Positions 1-64,000 of a DNA stretch of 64,000 nucleotides are shown one piece after another (position 1 is the first letter of the stretch; the number at the start of each line of letters is the position of its first letter). Below the pieces are notes generated by a model. That model was not told the origin of the DNA and did no database searches. It saw nothing but the letters and a program-made list of their open reading frames with translations. The position numbers were made by a program, and so were the translations under genes. The DNA is from a virus (lineage: Duplodnaviria > Caudoviricetes): positions 1 through 64,000 of IMG/VR virus record IMGVR_UViG_3300002026_000006; one strand, written 5' to 3'.

Positions 1-126
1 ATAAATGTGAGAACTCTGACTGGAAAACCGGTAAAGAAATTGTTGATCCTAGTAAGCCTGAGTGTGGATACTTAACAAAAACAAGCAAAACGCCCATTGG
101 ATTTAAAAATGCTAAGGATGGAGTAG

Positions 127-146
127 CATGATATAATTCAGGCTTA
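127..146 (+). promoter_or_regulatory. early sigma70-type promoter (extended -10 TGnTATAAT followed by TCAGGCTT)
   Basis: catgatataattcaggctt upstream of RBS aagga and ATG 173; the motif recurs upstream of many early ORFs. Confidence 0.7.
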
Positions 147-172
147 GGTTGTTGAACATCAAGGAACATAAA

Positions 173-538
173 ATGGCAAAAGAAACAAAACTCATGCGTG
201 AACATCGTCAAGCAGAAGAACAACTTGCTCGGGTTGAAGCAGAACAAACCAATTATTTGCCACGGGTAATGCTTGCTCTTGAAGCAGCAACGAAGTTGGG
301 ATTTTCTCTTGAAGTTAAAGATGGTAAGTTCGTTGTGAACAATCACACTGGTTGGTCTAGAAACCCTTTAAAACTTTCTGTAAAACATTCAGAAGATGAT
401 CAGGATACTCTTGAAAGTCTTGAATGGGATGTGGATTGCTTTGCTAAAGAAGAAGCAGAAGCTGAACGTAAATTCGCGGTGAAGCAAGCAGCACTCGCTA
501 AACTGTCTAAAGAAGAACGTGACCTTTTGGGAGTTTGA
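173..538 (+). CDS. hypothetical early protein
   Basis: ORF with RBS aagga before ATG 173. Confidence 0.75.
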   Translation: MAKETKLMREHRQAEEQLARVEAEQTNYLPRVMLALEAATKLGFSLEVKDGKFVVNNHTGWSRNPLKLSVKHSEDDQDTLESLEWDVDCFAKEEAEAERKFAVKQAALAKLSKEERDLLGV

Positions 539-674
539 ATGAATTATGACGTAATGGATTTGGATAAAGAGTATTGGGTCGCAATGATGTCTGCTTTTTT
601 CAGATATGGCTTTAATGTCGATCATGTCTTTGTAGAGTCCAAAGATTTTTGTAAAATGTACTGTGGGGGTTGAA

Positions 675-935
675 ATGCAAACTTTACTTGAAAAAATCAA
701 GGAATTTAAATATGAAATTTCTCAACGCGAGGAAGCAATTAAAGTTTATAAACGTGGGCTAATCTTCCTTGAAGAACAACGTGCTTATTGTGAACATGAG
801 TGGAATGCGCCATTAAAAGGGTTTGAGAATGAAGGTTGTTCGTGCAAACTTTGTGGTATTAATGATCAATACGCCCCAGTATTTAAAAAATTCGTCCAAA
901 ATAAAAATAAAGATGCTATAATTGCGCCATATTAA
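675..935 (+). CDS. hypothetical protein with C-terminal Cys/His zinc-ribbon-like motif
   Basis: CEHEW...CSCKLCG. Confidence 0.65.
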   Translation: MQTLLEKIKEFKYEISQREEAIKVYKRGLIFLEEQRAYCEHEWNAPLKGFENEGCSCKLCGINDQYAPVFKKFVQNKNKDAIIAPY

Positions 936-954
936 AAAACAAAGAAAGTAAAAA

Positions 955-1209
955 ATGAAACCTATCAGCTTTGATGAATTTATAAAACAAAATATTGACA
1001 ATGACTCTCTGCGATTTACCTTGATTACTCAATTTGAAGAAATGGTCAAGGTCGGTCATATTGGTACTTGTGAATTGAGGACACTAGCCAGACAATATAT
1101 TGATAATCTCGGTGTTTCTGGAGTAGGGGTTGTTGGGGTAATGAAAGAAATTGCTTTCGAGTGTTATAAGTATTTCGCTAAACGTTATTTGAATCTAAGG
1201 AGCCTTTGA
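955..1209 (+). CDS. hypothetical protein
   Basis: ORF in tightly packed + strand operon. Confidence 0.65.
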   Translation: MKPISFDEFIKQNIDNDSLRFTLITQFEEMVKVGHIGTCELRTLARQYIDNLGVSGVGVVGVMKEIAFECYKYFAKRYLNLRSL

Positions 1210-1210
1210 A

Positions 1211-1570
1211 ATGAAAAAAGTTTGTATAAACGTGCAATACGGTGGGTTCGGGTTGTCAGATGAAGCAACTGAACTTTATCTGACAAAAACTGGTCATGTT
1301 CCATTCTATAAACATGTCGAGTCTTATGGCGCAAATTACGCATTTGCGCCATTTGTTGACGGTAAATCTGAGCAAGGGCTGTACTTCTCGGAGTGGGATA
1401 TCGAACGCGATGACACTTCATTGATTGAAGTTGTTGAAGAACTTGGTGATAAAGCCAATGGCAAGTACGCAACACTGAAAATTGTTGAAATTCCAGATGA
1501 TGTTAAATGGAAAATTACTGAATATGATGGTTACGAAGCTGTTCAGGAATGCTCACGGTCTTGGGGTTAA
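1211..1570 (+). CDS. conserved phage hypothetical protein (INxxYGGFGLS family)
   Basis: CINVQYGGFGLS...ERDD..LIEVVEELG..ANG...LKIVEIPDD pattern seen in many phages. Confidence 0.75.
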   Translation: MKKVCINVQYGGFGLSDEATELYLTKTGHVPFYKHVESYGANYAFAPFVDGKSEQGLYFSEWDIERDDTSLIEVVEELGDKANGKYATLKIVEIPDDVKWKITEYDGYEAVQECSRSWG

Positions 1571-1572
1571 AA

Positions 1573-1896
1573 ATGGAAAAAATTGTAATTAAAGGGTTTG
1601 GTGTGTACTTGGCCGCTTCTCAGCCTTGGGCATTGGTGGCACTATTTTCAAATCGTCAATCCGCAGAGCAATTAGCAAGGACTGATCCAGAATTTAAAAT
1701 TAAAGAATATCATAATGAGATTGAAATTTTTGATTCTCTTCATGACTATGGTAACAGACGAGCAAGAAAGAAAATCACTGATAAGTTGACTGATTTTGAA
1801 TTGCAATTTCTTGGGGTGACTCGTGATATTGATGTTGAGGATAAAACTGACGACAGACGCCAACTGAGAAATATAAATTTCTATTATTCTTATTGA
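1573..1896 (+). CDS. hypothetical protein
   Basis: ORF coupled to upstream stop. Confidence 0.6.
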   Translation: MEKIVIKGFGVYLAASQPWALVALFSNRQSAEQLARTDPEFKIKEYHNEIEIFDSLHDYGNRRARKKITDKLTDFELQFLGVTRDIDVEDKTDDRRQLRNINFYYSY

Positions 1897-2344
1897 AATA
1901 ATGGAACCGAAATTCACGTTGCCGTTCGATATTTACAAATTGGTTGAGCCAAAGTCTATCCAAGATCATCAAGACCTCATCCTTGAAGCTTTAAAAGAAC
2001 TCAAAGATGCCCTTGAGTTGTTAGATCAATTCTACGGAAAAGAGCAATGAAAAAATACATAATGCCAATCATTCTTTTTTGCCTTATCTTAGTGTCTGCT
2101 ATTATTTCAGCCTCGGTTTGGTCTGAATGCCGAATGACCAATTCTTTTCTTTATTGTATGCGAGTAATGTCAAAATGAATTCAACAATGTCTTCTCAATT
2201 ATATGCAGGTTATCGTCAAGCAGATTGCGAGTGGTTGGCCTATATAGGCTGCCCAATGCTGTATGATGGTGGTCTGTGCGTCAATCGTGAGCCTCAAGAG
2301 GTTGCATATCACAATAGGCGTAAATATTATTCTTGGTTGGAATC

Positions 2345-2572
2345 ATGATTAAACCAGCTAAGGGAACAACCGGATGCCTAATCCCATCGATGGACGGTAG
2401 GTTTTATTTTAGAGTCTACTCCGAAATTGGTAAATTTGTTGATTATGAAATTCATCACAGCGACCTTTTGGTTACAATTTGTGACGAAGATTCTGCTTTC
2501 TACTCTGGTGATTTTGATTCGGCAGTCTTAGATCATTCTCCAGACACTCTAGGAATTAAAAATGAAAGCTAG
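2345..2572 (+). CDS. hypothetical protein
   Basis: ORF in packed operon. Confidence 0.6.
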   Translation: MIKPAKGTTGCLIPSMDGRFYFRVYSEIGKFVDYEIHHSDLLVTICDEDSAFYSGDFDSAVLDHSPDTLGIKNES

Positions 2573-2837
2573 ACCTACAGATGAAATGATGGTTTTGAAA
2601 GTAATTCAGTGGTATAATGAAGATGCTACTGATATTGAAAAGATTGCGTTCAAAAGTTCTTATCCAAATGAATTGCATCAATATCATCACTCAATCGGGC
2701 AGAATATTCGCAACACATTTTCTTTATGGGAATACGAATGGGCACCTCAGATTTATGATGGTGTTGATCATTCTCCAGAACATCCAGATGCTATTTCAAT
2801 GCGAGTTATTCAAAAAGTGTGGGAATGGGTACAATGA
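2562..2837 (+). CDS. conserved phage hypothetical protein
   Basis: HHSIGQNIRNTFSLW...HPDAISMRVI motif; RBS agga. Confidence 0.7.
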   Translation: MKARPTDEMMVLKVIQWYNEDATDIEKIAFKSSYPNELHQYHHSIGQNIRNTFSLWEYEWAPQIYDGVDHSPEHPDAISMRVIQKVWEWVQ

Positions 2838-3079
2838 ATCAAGATGAATTTGGATTTGCTTTATTTTTGGTAGCAATGCTAATAATTTTTATTGTTAGCC
2901 TAATATCAATCTATATAAGTGGATATACTAAAAAGGATAAATTTAAATTAGATGATTTAATCCCTGAGTATACTTACTACAAAATTCCAGAGAGAACAAC
3001 TTATTTTACGTCTACTACGGCCACTAATTATAGAAAACGTAAATTTAGTTTAAGAAACATGAAGGGTAAGTTATTTTGA
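2834..3079 (+). CDS. small membrane protein
   Basis: N-terminal hydrophobic helix FGFALFLVAMLIIFIVSLISIYI. Confidence 0.6.
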   Translation: MNQDEFGFALFLVAMLIIFIVSLISIYISGYTKKDKFKLDDLIPEYTYYKIPERTTYFTSTTATNYRKRKFSLRNMKGKLF

Positions 3080-3354
3080 AAACCATTGATGAAATTATGG
3101 AGATTGTCAGAGATTATGGCATTACATGCATAGAATACGCTGACGGATTATCTAGCGCAGAAGAACTAAAAAATTCAAGGTCGGCACTAAAAACTGCTAT
3201 TGAGGAACTGATGGTAGATATCAAAGAAGCCTGCGTAGAAATTGTAAAGGCTGATATTTACCCAGGAACACAACAAAAACCACTTACCGCATACCAAATT
3301 CAGTATAATGATGGTATAATTCGTACATTAGAAAAAATTAGGAACATAAAATGA
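3076..3354 (+). CDS. hypothetical protein
   Basis: TTG start overlapping upstream stop. Confidence 0.6.
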   Translation: MKTIDEIMEIVRDYGITCIEYADGLSSAEELKNSRSALKTAIEELMVDIKEACVEIVKADIYPGTQQKPLTAYQIQYNDGIIRTLEKIRNIK

Positions 3355-3578
3355 CCGAAGCAGAAATTGTAGGATTCGCAAAACTGGCTGGCTGTAAATA
3401 CATCTACGGTGAAAACGGAAATTATGCAATGACCGCTTTTGATATGGTCAGATTTGCCAAATACATCACTGATAAATGTGCTATGGTGTTGCAAGAAAAT
3501 GCAAACATGTGTACAGAAGACATGCTGATGCAGAAGGTATTGTTAGTCAACGCAGAAGCAATTCGGAGAATGGTGTGA
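3351..3578 (+). CDS. hypothetical protein
   Basis: coupled ORF. Confidence 0.6.
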   Translation: MTEAEIVGFAKLAGCKYIYGENGNYAMTAFDMVRFAKYITDKCAMVLQENANMCTEDMLMQKVLLVNAEAIRRMV

Positions 3579-3982
3579 CCGAAGATATAGTTCAACTTTT
3601 ACTTAAACGTGCAGAAATTCGTCGCCAAATTCCAACGAGAAAATCTGTTGCGGAAAACAAACCAGATCGTATTTCTGATTTGCTTGAAGCTGCTGCTTCT
3701 GAGATTCTTAGACTACGTGTTGAGTTGAAATCTATTCAGAATAAAATCACAATAGATAGCTTAGAATATGATTATTGGGAACCTATCAATAAAGAATTTT
3801 GGGACGCTATTTTAAAAAAATGCAAAGGCTTAACTCCTATTGACTCTGGGGTCGGAACTCATTGCTGGGATGCTACATACCAAGTAGGAAACCGAATGTA
3901 CAATATTTTGTACGAGAATGGGCAAAGTTGGCCGATTGATATTACTGCAAAGGACATTGGAAATAATGATTCTAAATCTTAA
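3575..3982 (+). CDS. hypothetical protein
   Basis: GTG start with GGAG RBS; KRAEIRRQIPTRKSV...DRISDLLE motif. Confidence 0.65.
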   Translation: MTEDIVQLLLKRAEIRRQIPTRKSVAENKPDRISDLLEAAASEILRLRVELKSIQNKITIDSLEYDYWEPINKEFWDAILKKCKGLTPIDSGVGTHCWDATYQVGNRMYNILYENGQSWPIDITAKDIGNNDSKS

Positions 3983-4532
3983 AAATAAATCTCATACCTA
4001 TGAGGCATTGAAATTTGAATGTTCTGCAGAAGGCGTTGAATCGCTAAGAGCATTTTGTCCTCATTTTGTATATTTTAGTAAGGTTCGTCATCCAGTTGCA
4101 TCTGGTATTGCTACTCTGAGATATTATCTTATTGACCCAAGTAATAAATTTGGGTGTATTACTACTAACCTAAGAGAAGGTATGTATTTGGTAAAAGTCG
4201 ATGGTAAATTTGTCATAGATAATATGTTTACTATCTTGATTGAGGATGAAATTAAGGAACTTGAAAACGTGGAAGACCAAGATATTATTATTTCTGCTGA
4301 AACCGCGGCTGAAAAGACCCATAAAGCATTATCGATCTGGACAGAAAAGGCTAGAACTGATTTAAAATTGATCATGGAAAAGATTTCAGAGGCTGCAGAT
4401 AGTGGTAGAAAATCAGTTAATATTGATATTACTACATCATATTTTGTTATCAACAAACTCAAATCTTTAGGGTATTCTGTGACGTACATAGACAACAAAC
4501 GCACTCCATGTACATTGGAAATTTATTGGTAA
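3966..4532 (+). CDS. hypothetical protein
   Basis: long ORF in operon. Confidence 0.65.
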   Translation: MILNLKNKSHTYEALKFECSAEGVESLRAFCPHFVYFSKVRHPVASGIATLRYYLIDPSNKFGCITTNLREGMYLVKVDGKFVIDNMFTILIEDEIKELENVEDQDIIISAETAAEKTHKALSIWTEKARTDLKLIMEKISEAADSGRKSVNIDITTSYFVINKLKSLGYSVTYIDNKRTPCTLEIYW

Positions 4533-4535
4533 ACT

Positions 4536-5345
4536 ATGGCTAATGTTCAGTTAGTATCAGACACACACTTAGAATGTGGCGGCATCAAAGAATTAATTAA
4601 TTCTTGGGTCGTCACGTCTGATACTTTGCTTATGGCAGGGGATATTGTTCCTGTCATTATGATAAAGAAAAGAACTACACAAAGTAAGTTAATAAAAGAA
4701 TTCTTTGAATTTGTTTCAAAGAATTATAAGAATGTATTTTGGGTATGTGGGAACCATGAATTCTGGGGCAATTATATCGAGCATACTAGCAAAAATGCTC
4801 AAGATAGAATGAAAGATTTGAAACTGAATAATATTCACGTTTTAAATAATACTACATTTAAGACTCCAGAGTTTGTTATTTTCGGTGCTACTCTTTGGGC
4901 TTCAATCAATAAAAGAAATCCAATGGATATGATGTTTTGCTCCAGCAGAATGAATGATTATTCTCAAATTAAAAAAGTTGATGAATGGCTAGAACATCGA
5001 TATTTACAAATTGAAGACACTGTTATGCTTCATGAAAATACGGCAGAAAAACTAAAAATATTCATTGATGCTGAATATGATGTGCCCAAGATTGTGATGA
5101 CTCACCATGCACCATCAAGATTATCTCTATCAGATTATTACAAAAATGATCAACTTTCTGCTGCATATGCGTCTGATTTATATGATATGATCTATGATTC
5201 TGATCTTAAAGTTTGGGTTCATGGTCATATTCATGAAGACGTAAATTACATGATAAACAAAACCAGAATTTGCTCAAATACTCGTGGCTACTGGGGATAC
5301 GAGTCATCTGCTTATAGCTATTCACATATTTCTATAGATTTGTAA
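4536..5345 (+). CDS. calcineurin-like metallophosphoesterase
   Basis: SDTHLE, AGDI, GNHE, THHAP, WVHGHIH motifs. Confidence 0.9.
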   Translation: MANVQLVSDTHLECGGIKELINSWVVTSDTLLMAGDIVPVIMIKKRTTQSKLIKEFFEFVSKNYKNVFWVCGNHEFWGNYIEHTSKNAQDRMKDLKLNNIHVLNNTTFKTPEFVIFGATLWASINKRNPMDMMFCSSRMNDYSQIKKVDEWLEHRYLQIEDTVMLHENTAEKLKIFIDAEYDVPKIVMTHHAPSRLSLSDYYKNDQLSAAYASDLYDMIYDSDLKVWVHGHIHEDVNYMINKTRICSNTRGYWGYESSAYSYSHISIDL

Positions 5346-5370
5346 AAATACAACACACGAAAGCCAAAAG

Positions 5371-5392
5371 CTGTGTTACAATTCAGGCTTAG
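5371..5392 (+). promoter_or_regulatory. early promoter (TGtTACAAT-TCAGGCTT)
   Basis: copy of the recurrent early promoter motif. Confidence 0.65.
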
Positions 5393-5410
5393 ACAAACGA
5401 AAGACTCAAA

Positions 5411-5578
5411 ATGTCAAAATCCTTTAAAATCGAATTGTTCTTTAAGAAAGCACCTTCATTGGAACTTGCTGTGTCTGCTGACACAAAAGAAGCTGCTGTC
5501 GCTATCGCAAAGCGTGATGCGAAACTGATGGGATGGGATACTCCTGCTTCTAAAGTTAAATGTGTTATTGTTAAATAA
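5411..5578 (+). CDS. small hypothetical protein (55 aa)
   Basis: translated by hand: MSKSFKIELFFKKAPSLELAVSADTKEAAVAIAKRDAKLMGWD...; follows promoter. Confidence 0.55.
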   Translation: MSKSFKIELFFKKAPSLELAVSADTKEAAVAIAKRDAKLMGWDTPASKVKCVIVK

Positions 5579-5590
5579 TCGGAGTTATAA

Positions 5591-5770
5591 ATGATTAAGA
5601 CCTCAAATGCCACCGACAAAGAACTCGTGTCTGCATGGAATGTTCTTATGTTTATCACAAAAACTATTTGTGATAAATCCGACCTTCCCGCTAAGATTGC
5701 TGAAGTTTCTGTAGAATTAACTAGACGTGGTATTCCCCATGTTTATGGTAAACGAACAATTTCAGTATAG
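5591..5770 (+). CDS. small hypothetical protein (59 aa)
   Basis: GGAG RBS, ATG 5591 to TAG 5770. Confidence 0.55.
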   Translation: MIKTSNATDKELVSAWNVLMFITKTICDKSDLPAKIAEVSVELTRRGIPHVYGKRTISV

Positions 5771-5778
5771 GTTATAAA

Positions 5779-6189
5779 ATGAAAACTTGGCAAGAGTGCT
5801 GTGATGAAGTTGGATACTTCACAAAATTTAACCCACCCGAGCAAAAATATTTCTGGTGGGCATATAAAGATGGCAAATCAGAAAAGTTTAATTCTGAGTC
5901 AGAAGCTAGACTTTTTTCCAAAAACTATGAAAAAGTTAAAGACGCATATTCTAAACAAGCGATTTCTGTTTATTGGTTAGATTGTAGATTATTGGAAGAA
6001 AAAGCAGTGGCACTCTGGTACGCTGCGTTACAAGAAGAATACAAAAATCTTCCTGTGTCTATATTCAATCTATGCTACAATAAAGCATACGATGATGGGC
6101 ACTCCAATGGATATGATTCTATCGCGGAAAAAATGGAAGATTTAGTTGATTTTGTTGAAGAAATTTTAAAATGTAAAGGAAATAAATGA
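5779..6189 (+). CDS. hypothetical protein
   Basis: ORF in operon. Confidence 0.7.
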   Translation: MKTWQECCDEVGYFTKFNPPEQKYFWWAYKDGKSEKFNSESEARLFSKNYEKVKDAYSKQAISVYWLDCRLLEEKAVALWYAALQEEYKNLPVSIFNLCYNKAYDDGHSNGYDSIAEKMEDLVDFVEEILKCKGNK

Positions 6190-6467
6190 ACGAAATTACA
6201 TATGATGAGCTTATTACCTCAGTTAATACCATTATAACAGAAGCGAATGTTCGCTATACTAAAGCTCTACAGGGGTACGATAAAAAGATTCAAGATCATA
6301 TTCAAGAAAATTTAAGTCGTATTATTGATCAGACAGCAGAAATTAACGAACAAAATAAAATACATGCGCGAGTCCATAATGCTTGTATTTTATACGCCGC
6401 TGGTAATATAACCACTGAGCGTTGTGTATCGAAAGTTATTGAATTTGAGCGTATTATGCAGAGTTAA
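6186..6467 (+). CDS. hypothetical protein
   Basis: coupled ORF. Confidence 0.6.
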   Translation: MNEITYDELITSVNTIITEANVRYTKALQGYDKKIQDHIQENLSRIIDQTAEINEQNKIHARVHNACILYAAGNITTERCVSKVIEFERIMQS

Positions 6468-6471
6468 TAAA

Positions 6472-6690
6472 ATGGCAAGAATTAATTATTCTGAACCGGA
6501 TTACCCAATGTTAGAATATGAGATTGGGTCTTTTAAATATTCATTCTCAGTTAAAGATTTTCCTAAAGAATCTTATGATTGGTTATGTGACTGCATCCAA
6601 GCAGACGCCACTAAGATATATCGTCTAGCGTACCTTGAGGGTAAGATGGACGTACAACGAGGTATTACGCATTTGCTCGGGCTATCATGA
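6472..6690 (+). CDS. hypothetical protein
   Basis: ATG 6472 chosen over upstream GTG. Confidence 0.6.
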   Translation: MARINYSEPDYPMLEYEIGSFKYSFSVKDFPKESYDWLCDCIQADATKIYRLAYLEGKMDVQRGITHLLGLS

Positions 6691-6869
6691 CAGAAAATGA
6701 ATATAAGAAGGTTTTATTTGAACTTGGTATTATCACAGATGATGAAGACTGGAAATTGTTTATGGAACAAGAGAAACGATTTGATCCAGTTGACGATGAA
6801 GAAAATGAACTATGGATGGAATATCTAACAGGAGTAAATCATGGCGCCAGAAAAACAAATCGAATTTAA
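6687..6869 (+). CDS. small acidic hypothetical protein
   Basis: coupled ORF. Confidence 0.55.
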   Translation: MTENEYKKVLFELGIITDDEDWKLFMEQEKRFDPVDDEENELWMEYLTGVNHGARKTNRI

Positions 6870-7094
6870 CAAAGAGATCACAGAGGTCACAATGAAATAT
6901 ATTGACCGCATCGGCGATTACTGTGATGTTGATCCAGCAGAAAAGATTTGTGATGAGTTTTACAAATCTTTTTCAGAAGTTTTCAATAAATATTATCCTA
7001 GCTATAAATACGTCGAATAAGTTATTGTCTTCTAACTGGAAAAGATTATTGCTTAATTCGTTTGGTCAAAGGTGTCGCTAAACTGCAATAGAAT

Positions 7095-7304
7095 GTGAGT
7101 TCGATTCTCACCGATAACACAAGGAACATTATGTCATTTTTTTATGGATTTTCGTTAATGCTAATTACGCTAAAATTGGCTAATGTCATCGAGGCTTCTT
7201 GGTGGATTGTGCTGATTCCGCTTTATCCGATTACCTTAGTTTGGATAATTTTAATTGTTGGTATGGTTATTTTTGGTATTAAAGTAGAAAAGACGCGAAA
7301 ATGA
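7095..7304 (+). CDS. small membrane protein (start uncertain)
   Basis: LITLKLANVIEASWWIVLIPL hydrophobic two-helix motif. Confidence 0.55.
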   Translation: MSSILTDNTRNIMSFFYGFSLMLITLKLANVIEASWWIVLIPLYPITLVWIILIVGMVIFGIKVEKTRK

Positions 7305-7489
7305 GAAAATTTATTTCTATCACAAAGAAATCTGATGGTATTTTGAGTCTAAATCGATATGTTGGTAAAAACTTGGACTGTAGGGCAGAGTTAGACTACT
7401 CTCATCCTGAAGTCACGACAGAATTGATCAAAGAAATAATCGAGAAATTTAGAGTTTTAGGTGCTCCATCGGAGGATCAAAGAGCATGA
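7301..7489 (+). CDS. hypothetical protein
   Basis: coupled ORF. Confidence 0.5.
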   Translation: MRKFISITKKSDGILSLNRYVGKNLDCRAELDYSHPEVTTELIKEIIEKFRVLGAPSEDQRA

Positions 7490-7757
7490 TGACATTTATT
7501 TTCGGAATGATTTTCGGATTTGTTGTTGGTCTTATTTTCACGACAATTTTTCTTCATAAGACTGGTGTATGCAGATGGTAATGTACCTTGCTTATCTTGA
7601 TGTTGAGACAAAAGACGGAATAAAAAATTTTGCCATCTGTGGTAAAGATTCAGAAGAAATTTATCAGAAAGCTTTGAAGTACGGCAAAGACCCTATATTT
7701 ACAGCCGGTATGTTTTTGATGAATAAAGATTGGTGATGTTTAAAAACAACACACCTA

Positions 7758-7797
7758 TTGTAAAGTAATTTTTGGTGTGCTATAATTCAGTCTTCAG
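7758..7797 (+). promoter_or_regulatory. early promoter TTGTAA-17-TATAAT + TCAGTCTT
   Basis: -35 at 7758-7763, -10 at 7781-7786, 17-nt spacer. Confidence 0.8.
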
Positions 7798-7814
7798 CAA
7801 ACGGAGATTGAAAA

Positions 7815-8252
7815 ATGTATGTAATGCCTGTTTCTCGCGGTGCAGTTTCCAATTTTGATTCTAAAGATTGTACAGTTCGTGCTCTTGCTAATGCAGCCAA
7901 CATTTCGTACAATGAAGCTCATGAAAAGATGCAAGAAGCTGGACGTAAGCCTCATAAAGGTGCAAATCAGCTTCAATTTGGTAAAGTTTATCTGAATTCT
8001 GGGTTTGTTTTACAGGGTGTCTATGGTACGACAATTTCAGCCAGATATGCAAAAAACAATCTTCTAAATTATGTTAGCGAAGTGCCAGCATTTAAAGGTA
8101 CTACCCTGAAGAAATTCCTTGAGAAAAATCAAATAGGGTCTTTCATTGCTATCATGCGTGGTCATGCATTCGCTATCGTTGATGGTGATCTGATCGATAA
8201 GACAGCAATCAAAGAAAACACAAGAATTTGTATTGTTTTTGAAAAAGTTTGA
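7815..8252 (+). CDS. hypothetical protein, possible papain-like (Cys-His) fold
   Basis: DCTVRALA ... GHAFAIVDG; GGAG RBS. Confidence 0.6.
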   Translation: MYVMPVSRGAVSNFDSKDCTVRALANAANISYNEAHEKMQEAGRKPHKGANQLQFGKVYLNSGFVLQGVYGTTISARYAKNNLLNYVSEVPAFKGTTLKKFLEKNQIGSFIAIMRGHAFAIVDGDLIDKTAIKENTRICIVFEKV

Positions 8253-8290
8253 AATCTCATCAAAAACTGTGCTATAATTCAGTCTTCAGC
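8249..8290 (+). promoter_or_regulatory. early promoter (TGcTATAAT-TCAGTCTTCAGCAAAC)
   Basis: near-identical to the 7781 copy including downstream cagcaaac. Confidence 0.75.
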
Positions 8291-8315
8291 AAACAGAAAC
8301 CAAAAGGTCTACATC

Positions 8316-8621
8316 ATGACAGCAGCTACCAAAAAGTTCACAATGTCTTCTCTGAAATCTTGGATTCGTAAGAATGTTGCCACTCTCCAAATTTTGGAGT
8401 CTACTCGTTTTGATGGTATGTATGATTGTGTTATGCCTTCGAAAGACCAATCTTGGAGTGATGTCGATGTGATCGACCTGACCGACAAGCGTACTCTTGG
8501 TATCTCTGGTGCTTGGTTTGTTGGTGATTCTCGTGATTATTTGTATCCAAAGACAGTGGACGACAAAATCGTTTCTGTGTTCGTGTCGAATTGCTGCGGT
8601 TCTTTTGAATTCAAAGTCTAA
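8316..8621 (+). CDS. conserved phage hypothetical protein
   Basis: FDGMYDCV...GAWFVGDSRDY...NCCGSF. Confidence 0.7.
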   Translation: MTAATKKFTMSSLKSWIRKNVATLQILESTRFDGMYDCVMPSKDQSWSDVDVIDLTDKRTLGISGAWFVGDSRDYLYPKTVDDKIVSVFVSNCCGSFEFKV

Positions 8622-8630
8622 GGATTTATC

Positions 8631-8921
8631 ATGTCTAGAAAAACATGTTCAGTTGAACACGTCAAGAACCAAGTCAACATTTCTCTGAAGAATTCGTCGG
8701 ATTCGTATTGTCCTAAAGCACAGCGTCAAGGAATGATGAATGTGCTGGAAATGATTCTTCATGAATCTGGTAATTATCGAGGGTTTCGGTATTTGCTATT
8801 ACATGAAGTGCCAGAAGCTGCGTTGCCAGGGATGGTCGTCAATGGTACTGTCGAAAACACTCCATTTGAAGTCAGGTTTGCAGAAGGTACAGTAGACAAA
8901 ACTCGGGTAGAGTATTTCTAA
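8631..8921 (+). CDS. conserved phage hypothetical protein
   Basis: RQGMMNVLEMILHESGNYRGFRYL; AGGA RBS. Confidence 0.7.
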   Translation: MSRKTCSVEHVKNQVNISLKNSSDSYCPKAQRQGMMNVLEMILHESGNYRGFRYLLLHEVPEAALPGMVVNGTVENTPFEVRFAEGTVDKTRVEYF

Positions 8922-8931
8922 ATAGTCAGTT

Positions 8932-9018
8932 GTCGGTGTGGCGGAATTGGTAGACGCCACAGACTTAAAATCTGTTGCCCGTAAGGGCGTGTCGGTTCGA
9001 TTCCGACCACCGATACCA
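8932..9018 (+). tRNA. tRNA-Leu (anticodon UAA)
   Basis: GTCGGTG/CACCGAT acceptor, D-loop GG, loop CTTAAAA, long variable arm, GGTTCGATTCC, encoded CCA; TAAATA late promoter at 8919. Confidence 0.95.
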
Positions 9019-9036
9019 TCTTAGTGTAAATTATGA

Positions 9037-9111
9037 CCCACATTCTTCTAATGGAAAAGAAATCCGCCTTCTAAGCGGTCAATATTTGTTCGATTCAAAT
9101 ATGTGGGACCA
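9037..9111 (+). tRNA. tRNA-Arg (anticodon UCU), AT-rich and slightly atypical
   Basis: CCCACAT/ATGTGGG acceptor, TTCT/AGAA D-stem, loop CTTCTAA, ATTTG-TTCGATT-CAAAT T-arm, CCA end. Confidence 0.8.
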
Positions 9112-9115
9112 TTTT

Positions 9116-9451
9116 TTATATTGTAAAATTTTTACAGTCGTTTTTAGTTCTGATTATTATCAAATTAATTAATTTTGAAACTATGTCCAATTTTTCCTTT
9201 TGTTGAATTTCAACCCAAGGAGCTTTCGGGTCTAGGTAAACATCATGATCTGGCAAATAAAAGTCTGGAAAGTAATTATGAGTTCTTCCATTTTTCTGAT
9301 ACGGTATAGGTGCTGGTCTTGTCCAATTTATATTCAAATAATCTAACCTAATTGCGGTCTCATCTTCCCAACTAGAATCAAACCCGAAAACTCTACCACG
9401 TTTATCCATGAAATGATGAGATTTCTTACATTTATATTTTAGTGTTTTCAA
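9116..9451 (-). CDS. TnsA-like PD-(D/E)XK endonuclease (free-standing)
   Basis: DSSWE...IPY...HNYFPDFYLPDHDVYLDPK. Confidence 0.7.
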   Translation of the reverse strand: MKTLKYKCKKSHHFMDKRGRVFGFDSSWEDETAIRLDYLNINWTRPAPIPYQKNGRTHNYFPDFYLPDHDVYLDPKAPWVEIQQKEKLDIVSKLINLIIIRTKNDCKNFTI

Positions 9452-9471
9452 TTTTTAACCAGGAGTAAATT

Positions 9472-9672
9472 ATGAGTTTTAAACGTGATTCAGAAACAAA
9501 TCTTTTCGTGCCAACCGCGCACTTTAAGATGCCAAAGCAAGTAAAGCGAACGCTTGCTACAATTTTGGACAAGGATTTGCGCGATCAATGGCGAAATGTG
9601 TCTGCACAATCTGTTATGCAAAGTTTTGAGGAAATTACTAAAGCTCAGAAATCCAAAAATAAAGGTTCCTAA
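9472..9672 (+). CDS. hypothetical protein
   Basis: AGGAG RBS; FKMPKQVKRTLA motif. Confidence 0.7.
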   Translation: MSFKRDSETNLFVPTAHFKMPKQVKRTLATILDKDLRDQWRNVSAQSVMQSFEEITKAQKSKNKGS

Positions 9673-10447
9673 GTCTTAAACCATCGCTTACAATTTTATT
9701 TGGAGTTTTTAGGGAAATCTCTGAAAACTCTTTTTTAGATCGTACATTTTTTATAGTGATAGTTTTAAAAAATAATAATGCATCATCGACAGTAGTAAAT
9801 CCAAAATAAGTCAATGATCTGGATATAAACTTTTCTCTTTTGTTCCTTTCGACCTTTTCTATGATTTTTTCCGGGTGTCTATACTTAGAATTTTTCTTCG
9901 CAATAGATATTAATAATCTTTGTTCGTCATTTAATTTTCTTCCTTTATCTTTACGAACTTTCTTTTTCATCCCGCGAAAATGGTGATTTCCTGGTGATCT
10001 ATTCTGTTTAATTTTTAATATAGTTCCTTCTGAAAGTTTAACACCTGTTCTTCTATTAATTGTTGTAATCCTAGCCTTTTCTCGTGCCTCTTCTGTAAAT
10101 TGACCTGATATCCCATTTTCAGAAACCATGTTAGCCCAATCACGAGATTCTATAATGTTTTGTTGTTCTGAAAATTTTAAAGCAAATTCGTTTAAAATAA
10201 AAATGTCTGTGAATAAACAATACCAAAGAGTTTCTATATTTTCTTTACCATATTTTTTATAATTTCTTGTCCAATATTTTCCAGAGCCAAGATACTTCTC
10301 AACATCTTGTTGTACGGTTTTTCCAAAATAAAGAAGTCCTGTAACTTTACATCTTTTGATATAAAGAAAAGTTGGTTGGAAATTCTGGATTTGGTTTTCA
10401 GTTGGTGCTGCTAAAGCGTACTGAGCATAAATATTGAAGCTGGTCAT
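9638..10447 (-). CDS. GIY-YIG (Seg-like) homing endonuclease with NUMOD3-like motifs (cassette copy 1)
   Basis: FLYIKRCKVTGLLYFGKT...YLGSGKYW; AAGGAG RBS. Confidence 0.85.
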   Translation of the reverse strand: MTSFNIYAQYALAAPTENQIQNFQPTFLYIKRCKVTGLLYFGKTVQQDVEKYLGSGKYWTRNYKKYGKENIETLWYCLFTDIFILNEFALKFSEQQNIIESRDWANMVSENGISGQFTEEAREKARITTINRRTGVKLSEGTILKIKQNRSPGNHHFRGMKKKVRKDKGRKLNDEQRLLISIAKKNSKYRHPEKIIEKVERNKREKFISRSLTYFGFTTVDDALLFFKTITIKNVRSKKEFSEISLKTPNKIVSDGLRLRNLYFWISEL

Positions 10448-10518
10448 AAAGACTCCTTAAACTGGGTTGACTAGAGTAGGTGGATGCTGATTACATCGTG
10501 ACCTACACATATATTTAG
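10427..10518. ncRNA. nuclease-associated structured cassette, copy 1 (convergent late promoters around a two-hairpin RNA)
   Basis: ATAAATA 10427-33; CTGGTCA/TGACTAG; GTAGGT-G-GATG-loop-CATC-GTG-ACCTAC; minus-strand TAAATA 10512-17. Confidence 0.65.
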
Positions 10519-10538
10519 TGTTTTTAAATTTTAGCGTG

Positions 10539-10563
10539 AATGGGCTTAATTGCCCATTTTTTG
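10539..10563 (+). terminator. intrinsic terminator
   Basis: AATGGGC-TTAATT-GCCCATT followed by T tract. Confidence 0.65.
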
Positions 10564-10631
10564 TTTGTGATAAATATAATATGTCAGAAGTTTTTTGACG
10601 GTCACAATTTTAAATAGATGGAGAAAAGTTA

Positions 10632-12506
10632 ATGAGCGATTACAGTTTTAGTCAATACCTAAAAGAAAATAAAAACAAAGACCATTTTGAATTTATTTTG
10701 GAAACATATGAGCCATATGAATCATTCCAATTAAACGAAAATATGACTAACTTTGATGTTGGTGCTAAACAACAAAGTATCGGTAATATGAAAAAGGCTA
10801 TTGAAAAAGGAGTAGATGAACATTATTCAAAATCTCCAGAAGAAAGAAAAAAGGCAGTAGAAGAAGCAAAAGCGCACTTCAAAAATACTGATCTGCGCAC
10901 AGATGAAGAGAGAAAGTATGGCGAAGATTATAAGAAAAAGCGTGAAGAGCATAATTCTAAGCCAGAAAATAAAAAGAACCAATTGTCCAAGAGTATATTT
11001 GAAGAACCATTAATACATAACGGCGAACCAATTACTAGCACAAAGAAACACAAAATGTCCGATGCAGAAAATGCAGGAGATTATGTAATTCCTCGCGGCC
11101 CACATAAGGGAATGGGCGCTAATGTTGGTGGTATGAGATTAACCCCTGGGACAGCAAATCTAGGTCATGGCAAAGTTCTAAAAACTTGTCCTGCAGCCAC
11201 TAGAGGTTGTGAAGGTTCTTCTGGTGAACGTCAAGAATCTGGGGTATTCAAAGATGGTTTGTGTTTGGCTGCAAATAAGGGCATGGACACTACCACAAAC
11301 TCTAAGCGTGATAAACTAGCCAGAACGAGAGCATATGCGTTGCCAGAGCACCAAAAGCACTCTACTACACTAATTGCAAACGGTATCGAGAAGATGCACA
11401 AAAAAGCAGAAAAAGAAAATGCGGTAGCACACATTCGTCAACGCGATGCCTCAGATATCGATGTTATTGGTGGCGTAGTAAAAAAACATTTTGGCAGTCA
11501 TCCAACTTACATGAATGGAGCTAAAGCTAAAGCCCCTGTCGTTCAGTATGGTTATTCTAAGCACGTTAGACACAATAATGAAGGAACTGCTATAGATGAC
11601 AACCGTGAATCTGCTTCTGATAATACCGATGACGATAAAAAACATGCACCAAAAGAATACATTTATCGCTCAGATCAAGGACCAGAATTTGGGCATGACG
11701 GTAAGCCAATTCATGGCAACCGCGAGAAAAAGAAAGCTACTATTGATCATTTGAACAGTGGCGAAAATGCCCATGCTTATCTAGTAGCTGCTAGAATTCG
11801 TGATGCTGTCACTAAAGGGTCAGATTCTGATACTCTGAAGGACGTTCATACGGTCAGATATCACAAATATGATGATAAAGGTGCATATGAGGGCCATGAA
11901 GATTATGATGCAGATCGTAACAGCGAGCATGGCGATTTACATATGTATGCACCGACAGCTAAACGCAATACAACTACTGCAGATGGTCGCAAAAAAGGTC
12001 GTGTTACTGTTACTGATATTTCAGGTGGAAGTAATGCGGATATTCATGGCAACGAAATGGTTCATCCATTACATGATGTTCAAAATGTACATGACCCAAA
12101 ACACCCACATCAACATGTAACAGACGATCCTGATCATCCAAGCAAGAAAATTCTTCATGTCGATCCACCTTGGATTCCTAGAAAAAAGGTAATTCCTATC
12201 CATCATGTGTCAGAGGCAATTTCTGCTCCAGCTAAATTTAATGCGCCTAAACGACCAAACCCAGTTGACCCAAAATCTGTATATGATCGTGTGGTGGCTA
12301 AACAAGCTAAACGCGAAGCAGCAAAGAAAGTCACTGAAGAATATTCGGAAAAGCATCCAAAAATTGATTTACACAATCGGCATTCAGGTGCTTATATTGC
12401 ATCAACAAATTGGTCGCCAACTGTTAAACATGCGGTCAACGCATATGAAACCAAAAATCCAGATATGAAGGGTCATGTTCGTGGGTATATCTCCGATAAA
12501 AAGTGA
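10632..12506 (+). CDS. large His/Lys-rich protein with GP88-like central domain; candidate capsid-internal protein
   Basis: TCPAATRGC...GLCLAANKG, HIRQRDASDI, VVQYGYSK; N-terminus MSDYSFSQYLKE; late promoter ATAAATA near 10569. Confidence 0.6.
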   Translation: MSDYSFSQYLKENKNKDHFEFILETYEPYESFQLNENMTNFDVGAKQQSIGNMKKAIEKGVDEHYSKSPEERKKAVEEAKAHFKNTDLRTDEERKYGEDYKKKREEHNSKPENKKNQLSKSIFEEPLIHNGEPITSTKKHKMSDAENAGDYVIPRGPHKGMGANVGGMRLTPGTANLGHGKVLKTCPAATRGCEGSSGERQESGVFKDGLCLAANKGMDTTTNSKRDKLARTRAYALPEHQKHSTTLIANGIEKMHKKAEKENAVAHIRQRDASDIDVIGGVVKKHFGSHPTYMNGAKAKAPVVQYGYSKHVRHNNEGTAIDDNRESASDNTDDDKKHAPKEYIYRSDQGPEFGHDGKPIHGNREKKKATIDHLNSGENAHAYLVAARIRDAVTKGSDSDTLKDVHTVRYHKYDDKGAYEGHEDYDADRNSEHGDLHMYAPTAKRNTTTADGRKKGRVTVTDISGGSNADIHGNEMVHPLHDVQNVHDPKHPHQHVTDDPDHPSKKILHVDPPWIPRKKVIPIHHVSEAISAPAKFNAPKRPNPVDPKSVYDRVVAKQAKREAAKKVTEEYSEKHPKIDLHNRHSGAYIASTNWSPTVKHAVNAYETKNPDMKGHVRGYISDKK

Positions 12507-12717
12507 TTCTAGATCGGTCCGTAGACACCATACAGACCGATTAAAAGCCTCTAGGAAAGGCTACTACGGCAACAGCACACAAACCGACAAACAAGCTAAC
12601 AAAGTGGCACAAACCCCTGCTTTATGCTCTTGTTGGTCATGTGGCAACCCTAGAAAGTTTTTCAGTGAGCTAACGATTCAAGAGAAAAGAATGTTTCAGG
12701 ATAAGTTGTTGGATTAA
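12481..12717 (+). CDS. conserved small Cys-motif protein
   Basis: RRHHTDRLK...CSCWSCGNPRK; GTG start with aaggg SD. Confidence 0.6.
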   Translation: MGISPIKSDSRSVRRHHTDRLKASRKGYYGNSTQTDKQANKVAQTPALCSCWSCGNPRKFFSELTIQEKRMFQDKLLD

Positions 12718-12743
12718 AACAACAAAATAAACTTTATTTTCAT

Positions 12744-12777
12744 AAAAGGCTAGGAATTTCGGTTTCTAGCCTTTTTT
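12744..12777 (+). terminator. intrinsic terminator
   Basis: AAAAGGCTAGGAA-tttcggt-TTCTAGCCTTTTTT. Confidence 0.8.
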
Positions 12778-12819
12778 CGTGGTACAATTCAGTCTTAGCA
12801 AACGAACTAGGAAATTCAA

Positions 12820-13090
12820 AATGGAAATTACAAAATCTTCTTACAAGTTTTACAGCGATGCTGCTCATGGTTGGTTAGCTGTCAAACGTGACGAATTGGT
12901 CAAACTGAATTTGGTCAACAAGATTTCTAATTATTCTTATCAACGTGGTTCAACAGTTTACGTGGAACAGCACGGTGACATGCATCTTTTTATTGAAACC
13001 AAGAAAGAACTTGGTCAGGTCGTTGTATTGACAGAAGGTAAATTTCAAAACCGTTCGCCAATCCGCAGTTACGATCATTATGTTGGTTGA
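12820..13090 (+). CDS. hypothetical protein (YSDAAHGWLAV family)
   Basis: follows promoter copy at 12780-12797; start near the MEITK ATG. Confidence 0.65.
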
Positions 13091-13214
13091 TGCAAAAAAG
13101 CAACAAAGAAAAATAAATTTTCAAAAAGTATTGTAAACCTCAAAAAACGTGTTACAATAGAGCCTTAGTAAGTAGTTAGTAGTTTTCAACAAAGCATTTA
13201 ACAGGAGTTTCCAA

Positions 13215-13703
13215 ATGCAAGTTTCTCAAGTCCTCTCTGGTGTCCGTGGTTCTTCTTTCGTTTCAATCAACACTAAGACCGTTCCGGTTCTCGCTGGTGG
13301 TAAGAAAAACCCAATGCAAGGTCGTGTGACTAAGGTGATGGAAGGTGCAAACGGTCAAGTTTTCACCAATACCAATGTGAATGGTTACGAAAACAAGGTT
13401 AATCGTCGCCTTACTGCTGAAGGTAAAGAAGCATTTCAATTGAGTCCTCGCGTGTGGGGTTCACGGATTGAAAATACTCCTTTCGTTGAGTACAAAAACA
13501 ATTTGTATCTCGAAATGATCATGTCCACTTCTGGTAAGATTTCTTACCTGTTGGATGGTAAGCCAATCGCTAAAGCTGATATCATTGGTCTGAAAGACAA
13601 AGCTGAAGGTGATCAGGGTGGTTTGGACGAAAAAGTCATTGTCCGTACCTTTGCCGAAGATTCGATCACACAGATCAAGATCAACGGGCAAGTGTTCAAC
13701 TGA
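13215..13703 (+). CDS. conserved phage hypothetical protein
   Basis: strong AGGAG RBS, promoter at 13131-13165, biased codon usage. Confidence 0.8.
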   Translation: MQVSQVLSGVRGSSFVSINTKTVPVLAGGKKNPMQGRVTKVMEGANGQVFTNTNVNGYENKVNRRLTAEGKEAFQLSPRVWGSRIENTPFVEYKNNLYLEMIMSTSGKISYLLDGKPIAKADIIGLKDKAEGDQGGLDEKVIVRTFAEDSITQIKINGQVFN

Positions 13704-13706
13704 AAC

Positions 13707-13759
13707 AATGTCCGTAATGTCAGTCCTTAACCTAGTTAGTGGCTGATATTACGGACATT
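13707..13759 (+). other. 19-bp RNA hairpin (candidate RNase III site)
   Basis: AATGTCCGTAATGTCAGTC / GGCTGATATTACGGACATT with two G-U pairs on the + strand. Confidence 0.6.
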
Positions 13760-13817
13760 AAGACTCAAAAGTATCGTTAACGACTCAAATACTGTACACT
13801 AAAAGGAAAATTTTATC

Positions 13818-14015
13818 ATGATGGCAGCACTCTATCCCTCGAAAAAAGACCTGAAAACAAATGTCGGCAAATCTCTGGTCTATCAAGAAACCTCGATGTT
13901 TGGTGAAGAATTCAAACGTGATGGTAAATTTTGCGTGGTCGGTCCTTCACCAACTAATCGCAAATGGTTTGCTGAAGTTACCATGAAAGACGGAAAGATT
14001 TCAAAAGTTAGTTAA
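13818..14015 (+). CDS. conserved small phage protein
   Basis: YPSKKDLK..VGK.L.YQETSMFGEEF...VVGPSP..RKWFA. Confidence 0.7.
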   Translation: MMAALYPSKKDLKTNVGKSLVYQETSMFGEEFKRDGKFCVVGPSPTNRKWFAEVTMKDGKISKVS

Positions 14016-14046
14016 GTTGTTGTTCTCCTGAGTCAAATCAGGGTTG

Positions 14047-14081
14047 CCCCTAAATAGTTAAAAGCTTTTAGGGGATTTTTC
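14047..14081 (+). promoter_or_regulatory. late promoter inside an RBS-sequestering hairpin
   Basis: CCCCTAAA-tagttaaaagct-TTTAGGGG; TAAATA at 14051; AGGGG RBS before ATG 14082. Confidence 0.7.
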
Positions 14082-14654
14082 ATGGGTGCATTTTTAGAAT
14101 ATCTTGAGGAACATGTTTTGTCGATTGGATTAAATCCAGATCACGAACAACACAGAGAAAAATATCGTGACCAGATTCATGATATGATCAAAAACTCTTA
14201 TGCATATGCGGGTGGATATGGTGGCATTGAATCTGGGTCAAAAGAAGAATCCGACTCAATTCACAAAGATATTACAAACAGCATTATCAAAGCAACAAAG
14301 CGTGGTGATAAAATTACTTCTGTAAATTTGTATAGAAAACAGCACGGTCTTAAATCTATTGCTTCTGCCACTCTTGGTAAAAATCATGGGGTAACACCAG
14401 AAGAAAAGACTGCAGCAGTTAAAGATTATATGAAAAATAAAGACGAAGATAATAAACAAAAACGTGCGTGGGGTGAGGTTTCTGGGATTCCATTATCATT
14501 GGCTAATAAATTAAATGTACCAAAAGTATCAAATGACAGAGCCGAAGAATTAACTGGCAAGAAAATTATTTCAAAAAATAAAGATGGAGTTTCCTATACA
14601 AGAATAATAGGAAACTCGGAGCATGAAAAAGTTATCGTTGGTCATCCTAAATAA
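14082..14654 (+). CDS. candidate capsid-internal (late) protein
   Basis: N-terminus MGAFLEYLEE resembles the T4 capsid-targeting sequence; late promoter. Confidence 0.6.
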   Translation: MGAFLEYLEEHVLSIGLNPDHEQHREKYRDQIHDMIKNSYAYAGGYGGIESGSKEESDSIHKDITNSIIKATKRGDKITSVNLYRKQHGLKSIASATLGKNHGVTPEEKTAAVKDYMKNKDEDNKQKRAWGEVSGIPLSLANKLNVPKVSNDRAEELTGKKIISKNKDGVSYTRIIGNSEHEKVIVGHPK

Positions 14655-15408
14655 AGACATCTTCCATTTTCCAGTCTGTTAAATTTTCAGCAGACTTTCT
14701 TTTATTTTTCTTTCTGTAATCTTTTAATACCCAAAAAGAAATTTTATATTTTTCTGATAGAATTTTAAGAGTATCATCTAGATTTCCATTGGAAAACCAT
14801 TCTAGACCATCTGGAGTTGTTATTTTTACAAGTTTTGCTTTACTATTATTTGACCCTTTGTGACTGCCGTTTCGTTTTCTAGACTCTAGCATTTTTTTCA
14901 TAATTTCAGACGATTGTGATGGATACATGACACCATATTTTTCCATACACGTTTCCGTAGCTTTTTTAGTATTTGTGTATCCAGAATCTCCATATCTGTC
15001 GAGTCTAGTTTGGCATATTTTTTCTTGATTGTTATAAGAATCACTACCATACCTATCAGTCTTAGTAATTTTTATTTTTTCTACGTGAGTTTTTGTAGGT
15101 AAAGTCTTTCCATTCATACCACCAACAACTATATTGTAAGTATCTTCTTTTATAATCCAATCATGATCGACAAATATACCTTCTATTTCATATAGACATT
15201 CCCGTGTAAACGCACAAAATAAAATTTCTTTTTTAAAGTTTTCTCTTCCGTATTTAATAAAAGCTTGCTTTATAGCATTACCTGATCCTATGTAAGAATC
15301 TTGTAAGTCATTGGTAGAGTGGGCACCACGATATTTCTTGCCGTTGATAAGATTTGTGGTTTCGTAGATGATATGAAATTTATATTCATAAATAGTTTTG
15401 CTGGTCAT
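14647..15408 (-). CDS. GIY-YIG homing endonuclease with KYG repeats (cassette copy 2)
   Basis: IIYETTNLINGKKYRGAH...YIGSG...KYGRENFKKEIL. Confidence 0.85.
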   Translation of the reverse strand: MTSKTIYEYKFHIIYETTNLINGKKYRGAHSTNDLQDSYIGSGNAIKQAFIKYGRENFKKEILFCAFTRECLYEIEGIFVDHDWIIKEDTYNIVVGGMNGKTLPTKTHVEKIKITKTDRYGSDSYNNQEKICQTRLDRYGDSGYTNTKKATETCMEKYGVMYPSQSSEIMKKMLESRKRNGSHKGSNNSKAKLVKITTPDGLEWFSNGNLDDTLKILSEKYKISFWVLKDYRKKNKRKSAENLTDWKMEDVFI

Positions 15409-15480
15409 ATAGACTCCTTAACTTGGGTTGACTAGAGATAGCAGGAATTCTCAGGTTCCGTGGCTATCAGTTATATTTAG
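15388..15480. ncRNA. nuclease-associated structured cassette, copy 2
   Basis: ATAAATA 15388-94; CTGGTCA/TGACTAG; GATAGC-A-GGAA-loop-TTCC-GTG-GCTATC; minus-strand TAAATA 15474-79. Confidence 0.65.
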
Positions 15481-15540
15481 TAAAATTTAATTTGTGGTAA
15501 AAAACACACAAAAGACACATATAAACAAAAAAGTGATACA

Positions 15541-16101
15541 ATGGAGTTCTCAGAAACTCTTAACAAATTAATCATGCGACATTCAAACACTTTTGTCTAC
15601 TTTCATGGATATGGGTCGTCCTCAAAGACAGATAAAGTAGACCGAATCAAAAAAATCTATCCGAACGATAAAGTATATGCTTTTGATGCAGACATTGATC
15701 CTGATATTGCGATCAAAGAAGTCGGGGATAAGATTTTTGAAAAATTGGTGGACGACCACTCAGAAGGTAAATTGATTTTCATTGGGACAAGCCTTGGTGC
15801 ATGGTTAGCCAATGAACTATCAAACGAGTATGAGTGTCTTGCTATTTTGATCAATCCATCTTACATGCCAAGAATAACTCTAGGAAATTATGGTGTTCCT
15901 GCAAACATTGTAAAAAAATATTCTCCCATGTTACTCACAGACCTGAATCGAAAAAGGTTTTATATTGATCCTCTTGATGACGTCATCAAGCACTCTCATT
16001 TACTTTCAATTTTGCCAGAAGAAAATGTTATTCTGACGCCAGGGGTTGGTCATAGGTTCACCGGTCCAGAATTTGAGTCGATGTTGAAAAATATTTTCTG
16101 A
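15541..16101 (+). CDS. alpha/beta hydrolase, YqiA/UPF0227-like esterase
   Basis: FHGYGSS, GTSLGAW nucleophile elbow, LINP, GHRF. Confidence 0.85.
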   Translation: MEFSETLNKLIMRHSNTFVYFHGYGSSSKTDKVDRIKKIYPNDKVYAFDADIDPDIAIKEVGDKIFEKLVDDHSEGKLIFIGTSLGAWLANELSNEYECLAILINPSYMPRITLGNYGVPANIVKKYSPMLLTDLNRKRFYIDPLDDVIKHSHLLSILPEENVILTPGVGHRFTGPEFESMLKNIF

Positions 16102-16189
16102 TTTTTGTTGTTTTTTTGCTACTTTAGCAGTTTTCCTCTGTTTTTGCTGTTACAATACATACATCGACAAAACAACTTGAAAGCACAAA

Positions 16190-16597
16190 ATGGCATACGT
16201 CTCAAAAGAAACCAAAGCAACCATAGTCTCACTGGTAAAGCCGGTTCTCAAGAAATATGGTATCAAAGCCACATTTTCTGTTCGCAATCGCATGTCTTTG
16301 GTCATGTCCATCAAATCTGGTAAGATCGATTTCATCGACAGCTTTGTTCGCACAGCAGGTAAACGGTATCCAGAAAACTTTGATGCGACTCGCGTCGTTA
16401 AAGATATAGATGTGAATCCTTACTGGTATCATGAGCATTTTGATGGTATCGCTCTTAAATTTCTCAAAGAAGTGTTTCCGTTGCTGAACACTGGAAATTT
16501 CAATCATTCAGATATTCAATCGGATTATTTTAGCGTAGGTTTTTATTTAGACGTAAAAATAGGTAAGTGGGACACTCCTTACGTTCTGGAAGCTTAA
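16190..16597 (+). CDS. conserved phage hypothetical protein
   Basis: MAYVSKE...KKYGIKATFSVR...DVNPYWY...DIQSDYFSVG; promoter TGtTACAAT 16148-56. Confidence 0.75.
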   Translation: MAYVSKETKATIVSLVKPVLKKYGIKATFSVRNRMSLVMSIKSGKIDFIDSFVRTAGKRYPENFDATRVVKDIDVNPYWYHEHFDGIALKFLKEVFPLLNTGNFNHSDIQSDYFSVGFYLDVKIGKWDTPYVLEA

Positions 16598-16599
16598 TA

Positions 16600-16881
16600 A
16601 TGGACTACGAACTTAAAAATTCGTTGCAATGGGGTATCATTAAGCCTATGTTGTATTCTGATTTCGCGGTTTACTATGATGAATCTGCGAAATTAAAAAT
16701 CGATCAACAAGTCGCTACCATGATCGAAAGATTTGACACCTACATTTCAGAAATTTCCAAAGCTGAAGTTATGGAACGCACCAGCCCAAAATATTTTCGT
16801 TTGACTGAACTGTTGCATAATTTCAACACCCAACTCCAAGATTGCAAAGAATTATTCTTAATTCGGATGATGACTCGCTGA
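16600..16881 (+). CDS. hypothetical protein
   Basis: ORF from the MDYELK ATG. Confidence 0.55.
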   Translation: MDYELKNSLQWGIIKPMLYSDFAVYYDESAKLKIDQQVATMIERFDTYISEISKAEVMERTSPKYFRLTELLHNFNTQLQDCKELFLIRMMTR

Positions 16882-16927
16882 ACCTGTTACAATAGAGACT
16901 TCTTACAAACACTCTCAGGATTAAATC

Positions 16928-17206
16928 ATGACCACATTTGTTCTTATCAATGCTTCTGGTAAACTTCTGCGCGAAAATTGTGCCACAAAATGGTATGATA
17001 CAGAGCGTGGTGCCAAGTCTGCTGCCACCAGAATTTTCAAGAAAACTGGTGTAGAGTGGAAAGCGATCACTAATGACGAATTTGAAATGAACCATAATCC
17101 TTTGGTTGAAGTCATTAGCCTCATGTCTGGAAAGCCAGTTATGATTCGTTCTAGCGAAGTTGGTTCTTGTGTGGACCCGTCACGCGGGTCATATTGGTGC
17201 CAATAG
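16928..17206 (+). CDS. hypothetical protein
   Basis: follows promoter at 16885-16902; AGGA RBS. Confidence 0.7.
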   Translation: MTTFVLINASGKLLRENCATKWYDTERGAKSAATRIFKKTGVEWKAITNDEFEMNHNPLVEVISLMSGKPVMIRSSEVGSCVDPSRGSYWCQ

Positions 17207-17254
17207 GATTCGTGGTATAATTCTTTTCTTATCAATTTTATTTAAATTTTCATC

Positions 17255-18358
17255 ATGGCTACAATTTCTCAAACTCGCACCGTTACCTCTCAACAACTGA
17301 AAAAAGCACTTCGCGTTGCTATTAAAATCAAGCGTCCAGCTATGATTCTCGGAGCGCCTGGAATTGGTAAGTCCGATGTTGTTCAGCAACTTTGTGACGA
17401 AATGGGTGGTAAGCTGTATGACGTTCGCCTCGGACTTTGTGACATTTCCGACATAAAAGGACTCCCATATCTCGATAAAGACTCAAAAACAATGATGTTT
17501 GCTCCGCCTGTTGATCTTCCAACAGCAGAAGATGCTGCAAAATATCCAGTTGTTTTCTTGTTTCTTGATGAACTGAATTCTGCTCCACCAAGCGTCCAAG
17601 GTGCCGCATATTCGCTTATTCTTAATCGTCGGGTTGGTCAATATATGCTGCCTGACAATGTTGTAATTGTTGCTGCTGGTAATCGTGACAATGATCGTGG
17701 TGTTACTTACAAAACACCAAAACCACTTTCAAACCGTTTGCTCAATTTTGAAATGCGTGTCGATTTTGACTCGTGGTACGAATATGCACTTGAGAAGAAG
17801 TTGAATTCTAGTGTTGTCGGTTTCTTGGATTTCTCAAAATCCAGCCTCAATGATTTTGACCCAATGAGTCCAGAGCGATCATTTGCTACACCACGTTCAT
17901 GGGAGTTTGTTTCTCAAATTCTCAGCGATGATTCAATTGATACTGAAACTGTCATGGAATTGGTAGCATCAAGCGTCGGTTCTGGTATGGCATTGAAATT
18001 CATGTCACACCGCAAGATGGCATCCAAGTTGCCAGCACCAGAAGATATTTTGTCTGGTAAAATCACTGAGTTGACTACCAAAGAAATTTCAGTCACATAC
18101 ACTCTTATTGCAGAACTGAATTATGTTCTGAAAGATAGGTGGGCAAAGCTTGGTGGTACTAAAAATGAAGACAAGTGGCATGAAGCAGCCGATTTTGCTC
18201 TTGGCTTCGCTATGAAAAACTTCTCGACTGAGATTCAAGTTCTGTTTTTGCGCAACGCAATGCAAAAATTTAATCTGCCGTTTACTCCTAAGAAATTGAC
18301 AAATTTCAAAGAGTATTATGAAAAGGTTGGTAAGCTGATTATCAAATCTGTTTCTTAA
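17255..18358 (+). CDS. MoxR-like AAA+ ATPase
   Basis: Walker A GAPGIGKS, Walker B LFLDELN, AAGNR, RSFATPRSW. Confidence 0.9.
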   Translation: MATISQTRTVTSQQLKKALRVAIKIKRPAMILGAPGIGKSDVVQQLCDEMGGKLYDVRLGLCDISDIKGLPYLDKDSKTMMFAPPVDLPTAEDAAKYPVVFLFLDELNSAPPSVQGAAYSLILNRRVGQYMLPDNVVIVAAGNRDNDRGVTYKTPKPLSNRLLNFEMRVDFDSWYEYALEKKLNSSVVGFLDFSKSSLNDFDPMSPERSFATPRSWEFVSQILSDDSIDTETVMELVASSVGSGMALKFMSHRKMASKLPAPEDILSGKITELTTKEISVTYTLIAELNYVLKDRWAKLGGTKNEDKWHEAADFALGFAMKNFSTEIQVLFLRNAMQKFNLPFTPKKLTNFKEYYEKVGKLIIKSVS

Positions 18359-18366
18359 AAGAGACA

Positions 18367-18558
18367 ATGCCACCAAAACCTAGAACAACATCGAGTCTTC
18401 TACACGAAAGCATGGTAGAATCTCAGATGTGGTCAAATATTAGAAGAAAAGCAGTTTCTGATCAGGCGTTGAAAGATATGCTTGATCAGGTTAAGATGTA
18501 TTACCTTCTTAAATATGATCGTGGTGACTACGCTAAATTAAGAGAGCAAAATGACTGA
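18367..18558 (+). CDS. small hypothetical protein
   Basis: MWSNIRRKA...ALKDMLDQVKMYYLL. Confidence 0.6.
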   Translation: MPPKPRTTSSLLHESMVESQMWSNIRRKAVSDQALKDMLDQVKMYYLLKYDRGDYAKLREQND

Positions 18559-18565
18559 ATCTACT

Positions 18566-19687
18566 TCATTCCATTATCATAAACTCAAACAAATATCCTG
18601 CGAATATCGATCCTTCTTTTTTTGCGATATTTTTTGAAAGTACGTCTGGACGTTTACCTTTTCCGTCATATGTCCATGTAGACTTAACCTCTATTATTTT
18701 ATTTAAAGATTTTATTAACATATCTGGATGATACACATGCCATTTATCATCACCAAAACCATCTGAAGATGACCAAAAATATTTAATCGATGGTCTGTTT
18801 ATTAAAATTATGTCATCCTCGATAACCCCATTGCTCAGTAAAAAGTCTAACGCTTTAGGCTCATATCCTTGTACATTATAAGTTTTACCAGATGGAAAAG
18901 TATATTTTTTGTTGGTTCTCCTATGAGACATTATTTTATCATGTATATCAGGAACTTGACTAGAGTAGCCAATGCCATATTTATCAATCATTCCTTGTGT
19001 AGTAACTCTTATTCCATTATCACCAATTATATTTGAAGCATTATAAACACCGTATTTTAAAAATATAGAATCGGTAGAACGACATCTGACTTCTTCTGAT
19101 TGCATAGGATGTTCTACTTGATGATTATGCAGGCAAGTTTCGATTTTCTTATCTTTAACCCAATCTAATTTACTAGGATTATCCGCTCCATATTTTTCAC
19201 TCATAGTATTTTTACATTTTGTAATACCATTTTCTCCTACAATAGTAACACAATACGGAGTCCCATATATTTTTTCTGCAGTTACTTCATACTTTCTTCT
19301 TCCATCCGAATCTCTAATGTCACATGTATTATATACTCCATAATTTTTAAATAGACTTTCTTTACATTTTAATATATTAGGGGCGTAATTTTTAGAACAT
19401 TTTATGCTACAACATTCTTTAAACCTATTTAATTTATGATAAAATTCTGTGCATTCTTCACCACAGACTAAACAATATTTTTTGGCATAATCACAATTAT
19501 CTATTCTATATACAATTTCTTGAGTTAAAATCGGTGGCTTCACAATACCATTGCGAATCAAAATTTTATTTATATACTTTACCGATGCTTTATGAATTTT
19601 ATATAAGTCAGAAATTTCTTTTTTATCATCAGACGATAAAAAAGATAAGTTGATTAAAAATTCTTGATAAATAGTTTCGCTGGTCAT
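18566..19687 (-). CDS. putative homing endonuclease: Cys4 zinc finger, KYGVxN repeats, C-terminal PD-(D/E)XK domain (cassette copy 3)
   Basis: CLVC..CCSIKC; KYGADN/KYGVYN repeats; QGYEP...YHPDMLIKSLNKIIEVKSTWT. Confidence 0.75.
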   Translation of the reverse strand: MTSETIYQEFLINLSFLSSDDKKEISDLYKIHKASVKYINKILIRNGIVKPPILTQEIVYRIDNCDYAKKYCLVCGEECTEFYHKLNRFKECCSIKCSKNYAPNILKCKESLFKNYGVYNTCDIRDSDGRRKYEVTAEKIYGTPYCVTIVGENGITKCKNTMSEKYGADNPSKLDWVKDKKIETCLHNHQVEHPMQSEEVRCRSTDSIFLKYGVYNASNIIGDNGIRVTTQGMIDKYGIGYSSQVPDIHDKIMSHRRTNKKYTFPSGKTYNVQGYEPKALDFLLSNGVIEDDIILINRPSIKYFWSSSDGFGDDKWHVYHPDMLIKSLNKIIEVKSTWTYDGKGKRPDVLSKNIAKKEGSIFAGYLFEFMIME

Positions 19688-19791
19688 ATAGACTCCTTAA
19701 CCTGGGTTGACTAGAGTCACTGGGTTTTATCAGAACCGCGAGTGACATTTTTGTTGACGCACCAGAATTTTTATGGTACAATACTATTTAG
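19667..19791. ncRNA. nuclease-associated structured cassette, copy 3 (with outward sigma70 promoter)
   Basis: ATAAATA 19667-73; GTCACT-G-GGTT-loop-AACC-GCG-AGTGAC; TTGACG 19754-59 + 17 + TACAAT 19777-82; minus-strand TAAATA 19785-90. Confidence 0.7.
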
Positions 19792-19821
19792 GGTTTTAGA
19801 ATTTTCACTTAAATCAAACAT

Positions 19822-20985
19822 ATGAATCAAAACAACCAAGCGTTAGAAAGCCTAGTAGTCTCTAGGATTTCACTTTTAATGAAATTTCCTTTTTTTGGAA
19901 ATTTAGCAACTAGACTTATTTTGGTTCCATCGACAGAAATAAAAACAGCAGCAACAGATGGTAGATCAATTCTTTTCAATGCTAATTTCATCAATTCACT
20001 AAAAAAAGATGAAATTAGTTTTGTAATTTTACATGAAGTTTTGCATTGTGTTTTAGAACATGTCGGGGTAGATTCTAGATTGATGGGTAGAGAACCTAAG
20101 CTTTGGAACATATCAACGGATATGGTAATAAATTTAATGTTAGTAGAACAAGGATTGAGTCTACCGACCACTGTGCCATGCCTGTATGACAAAAAATACA
20201 CCAATTGGGCAACCGAAGCAATTTATGATGACCTGATGCAAAAGTCAGATGGTGAACAAGAAAAATTAGCCGGTCAAGTTTTGGACGAACACCTTGAAGA
20301 CTCGGATGAAGGCGGTCCAGAAGGCACACAGATGACACCAGAACAGCGGCAGGCACTAAAAGACGATATTCGTGAGGCGATGATATCTGCTGCTCAGTCG
20401 TGTGATCCTAGCTCGATTCCAGCAGGTTTAAAACGTCTTATTTCTGAATTCACAGAACCAAAAATAGATTGGCGCGAACTGATTCAACAGCAAATCGAAT
20501 CTCAAGTAAAATTCGACTTTACTTATTCAAAGCCAAGTCGCAGGGGCGGCGGTATGGACGTTATTCTACCATCGACCAAAAAAGAGCCAGCCATTGAATG
20601 CACAATTGCCATTGATACGTCTGGCTCAATCACTGACAAAATGGTCAAAGAATTTCTCAGCGAAGTGAATGGTATTATGGGAATGTACACATCGTTCAAA
20701 GTTGCCGTAATGTGTTGGGATACTCAAGTCTATTCATATCAAGAATTTGATGAAAATAGCTCTGATGATTTGCTGTCTTATGAAATTGAAGGTGGTGGCG
20801 GTACAGATATTTCATGCGTCTTCAAATATTTTGAAGAAAATGAAATTACGCCAAAACAGCTTATTGTTTTCACTGACATGGAGCTTTTTGGTGGTTGGGG
20901 TGATTCTACTTTATGTGATACAATTTGGTTAGCAAAAGACTCAAATAAAATCGCACCTTATGGGATTACTATCAAGTTTGAATAA
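19822..20985 (+). CDS. DUF2201-like metallopeptidase plus vWA domain protein
   Basis: TAATDG, HEVLH (HExxH), WNISTD; DTSGSI MIDAS motif, GGGGTD. Confidence 0.85.
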   Translation: MNQNNQALESLVVSRISLLMKFPFFGNLATRLILVPSTEIKTAATDGRSILFNANFINSLKKDEISFVILHEVLHCVLEHVGVDSRLMGREPKLWNISTDMVINLMLVEQGLSLPTTVPCLYDKKYTNWATEAIYDDLMQKSDGEQEKLAGQVLDEHLEDSDEGGPEGTQMTPEQRQALKDDIREAMISAAQSCDPSSIPAGLKRLISEFTEPKIDWRELIQQQIESQVKFDFTYSKPSRRGGGMDVILPSTKKEPAIECTIAIDTSGSITDKMVKEFLSEVNGIMGMYTSFKVAVMCWDTQVYSYQEFDENSSDDLLSYEIEGGGGTDISCVFKYFEENEITPKQLIVFTDMELFGGWGDSTLCDTIWLAKDSNKIAPYGITIKFE

Positions 20986-21185
20986 TGATAGTTCCTCTTA
21001 CTATTAAGTGTGTGGAAAATGTGTGTGATAAATACCAAAATCATCCAGACGGAGTTTTACCTGCACTGATAAAAGAATTTGGGTGTCATATTGAAATCCG
21101 AAAAATCGAACCAAGAGAATCAGTGGAGTTGGATTTTTGGGAAGATGATAAAGCAATTTTATTTACACTAAAATACATGGGATAA
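20985..21185 (+). CDS. hypothetical protein
   Basis: coupled ORF. Confidence 0.5.
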   Translation: MIVPLTIKCVENVCDKYQNHPDGVLPALIKEFGCHIEIRKIEPRESVELDFWEDDKAILFTLKYMG

Positions 21186-21302
21186 TTAATTTATATGAAA
21201 GGCGTGTTATGATTTTAATGGACGTAGTTATTATTGGTTCTGCAGTAGTTTATGCACTGTGGATGTGGTCTGTATTCGTTAAAGCCAAGAAAGAATCTGA
21301 AA

Positions 21303-21956
21303 ATGAAAGTTAAATTAGTCGGGTACACTCAGCCAAGTGAGGAATTTAAAAATGATTTTTCTACGGTTAAAGACTTGGTTGCATTTTGTGCTAGGGTTTC
21401 AAATCCAAGTAATCAGTTTAATACTACAACATCAGATAAACTTATTGGGTATCTGATTAAACATAAGCACTGGAGTCCATTAGAAATGGCTTCAGCGACT
21501 GTAGAAATTGAAACAACTAGAGATATTGCTAGGCAGTTGCTGCGTCATCGAAGTTTTTCATTCCAAGAATTTAGTCAAAGATATGCAGACCCTACTAAAG
21601 ATTTGGATTTTGAATATCGTGATGCTAGATTACAAGATTTAAAGAATCGGCAAAATTCTATTGTTACCGATGATATTGTTTTGGACAAAGAATGGAAAGA
21701 AAAACAAAAAGAAATTTTGGATTTAGTAAAATCTAATTATCAATGGGCCATTGATAATGGAATTGCAAAAGAACAGGCTAGAGCTATTTTGCCAGAAGGT
21801 ATGACAAAATCTAGGCTTTATGTGTCTGGTACAATCAGGTCATATATTCACTATATAGAAGTAAGAACCGATGAATCTACTCAGTTAGAGCATCGTGAAT
21901 TAGCAGTTGCTGTCGCCGCTGCTATTAATAAAATTTTTTCGATAGGTACTAATTAG
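21303..21956 (+). CDS. thyX: flavin-dependent thymidylate synthase
   Basis: [32 protein letters not shown] motifs. Confidence 0.95.
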
Positions 21957-22713
21957 TAGGCAAATCGTCAATCATTGCATACCAACCAATATATTTTCTA
22001 AATCTGTTTAATATGAAAGAATTTTTTTCTGTATAAATTCTTTCTCCATTATTTTTATAGGAAGCTTTTAATGCATTTGCTGGCAAATCATATAATGTAC
22101 AGGTTTTTGTAAAATTGCCTATACATGTATGCACCACATTATTACAATTATCGTAAATTAATATACCTTTTGCCTTACAAGAATTTGCTCCCGAGTTTTT
22201 CCCAATAAGAGAAATTGATATTTTTTTCTTCGTTTCTTCTGATCTAGGAACATTTTTATGTAAATTTAAAAGTTTTATTTTTAAATCTTCTGGCATTGTG
22301 CGCCCAAGACTATTCTTATTGCCAAGTTTACTTTTAGCCATTTTTTGTCGTGTTTGTAAAGAAACGATAACTGTTTTACCTGATGTGCCTTCACCCCCGT
22401 CTGTAAAATTGTGTAATATTCCGCTTTTAATATCAAACCTACCCCACCAATTTATCAACCTCCTTTCTAATGCAATTGAACCTAGTTCTGTCAGATTCTT
22501 TTCTATGATAATAATATTAAATTTATTTTTTGGTATTGGTAAATTACCGTGGTTATTCCAAGCACGGTAACCAGTACCCTTACCTATATAATATGGAGTT
22601 CCTGCTTTAGCAGTTTTTGAGTCTTTTGAACGAATGTAAGCATAAACGTAAAACCTTAATGGATTTGTTTTGTCTTTACTTTGGTTAACTAAATATTGTT
22701 TAATGCTGTGCAT
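21949..22713 (-). CDS. GIY-YIG homing endonuclease with NUMOD3 motifs (cassette copy 4)
   Basis: FYVYAY...PYYIGKG..RAW; [10 protein letters not shown]; NFTDGGEG; SEETKKKIS. Confidence 0.85.
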
Positions 22714-22815
22714 AATAGCCTTTCGTTGGGTTGCATAGAGTCATTGGGTTTGTCGAGAACCGCGAGTGACATTTTTGTTGACGTACCAGAATTTTCGTGG
22801 TACAATTATATTTAT
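22689..22815. ncRNA. nuclease-associated structured cassette, copy 4 (with outward sigma70 promoter)
   Basis: TAAATA 22690-95; CTGTGCA/TGCATAG; GTCATT-G-GGTT-loop-AACC-GCG-AGTGAC; TTGACG 22778 + 17 + TACAAT 22801. Confidence 0.7.
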
Positions 22816-22963
22816 GGTTTTTAATTCTTTGATTTTTAACATGGCAATTATTATGCTAAAGCTTTGGGTAAAAAATCGTCAATTAATTTCAAAAATTTTC
22901 AAAATCGCGTAAAACTGCGTTATAATTCAGTCTGATCCAAAACAAACCCTAAAGGAATTTATC

Positions 22964-23116
22964 ATGTCTAAGCTCTATGCCGTTGTTTATGAAACTGCTT
23001 ACTCTTCCAAGACTCTTATGGTCGGTACTCGTAAAGAGTGCGAGTCGTTCATGAGCGAAAATTCTTTCTATGCTGATTTCGCTTTCATCCAAGAACTTGA
23101 AGAAGAGTATGCATGA
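22964..23116 (+). CDS. small hypothetical protein (50 aa)
   Basis: AAGGA RBS, promoter TATAAT-TCAGTCT at 22921. Confidence 0.6.
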   Translation: MSKLYAVVYETAYSSKTLMVGTRKECESFMSENSFYADFAFIQELEEEYA

Positions 23117-23385
23117 GTAATCTGGAACCTGGTTGTCTAGCAAGAATTATTAATTCTACCAATGGAACGCAGGGAGCGAGTGTTGGTAAAATTGTCCAAT
23201 GTCTAAATATTATTGGTCAACATTCACTATATGGTACTATCTGGGAAGTGTCCTCAAAAGATACTTTGGTTTCAGAATATGGTGGAGTTGGTAACAAGGT
23301 TCATGTTCCTGCAAAATGGCTAAAGAAAATTGAGCCGGGGGAACTTGATAAGAAAACCGAGAAAAAACTCGAATTGACACATTGA
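23113..23385 (+). CDS. hypothetical protein (SH3-like)
   Basis: PGCLARII...GKIVQC...KWLKKIEP. Confidence 0.65.
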   Translation: MSNLEPGCLARIINSTNGTQGASVGKIVQCLNIIGQHSLYGTIWEVSSKDTLVSEYGGVGNKVHVPAKWLKKIEPGELDKKTEKKLELTH

Positions 23386-23409
23386 TATTTAAAAAAGGAA
23401 AAATAAATA

Positions 23410-23613
23410 ATGTCTTCTGACCGCGAAATTCGCACTCATGGTGGTAAAGGGTCTTCACCACGTAAGCAAGCAAACTATGCAGCATTTGCTGAAAACTACG
23501 ATAAAATCTTTGAAAAGAAAAAAGATAAAAAGCGAGATAAAGTCGTGGCAAGGCTTGAAAAAGAAGCAGAAGCTTTAGACTTTTCCTTTGATGACTACAC
23601 CTACGAACCATGA
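23410..23613 (+). CDS. small hypothetical protein
   Basis: HGGKGSSPR...FAENYDKIF; AAGGA RBS. Confidence 0.65.
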   Translation: MSSDREIRTHGGKGSSPRKQANYAAFAENYDKIFEKKKDKKRDKVVARLEKEAEALDFSFDDYTYEP

Positions 23614-23957
23614 AAATGATGATCTAGAAGAATGGGAAAGGCTTTTACTTAAAAAGCTAAAAGCCATATACCGAAAATTGCCTCCAATTAAGTGTTGCAA
23701 AAACAACAACTGCAATTGCGAGGCTTTACTTTTTGATGTTAATCATGATGTGATTCATACGAAGTATGATATAATTGAGACTTCAACGAAAGATCAAAAA
23801 TGAACTTCTATATTGTTTACCTGTTAGCTGGAAAAGTTGTTGACGTGTGCGTCTATGATGATGAGTTTGTGCGTGATCAAATTTTCAATATGGAGTCTCC
23901 CAGTAGCTTTTACAAGTTTGATGATATCCAAAAGTTCAATCAAATCTAGGATTTAAA

Positions 23958-25109
23958 ATGTTTACAATGAATGAAGTGATTGAAGCCATTAAAGACAAGC
24001 CAGAATTTGTTCTGCGGTTGAAGGATGGTTATTGGAATGTCGATTACAATGTAGAATTTGAAACTACATTCCAAGGTCGGACTGAACGCGAAACAGAAAT
24101 TCTTCTGAATTGCCGTGGCACTTGTTTTGACTTAGATGGAAATATTTCTAGGTTGATGTATCGTAAGTTCAAAAATCTCGGACAAGGTTTCGGGTATCAA
24201 GCTGAAGATTTTGACTTCTCAAAGCCTCATCGAATTGAAGAAAAACTTGATGGAAGTTTAATTGCTCCTATTTTGATAACACAAAACGAATGGGTGCTTG
24301 GTACGAGGGCTGGAGCCACTGATGTCAGTAAGAAAGCCGATAATTACCTAGAAAATCTAAAGGTGTACAACACGAAAAAATGGCTACAATATGTAGACTT
24401 TATCCAAGTGTGTGCTTTTCTTGGTTACACTCCAATGTTTGAATATATTGGTCGAGACAACCGAATCGTTATCGATTATCCAGAATCTAAGTTGATTCTT
24501 CATGGTGTTCGCAACATGAAGAATGGTGAAATGATTTATGATTTGGAATCGTTCGTTTATCCATTTACTGAAATTGACTTGGTTAAAGTAGTCATTGATG
24601 AAAACACTCCTATGAATGAAATGGTATCCGCAGTTCAGCAATGGGACGGTGGTAAAGAAGGTGTAGTTGTAAAATTTGAAGATGGTCGATATTTCAAACA
24701 AAAAGGAATTGAGTACATCAAATTTCATTCTGCTATATCATCTATAGCACAAGAAAAACATCTTCTGAAATTAATTCTAGAAAACACTCTAGATGACGTT
24801 ATACCATTGCTACAAAAAGATCGTCAAGAATCTGTTTTAAAATATTCGGATTCGGTCAATCATTTTCTGTCTCTACACAATACTCGATTGCAGTTTGAAT
24901 ATGCTTCTGCTGTTGCAAAGTGTGGTAAGAATCGCAAAGAATTTGCCGAAATAGCCAAAGAAATTCCAATATACACAATGGGAATGTTTAAACTTTTCGA
25001 TGGTAAGGATTTTTCGTTTGCTGAATTTGCGTTGAAAAAATGTGGGTCGTCTACCGATGTAGAATCTGTTCGTTGGTTGATCGGGCCAAGCATAGAAACA
25101 TTCCAATAA
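23958..25109 (+). CDS. rnlA: RNA ligase 1 (T4 RnlA family)
   Basis: NCRG, KFKNL, motif I EEKLDGSLI, FEYIG, EGVVV, KQKG. Confidence 0.9.
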   Translation: MFTMNEVIEAIKDKPEFVLRLKDGYWNVDYNVEFETTFQGRTERETEILLNCRGTCFDLDGNISRLMYRKFKNLGQGFGYQAEDFDFSKPHRIEEKLDGSLIAPILITQNEWVLGTRAGATDVSKKADNYLENLKVYNTKKWLQYVDFIQVCAFLGYTPMFEYIGRDNRIVIDYPESKLILHGVRNMKNGEMIYDLESFVYPFTEIDLVKVVIDENTPMNEMVSAVQQWDGGKEGVVVKFEDGRYFKQKGIEYIKFHSAISSIAQEKHLLKLILENTLDDVIPLLQKDRQESVLKYSDSVNHFLSLHNTRLQFEYASAVAKCGKNRKEFAEIAKEIPIYTMGMFKLFDGKDFSFAEFALKKCGSSTDVESVRWLIGPSIETFQ

Positions 25110-25561
25110 TGATAAAAAAATCATTGGATAGAATGTATTCTCTACAGCAGAATAATCTAAAACATTACATCAGAATCATCGATCATTTTGTTGCTTGTAT
25201 TAAAAGGCAAGGTAAAGGGTGTAATGTAAAAGATCATGGTGCGGCATATTACAACAACAATGATAAATCATTTGACCCATTTGGTATGACGTTGGGGTTT
25301 GAGGCTATCAGAAAACATTATGGTCTGATATCTGCAGAAGAGCAGAAGCCTCTGATCCAAAAAATGTCAAGGAAATTTAAAGTAAACTGTGAGACTGATA
25401 AAGAATATTCCTCTTTTGTTATATTCTTGCAAGAGTTGCAAGATATTCACGATTTCTCGTTTGACCAATACTACAGTGTCGATGGTGACAGGATGCTAAA
25501 TTATTTTAATAAAATGAAGGAAATTAAGGAAAAATGTACAAATTTACTGGATACACAATAA
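25109..25561 (+). CDS. hypothetical protein
   Basis: FLQELQDIHD; start probably at the MIKKS ATG. Confidence 0.55.
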   Translation: MIKKSLDRMYSLQQNNLKHYIRIIDHFVACIKRQGKGCNVKDHGAAYYNNNDKSFDPFGMTLGFEAIRKHYGLISAEEQKPLIQKMSRKFKVNCETDKEYSSFVIFLQELQDIHDFSFDQYYSVDGDRMLNYFNKMKEIKEKCTNLLDTQ

Positions 25562-25717
25562 AAGTAGGTGGCGACTCAACTAACATTTTTGCCAAATCAA
25601 AAAGTGCGGTTATTGAGATTGCTAATCAAAATAATCTTCAGACGTATGATATAATTCAGTTGTTCAGGTTTGAGCAACAGGCTTACGTTGAGCCTAAAAT
25701 TAACACAGAGGAAAATA

Positions 25718-26158
25718 ATGAAACTAATTCGCAAATCGGTATTTGAGACAAACTCGTCATCTACTCATTCTATTTCTGTCGGAAATTCTGATGTGTTTGA
25801 TGGTATAACACCAGACTATACGAATAAGATTGAACTGGAGCCTATGGAATTTGGTTGGGGCGAAGAACATTTTCAAGATGTTGAATCTAGGCTTGCTTAT
25901 GTGTATCTCTACATCAGAGATTGGACAGGCCAAGTTGAAAAAATTATGTTCAAAGAAATGTTTGATCAAGTTGTAAAAGCGCATACTGGAGCAGATGAAA
26001 TTACAATGATATCTCGCGGAGAATATGATAGAGGATATATTGACCACCAATCGGTTGAAGATGCAAATTTACATTTTCTGTTTTCTGATCCAGCCACTTT
26101 AAAATCATTTTTATTCGATTCCTCGTCTTGGGTAAAAACGGATAACGACAACCACTAA
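25718..26158 (+). CDS. conserved phage protein with FETNSSSTHS motif
   Basis: MKLIRKSVFETNSSSTHSIS...GYIDHQS. Confidence 0.8.
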   Translation: MKLIRKSVFETNSSSTHSISVGNSDVFDGITPDYTNKIELEPMEFGWGEEHFQDVESRLAYVYLYIRDWTGQVEKIMFKEMFDQVVKAHTGADEITMISRGEYDRGYIDHQSVEDANLHFLFSDPATLKSFLFDSSSWVKTDNDNH

Positions 26159-26162
26159 AATC

Positions 26163-27053
26163 ATGCTGAATTTTCCATACAACTATGAAAATGGCAATGC
26201 CAAAATTTATATCGCTTCTGATGGCACAAGAGAAATCGAGTGTGATGGCGATCTAAAATTAGACTACCCATTGAACATTGATGTTAGGCTGTCTCGTAGA
26301 TGCTCTTATGGGATGAATCCAAATGGAAAATCAGTATGCGATTTTTGCCACGAATCTGCGACAACAGATGGAAAAGATGCCACGTTAGCTGATATTAGGA
26401 CTGCCTTAGATTATTTTGATGATCTGCCAAGAGGCACAGAAATTGCCGTTGGCATAAACCAATTCACAGACGCTACAGAGTATTTTTTGAATTCGTGTCA
26501 TGCCTCAGAATTTATTGTTAATGCTACTGTGAATCAAGGGCATGTTAGAAAGAATTTGGATGTCATACGTTGTCATATTTCAAAAGGAACTATCAACGGG
26601 TTAGGAATTTCTTATCGCGCACATGCACAAGACATTCCAGACGAATTGTTGGAATATAAAAATATGGTAGTGCATGTCATTGCTGGCATTGACTCCATTG
26701 ATGAAATTAAAGAATTGGCAGCAAAAGGGGTTAAGAAACTTTTGGTCCTTGGTGAAAAAGATTTTGGGTTTAATTTCGGTAAAGTTAAGTTAGTGTCAGA
26801 ATCACATAGAGATTGGTACAAACGGGTTCATGAAATTTTCAAGCTATTTGATGTAGTTTCATTTGACAATTTAGCTCTTGAGCAACTGAACATTAAAAGG
26901 TTTGTTAAAGATTGGGACACAATGTACCAGCATGAGTTTTCTTTTTATGTCAACATAGTGGACGGAACATTTTCACCTTCATCTAGGTCTAACGATGTTG
27001 TTTCTATGATGAATATCAAAGAATATTTCCAAAATCATATCTGTGTGCGATGA
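26163..27053 (+). CDS. radical SAM protein with expanded C-x11-CxxC motif
   Basis: LNIDVRLSRRC-SYGMNPNGKSV-CDFCHES; GLGISY; FDNLALEQL. Confidence 0.8.
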   Translation: MLNFPYNYENGNAKIYIASDGTREIECDGDLKLDYPLNIDVRLSRRCSYGMNPNGKSVCDFCHESATTDGKDATLADIRTALDYFDDLPRGTEIAVGINQFTDATEYFLNSCHASEFIVNATVNQGHVRKNLDVIRCHISKGTINGLGISYRAHAQDIPDELLEYKNMVVHVIAGIDSIDEIKELAAKGVKKLLVLGEKDFGFNFGKVKLVSESHRDWYKRVHEIFKLFDVVSFDNLALEQLNIKRFVKDWDTMYQHEFSFYVNIVDGTFSPSSRSNDVVSMMNIKEYFQNHICVR

Positions 27054-27103
27054 ATATCATGTGAAGCATGATATAATTGAGACTTCAAATAAACGAGGAT
27101 TAA

Positions 27104-28165
27104 ATGATGATTAAATTTGGATCGATTGAGCAATTTAGGTCAACGATTAAAGCAGTAGAAGCTCGCACTCGATGGGCCGGCGTTGATGAAAACGGTGATG
27201 CTATTTTTGATAGAACTCGTGTCCTACCGACATTAGCTTACAAAGGTACAGTTAAGCTGCATGGTACTAATGCAAGTTTTGTTTATGACGTTGCCACAGA
27301 CACAATTTCGTATCAGTCACGTGAGCGAGTTTTGTCACTTACGCAGGACAACGCAGGGTTTATGTTGTTCATGATGCAACACGAACCAAAACTGAAAGAA
27401 ATTGCCAAAACATTTTTGGGGGGTGCGACAGTAGATAAAGTTGTTGTCTATGGTGAGTGGTGCGGTGGGTCAATTCAAAAGGGTGTCGCTATCAGCGGAT
27501 TGCCAAAAATGTTTGTTATCTTTGCTTGTAAGCTTCGTGATGGAGTCGATACAGAAGATGATGTAAGCGGTTCATGGGTTTCGGTTGAAAACTTTGTTAA
27601 TAATGTTGATCACGACATTAACATCTACAACATTCACGAATTTCAAACATTCACTCTAGATATTGACTTTGAAAATCCACACGAAGCTCAAAACAAAATG
27701 ATTGCTATTACTGAACAGGTTGAAACAGAATGTCCAGTAGGAAAACATTTCGGTCGAGTTTTTGGTACATATAATTCTACGGGTGAAGGTGTCGTTTGGA
27801 AACCTGTTGATCCTACATGGTCATCACAAAAATACATGTTCAAGGTGAAGGGTTGTCTGCACAGCGCATCTAGAGTTAAAACACTTGCTGCCGTTGATGT
27901 TGATGCTATCAATTCTCTGAAAGAGTTTGTCGAGTCTACAGTAACAGAAAATCGAATGGAGCAAATGTTAGATGTAATGCAACGCGAAAAAATGCTTACG
28001 TTTGATATGAAAAACCTCGGAGAGTTTATTCGGTTGGTTTACAATGATGTGGTTAAAGAAGAATCTGACACTATCATTGAAAATCAGTTTGATCCTAAAA
28101 AGTTGGGCGGTCCTATTGCTGATGTTGCTAGGAAATGGTACATTACAAAGTACAATGCGCAGTGA
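27104..28165 (+). CDS. RNA ligase 2 family
   Basis: motif I TVKLHGTNA, VYGEWCG, GEGVVW, FKVKG. Confidence 0.88.
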   Translation: MMIKFGSIEQFRSTIKAVEARTRWAGVDENGDAIFDRTRVLPTLAYKGTVKLHGTNASFVYDVATDTISYQSRERVLSLTQDNAGFMLFMMQHEPKLKEIAKTFLGGATVDKVVVYGEWCGGSIQKGVAISGLPKMFVIFACKLRDGVDTEDDVSGSWVSVENFVNNVDHDINIYNIHEFQTFTLDIDFENPHEAQNKMIAITEQVETECPVGKHFGRVFGTYNSTGEGVVWKPVDPTWSSQKYMFKVKGCLHSASRVKTLAAVDVDAINSLKEFVESTVTENRMEQMLDVMQREKMLTFDMKNLGEFIRLVYNDVVKEESDTIIENQFDPKKLGGPIADVARKWYITKYNAQ

Positions 28166-28198
28166 GTTATACTGAAGTTTAAAAAAGTTAGTATAACT

Positions 28199-28483
28199 AT
28201 GAACAAAATTCACACCCAAAGATTTGAAGCAGCAAAGGCGCTGTTTCAAAAACTTATTGACATTCCAGACGATTATAGAATTTTTTATTGTGGCGATATC
28301 ATACAAAAAAGTTCTATCAAAATAACCGACAAGACAATCTTGGTCTGGATTAATGCTAATTGTATGGAAACATGGTTTGAATATGATCCAAGTTGGGATC
28401 ATGGTGTTTACTCTACAATAAAAGAGTATGAAAAGCTCGTTAGAGATTCGTTTAAAGTTGTAAAATTTATGGAGAACTGGTGA
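28199..28483 (+). CDS. hypothetical protein
   Basis: ORF in operon. Confidence 0.6.
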   Translation: MNKIHTQRFEAAKALFQKLIDIPDDYRIFYCGDIIQKSSIKITDKTILVWINANCMETWFEYDPSWDHGVYSTIKEYEKLVRDSFKVVKFMENW

Positions 28484-28695
28484 AATATAAAATTGTAGAA
28501 GTTGGTGATAAATTTCAGCTTCATTTTTTAAAAACTTACGGTGATAGCGTTAGGTGGGTTCCTCTTAGTAACATATATACCGGGATGAAAAAAGATATAA
28601 GAACATTTGATAGCGCAGAAGATGCAAGAGCATATTTGCCTATGATGAAAATGGCCAGAACATCTTTAAAAAAATATAGACTATCTAAAATCTAA
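28480..28695 (+). CDS. hypothetical protein
   Basis: coupled ORF, GGAG RBS. Confidence 0.55.
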   Translation: MKYKIVEVGDKFQLHFLKTYGDSVRWVPLSNIYTGMKKDIRTFDSAEDARAYLPMMKMARTSLKKYRLSKI

Positions 28696-28696
28696 A

Positions 28697-28930
28697 ATGC
28701 GACCTGTGAAATTTGAACTTACTACATATAGAAAAAATCGACGTAAATCTGTCTGGTGTATAAAAGTCCGCGGTAGTCCTAGCCAAGGGTTTTACAATTT
28801 TGCTGTTGATGATTTTCTTGACCCGCACAAAAATAAAAGATTTTTTATCGGTGGGACAACAGCTTATAGATATTCCAACAAAACACTTGCCGAAGAAGCA
28901 CTTTTATGTGCTATAATACGGTTTTGCTAA
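28697..28930 (+). CDS. hypothetical protein
   Basis: coupled ORF. Confidence 0.5.
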   Translation: MRPVKFELTTYRKNRRKSVWCIKVRGSPSQGFYNFAVDDFLDPHKNKRFFIGGTTAYRYSNKTLAEEALLCAIIRFC

Positions 28931-28948
28931 TCAACCAAGGTACAACAA

Positions 28949-30340
28949 ATGTCAGTTTACTCAATCATCCAAGAACTCGCTGCTACACGGTCATCGAATG
29001 ACAAGAAAGCTATTTTGCAACGCGAAGTAGCTAATGAAGATTTGAAAACATTTTTCAGACTTGCTTTGTCAAATCAAATCATGTTTTATCAAAAGAAGCC
29101 AATTTCATCAACTCACAAAGTTGTTGGTTTTAATCTTGGTGAAGCAATGCTGCGACTTGAAGAAAATATTGCTGGTAGAATGATCACAGGAAATTCTGCT
29201 CGTGCTTACATTGAAGATTTGTTTAATTGGGTATCAGTTGAAGATGAATTTGTTCTGAAACTCATCCTCCAAAAGAAATCTGGGTGCGATATTGGTGCTG
29301 CTGTCGTTAATAAAATTTGGGCTAAGTTGATTCCAGAATTTCCTTGTTTGCTTGCTACGAATTGGGATGACAAACTTGGTGAAAAGTTGTTTAAATCATC
29401 AGACATTATCTACTCACAAAAAAAGTCAGATGGTTTGCGCTGTTCAATCATCATTGACGAAGATGGAAACGTGTCAGCGTACACTCGCGCTGGTAATGAA
29501 TTAAATTTGTTTGGTGTTTTTGACGGTCTAGGTCAATTTACAAAAAGTGTTGTTATTGATGGCGAACTTCTTACTACTGACAAAACTACAGGAAAATTTA
29601 ATTCTCGTCAAGTAAGCAATGGTATTTGCTCAAAAGCTATTCATGGAACAATGTCTAAAGCAGAGTCTGAACAGCTGCATATGACAGCTTGGGATATCAT
29701 ACCTCTTAAAGACTTTAAAGAAGAAAAATCAAACCTGCATTACTCAACTCGTTGGTATGATTTGCAACAGTTGCTTACGAATAATAAATCTATAAATTCT
29801 ATTATTTCTTTGATCGATACTAAAATTGTTAAAACGATTGAAGAAGCCCAAGAGCATTATCAACAAATGCAAGCTGCTGGTGAAGAGGGGACTGTAGTAA
29901 AATCTGCTGTTATGTTGTGGGAGTCGAGGCGGTCTAAGTTGCAGTTAAAATGCAAGTCAGAATTGATCTGTGAATTAAAAGTCACTGGATGGTTGCCAGG
30001 AAAAGGTGAGTTTGAAGGTAATCTTGGTGCGCTAACAATGTCATCTTCTGATGGTAAAGTAGTGGTCAACATTTCTGGATTTTCTGTCAAACTAAGGACT
30101 GAGATTTTTGCGAATTTGACAAATAAACCTGCGAGTTATGACATGGTAGTGGATGGAAATTTGAAAACATTCATTGTCAATCCAGCAGATACAGATATTG
30201 ATATTGGGGCAATCGTGTCAGTAAAATACAACGCAAAAATCAAAGATCGCAATTCTGATGTGTGGTCGTTGTTTTTGCCACGATTTGAATGTTCACGTAT
30301 GGACAAATTGACAGCTAATTCTTTTGACGAAATCAAATGA
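28949..30340 (+). CDS. 30: ATP-dependent DNA ligase (T4 gp30-like)
   Basis: KKSDGLRC, IDGELL, AWDII, EEGTVVK, KCK, SLFLPRF. Confidence 0.93.
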   Translation: MSVYSIIQELAATRSSNDKKAILQREVANEDLKTFFRLALSNQIMFYQKKPISSTHKVVGFNLGEAMLRLEENIAGRMITGNSARAYIEDLFNWVSVEDEFVLKLILQKKSGCDIGAAVVNKIWAKLIPEFPCLLATNWDDKLGEKLFKSSDIIYSQKKSDGLRCSIIIDEDGNVSAYTRAGNELNLFGVFDGLGQFTKSVVIDGELLTTDKTTGKFNSRQVSNGICSKAIHGTMSKAESEQLHMTAWDIIPLKDFKEEKSNLHYSTRWYDLQQLLTNNKSINSIISLIDTKIVKTIEEAQEHYQQMQAAGEEGTVVKSAVMLWESRRSKLQLKCKSELICELKVTGWLPGKGEFEGNLGALTMSSSDGKVVVNISGFSVKLRTEIFANLTNKPASYDMVVDGNLKTFIVNPADTDIDIGAIVSVKYNAKIKDRNSDVWSLFLPRFECSRMDKLTANSFDEIK

Positions 30341-30774
30341 ACATTAACACTGGAAGAGCAGATGCTATCTGCGATATCGATAAAATAGAGAAAAAATATA
30401 AAGCTACTTGGGTAGGTCAGTTATCTCTTAAAACAACATCAGGTAATTGGACCACTGACAATTGCGGTGACGTTTACTATCAAGAATATCCTCTACATGA
30501 TGGATTTTCAAAATATTTTGCTCTTGTTATTCAGCAAGGCGATTTGTTTATTACATCTGGGGCTTCTGCTGTTGAAGGCATTATAACGGCAGTAGAAGCT
30601 GATGATGGCGAAATCATATACTCAAGGTACACTCACGACTATCGATGCTCTCAAGACGATTCTGTTTTTATAGATGGTGGAAGATCGTATGTAAGAACAG
30701 GTGTTGGGTATAAACTACACCATCTAAAAATAGTTGACGGTAAGTTTGTGAAGTGTGATACAATTCAGTCTTAG
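30337..30774 (+). CDS. conserved phage hypothetical protein
   Basis: YSRYTHDYR...FIDGGRSY. Confidence 0.75.
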   Translation: MNINTGRADAICDIDKIEKKYKATWVGQLSLKTTSGNWTTDNCGDVYYQEYPLHDGFSKYFALVIQQGDLFITSGASAVEGIITAVEADDGEIIYSRYTHDYRCSQDDSVFIDGGRSYVRTGVGYKLHHLKIVDGKFVKCDTIQS

Positions 30775-30804
30775 GTTAAATGAAACAACAAACTTAGGAC
30801 TGAA

Positions 30805-31104
30805 ATGCTTACACCACTGACCACTCAAGAACAAGCCCTCATTGTCAAAAACGTAGTGTCTGCTTGCAAAAACATTGACCGACTCAATGGAACTGGTTAT
30901 AAATTTATCAATCTTGCATGTGGGTTTATTGCTCACTACAATCTTGGTGGTTTCAAAGATTTTTATTCAAGGTATTCTCTGAAAGCTGATATTCGTCGCC
31001 ATGCTAAATCAAATATGTGGGACAATTTCAGGGTCGGTGAACAAAATTATGAGTATTACATGACCAAAAAAGCGGTTTATAAAGCAATTCTCGAAAAACT
31101 TTAA
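30805..31104 (+). CDS. hypothetical protein
   Basis: follows promoter TACAAT-TCAGTCTT at 30759. Confidence 0.7.
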   Translation: MLTPLTTQEQALIVKNVVSACKNIDRLNGTGYKFINLACGFIAHYNLGGFKDFYSRYSLKADIRRHAKSNMWDNFRVGEQNYEYYMTKKAVYKAILEKL

Positions 31105-31115
31105 AAGGAAATATT

Positions 31116-31343
31116 ATGATTAAGTGGAATCAAAAAGTAAAAGATATTGTAGCTCAAAATGATCGTATGAACGATTTCTACAACACTGGTATGGTCCAAA
31201 AGGCAAGTGTGGAAGATTTTGTTGAGGATATCGTTACTATGTGTGCTCAAGTGGCAAATGATGCTGGTCTTTCTCGGATTCCTGCTAGTGAATATCCTAA
31301 CTTGATCATGGAAGAATTCGGATTTTCTAAATCTAAAAAGTGA
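31116..31343 (+). CDS. hypothetical protein
   Basis: AAGGA RBS. Confidence 0.6.
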   Translation: MIKWNQKVKDIVAQNDRMNDFYNTGMVQKASVEDFVEDIVTMCAQVANDAGLSRIPASEYPNLIMEEFGFSKSKK

Positions 31344-31352
31344 GAGTTAATC

Positions 31353-31643
31353 ATGGTTTCTTTTGAATTTATCGGTTGGTGTAATGAAGGCGAAGGCAAT
31401 CACGATAAAATTTGGTGCAATTTTAAAGTAGAAAATACTTGGTATTGTGCTTGGGGTCGTCGTGGTGCCAAATTGTCATTCAAAAAACATCCAAGTTTCC
31501 ATTCGGTGAGTAAAGTTCAACGGTCTAAGGAAAATCGATACAAACCAGTTGATCAATTTTTGATGTTTAGTATTTTCCCCACATTTGAAGAAGATTTGGA
31601 GCAGACATTAGTTATGTCTACTCTTGCAGGTAAAGTCAAGTGA
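31353..31643 (+). CDS. WGR-domain-like protein
   Basis: NHDKIW...CAWGRRG. Confidence 0.6.
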   Translation: MVSFEFIGWCNEGEGNHDKIWCNFKVENTWYCAWGRRGAKLSFKKHPSFHSVSKVQRSKENRYKPVDQFLMFSIFPTFEEDLEQTLVMSTLAGKVK

Positions 31644-31705
31644 ATCTGACCGATTATCAAGCCTTCTATAACGCAAGAGAAAGCATAAATTTAGATGAAA
31701 TTAAT

Positions 31706-31918
31706 TTATTTTTTTGATGTGTCTACGATATCATCATAATCATAAATTGTCAGAATTTTGTTATGCTTCAGCATATTCTTAGCAACAATATGTAAATCCA
31801 AATCAGATTTTGCGTCTTCTCTGGAATATTCAAACAATCTTATTAAAAGAGGAATATCTAAAGTCACGGTATCTTCTTTTTTATTTGTATATTTTTCTAT
31901 TAGATTAGATATATGCAT
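31706..31918 (-). CDS. small late (probable virion) protein
   Basis: TLDIPLLIRLFEYSREDAKSDLDLH; perfect TATAAATA late promoter on the minus strand near 31937-44. Confidence 0.7.
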   Translation of the reverse strand: MHISNLIEKYTNKKEDTVTLDIPLLIRLFEYSREDAKSDLDLHIVAKNMLKHNKILTIYDYDDIVDTSKK

Positions 31919-31960
31919 ATTTTACCCCTATATTTTTAATATTTATAACGGAGACTTAAC

Positions 31961-32317
31961 ATGAGTGGTGGAGAATTTAATTACTCACAATGCAGAATAA
32001 CAGAAATTGCTTATGACATTGAGCAAATGTTTGAAACCGAATATTTCAAAAGCTTAGAACCAGAGACTCAACAAGAGTTTAGGAATGGTGTTTATATACT
32101 CAAGAAGGCATTTATTTACGCTCAGAGGATCGATTGGTTAGTCTCGGGTGATGATGGTGAGGACACCTTTCATTGTCGCATAGCGGAAGATTTGGACTAT
32201 CTAAATAAGAATGAAAAATGTAATGTTTGTTGTAGCAAAGTCACAAAAGAAAAATGTGACAATTGCGGAATACCTAATTTAATGAAAATAGAGGAACCAG
32301 AAAATGGAAAAAGCTGA
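31961..32317 (+). CDS. conserved phage hypothetical protein
   Basis: MSGGEFNY...IYAQRIDWLVSGDDGEDTF. Confidence 0.75.
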   Translation: MSGGEFNYSQCRITEIAYDIEQMFETEYFKSLEPETQQEFRNGVYILKKAFIYAQRIDWLVSGDDGEDTFHCRIAEDLDYLNKNEKCNVCCSKVTKEKCDNCGIPNLMKIEEPENGKS

Positions 32318-32485
32318 TCGGCAATATCTAACCCTAGTGTTTAAAGACCCTCCAAAAGAGTTGATTTCTGAACTAACACACAAAGAAGGCTGCGTCTTCA
32401 TGTCGTGGTCACATGTACCAAATGAGCTATCTAAGCTAGTTCAACAAAATAAAAATACAGCAAAATAATACGTTGTATTTTTACA

Positions 32486-32521
32486 AAAATCCGGGATAAT
32501 CACAAGTTGTCTCGGATTTTC
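32486..32521 (+). terminator. intrinsic terminator
   Basis: AAAATCCGGGA...TCTCGGATTTT. Confidence 0.55.
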
Positions 32522-32573
32522 AATTTAAAACATGATACAATATAGGCTAAGTTAAACAACACACTGAAACAAA

Positions 32574-32765
32574 ATGAAACTTGCTGATCTTAATGAAACA
32601 CAAAAAGACAACCTGTTTGCTACATATTACACAGAAAAAATTTGCTTGTTTTGCAAGCAAGCTTTCGGTTCAGTATTTGTTGGTTCGTATACAACCGAAA
32701 AAGATTTGGAAAAAGATTTGAATCTTTTTGATATCACCGAAGTAACAATAATTGGAGCAAAATGA
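32574..32765 (+). CDS. hypothetical protein
   Basis: follows promoter TACAAT at 32536. Confidence 0.55.
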   Translation: MKLADLNETQKDNLFATYYTEKICLFCKQAFGSVFVGSYTTEKDLEKDLNLFDITEVTIIGAK

Positions 32766-33796
32766 CAGAATATATTCGCAAAATGGCTTCGATCCAGATG
32801 GTCGAAGAAGTTAAATTGATACCAGAAGCAGACAAGATTTGTGCTTATGTGATTCAAGGGTACAATGTTATCGACCAAATTGGAAAATACTTGGTCGGCG
32901 ATAAAGTAATTTTCGTTCAGCCAGATTCATTTGTGCCAAGCACTCTAACACCATTTTTGACAAAGCCAGGAAAATTCCCAAAGACTTTCAATGGTGTTGA
33001 GGGTGAGAAAATTAAAACCATCAAGTTGCGTGGTGTATATTCCCAAGGTTTGATTCTACCTATTTCGGTATGTGATTTTATTGAATCTGAATTGTTTGTT
33101 GGTCTTGATGTTTCATATCCACTTGGGATTGAAAAATGGGAACCGCCACCAGAATTTACTTCTGCTGATGCTAAAGGTCTATTTCCTGATTTTATTCGCA
33201 AGACTGACCAAGAACGGATAAACAGTTTTTTCAAAGATCACTCACATCTGTTTGAAACAGAAACATGGATAATGGAAGAAAAATGTGAAGGTTCCTCAAT
33301 CACAGTTTACTATTATCAAGGCGACTTTGGGGTGGCGTCAAGAAATTTAAGCTTACGGCGTTCTGACGAAAACACGTATTGGAAAACTGCCCTTGAGTAT
33401 GATCTAGAAAATAAACTCACAGAATTGGGCAAGAATATTGCTATACAATTTGAATTGGTTGGGCCAAAAATTTCAGGGAATATCTATAAGCTAGATAAGT
33501 TTTATATGTTTGCTTTTGATGTTTTTGATATCGATAAGCAAGAATATTTAAACCCTTCTGATCGTAGGGAATTGACAAAAAAATTAGGATTGACAGATGC
33601 GCCTGTGCTACAATCGAGACTGTCGCTAAAAGGAAAGTCTCTAGAAGACATTCTAGAAATGGCCGATGGTCAATCAGTTCTAGGTACAATAGGATGTTTG
33701 CGAGAAGGTCTGGTATTCAAAGCGCATTCTGATAAGCGCATTAGCTTTAAATCAGTTTCACGTAAATATCTAGCAAAACAAGATTCAAAGGATTAA
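32762..33796 (+). CDS. RNA ligase, DRB0094 family
   Basis: RKMASIQ...I..ADKI, IKLRGVYSQG, KTDQERI, EKCEGSS, REGLVFK, FKSVSRKYL. Confidence 0.9.
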   Translation: MTEYIRKMASIQMVEEVKLIPEADKICAYVIQGYNVIDQIGKYLVGDKVIFVQPDSFVPSTLTPFLTKPGKFPKTFNGVEGEKIKTIKLRGVYSQGLILPISVCDFIESELFVGLDVSYPLGIEKWEPPPEFTSADAKGLFPDFIRKTDQERINSFFKDHSHLFETETWIMEEKCEGSSITVYYYQGDFGVASRNLSLRRSDENTYWKTALEYDLENKLTELGKNIAIQFELVGPKISGNIYKLDKFYMFAFDVFDIDKQEYLNPSDRRELTKKLGLTDAPVLQSRLSLKGKSLEDILEMADGQSVLGTIGCLREGLVFKAHSDKRISFKSVSRKYLAKQDSKD

Positions 33797-33798
33797 AA

Positions 33799-34401
33799 AT
33801 GACAGTATGGGTTTCAGGTGATATTCATTTCAATCACCGCAATATCGCTAAGTATTGCCCAAATAGGCAAACTAAATCATATAAAGGTGAGCCTACAGAC
33901 GAATCGATTCAAGAAATGAACGAATTGATTATTTCAAATTGGAATTCGGCGGTAGATCAAAATGATGAAGTTTATATTTTGGGTGATGTTTGCCTTGGTA
34001 TCATTGCTAACAGCATCAAATATATCCCACGACTCAATGGTAAGAAGCATCTTATCAAAGGAAATCACGACAAGACTTTAGTTAAATATATACGTGAAGG
34101 CGAAAGTGTTCCTGCTGTCAATGATCTATTTGAATCGGTTCATGATCTGTGGCAATTGCATTATCGTCACAAGGAAAAGAAGATAAAGGTGTTTATGTGC
34201 CATTACCCAATGCTACACTGGCCCTCAGACTGCGAATTTGCACTGAATGGGCATACACACCTACCACCAGATAAATGCTTGTATAGCGAGTTTAAACAAA
34301 TGGACGTTTCTTTGGATGGGAATTATTTGTTTCCACGAAAGTTAGATGACGTTTTAGGTCTACTTTCAAATAAAAAGTCTCAGGGAGATCACCACAAGTA
34401 A
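33799..34401 (+). CDS. calcineurin-like phosphoesterase
   Basis: GDIHFNH, LGD, GNHD, CHYP, NGHTH. Confidence 0.88.
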   Translation: MTVWVSGDIHFNHRNIAKYCPNRQTKSYKGEPTDESIQEMNELIISNWNSAVDQNDEVYILGDVCLGIIANSIKYIPRLNGKKHLIKGNHDKTLVKYIREGESVPAVNDLFESVHDLWQLHYRHKEKKIKVFMCHYPMLHWPSDCEFALNGHTHLPPDKCLYSEFKQMDVSLDGNYLFPRKLDDVLGLLSNKKSQGDHHK

Positions 34402-34545
34402 AATTGTGGTGTGTTATCCCAAAAACGTGATATAATTTAGTTTATGAACAAAAAGGAATTTATGTACTATATTTTTCGTGATCTGCTTTTTTACGTCGTC
34501 TTAGGGATGATTGTTATGAACCTTCTTTTTATTGTGAGCCAATGA

Positions 34546-35715
34546 TTAAAGTTTAAAGTTTCTCTTTGGTATATTAATATTGCCAAGTTTAACCCATTCT
34601 TTCCTAGTTTTCATTTTCTCAGATACGACTAGATCATCATGTGGATACATGAGCTTTTCAACTCCAGACTCAGAATAAACTCTAATTCTTCCAGCGTTTA
34701 TTCTTCTATATAAAGATTTATTATTATTATATTCTTCCATAGATATATTAATAGTTTCATTTGAATTATTATATACAGTTATACCTATACCGCAATTATT
34801 ATTTATAAGATTTTTTAGTTTTATTATAGGATCGGATATATCTAGATAATATTTATTTCCTTCAGAATCTTTAAATGTTGATTTATTTGTACATGCTGAG
34901 AATAATTCCCCTGATAATATTCTTGGATCGGATATATCTACATGATATTTATTTCCGTCCTTATCTACCATATTACATTTATTTTTTGTTACTCCCACCC
35001 AATCATTATTATTTTTGTCATTGAATTCTGATAATGGAATCATTTTTCTAATTCCATTTTTATTAATAGAAGATACCATATTACGAGACATATGGACAAG
35101 TTCTCCAGTTTGCAGACGCTCATCTGATACGTCTACTTGGAATATTTTTTCGGTATTAGCAAATTTTACTGGTATTTTATTTTTAAATATATGGACAAGT
35201 TCTCCAGTTTTTATTCTTAAATCATCTTTATCGACTAAGATCGGCTTACCATCTAAAAGATATACGGCTTTCCCTTTTGTGACACCAACCAATTCTCCAG
35301 AGATATATCTAGGATCATCAATTTCAACTTGAAAAGTATTCCCTTCACTGTCAATAACAACCACCTTATTTTTAGACCTATGTTGGATTTTATCGCCAAC
35401 TAAATGATAAGACGAAGCTCTAGTGCCACCAACACATATGTTATAGATATTTCCTTTATTTTCCAATAACCAAGATTCCGAAACAAATTCCGCCTCGGCT
35501 AAATCTGCTAATTCTCTAGAAAACGCAAAAAATAAAATTTCTCTACTAAAGTTTTCTTTTCCATATTTCTTAATAGCTTTTTTTAATAATGTGCCGCTAC
35601 CTAAATATTCATCATCTAAATTATTGGTTAAATGTACACCTCTATATACTTTACCGTTTATATTGTTGGTTGTTTCATATATAAAATTAAATTCATAAAT
35701 ATTATTGCTGTGCAT
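34546..35715 (-). CDS. GIY-YIG homing endonuclease with ~8 tandem ~32-aa repeats (cassette copy 5)
   Basis: FIYETTNNINGKVYRGVH...YLGSG; repeats DxxGNxxxVDISDPRIxSGEL. Confidence 0.85.
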   Translation of the reverse strand: MHSNNIYEFNFIYETTNNINGKVYRGVHLTNNLDDEYLGSGTLLKKAIKKYGKENFSREILFFAFSRELADLAEAEFVSESWLLENKGNIYNICVGGTRASSYHLVGDKIQHRSKNKVVVIDSEGNTFQVEIDDPRYISGELVGVTKGKAVYLLDGKPILVDKDDLRIKTGELVHIFKNKIPVKFANTEKIFQVDVSDERLQTGELVHMSRNMVSSINKNGIRKMIPLSEFNDKNNNDWVGVTKNKCNMVDKDGNKYHVDISDPRILSGELFSACTNKSTFKDSEGNKYYLDISDPIIKLKNLINNNCGIGITVYNNSNETINISMEEYNNNKSLYRRINAGRIRVYSESGVEKLMYPHDDLVVSEKMKTRKEWVKLGNINIPKRNFKL

Positions 35716-35819
35716 AATGTCTCCTTAACTGTTGATAGCATAGAGTTCTTGGGTAGTTGCATACCGCGAAGAACATTTTTGTTGACGTACCAAAAATTTT
35801 GTGGTACAATACTATTTAG
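35695..35819. ncRNA. nuclease-associated structured cassette, copy 5 (with outward sigma70 promoter)
   Basis: ATAAATA 35695-701; CTGTGC/GCATAG; GTTCTT-G-GGTA-loop-TACC-GCG-AAGAAC; TTGACG 35782 + 17 + TACAAT 35805. Confidence 0.7.
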
Positions 35820-35843
35820 TCTTTTAAGAAAGGAGCGCCGTTA

Positions 35844-36258
35844 ATGCAAGAATTTTATATCATTCGTGGCTTACCTAGGCAGCGGTAAATCTCACACGGC
35901 TAGGAAACTTGGATTCCTAGAGCGAATCACTCATTTTGAAGCTGATATGTTTTTCAATGACAACGGAAAATATAACTTCAACATCAACAAGCTATCAGAA
36001 GCACATTGGTGGTGTCAAGATCAGGTAGCACATGCGTTGTCATGTGGTGCCAGTGTTTGTGTCTCTAACACATTCACAACAATTCGTGAAATGAAACCAT
36101 ATTTTGAAATGGCTAAGAAATATGGCCTTATTCCAAATGTGATCACTTGCCAATCAAAATTTGGCAACATTCATGATGTCCCTGAAGAAACTCTCAAAAA
36201 AATGGAGAATCGGTTTGACTATGATCTGACTCCATTGTTTGAATTACTGAAAGAATAA
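35844..36258 (+). CDS. P-loop (AAA_33/polynucleotide kinase-like) protein interrupted by a +1 frameshift at CCT-A-GGC
   Basis: AAGGAG RBS, MQEFYIIRGLP in frame 0 then GSGKS...EADMFF...VSNTFT...HDVP in +1 frame. Confidence 0.75.
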
Positions 36259-36259
36259 A

Positions 36260-36556
36260 ATGGATGATTTATACATTCACGGTTACAGGTTAGTTCTTGG
36301 TTGTTTTGCTTGCCCAGAGCAATATGATGTGTTTGACCCTAAAGGTAATCTTATTGCTTATCTTAGGCTAAGGCATGGAAAGTTTACTGTTGAATGCCCA
36401 GATGTTAATGGGGAAACTGTATATACCGCATACCCAAGAGGCGATGGAATATTCAATGCAGAAGAAAGGCTTTTCTTTTTAAATAAAGCAATCGAAGCTA
36501 TTCAAAAATATAAATTTGAGAAACTTCATGAGAAACTTCAAGATTTTTTTAAATAA
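36260..36556 (+). CDS. conserved phage hypothetical protein
   Basis: CFACPEQYDV...YLRLRHG. Confidence 0.75.
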   Translation: MDDLYIHGYRLVLGCFACPEQYDVFDPKGNLIAYLRLRHGKFTVECPDVNGETVYTAYPRGDGIFNAEERLFFLNKAIEAIQKYKFEKLHEKLQDFFK

Positions 36557-36562
36557 GGAAAT

Positions 36563-37192
36563 ATGAAAATTTTTATAGGAAAATATCGCTCGTGGGTAGG
36601 TGTGTATCAGCTAGCATCTTTACTAAAATACGTTGGCGTTTCAGAGGACAAGTGTCATGAAATTGGGGGCAAAGCACCACAATGGTTGGTCGATTTTGCC
36701 GAATGGATTCACTCTAAGAAACATCGTAAAGTAAAGATCAAAATTCACGATTATGATACATGGAATGCTAACGATACAATGGCTATGATCATTCATCCAA
36801 TTTTGGTTAAACTAAAAGAGGATAAGCATGGTTCTCCGTTTACCACAGACGAATTTATTCCAACTGGTTTGAATCTAAGGACAGACGAGTGTGAAAAACC
36901 AGAAGATGGTGACACAGACGACAATTTTCATAAAAGATGGTCGTGGATTTTGGACGAAATGATCTGGGCATTTGAGCAACATCTACCAGATAATGATTGG
37001 GAAGATCAGTATCATTCAGGTGTTATCGATTTTGAATTTGTCCCATGCGAAGACAATCCAGAAATGTCAAAAATGGAAAGTGGTCCAAATGATACTCACA
37101 AGTTTGATTCTGAGGGATATCGAGCACATTCTGATAGAATTGAGCGTGGTACTAGGTTATTCGGTTTGTACTACAGTGGACTTTGGTCATAA
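36563..37192 (+). CDS. conserved T4-like hypothetical protein
   Basis: KIKIHDYDTWN...IIHPILVKLKEDKHGSP...WILDEMIWAF. Confidence 0.8.
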   Translation: MKIFIGKYRSWVGVYQLASLLKYVGVSEDKCHEIGGKAPQWLVDFAEWIHSKKHRKVKIKIHDYDTWNANDTMAMIIHPILVKLKEDKHGSPFTTDEFIPTGLNLRTDECEKPEDGDTDDNFHKRWSWILDEMIWAFEQHLPDNDWEDQYHSGVIDFEFVPCEDNPEMSKMESGPNDTHKFDSEGYRAHSDRIERGTRLFGLYYSGLWS

Positions 37193-37444
37193 TTGCTAAA
37201 TTTCGCTATGGCAATTGCTAAAAACTTAGAAAATTTCTATGATGATTGGCACTTTGTTACGGTTGGAAAAATGCATCTTTATGATGCCAGTGTTTGGTGT
37301 ATAAAGACAATAGGAGTAAAAGCATTAAAATGGGATAATAAAATAAACCTATATAATGTAGTATATAGATTCAAAAACAAAGACGACGCATTAATGTTTT
37401 TGTTAAAGTTTGGTGGTTGATTTTTAATTTTTTAGGAGTATATT

Positions 37445-37825
37445 ATGAGTAAAAGTGAATTGGTTTCGACACGGATCATTCGGCATGTCCGTTATGTTGC
37501 TAAAAATGGATATGATTTTGAAAGTCGTGGTGGTGTTACATTTTTGTTCAATTTAGATTATCTAAATCGGCTTGTCAATGTTAGTTTCGCAGTATGTTCG
37601 TCAAATGACAATTTCTGCAAAGCTGATGGTATTCGATATGCTGAAGAACTTGGTGTTGAGCGCACAATGAACCTAGATGAGTTTCAGAAGTATGCTAACC
37701 AACAGCAACACACAGGGTTCGTTAGTGCCTATCTGAGTATTCTAAGAGCTAACAAATGTCTGAATTTGAATTCTCATCGGGAAGAAAATCTACTGAGCAA
37801 AATTGATAAACGGTACACCGTGTGA
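37445..37825 (+). CDS. hypothetical protein
   Basis: AGGAG RBS; RGGVTF...VCSSNDNFCKADG. Confidence 0.7.
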   Translation: MSKSELVSTRIIRHVRYVAKNGYDFESRGGVTFLFNLDYLNRLVNVSFAVCSSNDNFCKADGIRYAEELGVERTMNLDEFQKYANQQQHTGFVSAYLSILRANKCLNLNSHREENLLSKIDKRYTV

Positions 37826-37858
37826 CCAAAATGTAAAATTAATTTTACAAAATTCAAC

Positions 37859-37886
37859 AAAAGAGCAACACAGTTTGCTCTTTTTG
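37859..37886 (+). terminator. intrinsic terminator
   Basis: AAAAGAGCAA-cacagt-TTGCTCTTTTT. Confidence 0.75.
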
Positions 37887-37970
37887 CGTTTCTGAGTAGA
37901 AATTTGATGACAACATGCTTTTAGAGTGTTATACTTGAGGCTTAGGAAAACAACTCACAAGGAACGAATA

Positions 37971-38345
37971 ATGTCAACACGCGCTTATGTAGGTATGGTG
38001 TCTGGTAAGAGCATTAAAGCCGTCTACGTCCATTTTGATGGGTATGAAAGCGGTGTTGGTAATACTCTGAAAACTCATTACACTGATCAAGAAAAAGTCA
38101 AAGAAATGATTTCTCTTGGTGATATGTCTTCACTCAGTGCGAATGTAAACCCAACAACTGCAACGCATCATTTTGATTCACCTGAAGCCGATGTTAATGT
38201 TTACTATGGTCGTGATCGTGGAGAAACTGATGTTTCTACTAAGAAGCACAGTTCTGAATCTGCATTCTTGAAATCTGGTATCAGAATGGGTTGCGAGTTT
38301 GCTTATTTGTTTGATGGTTCTTGCTGGATCACATTCCACATTTGA
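37971..38345 (+). CDS. conserved phage protein (YxHxDGY family)
   Basis: MSTRAYVG...VYVHFDGY; AAGGA RBS, promoter TATACT-TGAGGCTT at 37930. Confidence 0.75.
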   Translation: MSTRAYVGMVSGKSIKAVYVHFDGYESGVGNTLKTHYTDQEKVKEMISLGDMSSLSANVNPTTATHHFDSPEADVNVYYGRDRGETDVSTKKHSSESAFLKSGIRMGCEFAYLFDGSCWITFHI

Positions 38346-38347
38346 TA

Positions 38348-38881
38348 TCATTCTCTAAAATCTACAGTTAGCCAGTTGCCTTTTCCGTGGTTACATTGGT
38401 CACAAAGAACCTGAAGATTGTCAATGTCGAGTGCTAATTCTGGAAAATATCTTCTAGACCTAATATGATCGACATTTAGAATAATTCCATTTTCTTTTGA
38501 TGGAGTTTGACCGCAACATTGACATCTTCTACCATGTTTCATAATTGCCACCATTCGCAACTTTTTCCACATATAAGAAAAAAGAAATTCATCAGAATTT
38601 ACATCAACTTTACGTTTTGTCTTTCTACGTTTTTTATCTTTTTCTGGTATTTTACATACTTGTTTTCTTCGGACTTTTGCATTGAATAAATTTGTAATTC
38701 CATTAGGAAGAAAACAAATTCTTTCACAAAACTCTGCATCTGTTTCAGAAGTGTATTGTTGAAAATTCTTTGATTTCAATAAAGCAGAAATATAAGAATA
38801 ATCATAATCAAATTCTAAAGTATTAAAAACACTTAATTTATATTTTGAAATCAGTTGTTTTAATATTTGATTTTTTTCCAT
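38348..38881 (-). CDS. HNH endonuclease (C-terminal domain)
   Basis: CQCCG...NVDHIRSR..FPELALDIDNLQVLCDQCNHGKGN; GAGG RBS before ATG 38881 (ORF extends to 38959). Confidence 0.85.
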   Translation of the reverse strand: MEKNQILKQLISKYKLSVFNTLEFDYDYSYISALLKSKNFQQYTSETDAEFCERICFLPNGITNLFNAKVRRKQVCKIPEKDKKRRKTKRKVDVNSDEFLFSYMWKKLRMVAIMKHGRRCQCCGQTPSKENGIILNVDHIRSRRYFPELALDIDNLQVLCDQCNHGKGNWLTVDFRE

Positions 38882-38959
38882 TTGAACCTCATTATAAAAT
38901 AACCCAGAATCAGGAGCGAAGTGAAGATGCAGGAAATCATTATACAAATTAGAATCCAA

Positions 38960-39690
38960 AAAATAAAAAGATTAGAGATTTTTATTAATATGGTTGACTG
39001 GATTCTAATTTGTATAATGATTTTATGGTTTCCAGAATTTAAATATATTCTTAGCTCACTTCGTTCGTCCACATCAATCCTTCGGATCGCTGTGGATTAA
39101 TTATTTATTTTTAATATTTAAATTATTTATTTTCTAGAATTTATTAATTAATTATAATACTCAATAGAGGAAGAGTTGAATAAGCTTACCCAAAAAAGGG
39201 GAAAGCTTATTCGGTAGGTGGTTATCAATAGTGTGAACCTAGCGAACGAATTAGAGTAGGCGATAAATGGTTTATCGTGGGCGGCTTGACCTATTACCCA
39301 TAACAGTCTTACAATTAACAAGCGGGGTGATAGTAGCCACCTCTAATCGTCTGCTACTATCAGTGTCCTTTTACATTTTAGAACATCATTTTTTGTGAGA
39401 AGTAAGTCACTCTTACTTCTCTTTCTGCAAGTTACCGACACACCAAGAATGAGGTCAGGATCACCTAGTATCAACTGCTAGGACAGCCCTTAAAGGATTG
39501 TAGTGAACAACCATGTTCACCCTCGTCTTTTTTTGATGAAGACTAACATATAACGCATCAACTTGTATTTAGGTTGACAAGAATTTGTGAATCTAACACA
39601 CTTTCTTTGGTTTGTCAACTTATATTTAGTGTTTTCAATTCTTCACTCAATTCTGTTGCAAAACAGCAATTTTGTGGTATACTTGGTTCT
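38960..39690. other. long structured non-coding region (candidate replication origin and/or ncRNA)
   Basis: no credible ORF; at least six hairpins; AT-rich stretch 39097-39165; opposing promoters. Confidence 0.55.
39590..39618 (-). promoter_or_regulatory. sigma70-type promoter TTGACA-17-TAGATT reading leftward
   Basis: tgtcaa 39613-18 and aatcta 39590-95 on the + strand; TAAATA on the minus strand near 39566-71 and 39624-29. Confidence 0.6.
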
Positions 39691-39691
39691 T

Positions 39692-39997
39692 ATGAAATTT
39701 CTTATCACTTCAACCGTTTATGACCGCAAAGGTCATGTTTTGGTAATAGCTGAAAACTCGTTTATCAAAACTCACCCAAAACAGAAAGAGTATGCTAATA
39801 TAGTCAATCTACCAGAGAAAGAATTTTTGCATTCTGAGGTCTTGTGTTTCATCAGAGCATTAAAAGTCGGAAAGCCTTATAAGATCAAGGTAGAACGATA
39901 CAACAAAAAAGGTGATCCATTGCTGGCTAAACCTTGTCCAATTTGTGAACTGGCTATAAAAGAGGTAGGAATCAAAATTGTCGAATTTACATTGTGA
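39692..39997 (+). CDS. cytidine/dCMP deaminase-like zinc protein
   Basis: HSE...KPCPIC; -10 TATACT at 39678 just upstream (possibly leaderless). Confidence 0.75.
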   Translation: MKFLITSTVYDRKGHVLVIAENSFIKTHPKQKEYANIVNLPEKEFLHSEVLCFIRALKVGKPYKIKVERYNKKGDPLLAKPCPICELAIKEVGIKIVEFTL

Positions 39998-40005
39998 AGG
40001 AAAAT

Positions 40006-40287
40006 ATGTCAGAAAATGTTATTGTGGTAAATCCAAATGCTGATGACTCGGAATTACCAGAGGAAAAATTTGAATTTATGACTCCCAATAAGTTTCAGCT
40101 TCTGGTAGAAACTTATGTGGCGGAAAATGATGTTAGCTATATCGATGCTGTCTTATTTTATTGTGATTTATATGAAATCGAATTTGATATCATCGGAAAA
40201 CTTATATCTTCTAATTTGAAGGAAAAGCTAAATGTGTCGGCTATCGAGGCTGGATACTTCAAAGAAGAAAGTTCTCTACCAATTTAG
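40006..40287 (+). CDS. 33: late transcription coactivator gp33
   Basis: SYIDAVL.YC...IGKLIS.NLKEKL..AIEAGYF; position before 59-32. Confidence 0.85.
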   Translation: MSENVIVVNPNADDSELPEEKFEFMTPNKFQLLVETYVAENDVSYIDAVLFYCDLYEIEFDIIGKLISSNLKEKLNVSAIEAGYFKEESSLPI

Positions 40288-40293
40288 GGCACA

Positions 40294-40911
40294 ATGGCAA
40301 TAACTGGTTTTGAGTTTTACAAAATTCACAAAGCGATAAAACTCCACTTCAACACTCCCTATGATGTAATAAAGTATAAAGGTGCAACTAAGTCTACGAT
40401 TGATGAATTTAATTCTGCAAATGATAAATTCACTTTTGTTAGATATGCTAAAAAGTGTGGTAATATAGCTGATGCTATTGAAATGTGCGTTGCTTGCACA
40501 ATGGCATCTGGTAACGGATGGCTTCATGATGATCCAGAAACGAATTACAAGCATCTTGCCGAATGGCGTAAAATAAACTCTGCTTTGGCGTACAATGTCG
40601 GAAATGAGTTAGACTCTCTGGAAAATCTTATCGAGACAAAATTATCAGGATTTCAGTCTTTGATAGATAAAACCGCGAGTGGTAACAAAGCCCCATTGCT
40701 TCAACTATACCTTTCAAAAAAGGTTTTGGTTGCTACAGTTTTGGTTATCGATAAAATACATCCATTTATCGATAACTGGATAAAAGAATATGAGTCTGAC
40801 CCTATGCTGAAGAAAATACTTTTTCAGCTTGTCAAATACAAATCATTCTTGAAAACATTTGCATTGAAAGATGCAATGAAAAAATTTGGTGATTTTATCG
40901 TCACTAAATAA
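40294..40911 (+). CDS. 59: helicase loader gp59
   Basis: GFEFYKIHKAIKLHFN..YDVIKY; synteny 33-59-32. Confidence 0.85.
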   Translation: MAITGFEFYKIHKAIKLHFNTPYDVIKYKGATKSTIDEFNSANDKFTFVRYAKKCGNIADAIEMCVACTMASGNGWLHDDPETNYKHLAEWRKINSALAYNVGNELDSLENLIETKLSGFQSLIDKTASGNKAPLLQLYLSKKVLVATVLVIDKIHPFIDNWIKEYESDPMLKKILFQLVKYKSFLKTFALKDAMKKFGDFIVTK

Positions 40912-40967
40912 TAGTCCATTGGAGAAATCTTAGTGGAAATAAATCGTAACTTAAATTAAGGAAAATT

Positions 40968-41846
40968 ATGCGTAACCAAAGTATGTTTGAGAAGCTAAAG
41001 GCACAAGCCGAAAAAGCAAAAAATGGCACACCTTCATATAAAGAAGGTCAAGAAAATATTTGGAAATTGGAAGCTGATAAAGCAGGAAATGCTTCTGCGG
41101 TCATTCGATTTTTGCCCGGTAAGGATGAAGATTCTGTAGCTTGGGTAAAAGTATTTAATCATGGTTTTAAGGGTCCAACAGGCCAATGGTTTATCGAGCC
41201 ATGTCCGACAACGGTTGGTGATCAGTGCATTGTTTGTACTGCCAATAGCGTTTTATGGAATGAGGGGTCTGAAGCAAGCAAGAAAATTGTTTCTGCTCGT
41301 AAACGTAAGACTAAATATTATACCAATGTTTTGATTATCTCTGATCCAAAAAATCCAGATAATGAAGGTAAGGTAATGATTTTTAGCTTTGGTTCAAAAA
41401 TCTTTGATATGATCAATGCATGTTTTTCACCAGAAGATGCTGATGATACCCCATTCAATCCGTTTGATATCGAAGATGGTGCCAATTTTAAATTGAAAAT
41501 GTGTCAGGTTGCAGGATATGCTAACTTTGACAAATCAAAATTTGCTGACTGCTCTAAGGCTGAAATTGTTGATTATGCGTCTAAGCTTCATGATCTAGGT
41601 CAATTTATTGACCCAAAGGTTTTCAAGTCTGAAGAAGACATGCAGAAGCGGTTTGATCTGGTTCTAAAGGGTGATGCAAGGGCATCTGGTAAGGCTACAA
41701 TGCCTGAAGAGGATGATGACGAAGAGTACGCTGCACTAGCAGCTAAAGTGGCGGCAAAGCCAGTTAAATCGACTGCAGCAAGGTCTTTACCTGAAGAGGA
41801 TGACGATGATATGATGGCTGAGTTTCAGCGTCTAGCAGAAGATTAA
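40968..41846 (+). CDS. 32: single-stranded DNA-binding protein gp32
   Basis: DKAGNASAVIRFLP, HGFKGPTGQWFIEPCPTT, CIVC, GANFKLK, acidic tail. Confidence 0.95.
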   Translation: MRNQSMFEKLKAQAEKAKNGTPSYKEGQENIWKLEADKAGNASAVIRFLPGKDEDSVAWVKVFNHGFKGPTGQWFIEPCPTTVGDQCIVCTANSVLWNEGSEASKKIVSARKRKTKYYTNVLIISDPKNPDNEGKVMIFSFGSKIFDMINACFSPEDADDTPFNPFDIEDGANFKLKMCQVAGYANFDKSKFADCSKAEIVDYASKLHDLGQFIDPKVFKSEEDMQKRFDLVLKGDARASGKATMPEEDDDEEYAALAAKVAAKPVKSTAARSLPEEDDDDMMAEFQRLAED

Positions 41847-41863
41847 TCTGATCTAGATATCAA

Positions 41864-41898
41864 AGAAAAGGGACCGATCGGTCCCTTTTTCATTCTTT
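41864..41898. terminator. bidirectional intrinsic terminator
   Basis: AAAAGGGACC-GATC-GGTCCCTTTTT between convergent genes. Confidence 0.85.
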
Positions 41899-42498
41899 GT
41901 GTTTCTTTACTCCAATCGATGGAAACCACCTTAGTAAGTCTGAACCACGTAAAAGTTTGCCTACCACATTTCGTTCTACTTTTTTGTGTTTATCTTTTTT
42001 ATGCGCAACTGGCTGCACTGGTTGTACGTGTTTTGGTGCATGAGTTGGCACAACTGGGACAGCAACAGGTATAGTTTTTTGCTCTAGATTTTTATCAGCT
42101 TTGATACCATGTGTTGCTCTGATTGAAGTATTGGTATGAGAGTTATAATCATCTACGGTTTCTCCGGTCTGAACATCAACATGGGTAGGGTTAAGTGTCA
42201 TATATGCATGATCGCGCAAAGTATCTCCAACACCATGTCCATGATGGTTATCAGCAGCATCAATTAAAGCATAAGAAATATTTCTTAGATTGTCAACCTT
42301 TGCTTGATGCCCTCTTACAACATGTGCTCTTGCGCTGTTGTTAACTGCCATTTTTAGATCGTCTTCAGCATCTGTTGTTTTCTTAGCATTTTTTAAAAAC
42401 TCAGTGTGGAAGTCATTTTTTGACCTATAATATCCACCAGCACCTTCAGATATTTCCAGTTTTTCTATGATTAAATTTTTAATATTCTCTGCCAACAT
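41890..42498 (-). CDS. His-rich late protein, possible capsid-internal protein
   Basis: MLAENIKNLIIEKLEISE-GAGG; directly downstream of gp29-like gene. Confidence 0.55.
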   Translation of the reverse strand: MLAENIKNLIIEKLEISEGAGGYYRSKNDFHTEFLKNAKKTTDAEDDLKMAVNNSARAHVVRGHQAKVDNLRNISYALIDAADNHHGHGVGDTLRDHAYMTLNPTHVDVQTGETVDDYNSHTNTSIRATHGIKADKNLEQKTIPVAVPVVPTHAPKHVQPVQPVAHKKDKHKKVERNVVGKLLRGSDLLRWFPSIGVKKHKE

Positions 42499-42523
42499 TT
42501 TCAATCCTTTTATATATTTATAA

Positions 42524-44506
42524 TTATTGCCAAACATATCTAGATGCTAGCCATTTTTCTAGAGTGCTTTCATTATTTCTCGCAAATATTCTAGACCCGC
42601 TTGGAGTTTCTCCAGATTTTCCGCTGCTTGAATTATTATTTGTGATGTTATTGATTACAGTTGGAGCTTGAGCAGATTTTTGTTTCTCTTCTATTTCTTC
42701 AGTTTCTTCTATAGTTTCTTCAACTTCTGTCATTTTTTGAGCAACTTTTGATGTTGGGGTAGGTTCAACAATAGCTGATTTTGGTTTTGCTGTATCGCCT
42801 GCTGCTAGTTGTGCTTGTGCTTTTCCTTCGCCATCTGGCAAAACTTCAATGCCATCAGGAATGTCCACATTAGCAATCTCTAATATTTTCTTTTCTGACT
42901 CTGTGATCATTCCAGTTTTGTTCATTTTTTCAACGAGTGGTTCTGCATCTTTGGCGTTTTTCAGATCATTTGCTATCAAGACTCCAGTAAGCCCCACACC
43001 AGCCAAAACACCCACGCCAGTACCACCAGCAACACCAGACCCTAATTCAAGTGCTGCGCCTTTCCAATCGCCTTTCCAAGCCCTTTGAGCGGCGAAAGCA
43101 GCACCAGCCAAAATACCGACCCCAGGAATTGCTCTTGCTGCCCCTTTAGCTGCTGCCTTTGCTGCTATTTTAGCTGCTGCAGATGTGCCTGCTTTTTCAG
43201 CAGCGACAACGGCACCTTTTTCAGCAGCTTTTTTTGCAACTGTCGTACCAGCCTTAGAAGCAGCTTTTTCGGCTGCAGTGCCAAAGATTTTATTCTTTGC
43301 TGCCATGAACCCATCTTTGATTAGTCCACCAGCTTTCAATAAACCAGAACCAAGCAACGATGCTACTGCCAATAAAGCTTTACCAATTCCAGAAACTAAT
43401 TTTCCTGCAAGTGGTAATAGTTTACCAAACATATTAGCCAAAGGTCTGAATAATTTTGTGAATTTACCAGCAAGAGCAAGTAGGCCACCACCTAACCATT
43501 TGCCAAGCATTCCACCAAGCATTCCAAGTAATCCGCCTTTATCGTCCTTCTTTTTCTTATCGTCAGCCGAACCTTTACCATCCTTTGAAGTATTTTTTTC
43601 TATTTTCTCTAGCAAGTCAATTATTTTATCCATTTGATCTGCCTGATCTTCTTTTGATTCGGCATCAGATTCTTTTACACCTTCTTTTGAATTTTGAATC
43701 GTGACAGGATTAGTTGATGTTTTTGCTGGAGTAATTGGTTCAACTTTAGAGCTAATGCCTTCTTTTGAAATGTCAGTTTTTTGTGCTAAAATTGATTCAG
43801 CTCTTGCCTTTTTCTCTTTTCGACTGAGCAGATAACTAGATAATTTTTGAATGTCACTGCCCTGCAAAATACCAGAGTTTGATGTTTTTGACAGCAATGG
43901 ATTGGCTGCTTTTGTTGGGGATACTACAAATTTTCCGGTTTCAGTGTTTCTCCAACGATTAGCCTTAGTATCAAATACTATTTTTGGTTTTTCTGGTTGT
44001 GTTGGTTCTTGATTTTGTATATCAACTTTTGGTCGATTGCTTTTCCAAACTTCAAAGTTTTTGTTTGCCTCTTCAAGATTGAAAGGTTGAGCAATTGGCA
44101 TTGATGCTGGTGTCGGTTGTTTTGGCAGAAATGTAGGTCCAGCTTTTTGTTGAATGTTATTTAAAACTTTGGCTCTATTTGCTTTTGTTGCGGTTGAAAC
44201 CACTGTGGACATTTGGACATTAGCTGGAGGAACTAAAGATTTAAGAACTTTTACAGATTCTTTAATTTTCTTTTCAGAAATGCCAAGGCTAATTAAATGT
44301 GCATTGATACTTTCCTTTAAATCAATTTCGGCGGCTTTTAATTCTTCTAATTGCTTTTTTCTATCTTTAGCTAATTCTGCACGTTCTTGTTTTAACTCAG
44401 TTTTTTCATGGTTATCAATAGAATTTTCAATAGCTTTTTGATCTGGTGTTGTCCCAGTTATCTTAGTAACTAAATTGAACGGTACTCTTACTGAATTTGT
44501 TGCCAT
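42524..44506 (-). CDS. 29: baseplate hub / tail tape-measure protein gp29-like
   Basis: Ala/Gly-rich helical TMP segments (KAIPGVG..LAGAAF..WKGDWKGAALE), C-terminal INNITNNN; synteny. Confidence 0.75.
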   Translation of the reverse strand: MATNSVRVPFNLVTKITGTTPDQKAIENSIDNHEKTELKQERAELAKDRKKQLEELKAAEIDLKESINAHLISLGISEKKIKESVKVLKSLVPPANVQMSTVVSTATKANRAKVLNNIQQKAGPTFLPKQPTPASMPIAQPFNLEEANKNFEVWKSNRPKVDIQNQEPTQPEKPKIVFDTKANRWRNTETGKFVVSPTKAANPLLSKTSNSGILQGSDIQKLSSYLLSRKEKKARAESILAQKTDISKEGISSKVEPITPAKTSTNPVTIQNSKEGVKESDAESKEDQADQMDKIIDLLEKIEKNTSKDGKGSADDKKKKDDKGGLLGMLGGMLGKWLGGGLLALAGKFTKLFRPLANMFGKLLPLAGKLVSGIGKALLAVASLLGSGLLKAGGLIKDGFMAAKNKIFGTAAEKAASKAGTTVAKKAAEKGAVVAAEKAGTSAAAKIAAKAAAKGAARAIPGVGILAGAAFAAQRAWKGDWKGAALELGSGVAGGTGVGVLAGVGLTGVLIANDLKNAKDAEPLVEKMNKTGMITESEKKILEIANVDIPDGIEVLPDGEGKAQAQLAAGDTAKPKSAIVEPTPTSKVAQKMTEVEETIEETEEIEEKQKSAQAPTVINNITNNNSSSGKSGETPSGSRIFARNNESTLEKWLASRYVWQ

Positions 44507-44509
44507 ATA

Positions 44510-44701
44510 TTATCCTAAATTATTTTTCTTTTTTTCGTTTTGTTCTTTGATATGCTTATTCAATAAAGAAATATAAACTACCCTTTCCCAAGGAATCATA
44601 TTTTCTAACTCTGACAAACTGTAATTGTGCTCATGCATCAATTTAAAATTCGTTTGATAATAATCTGCCAGAGTTTCTTGAGAAAGGGTTAGTCGAAAAA
44701 A
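44510..44701 (-). CDS. 51: gp51-like baseplate assembly ORF, probably reached by -1 frameshift from gp26
   Basis: -1 frame reads FRLTLSQETLADYYQTNFKLMHEHNYSLSELENMIPWERVVYISLL...; no start codon before the conserved part. Confidence 0.7.
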   Translation of the reverse strand, partial: FFRLTLSQETLADYYQTNFKLMHEHNYSLSELENMIPWERVVYISLLNKHIKEQNEKKKNNLG

Positions 44702-45393
44702 CTTTCCATTCCTTCAAGTAAGATCAAATTCTTTCCACCACATTTAACGCAATTATACTCTTGTTCAAACTTCAAAGATGGCACATTTGCCATAAAATCT
44801 GTAATTTTTGTAAAATTTTCGTCGGACAAATCCTCTAGCCACTCTACCAATTCCTCGATTTTGTTTTCTTTTGGGTCAACCGTCACTTCGCCATACACGA
44901 TTGACACTACGCAATTCGCAACAACTTTAGTAATTTCACTTGCCAGTTTAACCTCTGACATGGTATAAGCATCATCCATATTTGGATAGCGCATAATAAT
45001 CCATACGTTATCTGCCAATTGAATCGTTGATGATAATTCAACTTCTGGCATAACAATCTCAGATTTGCTTAGATCAAGCATCATATAGTTTTTGTGTTCG
45101 CAATGAATGCAAGTAGAAACTGCTTCAATGCCTTCACCCATAGATTTATTTCTGACGTTTAAAAACAAATACTCAGCATCACATTGAGGTATAGAATTAA
45201 TATCTAAGCCAAAGGCACAGGACGACAAAGCATTTTTAATTGCTGTCGAAAGTTTAGCAGTGTCTTCTTCTTGAATTGCTAATAGAAGTAGCTTTTCTTC
45301 TCTTACCACAAATGGGCGAAATTTGATTTTCTTTTTTGAACATGGTAATGTCAAATCATATTTTGGTAACGAAACGATTGGTAAATTGCTCAT
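44689..45393 (-). CDS. 26: baseplate hub assembly protein gp26
   Basis: LPKYDLTLPCSKKKIKFRPFVVREEKLLL...LRNKSMGE...CxxC...LEGMESFF. Confidence 0.9.
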   Translation of the reverse strand: MSNLPIVSLPKYDLTLPCSKKKIKFRPFVVREEKLLLLAIQEEDTAKLSTAIKNALSSCAFGLDINSIPQCDAEYLFLNVRNKSMGEGIEAVSTCIHCEHKNYMMLDLSKSEIVMPEVELSSTIQLADNVWIIMRYPNMDDAYTMSEVKLASEITKVVANCVVSIVYGEVTVDPKENKIEELVEWLEDLSDENFTKITDFMANVPSLKFEQEYNCVKCGGKNLILLEGMESFFD

Positions 45394-45407
45394 AATATAT
45401 TTCCTTT

Positions 45408-46253
45408 TTATAAACCTAATATTCCAGATAATTTTGATCCAGAATTTGCTATCTGACCACCTGTGCCGCCGATTGATTTGCCTGCAGAATCTGCCAGTCC
45501 ATTGATAGACCCTAGTATACCAGTGCCAGTGCCCTTGTTGAGTGCTGGTCTAGCTTGTATGTTAGGATTCTTTTCATTGTGTTCTGAGGTCATGTAATCA
45601 AATTCAAAATCAACTTTCATTTTATGAAATTCTCTCCCAGCATTTGAATTTGTAAACCCACTGACATATTTTGGGTATACGTCAAAAAAAGTATATATTC
45701 CAACATCGACTTCTTTTGTTGCTGCTTTTGTTGCTGATGATACGCCACCAGATTCAAATGATTTTTTTGCTGCGTCAATGAAGGTTGTTAATGGATTTGC
45801 TATACCAGTTGTAGCTGTCGGTACTGCACCAGACATTATATTATCTACCACGATAACCTGCATTGTATGTTTGTATATGCTAGGTAGATTAGGGCTGAAA
45901 CTTGTTTCGTCACCATTTGGTAAAACTAGATTAATCCAATCCTCAAAATACTTTCTTATTTGAAGTCTTGTATCTATTAAAAATGTCATTGACAATTGAC
46001 CGTCATATAGAAATTCGTATGGTCTTTCTATATTTTTGCCTTGGATTCTTGTTTTGATTGTATTTATTACTTTACCAGGTATTGTGACCGATTCTGCATA
46101 GAATTTTGCTAATGAATTTGTGTCAGATAATTCTGCTGCAAATCCATTATTTACAGAATCTAAGTGCTTTGGTAATAATATTTCAAATTTATTATTTTTG
46201 GAAATTCCATAATTTCCAATTTTTAAAATGAAGTCTTCTAATGTCTGTGCCAT
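45408..46253 (-). CDS. 54: baseplate tail-tube initiator gp54-like
   Basis: NKFEI..P, AESVTIPG, ERPY, F.D.YPK, V.FEFDY. Confidence 0.75.
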   Translation of the reverse strand: MAQTLEDFILKIGNYGISKNNKFEILLPKHLDSVNNGFAAELSDTNSLAKFYAESVTIPGKVINTIKTRIQGKNIERPYEFLYDGQLSMTFLIDTRLQIRKYFEDWINLVLPNGDETSFSPNLPSIYKHTMQVIVVDNIMSGAVPTATTGIANPLTTFIDAAKKSFESGGVSSATKAATKEVDVGIYTFFDVYPKYVSGFTNSNAGREFHKMKVDFEFDYMTSEHNEKNPNIQARPALNKGTGTGILGSINGLADSAGKSIGGTGGQIANSGSKLSGILGL

Positions 46254-46277
46254 TATCGTGATGCTTTCTGATTTTGC

Positions 46278-46360
46278 ATAAATATTAGTGGTTAGATATT
46301 ATGTGGCGTAATATCAGCCTAGCTGGGATGCCTAGAGTGTTCCACTATTACTATATTTAT
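46278..46360. promoter_or_regulatory. convergent late promoters flanking a three-way-junction structure
   Basis: ATAAATA + at 46278 and - at 46354; TAGTGG/CCACTA, GATATTA/TAATATC, CTAG/CTAG stems. Confidence 0.6.
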
Positions 46361-46377
46361 ACACTGGGAGATTTTTA

Positions 46378-47196
46378 ATGTACATTCCTTATACATACTT
46401 AATTGGATGGTCTAAAGAAAATAAATTTTATTATGGGGTCCAATATGGCAGAAAAGCAAATCCAAAAAATTTATGGAAAACTTATTTTACGAGTTCTAAA
46501 GAAGTAAAAAGTTTTATAAACCATCATGGCAATCCAGATATTATAGAAATAAGAAGAACTTTTCAAACTGGAAAATCTGCTCTTTTGTGGGAACAAAAAG
46601 TCCTAAAAAGACTCGATGCAGGAAATAATGATAAATTCTTAAATCTTATAAGTGCTAATGACATGCATTTAATAAGGTTAGTAACAAATAGACAAAAGAA
46701 CATCACTAATGGTTATATAAATGGAAAAATTCCAGTATCTCAGGATATTCCTAATGGGTACTGGAGGGGAACTACAAAATTTCCTACGGGAAGTAAAGGG
46801 ATACCTAGATCAAAAGAATCTAATTTAAATAAATCTAAGGCAATGCAAGGTCTTGAGAAATCAAAATCTCACAGGCTAGCTTTATCCGTTGCTGCAAAGA
46901 AACAACACGAGGAAATGTCTGAAGAAGAAAAATTGAGAATAAAAAATCTATTTTCTAAGAAATATTCTGGAGAAAATAATCCTAGATTTGGGTGTGTAGT
47001 ATCAGACAAACAAAAAGAATTGAACATAAAAGCTCATCACGAAAGATTCGTAGTCAAAATTAAGCTTATGTTGAATATGAGTTTGGACGAATTTAAAGAA
47101 TATGTTAAGTTAGAATGTGAAAACGGCAGTAATTTTGCTAAAATATCAAAAGATATTGGGATATCTTGGTATCATATAAACAGATATTGTAATTAA
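46378..47196 (+). CDS. Seg-like GIY-YIG homing endonuclease with NUMOD3 motifs
   Basis: PYTYLIGW...YYGVQY...YFTSS...EIRRTF...WEQKVLKR. Confidence 0.8.
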   Translation: MYIPYTYLIGWSKENKFYYGVQYGRKANPKNLWKTYFTSSKEVKSFINHHGNPDIIEIRRTFQTGKSALLWEQKVLKRLDAGNNDKFLNLISANDMHLIRLVTNRQKNITNGYINGKIPVSQDIPNGYWRGTTKFPTGSKGIPRSKESNLNKSKAMQGLEKSKSHRLALSVAAKKQHEEMSEEEKLRIKNLFSKKYSGENNPRFGCVVSDKQKELNIKAHHERFVVKIKLMLNMSLDEFKEYVKLECENGSNFAKISKDIGISWYHINRYCN

Positions 47197-47197
47197 T

Positions 47198-47788
47198 TTA
47201 TCTAGACGCTTTTTTTGAGTCTGCCCAAACAAACTCGGCAGACTGCTTGCGGAACTTTTCTACTGGAAGCCATACGCTCATCATCATATCATCCGGTGGT
47301 ATTCTTGCCATTCTGCTTTTTACGTGGGAAAACAAATATTGTTTGACTGCTGGTTTAACTTCTGGAAATTTACTAGCATTATTTAACATTTTCCATGATA
47401 CCTGAATTTTAGCATTCGGCGATAATTTATCATCAGAAGAAAATTCCAATAACTTATTGACCAAAGCAAATCTAACTTTAGGAAACAGATAATGAAAATT
47501 AATTCCGTAGAACGTATCAGGATACACTGAAAATGGCAAAACTAAAGGAAAAGTATCATAGTACGGAAGTTCATTTTTAGTTTTCGGATCATATGTAAAG
47601 AAAAACATTTGACCTATTTTTGGAGTATCTGTTTGCCTATGAATGTTATCTCCAAGAACACTCAGTGGTCCCATTGCTCTAGTATTATTACGGACATTAT
47701 TCATAAACCACGTAGCCGAATTTCTCGGATTGTAGAGTTTATTATTCCTTATAACGTCAAAAAGAGTAGTTTTTACTTGGGTTGCCAC
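47198..47788 (-). CDS. 2: DNA end protector gp2
   Basis: GQMFFFTYDPKTKNELPYYDTFPL...GINFHYL...VKQYL. Confidence 0.92.
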   Translation of the reverse strand: MATQVKTTLFDVIRNNKLYNPRNSATWFMNNVRNNTRAMGPLSVLGDNIHRQTDTPKIGQMFFFTYDPKTKNELPYYDTFPLVLPFSVYPDTFYGINFHYLFPKVRFALVNKLLEFSSDDKLSPNAKIQVSWKMLNNASKFPEVKPAVKQYLFSHVKSRMARIPPDDMMMSVWLPVEKFRKQSAEFVWADSKKASR

Positions 47789-47831
47789 GATTTTCCTAAT
47801 TAGTTATAAGTATTTATCCTGATACTTTCAT

Positions 47832-48275
47832 TCACATTTTTAAATCATGCTCGGTAAGTATTTTAAATTCAATGCCATGTTTATCCGCATATTTCTTAGC
47901 AGCAACCCATTTAGCCTCATTGATCGTCCAAGTAATAACTGAATCAATATATGCTTTAGTTTTTCTTGTTTTTATTTTTGGTGGTTTTGTTTGTGAGAAT
48001 GGTTTTATTTCTATTAAATAGGTTTTTAGTTTTCCATCTACATCCCGAACTGTTACTTTAGCGTCTACGAAATATCTATGCACTTTTCCATCTGTAGGTT
48101 TCACGTAAGGTATAATGACCTCTTCTGAAGAATATTTTAAAACATTTGGATTTCTATCACACCAAATAAAAAATTTAAATTCCCAACTGCTTCTACAAAA
48201 AATATTGTTTACATCACCTTCATATTTTTGTGGATTTTTTGGTATGAATTTGCCTTGAACGTAATGCTTTGTCAT
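47832..48275 (-). CDS. 4: head completion nuclease gp4
   Basis: PKNPQKYEGD...RSSWE...SSEEVIIPY...HRYFVD...EIKP...NEAKW. Confidence 0.92.
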   Translation of the reverse strand: MTKHYVQGKFIPKNPQKYEGDVNNIFCRSSWEFKFFIWCDRNPNVLKYSSEEVIIPYVKPTDGKVHRYFVDAKVTVRDVDGKLKTYLIEIKPFSQTKPPKIKTRKTKAYIDSVITWTINEAKWVAAKKYADKHGIEFKILTEHDLKM

Positions 48276-48347
48276 AATTAAATATTAAACAACTATTTAT
48301 CTTTGATGGATAAATAATAAGACATAACCATACCCTAAAAAATAAAA

Positions 48348-49682
48348 ATGAGTTTATTTTCAATTCTCCCAGATGCATCAAGCTTAAAGCAGACAGTATC
48401 TAATGCAATTACTAAAGTTAAAGACACTTGGACTTCTACAGGAACAACAAAAGCAGAAGCCAAGCCAGATTTAACTGAGATGCTAGGTACTAATACCGCA
48501 ACATCAAAACCATATAATACGGGTAGTGATCTTAGCGGCACTTCTGTAAAAAAAGATTCATTATCTTCCACAACGACAACCGCAACATCAACCGCTTCAA
48601 ATGTAGCAACCGATATCGATAGTATTTCTAGCTCAGATAAAGCTGAAAATAAAAGTGAATATGATATTCTGTATTATCCAGAAGCATTATTAGCTGAAGG
48701 TTCATTAGGTAAACGATATCCTCATGCAATGAGTATTTTTATGAATGTCAATTCTAAGTCGAAGCTTGGAAAATATATGGAGTCATCAGGCCAAATTGCT
48801 AAGAAAAGATTGGATCAAAAAACATTGGATTTGACTGAGAATACTTCAAATCAAGGCGTTGCGACAAATGTTGGGGGCATGGCAGGCGATTTCCTAGTAG
48901 AAATAGGAATGGCAGCAAAGTTTAAAAGATTCACTGGCTGTATCATGTTGCCTTTGCCATTGGATTTGACTGCTAATTATGGAGCTAATTATAACACTGC
49001 TGGTGCTGGTGGTGTTCTTGGTACTGCTTTAAAAATTGGTATGAGTGGATCAAATGCAAAGCAGACATTAGAAGGGTTAGTGACTGAGGCAATATCTGGT
49101 GCTGCTAGAGATTTGACCAAAAACACGTTAACTGCTGTGGCTAAAAATATTGAAACCGGCACTTTTGGTGGAGTTGATAATGCCGGTGGATTATTCGATA
49201 AAGTTGTTGGTACAATCCGAAACCCAAGAACTGAACAAGTTTTCGAGAAAATGGATATTAGATCATTTACTTTTTCTTGGCAAATTAATATTACATCGGT
49301 GAAAGAATGGAATACTATAAGAAGTATTGTTTCGTTACTAAAAGAAAATATGCATCCAGAAATAGATGGCACGACCTCTGGAACCTATATGGTTATGCCA
49401 AATGAATTTGATATTGAATTTTATGAAAAGGTAGGTAGCTCTTTTAGTGAATCGACAACGATACCAAAAATAGCTACCTCTGCATTATCTCAATTGGAGG
49501 TAAATTATACACCACAAGGCAATTGGATTGCATTTGAGGGTACTATGATTCCACCTTTTGTTTTGATAAGAACGGTATTCAAAGAAATGGAACCACTACA
49601 TAGAACGATGGTATCTGATGTTGCCGCTACCAATAAAAAATTCACATTCCCTGATGTTAATGATCGTAGAAGAGGATTCTAA
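48348..49682 (+). CDS. 48: baseplate tail-tube cap gp48
   Basis: LPLP..LTANYGANY; NPRTEQVF...RSFTF; P.EFDIEF; V.YTP. Confidence 0.85.
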   Translation: MSLFSILPDASSLKQTVSNAITKVKDTWTSTGTTKAEAKPDLTEMLGTNTATSKPYNTGSDLSGTSVKKDSLSSTTTTATSTASNVATDIDSISSSDKAENKSEYDILYYPEALLAEGSLGKRYPHAMSIFMNVNSKSKLGKYMESSGQIAKKRLDQKTLDLTENTSNQGVATNVGGMAGDFLVEIGMAAKFKRFTGCIMLPLPLDLTANYGANYNTAGAGGVLGTALKIGMSGSNAKQTLEGLVTEAISGAARDLTKNTLTAVAKNIETGTFGGVDNAGGLFDKVVGTIRNPRTEQVFEKMDIRSFTFSWQINITSVKEWNTIRSIVSLLKENMHPEIDGTTSGTYMVMPNEFDIEFYEKVGSSFSESTTIPKIATSALSQLEVNYTPQGNWIAFEGTMIPPFVLIRTVFKEMEPLHRTMVSDVAATNKKFTFPDVNDRRRGF

Positions 49683-50560
49683 TGGATTATTTTAAAAAAT
49701 TCCAAATTGTAAAGTATGATTTTACCACGACAGAAGCGTTTAAACAATATTTCACATTAGCTGATGTGACCACTAGGGTTCAGGCATTTTATAATGAGGA
49801 AGATACTGAGAGACTTTTCGATAATTACAATATTAAGTCTTGGGATACTCCTGAGAAAATATCATATTCATTATATGGCACGACAGAATATTATTGGACT
49901 ATATTATATGTTAATGATATGTTTGATATGTATTATGATTGGCCGTTATTGGATGATGAGCTTCAAAAATATGCAGAATCAATATATACTGGTTTTGGTC
50001 CAAGTCCATTAATAACATATGCTGCTGAAGTAATGCCTTATGTACCAAATCAATTTATTATTAAAGTAGTTCAACATAATACTATTCCAATTAGCGAATC
50101 AATAATTTTACATCCAGATAAACTACAGGTTGGTATGTTTGTGGATAGATATATTGCTGGCGAAGATTGTAGAATTACGAATATTGATATTGTATATCGT
50201 TCAGATGTAGGTGGTGGCAATTCTGTTGTAGATTATTATGAATTAACTATAGATAAACCAACGCTGACATATGCTAAAGAAGTTAGTGTATCTTCGATAA
50301 CAAGTAATATTGAAGGTAACGACAATATTATTTTCTTTGGGTTTGCTGAAGCCATTGAAGATTATAATTCAATATCATATTATATGACTGCTGATGGAGT
50401 AATTAAAGATATCGAATATGTAGAATATGGCGAAACAATATATGGTATAACTAAAATCGAAGACTTGATTATTCAAAATGAAAAAAAGAAGAGAATAAAG
50501 ATTATTAGGCCAGATCAAATATCTAATTTTGTTAGTTTATATTTTAATCGTGTTATTTAA
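49682..50560 (+). CDS. 53: baseplate wedge gp53 (with internal insertion)
   Basis: YF.KF...TPEKISYSLYG..YYWTILYVN...YDWPL; NE.KK.IKII. Confidence 0.85.
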   Translation: MDYFKKFQIVKYDFTTTEAFKQYFTLADVTTRVQAFYNEEDTERLFDNYNIKSWDTPEKISYSLYGTTEYYWTILYVNDMFDMYYDWPLLDDELQKYAESIYTGFGPSPLITYAAEVMPYVPNQFIIKVVQHNTIPISESIILHPDKLQVGMFVDRYIAGEDCRITNIDIVYRSDVGGGNSVVDYYELTIDKPTLTYAKEVSVSSITSNIEGNDNIIFFGFAEAIEDYNSISYYMTADGVIKDIEYVEYGETIYGITKIEDLIIQNEKKKRIKIIRPDQISNFVSLYFNRVI

Positions 50561-50562
50561 TT

Positions 50563-51900
50563 ATGCCTGCTGATCGTAATACATTTAAGTCCCCTGGTGA
50601 TATTAATATTACTAGGATATCTTTGCACAAGAAACCCGGTGACGATGGAATAAATTTAACTCAATATTTGTTTGAGTTAAATTTATTTGAAGATTTGTTT
50701 TCTCCAACAATGTCAGGGACAATGCTAATTACCGATTCTATCGGGTTATCTAGTAGATTGCCATTGGTCGGCGGTGAATCGGTTCAGATAGCATACAATA
50801 CTCCAGAAATTGGTGAATATGGAAAGATAACAAAAAGATTCATAGTCTACAAATTGGAATCTAAAGTAGCAATAAATTCTAAAACAATTTATGTTTTACA
50901 TATTATAAGCGAGTTTGCATATATGGATAGTATGAAAAAACTATCCAGAAAATATACTGGGCCTGCGGTAAAAATAATTAAAGAAATTTTAGAAAAAGAA
51001 TTAAAGTTTGATATTAATAGGGATGGCTTTTCTTATAATGCTCTAGAGGAAAATCGAAATTTTATAGAGTTTGTGGCACCTAATTGGTCCCCTCTGACGG
51101 TCATCAACAGGGTAACTGCTATGTGTTCTGACCAAGATTCCTTATCAACCGATGGTGAATTAGCAAGTTATTTATTTTTTGAGTCTGCATGGTGTCTTAA
51201 TTTTTTCTCTCTAACTGATTTAATTGGTGTTGATGATACGGATGAATCTGGTAATAATATCGATACTACAAATAAAGTAGCAAAAGAGAATACTTTCTTT
51301 TATGATCAAAATCCAAATAGAGTCGATGGTATGCGAGATTATTATTCGGAAATGCAACAAATAAAAGATATGAGAGTTGATGCCCAATTCGATATGTTAG
51401 ATAGGCTGACAACTGGATTTTATAAAAATCAGGTCATTGAATTTGATATCATTAAAAAGCACGTGAATATTCTTAAACCATATGAATATCTACAGACTTT
51501 TAAAGGCGGAAAATATTCAATGAATGATTTCACAGTAAATCCTGAGAATATGGAAGTTGGTGATGGGAAATATAATTCACATACTACTTTTAATAGAGCT
51601 TTGGCTAAAAAAGATATCTCAATAAATCCAGTAAAAAATAGAGTTTGCTTGGGACTTTTAAATACGGTTAGTATGGAGATTGTTGTTCATGGCAGAAGTG
51701 ATTTGTCGGTTGGCACTAAGATAAGCATAAATATGCCAAGTTCAGTTTCACCTGATTCATCTTCTAGCTCTGTGGCAGTAGACAAACTAATAAGTGGGAC
51801 ATATCTAATTACTGCGGTGCAGCATAGAATTAATGAATTTAAACATAGTATGATATTGAGAATTTCAACAGATAGTTATGGCATGGATACTTCAAAATGA
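50563..51900 (+). CDS. baseplate hub protein, gp27-like
   Basis: LFEDLFSPTMSG.MLI.DS; PNWSP; G..DL.VG; SG.YLITAVQH; located between 53 and 5. Confidence 0.7.
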   Translation: MPADRNTFKSPGDINITRISLHKKPGDDGINLTQYLFELNLFEDLFSPTMSGTMLITDSIGLSSRLPLVGGESVQIAYNTPEIGEYGKITKRFIVYKLESKVAINSKTIYVLHIISEFAYMDSMKKLSRKYTGPAVKIIKEILEKELKFDINRDGFSYNALEENRNFIEFVAPNWSPLTVINRVTAMCSDQDSLSTDGELASYLFFESAWCLNFFSLTDLIGVDDTDESGNNIDTTNKVAKENTFFYDQNPNRVDGMRDYYSEMQQIKDMRVDAQFDMLDRLTTGFYKNQVIEFDIIKKHVNILKPYEYLQTFKGGKYSMNDFTVNPENMEVGDGKYNSHTTFNRALAKKDISINPVKNRVCLGLLNTVSMEIVVHGRSDLSVGTKISINMPSSVSPDSSSSSVAVDKLISGTYLITAVQHRINEFKHSMILRISTDSYGMDTSK

Positions 51901-54326
51901 ACAATAATTTTTGGTTTGGGTGCGTAGAATCTCGCAATGATGATTTAAAATTGGGTAGATATAGGGTTAGAGTATCTGGATTACACACCGATGATAAATC
52001 TATTTTGCCAACTGATGATTTACCTTGGGCCACATGCTTGCAGCCAACAACATCAGCAGCCACTTCTGGAATTGGGCAAAATCCTGGTTTGGTCAATGGG
52101 TCATGGGTCATGGTCGTCTTTACTAGCAATGATTATCAGGTTCCTATTATCTTAGGGTCTATAGCTGGTATACCCGGTAAACCTAATGAAGAGTATGATT
52201 TAGATGAAATACAAGCACCGCCAGCAGCCGAGGCAACACCATCAGAAAAGGTAGCAGGAATTGAAGCTGGAGTATATAAACCAGAGATATTATCTGCTGG
52301 ACAGCCATATCTAGGAACATTAACTTTAGCTCAGTATAATCAATATTGTGCTAAAGTAAGAATGATAGAATCATCAAATCAGTATGATAATACTAAAAAT
52401 CCTTTAGGATATATTGGCGCATATCAATTTGGAGCACAGGCGTTAGAAACTAATGGGTATATTAAAGCTGGATCATGGGCAAGACTAGGAAGTAATAAAA
52501 AAATATTTGACGACACTAGCAACTGGACAGGAAAAGACGGAGCAACAAGCAAACAGGCATTTTTAGCCAGTGTGTCAGCCCAAGATAAGGCTATGCTTTT
52601 ATATACACAATGGGATTATAAAATGATGCTCAGAAGGAACCAAATTGGTCCTAATACTGACCCTAGAGTATTGGCTGGTTTGCTTGGGGCCACACACAAT
52701 CAGGGACACTCAGTTGTTGCGCCATTGCTTAGGGGTGTGACCACCAAAGATGGTAATGGGACAACTGCACAAAGTTATTATGATAGGTGCTATGCAGCCA
52801 TCACAGTAGAACAAGGACAACAAACAAATACCACGCCTTCACCGATACCAGAAAACCCTAAACCTATTCCAAATGAGGATGTTTTATCTCCACCTAAAAC
52901 CCCAAAAGTTATCAGCAAAAAAGACGGATTCGCCGACCCAGAGGGAAAATACCCAACGGTTTATGATGAACCTGATACCAATAGGTTAGTTAGAGGTCAA
53001 AATATATCAAAAACGATTGTCGGAATCAAAGAAAAATCTAGAACAAAAGGTATTCGTGTTGGGTTGAGTGAATTGAGTTGGGATCAACCATCGATTCAAT
53101 ATGCTGCGAAATATCCGTATAATCATGCTAATGTATCTGAATCTGGTCATGTATTTGAAATGGATGATACAGTTAATGCAGAAAGAGTCCATTTATACCA
53201 TAGAGCAGGATCGTTCATTGAAATTGATCAGGCTGGAAACCAAGTTAATAAAATATTTGGTCATGGTATTGAGATTATTGAAAGAGATGGTTATATTAGC
53301 ATCAAAGGCAATTGTCATATTAATGTTGATGGTGCATGTACAATTAATGCCACTTCACTTTTCATAGAAGCTGCAAAAATTAATATAGAGAGCGAAGATG
53401 TAAAATGGAAAACTAAAAACTTTGAAATGAAAGTAGAAGAAAAATTTGTTATCGAAAGCGATAAAGATATTACATTGAGCGCAAAAGAAGAATTCTATGC
53501 CAATTCTACTGGTGGTATGCACATCAATAGTTCATCAAGTAAGGTTGACATTTCAGCAAGCCAAGATGTTATTGTTAATGGTAGTAAGATTCAATTAAAT
53601 AGCGTTGCTAGTAGCTTAGGCACGCCAGGAAAATACGCCGATATTAAGAAATTCTCTGGAGAAATTATGAATATATCATCTGTATCTTTTTCGGATGCTG
53701 AAGCGGCATCTTTAGATCAACACCCTATCGTTAGCGTTATTGCTGCTGATGAAATTGCTGCTGGTCCACCTGATATTCCGCATAGACCTATTGTGCCTGA
53801 TGTTGTCCCACCCCCACCACCTCCTATTAATACCAGTGAATGCCCTATATTTGATCTGACATTAGGAAATAATATACAAGTTTCTCCGAATTTTAAACTG
53901 AGAGATTTATGTGATTCCCCTATTAAAGCTGTGCATGGATTGTCATTGCAGCAGCTTATATGCAATCTGAGCCATTTGGCTAATAATGTTCTTGAGCCTC
54001 TGCGCGTAGTTTATGGAAAATCATTGAAGATTAATAGTTGCTGGAGATATAAAAATACGAGTTCTCAACATGAACGCGGAGAAGCTGTTGATATTGGGTT
54101 TACTGATGTTGTGTGGAAAACTGCAGCAGAAAGAAAAACACAATATTTTGAGAGAGCTAAGAAAATAGTTGGTATGGTTCCTTACGATCAATTTTTATTT
54201 GAAACAAGATCAGATCATCAAGTATGGATTCATATATCATATACTAAAAATAAAAATAGAAAACAAGTTTTGACATTGTTGAATGATAAAACCGTTGATC
54301 GTGATAAAATCGTGCTTCATACATAA
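51897..54326 (+). CDS. 5: baseplate hub / cell-puncturing gp5 with lysozyme-like and peptidase M15 domains
   Basis: OB fold GRYRVRVSGLH..LPWA; YPYNHANVSESGH..EMDDT; ESSNQY..GAYQF; SQHERGEAVD..WIHISY. Confidence 0.9.
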   Translation: MNNNFWFGCVESRNDDLKLGRYRVRVSGLHTDDKSILPTDDLPWATCLQPTTSAATSGIGQNPGLVNGSWVMVVFTSNDYQVPIILGSIAGIPGKPNEEYDLDEIQAPPAAEATPSEKVAGIEAGVYKPEILSAGQPYLGTLTLAQYNQYCAKVRMIESSNQYDNTKNPLGYIGAYQFGAQALETNGYIKAGSWARLGSNKKIFDDTSNWTGKDGATSKQAFLASVSAQDKAMLLYTQWDYKMMLRRNQIGPNTDPRVLAGLLGATHNQGHSVVAPLLRGVTTKDGNGTTAQSYYDRCYAAITVEQGQQTNTTPSPIPENPKPIPNEDVLSPPKTPKVISKKDGFADPEGKYPTVYDEPDTNRLVRGQNISKTIVGIKEKSRTKGIRVGLSELSWDQPSIQYAAKYPYNHANVSESGHVFEMDDTVNAERVHLYHRAGSFIEIDQAGNQVNKIFGHGIEIIERDGYISIKGNCHINVDGACTINATSLFIEAAKINIESEDVKWKTKNFEMKVEEKFVIESDKDITLSAKEEFYANSTGGMHINSSSSKVDISASQDVIVNGSKIQLNSVASSLGTPGKYADIKKFSGEIMNISSVSFSDAEAASLDQHPIVSVIAADEIAAGPPDIPHRPIVPDVVPPPPPPINTSECPIFDLTLGNNIQVSPNFKLRDLCDSPIKAVHGLSLQQLICNLSHLANNVLEPLRVVYGKSLKINSCWRYKNTSSQHERGEAVDIGFTDVVWKTAAERKTQYFERAKKIVGMVPYDQFLFETRSDHQVWIHISYTKNKNRKQVLTLLNDKTVDRDKIVLHT

Positions 54327-54347
54327 TTGGTATAAATATTACTAAAA

Positions 54348-54749
54348 ATGCAAACATACTCAGACTTAGATTTAAATTTCTACAGACACCCTGGCAGCGG
54401 CGATGTTTCTCGTATTTTCAATCTTGATGCAATAAAAAACGCAATATTCAATATACTCAATGGCAAGCCATTTGAAAAGCCATTTGATGAATTTTATGGT
54501 ACTGCTGTTAGAGAATTGCTATTTTCTTTATATTCTCCAATGACTCCAATTATTGTTAAAAGAATATTAAAGGAAAAATTAGAGTTATACGAACCTAGAA
54601 TTACTATAGATAGTGTAGTTGTTAACCGTGGAACCGAAGCAGGTAACAATTTTAATATGGATAGAAATTCATTAACAGTGGATGTTGTTTACACAGTAAA
54701 AGAATATGGAACGCAAACCTTACAAATAGAAATGGAACGACTCAGATGA
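54348..54749 (+). CDS. 25: baseplate wedge gp25
   Basis: YSDLDLNF..HP..D...AIKN...GEKPF...YEPRI. Confidence 0.92.
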   Translation: MQTYSDLDLNFYRHPGSGDVSRIFNLDAIKNAIFNILNGKPFEKPFDEFYGTAVRELLFSLYSPMTPIIVKRILKEKLELYEPRITIDSVVVNRGTEAGNNFNMDRNSLTVDVVYTVKEYGTQTLQIEMERLR

Positions 54750-56539
54750 CCACTAAAATTAAAGTCACGGATTTTGATTTTGATACAATTAAACTTGACT
54801 TCAAAACATTTCTAAGCACACGTCCAGAATTTACTGATTATAATTTTGAAGGGTCAAATTTAAACGTCTTGCTTGATATTCTTGCATATAACACAAATTA
54901 TCATGCTCTTATGGCTAATTTCTTAGCTAATGAAATGTTTCTTGATACCGCATCTAAAAGATCGTCTGTAGTATCTCATTCTAAAACTCTTGGTTATGTG
55001 CCAAAATCTAGATCAGCAAGCAAGTTAATAACAAATATTGACATCAGCTATTTGTCTACTCAGGCACAGGTGTCAAATTATCTGTTGAAAAAAGGTTCAC
55101 CAGTATTTCGCACGATCATTGATAATTCAAGCTATATTTTTACTACTGCAAGTAATTATTCTGCTCCTATTATCCAAGATTCTTTAAATCCAAATAGTTA
55201 CACAATTCATTATGAGAATGTCATTTTATATGAGGGAGCTTTTACCACAAATAATTTGATATATAATTCTCTTACCAAGTTTGTTACTATACCTAATTTA
55301 GATATTGACCTATCCACATTGGTCGTCATGGTACATGACCCAAGAAGAGAATCATACGATAATTATTCATATGCAAAAAATCTTTTAGATATTGATGCTG
55401 ACAATAAGGTATATTTTATCCAAGAAGGATTTGATGGTAAATTTCAGATTTACTTTGGTGATAGTACATTTGGCACTGAGCCAATTGATAAATCAGATAT
55501 TCTTATCACTTACATGGTAACGCATGGGGCTGAAGCTAATGGTGCTACTAATTGGATTCTACAAAATCCTGATTCGTCTATAATGGTGTCTCAATTTGAT
55601 CATTTGCCAATAACTGGAGTTTCAGTCGGAGGAACCGACAGGGAAACTATTTCCTCTATTAAGTTTAATTCAATTAACCATTTTGGCACCCAAAATCGTG
55701 CTGTTGTATCAAATGATTATGCAGTATTAGCACAGCAATATTCAGATAATATTAAAGCAGTTATTGCGTGGGGCGGTGAAGATGATTTGCCTCCAGTATA
55801 TAATACGGTCATGTTATGTGCCATACCAGTATATGGGGAAGACTTAACTTTTCAAGAAAAAGAGTATCTAACGAAATACTTAAAAACTAAAGCGGTAGGC
55901 TCGACAAATATTGTCTTTAAATCTCCACAATATCTTGATCTTAAAATTTCTGTTGAATTTACTTATGATACTAAGCTTATTAGATTATCAGTATATGAAT
56001 TGGAAGCAAGCGTTAGAGAAACTATTGGATTATATGCAAAAGAGTATTTGTATAACTTTTCTGGTTCTTTTAAAGAATCTAAATTTCTTGCATTACTAGA
56101 TAAAGTAAATGAATCGATAACTGGCACTACAATAAATGTTAACTTGGTTAAGGTATTACCAATTCAGAAATTTATGCAACAGACTCATATTGTGGATTTT
56201 TCAAATCCTATTGATACTCAGTCTTTATATCCAGCTATTACATCAACTGGATTTTATACAACAGGGACAACTGAAGTATGTTATCTTGCTGATGATAGAA
56301 AAGGTAAATTGAAAATAGTGAAATATAATGTTAACGGTGTTTTGGAAGATTTTAAAACTGACGTAGGGGATATTAATTACCTAAACGGTAAAATGTCGGT
56401 TTCATTATATATTACATCGACAAAAGACGTAAGTTTTAAAATATTTGTCAATCCAAAGGTAAATAATATAGTATCTTCAAGAAATAATATTTTGCGTATC
56501 GTTAACGAAAATGTTGTGGTTGTTTCTAAAGGCGAATAA
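54746..56539 (+). CDS. 6: baseplate wedge gp6
   Basis: DFDTIK..F..YNFEGSNLNVLLDILAYNT; QNRAV...DY; WGGED. Confidence 0.93.
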   Translation: MTTKIKVTDFDFDTIKLDFKTFLSTRPEFTDYNFEGSNLNVLLDILAYNTNYHALMANFLANEMFLDTASKRSSVVSHSKTLGYVPKSRSASKLITNIDISYLSTQAQVSNYLLKKGSPVFRTIIDNSSYIFTTASNYSAPIIQDSLNPNSYTIHYENVILYEGAFTTNNLIYNSLTKFVTIPNLDIDLSTLVVMVHDPRRESYDNYSYAKNLLDIDADNKVYFIQEGFDGKFQIYFGDSTFGTEPIDKSDILITYMVTHGAEANGATNWILQNPDSSIMVSQFDHLPITGVSVGGTDRETISSIKFNSINHFGTQNRAVVSNDYAVLAQQYSDNIKAVIAWGGEDDLPPVYNTVMLCAIPVYGEDLTFQEKEYLTKYLKTKAVGSTNIVFKSPQYLDLKISVEFTYDTKLIRLSVYELEASVRETIGLYAKEYLYNFSGSFKESKFLALLDKVNESITGTTINVNLVKVLPIQKFMQQTHIVDFSNPIDTQSLYPAITSTGFYTTGTTEVCYLADDRKGKLKIVKYNVNGVLEDFKTDVGDINYLNGKMSVSLYITSTKDVSFKIFVNPKVNNIVSSRNNILRIVNENVVVVSKGE

Positions 56540-59500
56540 TGCAATTGCAAAAACCAAAAGTATCAGAACTAATTCAATATAGATTACCTGATTGGATATC
56601 TTCTAAACCTCAATTTGTAAATTTTATTAAATACTACTATGAGTGGTTAGAAACTAAAGGGAATCCTCTTGAATTTCTTAGAAATTTGGTTGAGTATAGC
56701 GATATTGACGAGGCACCATCAGAATTTGATGACCTTATTATAAATAAAATCATTTCTTTTGTGCCAGCAGATTCTGCCATCGATAGGACTCTGTTGGTTA
56801 AAAACGTCAAGGCATTTCTTAGAGCAAAGGGTTCAGAAGAGTCTTTAAACTTCATTATGAAAGCTGTTTATAATGAAGAGGCTTATCGTGTAAACATGAC
56901 AGATCATGTTATCCGTGCTTCTGATAATGAGAGTGATCAATTTGCCTATATTGCTATTGAAATTTTTGATTCAATAAACCACGATTTTTATGATTGTGTT
57001 GGTTCATATTTGGTACAGTTAGAACCAGCAGCATCCGTTAGAATTGAAGATTCTCAGTATAGAGTTACTGATGATGGTAGAATGTTCAACGTCATCAAAT
57101 TTGACCCTCGTTACATAAATGGCGAGTTTAATATTGGTAGAGAAGTTAGAGCTATAAAAAAGATAGCCGATCCTACTTTCTTTGAAATAACAGAATACTC
57201 GACTGCCATCGGGTTTGATATTGAAACGAAATCCATTAGATTCCTTTCTGACAAAAATCTTAGATTATATGTAGGACAATTAATATTTTCTTTGGATGGT
57301 GGGTTTCGTGGAGTAATTTCTTCGTTGGGTCAATATTTTATTAACTCAAATAATAAACATGACTATACTATTGGATTATCAGAATATTCAATGCCTATAG
57401 TATATTCTAATGATGTTATTGGATATTTTGACGATTATACTTTAACCGTAACGTCTGCATTAATAAGTAATTTAGCAGTAGGTCAAATACTATCTGGTGA
57501 TAATATTATTTTTGGAACATATATTTCAGAAATATTAACTGGTTCTGGTGGAGTTGGTACATATAAAGTAAGTAAATCACAAACTCTACCATCATCTTCT
57601 TTTATTGCGATAAAAACCATTACTTTGGGCGAAGAGGTATATCTATGCACATTAGCAGCAGAAGATAGCCATATAACAAAAAACAATTTTTCATATGGTA
57701 AAGTTTCCAATAGCATCGGCGACTTTGAACATACCAATCCAGCTTCTGGATATTATGAAAACATGCATGTAGAGGTCAGGGGCGGTAATGGTAAAGGATG
57801 TGATGCCTATATCGGAGAAACCACGACTGGTGGTGTTGACTCAATAATTATTATTGATGGTGGTAGTAATTATAGGGTAGGTGATCCAATTGAAATCACT
57901 GAGAAACTTTCTGGTGGATATGGATTCGATGCGTATGTAAATAATACTGACGGTTTTGGTGGTAAGCTAGATGCTATCATGCAGATTGATTCCATTATTA
58001 TCAATAATGGTGGATATGCATATTCTGTCGGAGATACTTTTCAGCTACCGATATTGAATAATTTGTTAGGTTCGCCAATAACTTTAACGGTATCATCTGT
58101 CGCAACTGCTGGCACTCCGACATTAAAAGGATTTAAGATTTTAAATTCTGGCAAGGGATATAGGACTGCTAAGGCAACTTTGGTTTCTTATAATAATATC
58201 ACAGTTGTCGATGGAGTTATTACGGCATCCATTACAACGATAGTTCCAATAACTGGATTATCTTTGGAATATTATACAGTTAATAACAATAGGACTGAAC
58301 AATATTCAATTAATGCTTCTCCAGTTAACTTTGCTGATGCTATTATCGATGTAAAGCCAACAATTTTCCCTGCACCACATGCTAATCTAGGAACATCAGC
58401 AAATGGGTCTACAAATGCCTATTTGGTTTTCAATGGCTTTGGGGCATCATTCACTTCAACCGTAGGCAGTGGAATAATCACAGAGATTGCTGTAGCCAAA
58501 GGCGGATATGCATACGTTGATCCAGTTATTCAAATTTCAGATACTTCTGGTAAAGGTGCAACTGCTAAAGCAATTAAGGATGCCAATGGTGTAATCACAT
58601 CGATTGTGGTTCTATCTGGTGGATCAAATTATTCTGGTTCTCCGCAAATAAGAGTTTATGACCGTTCAGGTGAAGGGTTTATTGCACAAGCTATATGTAA
58701 TACTACTTTACTTGGTACGATTTCAGGATTTACTGCTTTAGTAGGCAACGCAAAGGGAGAGTTTAATTCTCTGCCAGAATCTTCCGAACATATTCCATAT
58801 TCTCCCGCATCCACAGTATCTGGTAATGGTTTAGTATTATCTCTAACCTATAGTGTAAAAAGATTATTGGTAACAGAACAAGGATATGGATATTCAAATC
58901 CACAGACTTATTATGCTTGTAGCTCTTCAAATGGGTCGAATATAATAACTACCACTTTGGATTTCGATAATGTCCAAGTTGGTATGTATGTATCTGAAGC
59001 ATCTGGTACAATTATTCCAGCAAGAGCTAGAATCGTTAGTATTGGGTATACTACTGGAGTACCTAAAACTATTACTCTGGATAAAACATTATCCAACACA
59101 GTATCTGAGATTATCGTTGATAAAAATATTATTATCAGCAAAGAAGGCATTGGTAATAATGTTGAGTTATTTCCAGTTATTGAGGATGGTAGATTAGAGA
59201 ATGTAGTAATAACGAATTCTGGTAATGATTATTCATCAAATTCAGTCATTACTTTTTCTGGCGGCACAATACAAGCAGCAGCAAATCTTATTGTAAGAAA
59301 TGGAAAAATTGTCGAAGTTGATATGACCGCTTACGGCACTGGATACACTGAAAATAATTTTGCTTTTGAAGTCAATTCAACTGCTGGCGCATATTATCAA
59401 AAAGAATTGGATGCGCTTGTTCATATTTCAGGAACTGGCGCTATCATTTCTGTGGACGTAATTTCTGGCGGTAGAGGATATGTCGCGGCATCTACGAAGC

Positions 59501-62500
59501 TTTATATTGAAGGCAGCAGCAACACAGATGCCACATTGACCGTTGACATTGAAACTGGCGTTGATGTGCTAACGGTTGAAAGTTTAGGCAAAGAGGGAGC
59601 ATTTACAGTTTCCTACACAGACAGGTGGTTGAGTCTGATTGATTCGTCTGGAATCATGCAGACAGTTCAGCTTAAAACTCAAAATATTTTAGATACTGGC
59701 GCTGGTTCAGGTGGTGTAGTTTCATTTTATATTAACCCAAATGGTAAATTGGCAACAAACAAATATGGTGTTGCTTGGATGTGGGTATCATCAGCAGGCA
59801 CAAATTATACTGCTCCTTATTTAAATTGGAGTGGTAATTATCCTGTTATTAAGCTAGGTAGCACTAAGAGAATCAAAAAAGTCAATGTTATTTCTGGTGG
59901 TTCTGGTTATGACCCATATACTGAAATATTTGTGGTTGGTGTTGGGGCTGGATGTCAATTAGCCCCTATGATCGACGGTTCCTCTGGAGTATCTTCTGTT
60001 GATGTTCTTGCTACTGCATTAACAAACAAGGGATATACGAAATATCCAACATTGTTAGTGGATGATATTTCAAATTTTGGAAAAATATCAGAGATAAAGA
60101 TTAAAAATCCTGGAACTGGATTTAAAAAGTTTCCTGGATTAAGATGCGAGCTTTATAGAACTACCATTGTTCTAGATTCATCAAGCGGGTCATCTGTTAC
60201 TACAATCAAATATACTGGACCAACCAACGACAGACCTAATCCTGCTATGGGAGCAAAGCTATTAGCAGTGTCTAGCACAATTGGAGGTATTAAGAAACTA
60301 GATCAGGAAAATTTTGGTTATGGGTATGATGAAATTCCAGAAGTTTTGTATCCTGTATCTATGATTGTTAAAAATGCAGAAAATTTCAGATTAAATGAGA
60401 AGGTTTCTCATACCGGATTTACCTCGTCACAAATCGGGACTCATTTAGTTAGTATCAAAGGAAATGACAATTCAGATGTTGAAATAACATTTGATGATTC
60501 TCCTTATGGGTATGGTATAAACATAGGCCAAACATTGACATTATCATCATCTACAGATAGATTCGATTATGATGTTACTGGTAAGATATTTACCGTTCAT
60601 TCTATTAATAGTTTTGCTAAAACAGTTTCTGCGTATACTACAGCGCTAATTCCAGATAATACATATACTTTATTGTTGCCTGATAAATTAGATTCTGATT
60701 TAATATTAGAAAATAAAGCAGCTAAAATTATTGGTATAGATACTACTAGAAACATGTTATGGATATCAAATCTAGATAATATCTATGATTATTCAGAGGA
60801 AGTATCTTATCTAGCTGAAGGCACTGATGATGATGGAAAAGTAATTGTTTCTGAAAATTTTAATAGTATTTCGGATAATAAAAAGTTAATCGGACATGAA
60901 TCACAAGCATCATCAGAAATTCTGTGGATGAATCGAGCCGCGAGTACGCCAAAACAAACTAGCATAGGAAAATCTAAAAAGTTTTTCAAATCAGGCAGAG
61001 GTTTATTAAATTCGTCAAGTATGTTTATGACGAATAGCTTAGACGTACAGGATTTTTGTTACGAAGTGCATTCTGGGTATGGTAAAGAAACATATTCTAA
61101 TATGCTAAAGAATACGGTGCATCCTGCTGGCTATTATCTATCTGGTGTAATTGACGACGTTACTGATACAACTTTGTTTTTGGAAAACAGACTCAATCCA
61201 GATTTGCCATTGCTTGATTTCGATAAAAAAGGCGACTTCGTTTATCTTGCTATTATTGGAACTCTGGCTTCACTATTCTTACTTAAAAATTACAGAGTCG
61301 ATACAAAAGAACGATATAAGAATAGGTTATCAGAATCAATGCAAATGTTGGATTACTCGTTTAATATGATTAATGGCAACATACCTTCGTTTGAAATGTG
61401 GAATTATCCTAATTATAATGTTTGGTATAACAAAGCAGAAACTGACGAACAGGATTATCACATTTGGGGTTCAAATTCAAAAGTAGCAGAAATAAAAACT
61501 ACTCAGAATATAACTAATACTTGCGTATACACTCAAACTGGATATGAAATAACATTTGATGCACCTACGCACGGTCTTTTAGTTGGAGATACTTTCAAAG
61601 TCTTTGCCCCAAACAAATATAAAGATCGTGGTACATTTTTCTTACGATTGACTGTATCATATTTTATTGATGATATGGTATTATACTCTGGTGTTTTATA
61701 TCGATGCACTGCAAATTATACCACAAATGGTAACGAATTTATAGAAGCCACGGCACCATCTGCATCTGCAAATTGGACAGTGTGCGAGGGTAATATTTCA
61801 GATTATATATTTATTGTGTCTACGGTAACAAACGCAAACTCGTTTAAAGCACTGTCAAGATTTAGTTCTAGCGCGACAGAAGCCACGCAAAGGCCATATC
61901 AAAAAGTAACTTCTGCCGTGACTGTGAGCGATTTTACCCGAACAAATAATTTAGTAACCGTCACGAGCACGGATCATGGGCTGACGAGTGGAATTAACTC
62001 GTGGGTGTATGCATATTTTAAAACGGCTGGAAATGAGTTTACTGCTTCGTATTCGGTAACGGGAACAACAACATCGGTTAATATCACATATAATAATCAT
62101 GGATATTCCAACGGCGACAAGGTTTATGTTAATTTTGTGGCATTGAATTCTACTCCAGCAACAATTCCAGTGTCTGGAGAATATGCGGTTTCTGGTGTTG
62201 GAACACATACTTTCACAATAACAAATCCAACCTCTTTATCTACCCAATCTGGTGCAGTTTTTATTAACTCTAGATCAGATACAAACGGTAGATATTTTAA
62301 TGTAACATCAGTACCGAATGCCAATACTTTTGTCATCGATGTTAATGCAAATGGTCATGCTCTCATTGCTGGAGAAAAAATTAACTGGATTAGGCCAGAA
62401 AAAATACTACCAAAATTTGATCGTCAAATTACACTTCGTGATGTTGCATTTGAAGTATCTGGTCTAAATATAGAAATATCTGGATTGGATAATCACAATC

Positions 62501-62709
62501 TTTCTGTTGGGACATTTTTGATGTTGTCTTTTAATAATACAAAAGTATTTTCAAAAATAACTGCCAAGACAATAAATAGTATCACCGTAGCAAAAGGTGC
62601 ATTGACAACAAATGATATCTTAGATATTACATTCAATTTCGATCAAATTGACGTACCTGAAGTCGCTTATAGATCATTAACCTCTTATACATATCCAACT
62701 TTCCTTTAG
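56539..62709 (+). CDS. 7: very large baseplate wedge protein, gp7-like
   Basis: F..YYEWLE, FLRAKGS, many I...G.GY beta repeats, QDFCYEV, HPAG; between 6 and 8. Confidence 0.8.
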   Translation: MQLQKPKVSELIQYRLPDWISSKPQFVNFIKYYYEWLETKGNPLEFLRNLVEYSDIDEAPSEFDDLIINKIISFVPADSAIDRTLLVKNVKAFLRAKGSEESLNFIMKAVYNEEAYRVNMTDHVIRASDNESDQFAYIAIEIFDSINHDFYDCVGSYLVQLEPAASVRIEDSQYRVTDDGRMFNVIKFDPRYINGEFNIGREVRAIKKIADPTFFEITEYSTAIGFDIETKSIRFLSDKNLRLYVGQLIFSLDGGFRGVISSLGQYFINSNNKHDYTIGLSEYSMPIVYSNDVIGYFDDYTLTVTSALISNLAVGQILSGDNIIFGTYISEILTGSGGVGTYKVSKSQTLPSSSFIAIKTITLGEEVYLCTLAAEDSHITKNNFSYGKVSNSIGDFEHTNPASGYYENMHVEVRGGNGKGCDAYIGETTTGGVDSIIIIDGGSNYRVGDPIEITEKLSGGYGFDAYVNNTDGFGGKLDAIMQIDSIIINNGGYAYSVGDTFQLPILNNLLGSPITLTVSSVATAGTPTLKGFKILNSGKGYRTAKATLVSYNNITVVDGVITASITTIVPITGLSLEYYTVNNNRTEQYSINASPVNFADAIIDVKPTIFPAPHANLGTSANGSTNAYLVFNGFGASFTSTVGSGIITEIAVAKGGYAYVDPVIQISDTSGKGATAKAIKDANGVITSIVVLSGGSNYSGSPQIRVYDRSGEGFIAQAICNTTLLGTISGFTALVGNAKGEFNSLPESSEHIPYSPASTVSGNGLVLSLTYSVKRLLVTEQGYGYSNPQTYYACSSSNGSNIITTTLDFDNVQVGMYVSEASGTIIPARARIVSIGYTTGVPKTITLDKTLSNTVSEIIVDKNIIISKEGIGNNVELFPVIEDGRLENVVITNSGNDYSSNSVITFSGGTIQAAANLIVRNGKIVEVDMTAYGTGYTENNFAFEVNSTAGAYYQKELDALVHISGTGAIISVDVISGGRGYVAASTKLYIEGSSNTDATLTVDIETGVDVLTVESLGKEGAFTVSYTDRWLSLIDSSGIMQTVQLKTQNILDTGAGSGGVVSFYINPNGKLATNKYGVAWMWVSSAGTNYTAPYLNWSGNYPVIKLGSTKRIKKVNVISGGSGYDPYTEIFVVGVGAGCQLAPMIDGSSGVSSVDVLATALTNKGYTKYPTLLVDDISNFGKISEIKIKNPGTGFKKFPGLRCELYRTTIVLDSSSGSSVTTIKYTGPTNDRPNPAMGAKLLAVSSTIGGIKKLDQENFGYGYDEIPEVLYPVSMIVKNAENFRLNEKVSHTGFTSSQIGTHLVSIKGNDNSDVEITFDDSPYGYGINIGQTLTLSSSTDRFDYDVTGKIFTVHSINSFAKTVSAYTTALIPDNTYTLLLPDKLDSDLILENKAAKIIGIDTTRNMLWISNLDNIYDYSEEVSYLAEGTDDDGKVIVSENFNSISDNKKLIGHESQASSEILWMNRAASTPKQTSIGKSKKFFKSGRGLLNSSSMFMTNSLDVQDFCYEVHSGYGKETYSNMLKNTVHPAGYYLSGVIDDVTDTTLFLENRLNPDLPLLDFDKKGDFVYLAIIGTLASLFLLKNYRVDTKERYKNRLSESMQMLDYSFNMINGNIPSFEMWNYPNYNVWYNKAETDEQDYHIWGSNSKVAEIKTTQNITNTCVYTQTGYEITFDAPTHGLLVGDTFKVFAPNKYKDRGTFFLRLTVSYFIDDMVLYSGVLYRCTANYTTNGNEFIEATAPSASANWTVCEGNISDYIFIVSTVTNANSFKALSRFSSSATEATQRPYQKVTSAVTVSDFTRTNNLVTVTSTDHGLTSGINSWVYAYFKTAGNEFTASYSVTGTTTSVNITYNNHGYSNGDKVYVNFVALNSTPATIPVSGEYAVSGVGTHTFTITNPTSLSTQSGAVFINSRSDTNGRYFNVTSVPNANTFVIDVNANGHALIAGEKINWIRPEKILPKFDRQITLRDVAFEVSGLNIEISGLDNHNLSVGTFLMLSFNNTKVFSKITAKTINSITVAKGALTTNDILDITFNFDQIDVPEVAYRSLTSYTYPTFL

Positions 62710-62720
62710 GAATATAAAAC

Positions 62721-64000
62721 ATGACTGCCATAGTTAGAAATAATTTTAGAATTTATAATGCAAGAAAATTCATTAGCTCACTAGATGCAGTTAATGGAAC
62801 ATATCAAAATACTTTGTACTTGGGTATAGGTAGACCACAACAATGGGCCACTAAGAGTAGTGTTGATGACGATCCAGATTCTCCTGCTAATAACTTCGCA
62901 AGCGAATTGACTGATTGGGCCGATATGATGTTTATGAAGAGAATTCCATCTTTGGATATTTCTCATGCAATGCCAAAAAGAATATGGGCACCGAATACTT
63001 ACTATGATATTTATCGCTCAGATTATAATGGATACTCCACTGACCCGACTAGAAATTCATTTTATAGTATTAAATCTAACACAGGCAATCCAAGAGATAT
63101 ACCGACCGATCTGAGTAAATTTTCTTATTATTGCATTTCGCCACAAAATATCATTTATATTTGCTTAGTTGTCCCTAAAGACCCTATGGGTAATGATATA
63201 CCTAGTCTCGTCAATCCAGATTCTGCCTCAAGTTCAATTCCAGGAACATCATATAACACAGAAATTGGTACAAATATTCTTTGCACTAGCGACGGTTATG
63301 TTTGGTTAAAATTAGCAAATTCTACAGATTTGTTAGCCAAATTTGAAACGATTGATTATGTCCCTGTGCAGACTGTTGCAGACGGCGTAACTCCAGCTGG
63401 CACCGCATCTCAAGATCAGTTGTCGTGGCAAGACCAAGGTAAATTTTTTAAAGGTGGTATTTATAGTGTAAAGATTACTGCTATCGGTAGTGGATATCTT
63501 TCTGGTGCGTCTGGTTCTTTTAAGGTGACTAATGCCGTAGAAGATGAACGTGTAAGAATTTTAGGCGATGGCTCTGGTGTTGAATATGTGGTTCAATTTA
63601 TTGGTGGAAAGCTAGAGAAAATAATAGTAACAAACCCCGGATCAGGTTACACATGGGCTAGAGTGGTCATTGATGGTACGACTGGAGCCACTGCATCAGC
63701 AATTGCTAATTTGACTCCTTTGTATGGTATTGCTGTTGACCCAGTAAAAACTCTTAATGCTTATTATCTCATTGTCCAAAGTATAATTTATGATGATGAA
63801 AATAGCCATGATTCATCGATTCATCATGGGTTAGATTTTACCATTGATAATGACTATCGAAAAGTTGTTCTTGTTTCAAATCCAAAAGACAACTCAGGAA
63901 AACTTGCTGATGCCGTGAAATTGGATATGACTCACGGTTATGTTGATACATCATCATCAGTTAAACCAAATATTTCACCCGATGCAATTATAACTTCTGG
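62721..64000 (+). CDS. 8: baseplate wedge gp8 (runs off window end)
   Basis: hand translation MTAIVRNNFRIYNARKFI...YLGIGRPQQW...MFMKRI...W...YDIYR; AGGA RBS. Confidence 0.85.
   Translation, partial: MTAIVRNNFRIYNARKFISSLDAVNGTYQNTLYLGIGRPQQWATKSSVDDDPDSPANNFASELTDWADMMFMKRIPSLDISHAMPKRIWAPNTYYDIYRSDYNGYSTDPTRNSFYSIKSNTGNPRDIPTDLSKFSYYCISPQNIIYICLVVPKDPMGNDIPSLVNPDSASSSIPGTSYNTEIGTNILCTSDGYVWLKLANSTDLLAKFETIDYVPVQTVADGVTPAGTASQDQLSWQDQGKFFKGGIYSVKITAIGSGYLSGASGSFKVTNAVEDERVRILGDGSGVEYVVQFIGGKLEKIIVTNPGSGYTWARVVIDGTTGATASAIANLTPLYGIAVDPVKTLNAYYLIVQSIIYDDENSHDSSIHHGLDFTIDNDYRKVVLVSNPKDNSGKLADAVKLDMTHGYVDTSSSVKPNISPDAIITS

Follow-up and report, generated by a model that had tools for sequence, protein, structure and literature searches.

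A two-hairpin RNA cassette conserved at the 5' ends of homing-endonuclease genes in T4-like phages folds on the antisense strand and is a candidate antisense regulator

We describe an RNA module, conserved in both sequence and structure, that occurs in at least 120 distinct copies and travels with homing-endonuclease genes of unrelated classes. Selection acts on its fold on the strand that is antisense to the nuclease. The arrangement of promoter-like boxes and hairpins favors, if modestly, the reading that the cassette gives rise to a cis-antisense RNA of ~75–80 nt, which would mask the ribosome-binding site (RBS) of the nuclease much as RNA-OUT of IS10 does for its transposase. The main selfish elements of T4-like phages are homing endonucleases. 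To our knowledge, how they are kept from doing harm has been worked out for only a few coliphage genes.

The window analyzed here is a stretch of 64,000 nucleotides from a Caudoviricetes virus (IMGVR_UViG_3300002026_000006). Five cassettes of ~95 nt proposed within it were confirmed, at the positions first proposed, with model R1 and by inspection of the sequence. R1 matched positions 10422–10518, 15383–15480, 19662–19758, 22686–22782 and 35690–35786 with scores of 74–102 bits, and no further R1 match was found anywhere in the 90 kb record. A second model, R2, which was trained only on foreign copies of another variant of the cassette, recovered the same five at 44–56 bits. Two other scan patterns were discarded: one mostly matched an unrelated conserved coding stretch, and the other gave three false matches.

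Copy 1 lies at the start of a minus-strand gene (9638..10447) listed among the open reading frames, whose GIY-YIG-like product of 269 aa begins with MTSFNIY and matches the homing endonuclease family phrog_314. On the plus strand, a late-promoter-like box ATAAATA (10427..10433), located within nuclease codons 5–7, stands 5 nt before GCTG (10439). It is followed by hairpin P1 (CTGGTCA/TGACTAG, 10440..10474), whose 5' arm spans the ATG and whose loop is the complement of the Shine-Dalgarno (SD) sequence, and by hairpin P2 (10476..10506), which consists of a 6-bp outer stem, an R-Y pair between two bulged G residues, a 4-bp inner stem and a 7-nt loop. A minus-strand late-promoter-like box CTAAATA (10512..10518) is found 5 nt before the base of P2', and on the plus strand the same nucleotides read as a U-rich tail.

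The other four copies are organized in the same way. Copy 2 (15388..15480, plus strand) contains ATAAATA at 15388–15394, GCTG at 15400, P1 at 15401–15435, P2 at 15437–15468 and a minus-strand CTAAATA box at 15474–15480, and belongs to a minus-strand gene (14647..15408) for a GIY-YIG protein of 253 aa. The core of copy 3 (19667..19746, plus strand), at the start of a minus-strand gene (18566..19687) whose 373-aa product is of the DUF7487 class and not GIY-YIG, has ATAAATA at 19667–19673, GCTG at 19679, P1 at 19680–19714 and P2 at 19716–19746, and then ATTTTTG; an inserted outward sigma70-type promoter on the plus strand (TTGACG-17-TACAAT, 19754–19782) stands back to back with the minus-strand CTAAATA box (19785–19791). 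Copy 4 (22689..22815, plus strand) precedes a minus-strand gene (21949..22713) for a 254-aa NUMOD3 protein (phrog_15526/314) and shows CTAAATA at 22689–22695, GCTG at 22705, P1 at 22706–22738, P2 at 22740–22770, a promoter at 22778–22806 and a minus-strand ATAAATA box at 22809–22815; its plus-strand box is 9 nt before GCTG and in a different codon phase. Finally, copy 5 (35695..35819, plus strand), which belongs to a minus-strand gene (34546..35715) for a SegE-like GIY-YIG protein of 389 aa, includes ATAAATA at 35695–35701, GCTG at 35707, P1 with six pairs at 35708–35743, P2 at 35745–35774, a plus-strand promoter running from TTGACG at 35782 to TACAAT at 35810, and a minus-strand CTAAATA box at 35813–35819.

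The architecture put forward in the original prediction is shared by all five copies: the P1 arms, the P2 outer arms, the inner 4-bp stems and the R / G-Y-G element are all as described there. Two details need correction, since only one A joins P1 to P2 (TGACTAG-A-GTAGGT) rather than AGA, and P1 of copy 5, whose 3' arm is AGCATAG, forms six pairs instead of seven. Within the window, the statement that the nucleases are unrelated applies to copy 3, which differs in class, but not to copies 1, 2, 4 and 5, all of which match the GIY-YIG-type phrog_314.

To examine the wider distribution of the cassette, we used a covariance model and two pattern scans, which detected at least 120 further distinct copies in contigs of uncultured T4-like (Kyanoviridae-like) phages from aquatic and microbial-mat habitats. 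Nearly all of them stand 5' of homing-endonuclease genes (GIY-YIG, HNH, Vsr-like or DUF7487), which bears out the association with gene context that the original prediction had proposed to look for. The first pattern fixed GCTGKKCATA, GMMTAGRG, RG and CGYG, and the second fixed TAGAG, RG, CGYG, CA and TATTTA; the P2 stems and the plus-strand TAAATA box were left free by both, and the P1 stem by the second only. Two variants could be distinguished. The major variant has its ATG before GCTG and a reading frame that starts with M-x-I-Y, and the window type has its ATG after GCTG and a frame that starts with M-T-S-x-x-I-Y. It is because the cassette is common to them that unrelated nucleases share their first few codons.

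Searches against 50,697 phage records by megablast and blastn revealed no relevant match to the window DNA or to either cassette variant. A search for sequencing runs that contain this sequence listed DNA runs of a microbial-mat study and no RNA run. Neither R1 nor R2 gave a credible match in phages Melnitz-3, HTVC008M, P-TIM40 and S-PM2; an 18-bit match in HTVC008M was not counted as credible, and a 17.6-bit match in S-PM2 was rejected, being located inside a virion-protein gene. When the window copies and five foreign loci were compared with Rfam 15, only tRNAs and one tmRNA were found, and the cassettes had no match at the gathering score or at E ≤ 1; thus, they correspond to no family described there.

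The proposal that the hairpin arms change in a compensatory manner was strongly supported, with covariation far above chance. In 44 distinct copies, 99.0% of the cells are paired, compared with 76% after shuffling and 27–48% when the partner is slid. Double changes occur at 9 of the 11 P2 pairs, and P2 pairing reaches 99.6–99.9%. A further 67 copies, aligned by MAFFT without any structure fitting, gave 96.4% paired cells (99.9% in P2) and double changes at five of the eight P1 pairs, indicating that P1 covaries in the commoner, compact form. The same two hairpins were independently obtained by RNAalifold. The R-Y pair is GC in 27, AU in 10 and GU in seven of the 44 copies and GC in 48, GU in 13 and AU in six of the second set, and is never AC in either. 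An inner P1 helix (ACUC/GGGU) predicted by RNAfold was dropped, as its pairing (81%) was the same as in shuffles and gave no covariation support. Most P2 loops begin with Y-U, and 20 of the 44 have YUNR at loop position 1; the P2 bulges sit below the loop. Such a loop start and bulges below the loop are usual in antisense recognition hairpins.

Wobble positions reveal which strand folds. On the plus strand, antisense to the nuclease, the 44 copies contain 61 G-U cells and no A-C cell, and every one of these wobble positions is A-C on the sense strand. The plus-strand fold is also the more stable one in all 44 copies (mean −20.4 vs. −13.7 kcal/mol), and the sense folds are weak, with z-scores from +0.17 to −0.79 for copies 2, 3 and 5. 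Moreover, the sense stem carries an invariant A-C mismatch and has the SD in its loop, not in the stem. At one third of the loci, for example after gp23 and a bidirectional terminator, the flanking genes are co-oriented with the nuclease, and these loci retain the plus-strand box and the fold; therefore, the plus-strand RNA does not merely serve neighboring plus-strand genes.

The plus-strand (N)ATAAATA box is located 5 nt before the G that opens P1, which equals the spacing between a T4 late box and its start site: the T4 late box spans −13 to −6, leaving 5 nt before +1 (PMC2988020). The distance to GCTG is exactly 5 nt in 33 of 44 copies, and the TAAATA-N5-GCTG spacing is kept in both variants, whether the ATG comes before or after. 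(A/C)TAAATA also precedes 9 of the 12 structural-gene gaps of the phage under study, and the late promoter reported for Kyanoviridae-type phages is NATAAATA (PMC2984593). Despite variation in the encoded amino acid, the third position of nuclease codon 5 is T in 36 of 44 copies (the frequency of T at third positions in the genome is 42%). This bias, the varying residue, the phase shift in copy 4 and the spacing retained in both variants suggest that the constraint acts on the DNA rather than on the peptide. The box deviates from TAAATA in seven of the 44 window-type copies and in about half of a wider set of 84, of which 41 have an exact TAAATA-N5-GCTG and 17 a box with one mismatch (TAAGTA, TATATA). 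Some of these changes keep Ile-Tyr, and thus some selection on the peptide may also be involved.

Upstream of the nuclease there is a second late-promoter-like box, convergent with the first, and the U-rich stretch that follows P2 is the complement of this box. The mRNA start predicted from this second box cuts into P2' in about half of the copies. With a mean of −10.6 kcal/mol and 4–7 T within 8 nt after it in all 44 copies, P2 may be an intrinsic terminator; however, its stem contains two bulges, a consensus terminator scan made no call, and several loci have a canonical terminator 20–60 nt further on, so that any 3' end assigned to the RNA is provisional. In copies 3–5 and one foreign locus, a near-consensus TTGACG-17-TACAAT comes after P2-ATTTTTG and points toward the next gene; this sigma70 early promoter is absent from copies 1 and 2 and from most of the at least 120 relatives.

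A reasonable model is that the cassette is a compact expression-control module borne by a free-standing homing-endonuclease gene, with two convergent T4-type late promoters ~85 bp apart. The minus-strand box would drive the nuclease mRNA, whose 5' end would lie at or just within the base of P2', and the plus-strand box, in the first codons of the nuclease, would start a small RNA at the G of GCUG. We infer that this RNA is made and represses the nuclease. It is predicted to fold into P1, which would display the anti-SD sequence, and P2; its most likely end is in the U-rich tract that follows P2 and is complementary to the sense promoter. Being fully complementary to the nuclease leader, SD and start region, it could pair with them and thereby block ribosome binding or lead to cleavage of the duplex, so that the nuclease would be kept scarce. 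Since each G-U pair of the small RNA corresponds to an A-C mismatch in the mRNA, the regulator would be stably folded and the mRNA leader open. At the level of sequence, two features of a regulator of the RNA-OUT/art200 type are present: a convergent promoter-like box on the opposite strand and a stable stem-loop complementary to the SD and start.

Four functions had been offered in the original prediction, among which an antisense regulator fits the strand of the fold, the distance of the late box and the complementarity to SD and start. The label "antitoxin" is a stretch, because nothing shows addiction. On the other hand, pairing by a cis-antisense RNA requires no sequence conservation. The P1 region is nearly invariant, which speaks against the antisense reading and implies some additional constraint. 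One extension of this reading, which we regard as doubtful, is a portable "lock" in which P1 would be a near-universal RBS mask, the RNA of any copy silencing all copies including those of a co-infecting phage (multicopy inhibition or cross-phage homing exclusion), and the variable P2 would be a copy-specific kissing hairpin that provides a private address for each gene.

The most serious alternative, although unlikely, is an insulator or regulatory cassette similar to the PeSLs of T4-like phages. The plus-strand hairpins would then act within long plus-strand transcripts with no discrete small RNA, P2 and its U tract would end antisense read-through over the nuclease, and the boxes and the sigma70 promoter would restart downstream phage genes. 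This would agree with neighbors on the plus strand in the window and at about two-thirds of loci, with the P2-ATTTTTG and outward promoter of copies 3–5 and L065 (the foreign locus above), and with the U-rich tail in all copies; embedded promoters that serve downstream genes are also known from T4 endonuclease genes (PMC2988022), and PeSLs combine a stem-loop with early-promoter motifs (PMC4122927). However, most copies lack the sigma70 promoter, and the module, including the plus-strand box, is kept where the neighbors are co-oriented and a strong bidirectional terminator adjoins. A terminator would also leave unexplained P1, the fixed spacing between box and P1, the invariant bulged Gs and the exclusive link to nucleases.

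We give little credence to sense-strand control of the T4 type, in which the hairpins would act in the mRNA leader, P1' sequestering the RBS and the late promoter timing translation (cf. I-TevI, segB and Aeh1 mobE). Such control is well established for T4-family endonucleases (PMC2988022), the same reading has been given to metagenomic endonuclease leaders (PMC2677866), and it is consistent with the late-promoter-like box that precedes each nuclease gene and with the location of the SD and ATG inside P1'. Yet the wobble counts (61 to 0), the weaker sense folds and the SD in the loop speak against it. In addition, the late promoter is upstream of both hairpins instead of within the RBS hairpin, and late transcripts would therefore remain subject to that hairpin; the predicted mRNA start also cuts P2' in about half of the copies. 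Least probable of all is that the plus-strand RNA binds a protein or serves as a ribozyme or as a cofactor/guide of the nuclease: the invariant G-Y-G bulge and near-invariant P1 exceed what simple antisense pairing needs, but Rfam offers no family, the GIY-YIG, HNH, Vsr-like and DUF7487 nucleases that have this RNA in common have unrelated folds and share no RNA-binding domain, and the conserved loop of P1 simply complements an ordinary SD in the RBS.

Antisense control of the enzyme that a mobile element encodes has to date been known from insertion sequences; if the small RNA exists, such control would extend to phage homing endonucleases. The cassette is a candidate new RNA family and a candidate compact, self-contained part for expression control. 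Should the lock model also prove true, it would add an unrecognized RNA layer to competition between phages and among the homing endonucleases within them.

The original prediction knew of no shared module of this kind. This holds in part: the cassette is absent from Rfam, but leader hairpins on endonuclease genes were already known (PMC2988022, PMC2677866), and together with late promoters they are textbook features of phage homing-endonuclease genes (PMC2988022). The T4-family leaders (I-TevI, I-TevII, segB and Aeh1 mobE) likewise have a late promoter directly upstream and a hairpin over the RBS and start; their hairpin acts on the sense RNA and contains the late promoter (PMC2988022), whereas the cassette folds on the antisense strand, has a second, convergent late box inside the ORF, and is conserved in sequence across unrelated nuclease classes. 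Also close are the "fractured genes" of Dassa et al. (2009), in which conserved hairpins with TATAAATA were described upstream of free-standing metagenomic endonucleases and read on the sense strand (PMC2677866). These marine and freshwater GIY-YIG and Vsr-like endonucleases also have hairpins conserved at the 5' end, together with a late-promoter element and a pair of conserved, complementary motifs; unlike the cassette, the hairpin was treated as a sense-strand translational element, and the study reported neither a second hairpin or an antisense promoter nor covariation or a strand test (PMC2677866). Judging by the descriptions, the two may be the same; the split inteins of that study were not among the neighbors checked here (gp23, helicase, Clp protease and Hsp20).

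CfrI, an antisense RNA that covers a homing-endonuclease gene of the T4-like Kyanoviridae phage S-PM2, has been detected by experiment; it differs in being ~225 nt long, linking psbA to F-CphI and having an unknown function (PMC2984593, PMC5931967). The PeSLs of T4-like phages, in which a stem-loop precedes a sigma70 early promoter at the borders of variable genes, resemble P2 and the promoter in copies 3–5, but have simple stems and no tie to nucleases, late boxes or an RBS hairpin (PMC4122927). With respect to RNA-OUT/RNA-IN of IS10 and art200 of IS200, the cassette belongs to a lytic phage and not to an insertion sequence, concerns a homing endonuclease and not a transposase, has T4-type late boxes as both putative promoters, forms two hairpins with a conserved bulged-G motif, and shows no sequence similarity to them. 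It would share with them a convergent opposite-strand promoter where the gene begins, a small RNA of ~70 nt that folds stably and is complementary to the region of translation initiation, and the logic of holding a selfish enzyme scarce (PMC5006887, PMC4513863).

A structured cassette had been predicted at the 5' ends of five nuclease genes, and this was borne out: a ten-copy covariance model finds exactly those five in the 90-kb IMG/VR source record (its first 64 kb being the window; completeness estimated at about one-half), which was assembled from a microbial-mat metagenome. The phage is T4-like and encodes a gp63-like RNA ligase, and gp23 capsid genes of cassette-bearing relatives are 62-64% identical to those of Kyanoviridae (Melnitz, HTVC008M, cyanophages). 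Between 8 and 38 kb nearly all genes lie on the + strand, preceded by TGnTACAAT-type promoters. The five genes on the - strand (9638-10447, 14647-15408, 18566-19687, 21949-22713 and 34546-35715, numbered 1-5 like their cassettes) each match homing-endonuclease families, four being GIY-YIG-type and one DUF7487. On the + strand, GTGNTACAAT-type extended -10 elements (2609, 5373, 12779, 13149, 15533, 17212, 19773, 20915, 21826, 22797, 30755, 33605 and 35801) are probably early promoters of the phage. An Rfam search detected two tRNA genes in the window (8932-9015 and 9037-9108), just left of nuclease gene 1.

Read on the + strand, the cassette consists of (A/C)TAAATA, 5 nt (9 nt in copy 4), GCTG, hairpin P1, A, hairpin P2, A, and a T-rich stretch containing TATTTA(G/T). 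The P1-P2 linker is a single A rather than the AGA originally described. The P1 arms (CTGGTCA/TGACTAG or CTGTGCA/(T)GCATAG) enclose the complement of the SD sequence and ATG. In P2, an outer stem of 6 bp is followed by a single R-Y pair between two 3'-side bulged Gs, an inner stem of 4 bp and a loop of 6-8 nt. In copies 3-5, a right-pointing near-consensus TTGACG-17-TACAAT promoter is inserted between P2-ATTTTTG and TATTTA; a palindrome in this sigma70 promoter, G(T/C)ACCA...TGGTAC (19760-19782, 22784-22806 and 35788-35810), would add a third, 5'-terminal hairpin to the nuclease mRNA. At 10538-10559, 30 nt past copy 1, the + strand has a canonical intrinsic terminator (GGGC-TTAATT-GCCC, then TTTTTT); comparable terminators, strong and bidirectional, come after the cassette in foreign contig loci L057, L071, L074, L085, L099 and L100.

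Three IMG/VR pattern scans yielded five foreign copies, and the covariance model added a sixth; a metagenome scan with subsequent cmsearch yielded 57 matches, 44 of them distinct. A scan keyed only on the invariant P2 letters plus TATTTA matched at least 120 loci. Among the matches listed, the majority of these loci carry a compact variant (TAAATA, nnCAT, GCTG, an 8-9 bp P1 whose ~7-nt loop carries CUCCUU, A, P2), and 88 of 88 (80 loci) show all six outer-stem pairs, at positions that the pattern left free. A model trained on the compact variant only scores all five copies of the window at 44-56 bits, so both variants belong to one family.

The search patterns fixed some letters but never the covarying stems. 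Of the cells in the 44 copies, 99.0% pair; shuffling lowers this to 76.5%, and sliding the partner to 27-48%. Pairing in P2 reaches 99.6%, with double changes in 9 of 11 pairs. When 67 compact copies were aligned with plain MAFFT, 96.4% of cells paired (99.9% in P2), with double changes in 9 of 11 P2 pairs and 5 of 8 P1 pairs. RNAalifold, unaided, predicts both hairpins.

Wobble cells (G-U or U-G) number 61 in the 44 copies, 17 of them distributed across seven P2 pairs, and A-C cells are absent; in both sets, the R-Y pair occurs as GC, AU or GU but never as AC. The + strand fold is the more stable in 44 of 44 elements (mean -20.4 vs -13.7 kcal/mol), and sense-strand folding of copies 2, 3 and 5 is no better than that of shuffled sequences. 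Therefore, the selected structure sits in an RNA antisense to the nuclease.

(A/C)TAAATA precedes 9 of 12 structural-gene gaps in the phage, and NATAAATA has been reported as the late promoter of this phage group (PMC2984593). In T4 the late box covers -13 to -6, so that five bases separate it from +1 (PMC2988020). Of the 44 copies, 33 have exactly 5 nt between the + strand box and GCTG, which places +1 on the G preceding P1. A convergent box on the nuclease strand, seen on the + strand as 4-7 U within 8 nt after P2, is found 2-7 nt beyond P2 in 33/44 copies; the nuclease mRNA would then start at the complement of P2 or a few bases inside it. Two facing ATAAATA boxes also occur at 46254-46377, between divergent baseplate-region genes (45408-46253, - strand; 46378-47196, + strand), and their leaders would be complementary over ~90 nt. 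This gap, which neither of the RNA models hits, holds TAGTGG...CCACTA and the word CCTAGAG.

The ORFs begin M-T-S-x-x-I-Y in the window variant, where ATG follows GCTG, and M-x-I-Y in the compact variant, where it precedes GCTG. The shared Ile-Tyr is best explained as the trace of a signal in the DNA, since the box-GCTG geometry is constant while the ATG shifts, the + strand box of copy 4 is in a different codon phase, and codon 5 varies in amino acid yet is T-ending in 36/44 copies (42% genome-wide). This reading is weakened by a sizeable minority of copies in which the box is imperfect.

Convergent late promoters would yield the nuclease mRNA plus a small P1-P2 RNA covering the entire nuclease leader and RBS, whose pairing with the leader would block initiation; we infer the production of this RNA, its 3' end and its repression of the nuclease. 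P2 loops start with Y-U in most copies and have bulges below them, both usual in antisense recognition hairpins. Initiation block by antisense pairing has been shown for IS10 RNA-OUT (PMC5006887) and IS200 art200 (PMC4513863). P1 is almost invariant across phages, which is more than cis pairing needs but would be consistent with silencing in trans between copies, since copies 1-3 differ at 1-3 of 38 positions.

The cassette is followed by nuclease ORFs of several classes: phrog_314 accounts for 17/31 ORFs in the first set, the others including HNH families, DUF7487, DUF559/Vsr, NUMOD3 and a C2H2 finger; in the second set it accounts for 45/67, alongside many HNH families. About a quarter of the complete ORFs are truncated to 22-113 aa and are followed by further ORFs on the same strand (e.g., L009, L065, L072, L074 and L090). 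Several ORFs are frameshifted; the truncated ones are frameshifted or decaying selfish endonuclease genes, or else result from errors of assembly. The cassette is intact despite this. At about two-thirds of the loci the neighboring genes run against the nuclease; at the other third they run with it, and several of these co-oriented loci stand right behind gp23 and a bidirectional terminator. In several contigs (L057:8334-9593, L074:6246-7544 and L099:363-1682), the cassette nuclease lies immediately downstream of this major capsid gene, which is also the neighborhood of segD in T4, but here the nuclease has the orientation of gp23. Both fold and + strand box are kept in either orientation and therefore serve the nuclease gene, not its neighbors. 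A permuted, alphaproteobacterial-type tmRNA (L108:6830-7225, 91 bits) on an IMG/VR contig with two cassettes hints that some cassette-bearing phages infect Alphaproteobacteria.

No Rfam family matches the cassette, and none of the cultured phages searched was found to carry it. PeSLs are a related known element (PMC4122927), and the CfrI antisense RNA of S-PM2 represents a related idea that is not homologous. Metagenomic endonucleases with TATAAATA hairpins upstream have been described (PMC2677866), and these hairpins may be the cassette read on the other strand. Leader hairpins of T4-family endonuclease genes are likewise a related idea; the textbook T4 hairpin works within the sense mRNA (PMC2988022), whereas the fold selected in the cassette is that of the antisense RNA, which is the main departure.

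What the first reader, a model, noticed from the sequence alone, without database searches (positions are those of the whole stretch)
15388..15480. Late promoter hidden antisense in the first codons of each nuclease; G-U pairs point to the antisense strand as the functional RNA
Seen: the conserved N-termini ([36 protein letters not shown]) encode ATAAATA/CTAAATA on the opposite strand. It sits 5 nt before GCTG in four copies and 9 nt in copy 4. The minus-strand promoters also sit exactly 5 nt before a G-initiated stem in all five. Several pairs are G-U on the + strand but A-C mismatches on the mRNA strand: the P1 G-U in all five copies, P2 U-G in copy 4, and the central G-U in copy 1. Copies 3-5 end P2 with ATTTTTG, terminator-like. 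Inference: a ~65-70-nt late sRNA fully complementary to the nuclease RBS and AUG, resembling a type I antitoxin or IS10 RNA-OUT. The I-Y amino-acid conservation would then reflect promoter constraint.
Basis: partly seen in the sequence, partly recalled or inferred. Interest (0 to 1): 0.78.

Follow-up and report, generated by a model that had tools for sequence, protein, structure and literature searches.

The report
Antisense late-promoter RNA cassette on homing nucleases
Each of five selfish DNA-cutting-enzyme genes in this T4-like phage starts with a small portable cassette whose first codons hide a backward-facing late promoter, and the sequence variation of 33 relatives indicates that it makes a folded antisense RNA covering the gene's ribosome-binding site, probably to restrain the nuclease.

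Summary
All five minus-strand nuclease genes carry [AC]TAAATA on the + strand inside codons 5-7, 5 nt (copy 4: 9 nt) before GCTG. The phage is T4-like and has a gp33 homologue. ATAAATA is its rarest A5T2 word and the one most enriched upstream of genes.

In 35 homologous cassettes (33 distinct) from uncultured phages, heading GIY-YIG, HNH and PD-(D/E)XK-type nucleases:
- Homology begins exactly at the box.
- The 7-mer is kept in 28, shifted in 3 and lost in 4.
- The 5-nt spacer varies freely.
- Codon 5 encodes nine amino acids but always ends in T.

The two-hairpin fold covaries (14 of 22 pairs). Its wobble pairs are 78 G-U on the + strand against 1 on the mRNA strand. The + strand is more stable in 34 of 34 cassettes.

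Best reading (0.6): convergent late promoters make a roughly 75-85-nt antisense RNA that covers the 5' UTR, RBS and AUG, analogous to IS10 RNA-OUT. Expression and repression are untested, because no RNA data exist.

This scan has reached the same reading on other genomes. I found no paper and no Rfam family describing the cassette.

The parts
15388..15394 (+). Copy 2: antisense (plus-strand) late-promoter-like box ATAAATA inside codons 5-7 of the nuclease. The predicted start is the G at 15400.
15400..15473 (+). Copy 2: structured element read on the + strand. P1 is 15401-15407 with 15429-15435 and encloses the complement of the SD and AUG. P2 is 15437-15442 with 15463-15468 plus an inner stem.
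   Evidence: CM hit of 81.9 bits; fold and covariation.
15474..15480 (-). Copy 2: sense late box CTAAATA, 5 nt before the G at the base of P2. Its complement supplies the U-rich tail after P2 on the + RNA.
14647..15408 (-). Copy 2: nuclease ORF, 253 aa, with a GIY-YIG-like N-terminus and a partial DUF7487 match.
10427..10518 (.). Copy 1 cassette: + box 10427-10433, element 10439-10511, sense box 10512-10518. The nuclease ORF is 9638-10447 (-).
19667..19791 (.). Copy 3 cassette: + box 19667-19673, element 19679-19751, ATTTTTG, + strand TTGACG-N17-TACAAT at 19754-19782, sense box 19785-19791. The DUF7487 nuclease ORF is 18566-19687 (-).
22689..22815 (.). Copy 4 cassette: + box CTAAATA 22689-22695 (9-nt spacer), element 22705-22775, sigma70-like promoter 22778-22806, sense box 22809-22815. 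The nuclease ORF is 21949-22713 (-).
35695..35819 (.). Copy 5 cassette: + box 35695-35701, element 35707-35779, sigma70-like promoter 35782-35810 (by identity with copies 3 and 4), sense box 35813-35819. The SegE-type GIY-YIG ORF is 34546-35715 (-).
40006..40287 (+). gp33-type late-transcription co-activator homologue. It is context showing that the phage uses T4-type late promoters.
   Evidence: phrog_254, E = 7e-18.

Best explanation
The cassette is a portable control unit bounded by two convergent T4-type late promoters about 85 bp apart.

The outer box (minus strand, [ACT]TAAATA) starts the nuclease mRNA at or near the base of hairpin P2. The ribosome-binding site and AUG of that mRNA are left open.

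The inner box (ATAAATA, hidden in codons 5-7) starts a + strand RNA at the G of GCTG. This RNA folds into P1/P1b and P2 and probably ends, at least partly, at P2 plus the U-rich complement of the outer box. That gives a roughly 75-85-nt RNA perfectly complementary to the whole 5' UTR, the SD, the AUG and the first four codons.

I infer that the RNA pairs with the nuclease mRNA, blocking ribosome binding and/or exposing the duplex to RNase III. Promoter collision may add to this. The effect would be to hold nuclease synthesis down late in infection, when genome copy number is high. Copies 1-3 could cross-regulate one another.

Shown here:
- both boxes and their geometry
- nucleotide-level conservation of the inner box
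- covariation of the fold
- + strand polarity of the fold

Inferred:
- that the box fires
- where the RNA ends
- that it represses
For: 1. Late-promoter identity.
- The phage has T4-type baseplate, tail, gp59, gp32, gp2 and RnlA homologues and a gp33 homologue.
- ATAAATA has the highest share of occurrences upstream of genes (34%) of the 21 A5T2 words, and is the second-rarest.
- It sits 16-46 nt before structural genes.
- T4 late promoters are an 8-bp box at -13..-6 with no -35 element (PMC2988020). NATAAATA is the form in T4-like cyanophages (PMC2984593).

2. Inner box under nucleotide-level selection.
- It is present at exactly 5 nt in 28 of 35 cassettes and shifted in 3 more.
- The homology boundary falls at the box edge, and the spacer varies freely.
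- Synonymous sites are fixed against the ORFs' own codon usage.
- It is kept on unrelated nuclease families and on decayed ORFs.

3. Fold polarity.
- 96.6% of cells are paired, and 14 of 22 pairs show double changes; 0 of 500 shuffles reach this.
- G-U cells number 78 on the + strand against 1 on the mRNA strand.
- The P1 wobble is invariant in 33 of 33, although a Watson-Crick pair would be synonymous.
- The alifold energy is -20.6 on the + strand against -14.3 on the sense strand, and P1 is not predicted on the sense strand.
- The + strand is more stable in 34 of 34 cassettes.

4. Co-oriented contexts. The box and fold are also kept where all neighbouring genes run the same way as the nuclease (L015, L021, L138). 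There, only the box can supply a + strand transcript.

5. Possible 3' end. P2 averages about -11 kcal/mol and is followed by 5.6 U in 10 nt on the + strand only.
Against: - No RNA evidence of any kind exists, and gp55 was not found in the half-genome held.
- Four cassettes (L007, L176 and two in L172) keep Ile-Tyr but carry ATAGATT or ATATATA in place of the box. The box is therefore dispensable in some lineages, or Ile-Tyr has some value of its own.
- The tail after P2 is an interrupted U-run, and a simple terminator scan did not flag it.
- Both promoters are of the late class, so the antisense RNA cannot provide timing, only damping.
- Strand-biased mutation could contribute a little to the G-U excess; the + strand has a positive GC skew.
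- Rows of the alignment are related, so cell counts overstate the number of independent events. I estimate about 10 in P2.
Confidence: 0.6

Rival explanations
1. Host-service module. The + strand box is an embedded late promoter that re-drives the phage genes downstream of an inverted nuclease insertion. P1-P2 is the 5' leader of that transcript, or a terminator/insulator for + strand read-through. Any antisense effect on the nuclease is incidental.
For: - In T4, promoters for neighbouring genes are embedded in seg and mob ORFs (PMC2988022).
- In most loci the nuclease is inverted relative to + strand flanking genes.
- Copies 3-5 also carry an outward sigma70-like promoter.
- In copy 2 no clear terminator separates the box from the next + gene at 15541.
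Against: - The box and fold are equally conserved in L015, L021 and L138, where there is no + strand gene to serve.
- Copy 1 has a strong + strand terminator and a separate ATAAATA before the next gene.
- This reading does not explain the invariant strand-discriminating wobble in the helix around the AUG.
Confidence: 0.17
2. Feature of the nuclease mRNA or protein. Either the U-AUU-UAU sequence at codons 5-7 is conserved for the sense strand, or Ile-Tyr matters to the proteins. Sense-strand roles could be pairing with the transcribed sense box in read-through transcripts as in the T4 RBS-hairpin scheme, an RNase E or repressor site, or a downstream translation element. On this reading the match to the promoter word is coincidental.
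For: - The two boxes are reverse complements and could close a long-range helix in read-through sense transcripts.
- Four cassettes keep Ile-Tyr without the box.
- T-even nuclease genes are known to use late promoters plus RBS hairpins.
Against: - Codon 5 varies over nine amino acids with a fixed third base, and Ile-Tyr sits 2 to 27 residues from the catalytic motif on unrelated nuclease families.
- The first base of the sense box (A, C or T) does not covary with its would-be partner.
- L021:1331 and L008:4354 keep the + box with no nearby sense box.
- The sense strand does not support P1.
- The word is exactly the phage's promoter word at T4 spacing from a conserved purine.
Confidence: 0.1
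3. DNA-level element: a hairpin in single-stranded + strand DNA or a cruciform, used in homing, recombination or replication. The flanking TAAATA words would then be module ends rather than promoters.
For: G-T wobbles are also tolerated in DNA hairpins. The module is portable between nuclease genes and is sharply bounded by the two words.
Against: - I know of no homing mechanism that uses such a hairpin.
- The boundary words are the phage's own promoter word, with promoter-like spacing to the helix bases on both sides.
- The element sits exactly over a translation start.
Confidence: 0.05

Closest known systems
IS10/Tn10 RNA-OUT and RNA-IN (PMC5006887)
   Same: A mobile element's own nuclease-class gene is controlled by a short, stably folded antisense RNA. 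That RNA comes from a promoter inside the 5' end of the ORF, convergent with the sense promoter, and is complementary to the translation initiation region. It acts in trans, so repression grows with copy number.
   Different: There is no sequence or fold homology. Here both promoters are T4-type late boxes, the overlap is the whole roughly 80-nt leader rather than 35 nt, the RNA has two hairpins, and the cassette heads many unrelated homing-endonuclease families in lytic phages. Function is untested.
symE/symR and other 5'-overlapping type I toxin-antitoxin pairs; reverse promoters in the EcoRI and Eco29kI restriction genes (PMC3874152)
   Same: A reverse promoter within or near the 5' end of a nuclease or toxin gene gives an antisense RNA covering the SD. 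Convergent promoters inhibit each other.
   Different: The products here are 250-390-aa homing endonucleases, not addiction toxins. There is no evidence of post-segregational killing. The setting is a lytic phage, and the promoters are of the late class.
T-even and Aeh1 homing-endonuclease control: late promoter plus RBS-sequestering hairpin (I-TevI, I-TevII, I-TevIII, segB, mobE; PMC2988022)
   Same: A late promoter lies directly upstream of a homing-endonuclease gene, with a conserved RNA structure around the RBS, in a T4-like phage. The purpose is to keep the nuclease low.
   Different: Here the helix around the AUG forms on the opposite strand and is broken by A-C mismatches on the mRNA. 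The sense box lies upstream of both helices, so late transcripts would not escape a hairpin. A second, antisense box is present. Six T4 nuclease genes checked have no such antisense box.
CfrI antisense RNA of cyanophage S-PM2 (Millard et al. 2010, as described in PMC2984593)
   Same: It is an experimentally detected antisense RNA opposite a homing-endonuclease gene in a T4-like phage.
   Different: CfrI is about 225 nt, links the nuclease gene to psbA, has no known function, and is not a portable 5' cassette shared among nuclease families.

Membership tests
T4-type late promoter (gp55/gp33/gp45-dependent) | (T/N)ATAAATA box at -13..-6 with no -35 element and an AT-rich segment downstream of the box | tested here: met
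   ATAAATA lies at -12..-6 relative to the conserved G in 28 of 35 cassettes, and the spacer is T-rich. The definition is from PMC2988020 and PMC2984593.
T4-type late promoter (gp55/gp33/gp45-dependent) | The phage encodes the late transcription machinery | tested here: inconclusive
   A gp33 homologue was found at 40006-40287. gp55 and gp45 were not found among about 40 ORFs scanned. The contig is about half a genome.
T4-type late promoter (gp55/gp33/gp45-dependent) | The same word precedes late (structural) genes of the same genome | tested here: met
   the word lies 16-46 nt before the baseplate and tail genes, and it is the most upstream-enriched of the 21 permutations.
T4-type late promoter (gp55/gp33/gp45-dependent) | Transcription starts about 6 nt after the box in vivo | not testable with these tools
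   No RNA holder is listed for this DNA.
RNA-OUT-type cis-antisense control | The antisense promoter lies inside the 5' end of the ORF, convergent with the sense promoter | tested here: met
   This is sequence-level evidence only: the boxes face each other 80-90 bp apart.
RNA-OUT-type cis-antisense control | The antisense RNA is a stable folded RNA whose structure is under selection | tested here: met
RNA-OUT-type cis-antisense control | The antisense RNA represses translation of the target, including in trans | not testable with these tools
   Only complementarity can be shown. Duplexes among copies 1-3 are -61 to -72 kcal/mol, against -29 to -39 kcal/mol for pairs involving copy 4 or 5.
T-even RBS-sequestering hairpin with embedded late promoter | A stable hairpin on the mRNA strand sequesters the SD or AUG | tested here: not met
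   On the sense strand P1 carries conserved A-C mismatches and alifold does not predict it. The SD and AUG are open in the sense MFE folds.
T-even RBS-sequestering hairpin with embedded late promoter | The late promoter is placed so that late transcripts lack the 5' arm of the hairpin | tested here: not met
   The sense box lies upstream of both P2 and P1.
Type I toxin-antitoxin | A small toxic protein whose mRNA outlives a labile antisense antitoxin, giving addiction | tested here: not met
   The products are 250-390-aa homing endonucleases. Stability and killing were not testable.
Intrinsic terminator (3' end of the + RNA) | A GC-rich hairpin immediately followed by a U-run | tested here: inconclusive
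   P2 averages -11 kcal/mol with 5.6 U in the next 10 nt, but the run is interrupted. Copies 3-5 have AUUUUUGUU. The consensus scan did not flag it.
Any Rfam 15 family | A match to a curated covariance model | tested here: not met
   Only two tRNAs were found in the window. Nothing near significance matched on 15340-15540.

The most novel reading that the evidence does not exclude
The cassette RNA is a trans-acting, copy-number-sensing governor shared by all homing-endonuclease genes that carry the same cassette type. One small RNA family would set a ceiling on the total nuclease output of a phage genome. In mixed infections it would also silence the nucleases of co-infecting relatives that carry a matching cassette. 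The P1 sequence types (MTS versus MHS) would act as specificity groups.
Probability: 0.25. Interest if true: 0.8.

Novelty: new variant of a known kind. Interest (0 to 1): 0.7.

Why it matters
Homing endonucleases are the main selfish elements of large lytic phages. Their known controls are late promoters, RBS hairpins and autorepression, all of which act on the sense strand.

A portable, sharply bounded cassette that brings its own antisense RNA would be a further layer of control. The same cassette is attached to GIY-YIG, HNH and PD-(D/E)XK-type nucleases across many uncultured T4-like phages.

It would also be a new phage small-RNA family that is absent from Rfam. It would explain why unrelated nucleases begin with the same seven residues: the codons would be promoter and helix, not protein.

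The invariant G-U/A-C pair shows how one DNA segment can fold in one transcript and stay open in its complement.

Tried and rejected
- RNA evidence: no RNA holder is listed for window:14000-23000. The only holder is the probable source metagenome, which is DNA.
- Isolate phages: megablast of 14000-21000 and blastn of the cassette against 50,697 phage records gave no match, so no cultured carrier with published transcriptomics was found.
- Rfam: no family matched.
- Simple terminator scan: P2 was not flagged.
- Pattern scans: several hits were chance matches without the cassette and were discarded (L009, L011, L012, L014, L022, and most hits). The covariance model R1 was used to pick the true copies.
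- T4 genome paper (PMC150520): not held.
- T4 itself: none of six nuclease genes in the first 50 kb has an antisense box in its 5' end, so the device is not simply the T4 arrangement.
- Protein-level explanation of Ile-Tyr: rejected on codon evidence.
- Operator for a DNA-binding protein at the P1 inverted repeat: rejected, because both half-sites change together between cassette types within one genome.
- Pairing of the P1 loop GGGTT with the P2 inner arm: rejected, because there is no covariation.

Full report
WHAT IS THERE

The window is the first 64 kb of a 90-kb uncultured viral contig from a microbial-mat metagenome, about half complete. Nearly all genes run on the + strand. Five minus-strand ORFs are homing-endonuclease-type genes:
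- 9638-10447
- 14647-15408
- 18566-19687
- 21949-22713
- 34546-35715

Their family matches are SegE-type GIY-YIG, NUMOD3, DUF7487 and PHROG homing-endonuclease families. All five share a conserved leader of about 90-125 bp plus their first seven codons. The finding's coordinates, 15388-15480, span copy 2 exactly from one TAAATA word to the other.

CHECK OF THE OBSERVATION

- ATAAATA lies on the + strand at 10427, 15388, 19667 and 35695, each 5 nt before GCTG.
- CTAAATA lies at 22689, 9 nt before GCTG.
- The minus-strand boxes at 10518, 15480, 19791, 22815 and 35819 each lie 5 nt before a G that opens a stem.
- The P1 middle pair is G-U on the + strand and A-C on the mRNA strand in all five copies.
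- Copy 4 has a U-G in P2, and copy 1 has the central G-U.
- Copies 3-5 follow P2 with ATTTTTG.

Among all 124 ORFs of the contig, 17 [AC]TAAATA words lie antisense in coding sequence. Five of those sit in the first 25 nt of these five genes, against about 0.005 expected per gene.

IS THE WORD A PROMOTER IN THIS PHAGE?

The phage is T4-like. It has homologues of the following:
- baseplate hub, tube, wedge, and hub-lysozyme proteins
- RnlA
- the gp59-type loader
- a gp32-type SSB
- the gp2 end protector
- head-closure proteins
- gp33, the late co-activator, at 40006-40287 (phrog_254, E = 7e-18)

T4 late promoters are just an 8-bp box about one helical turn upstream of the transcription start. 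The review's A(-13) variant implies that the box spans -13 to -6. There is no -35 element, the segment downstream is AT-rich, and late transcripts have either polarity (PMC2988020). In T4-like cyanophages the consensus is NATAAATA (PMC2984593).

In this contig ATAAATA is the second-rarest of the 21 words of the same composition and the one most often found just upstream of a gene on its own strand. The figures are 34% against a median near 12%. It lies 16-46 nt before the baseplate and tail genes. The first 50 kb of T4 have no TATAAATA at all on the strand antisense to the early genes. This fits the view that such words fire wherever they occur and are avoided.

HOMOLOGUES

Pattern scans of IMG/VR and metagenome contigs were followed by a covariance model. 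The model was built only from the P1-P2 interval, without the box (A3, R1). It gave 35 cassettes, 33 of them distinct, at 45-92 bits.

These cassettes head several unrelated nuclease types:
- GIY-YIG genes of several subtypes
- HNH/Mob-like genes (phrog_655, 12434, 3339, 559)
- DUF7487-type genes
- intron-like endonucleases

The cassette also persists on decayed ORFs of 25-110 codons.

THE BOX IS CONSERVED AS NUCLEOTIDES, NOT AS PROTEIN

In register with the G of GCTG, information content is as follows:
- under 0.65 bits at every position upstream of -12
- 1.2-2.0 bits at -12..-6 (ATAAATA)
- 0.2-0.9 bits at -5..-1
- high again from +1

Homology therefore starts exactly at the box, and the spacer keeps its length but not its sequence.

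The distribution of the box is:
- at 5 nt in 28 of 35 cassettes
- displaced by 3-4 nt in 3 (copy 4, L008:4354, L150)
- replaced by ATAGATT or ATATATA in 4 (L007, L176 and two in L172)

In the 28, codon 5 encodes N, D, C, P, L, T, F, S or R yet always ends in T. Ile is always ATT and Tyr is always TAT. Elsewhere in the same ORFs ATT is only 41% of Ile codons, TAT is 71% of Tyr codons, and T-ending codons are 14-35% for R, L, P and T.

Ile-Tyr lies from 2 to 27 residues ahead of the GIY motif, and it also heads non-GIY enzymes. It therefore belongs to the cassette, not to the enzyme.

WHICH STRAND FOLDS?

On the + strand RNAalifold predicts two helices, at -20.55 kcal/mol:
- P1: 6-7 bp around the complement of the SD and AUG.
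- P2: 6 bp, a bulged G, 1 bp, a bulged G, then 4 bp.

Single-sequence folds add an inner helix, P1b.

On the mRNA strand only P2 is predicted, at -14.33 kcal/mol, and the SD and AUG are open.

On the 33 distinct rows, 96.6% of cells pair and 14 of 22 pairs show changes on both sides. No shuffle out of 500, and no slid register, comes close.

Non-Watson-Crick cells are strongly one-sided:

| Helix | G-U on + strand | G-U on mRNA strand |
|---|---|---|
| P1 | 39 | 1 |
| P1b | 28 | 0 |
| P2 | 11 | 0 |
| Total | 78 | 1 |

In P2 the wobbles fall at eight different pairs in about ten separate lineages.

The middle pair of P1 is G-U in 33 of 33 rows. A Watson-Crick pair there would cost nothing in coding, because the third base of Thr or His, or a UTR base, could change. 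The wobble itself therefore looks selected. It lets the helix form in the + RNA and breaks it in the mRNA, where it would bury the AUG.

The + strand is the more stable in 34 of 34 cassettes, with a mean of -21.6 against -14.7 kcal/mol.

GEOMETRY AND CONTEXT

The sense box lies 3-5 nt before the base of P2 in 27 of 35 cassettes. The mRNA would therefore begin with P2.

The complement of that box gives the + RNA a U-rich tail directly after P2. P2 averages about -11 kcal/mol, and 5.6 of the next 10 nt are U. Copies 3-5 have AUUUUUGUU. This is terminator-like but not proven, and one search did not flag it.

In most loci the nuclease is inverted relative to its neighbours. In L015, L021 and L138 all neighbours run with the nuclease, yet the box and fold are intact. 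There the box is the only possible source of a + strand transcript.

MECHANISM PROPOSED (confidence 0.6)

Two convergent late promoters make the nuclease mRNA and a roughly 75-85-nt antisense RNA. The antisense RNA covers the leader, SD, AUG and first four codons. Pairing between the two RNAs, and perhaps promoter collision as well, limits nuclease synthesis late in infection.

Duplex energies suggest that copies 1-3 form one cross-reacting group, while copies 4 and 5 are private.

- Shown: the boxes, the geometry, selection on the box, covariation, and strand polarity.
- Inferred: that the box fires, where the RNA ends, and that it represses.

RIVALS

1. Embedded promoter or insulator serving the phage's own + strand genes (0.17). 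Embedded promoters are known in T4 seg and mob genes (PMC2988022). This is weakened by the co-oriented loci, and by copy 1, which has its own terminator and its own promoter for the next gene.

2. A feature of the sense mRNA or of the protein (0.10). Four box-less cassettes that keep Ile-Tyr give it some support. The codon data, the lack of covariation with the sense box, and cassettes that have the + box but no nearby sense box all count against it.

3. A DNA-level hairpin (0.05).

COMPARISON WITH WHAT IS KNOWN

The cassette works like IS10 RNA-OUT/RNA-IN (PMC5006887). It also resembles symE/symR and the reverse promoters of EcoRI and Eco29kI (PMC3874152). It shares no sequence or fold with any of them.

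It is not the T-even scheme of a late promoter plus an RBS-sequestering hairpin. Both defining features of that scheme were tested and not met.

CfrI of S-PM2 is the one reported antisense RNA opposite a homing-endonuclease gene in a T4-like phage, but it has a different architecture.

Full-text searches found no description of this cassette, and Rfam has no match.

Other agents of this scan reached the same reading on other genomes. Those are unchecked notes, not independent evidence. I repeated the tests here on this window's own data.

CAVEATS

- Everything is comparative.
- Alignment rows are related.
- A strand mutation bias could add slightly to the G-U excess (GC skew).
- gp55 was not located in the half-genome available.

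Noticed in passing
19754-19782, 22778-22806, 35782-35810 (+): Copies 3-5 carry a near-consensus sigma70-type promoter (TTGACG, 17 nt, TACAAT, with TG before the -10) pointing at the next + strand gene. It lies directly after P2/ATTTTTG and back-to-back with the sense late box. Its spacer is a palindrome (P3). In copy 3, P3 has a wobble only on the nuclease-mRNA strand, the opposite polarity to P1 and P2.
   Followed up: partly
8932-9015 and 9037-9108 (+): Two tRNA genes (Rfam RF00005, 57.7 and 52.7 bits) lie a few hundred bp before the region of cassette copy 1.
   Followed up: no
40006-41846 (+): A T4-like gene block: gp33-type late co-activator (40006-40287), gp59-type helicase loader (40294-40911) and gp32-type SSB (40968-41846).
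   Followed up: partly
46378-47196 (+): A further homing-endonuclease-type gene (phrog_314) on the + strand that lacks the cassette. It has ATAAATA 100 nt upstream.
   Followed up: no
21252-21956 / 21949-22713; 17255-18358 / 18566-19687 / 19822-20985: The copy 4 nuclease ORF overlaps the end of a thymidylate synthase gene by 8 nt. Copy 3 sits between a CobS-like AAA ATPase gene and a vWA-domain gene that are usually neighbours.
   Followed up: no
10538-10559 (+): A strong intrinsic-terminator-like hairpin (8 bp followed by a T-run) lies about 30 nt after the copy 1 cassette on the + strand. It is followed by a separate ATAAATA at 10570, ahead of the 624-aa gene at 10632.
   Followed up: partly
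L005:5989-6150, L202:2282-2356, L008:4210-4362 and 1080-1361, L172:949-1230: Cassettes with an intact box and fold head truncated or broken nuclease ORFs of 25-94 codons. The cassette therefore outlasts the enzyme, or the decay is recent.
   Followed up: partly
L224 (T4, 1-50000): T4 has no TATAAATA on the strand antisense to its early genes in the first 50 kb. None of mobA, segF, segA, mobB, mobC or I-TevII has an antisense box in its first 90 nt.
   Followed up: partly
L176:4129-4206, L172:4201-4279, L172:880-957, L183:7712-7794: A sub-lineage of the cassette has a P1 loop longer by 6-11 nt. Three of its four members have ATATATA instead of ATAAATA in codons 5-7, while their sense boxes are still TATAAATA.
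   Followed up: no
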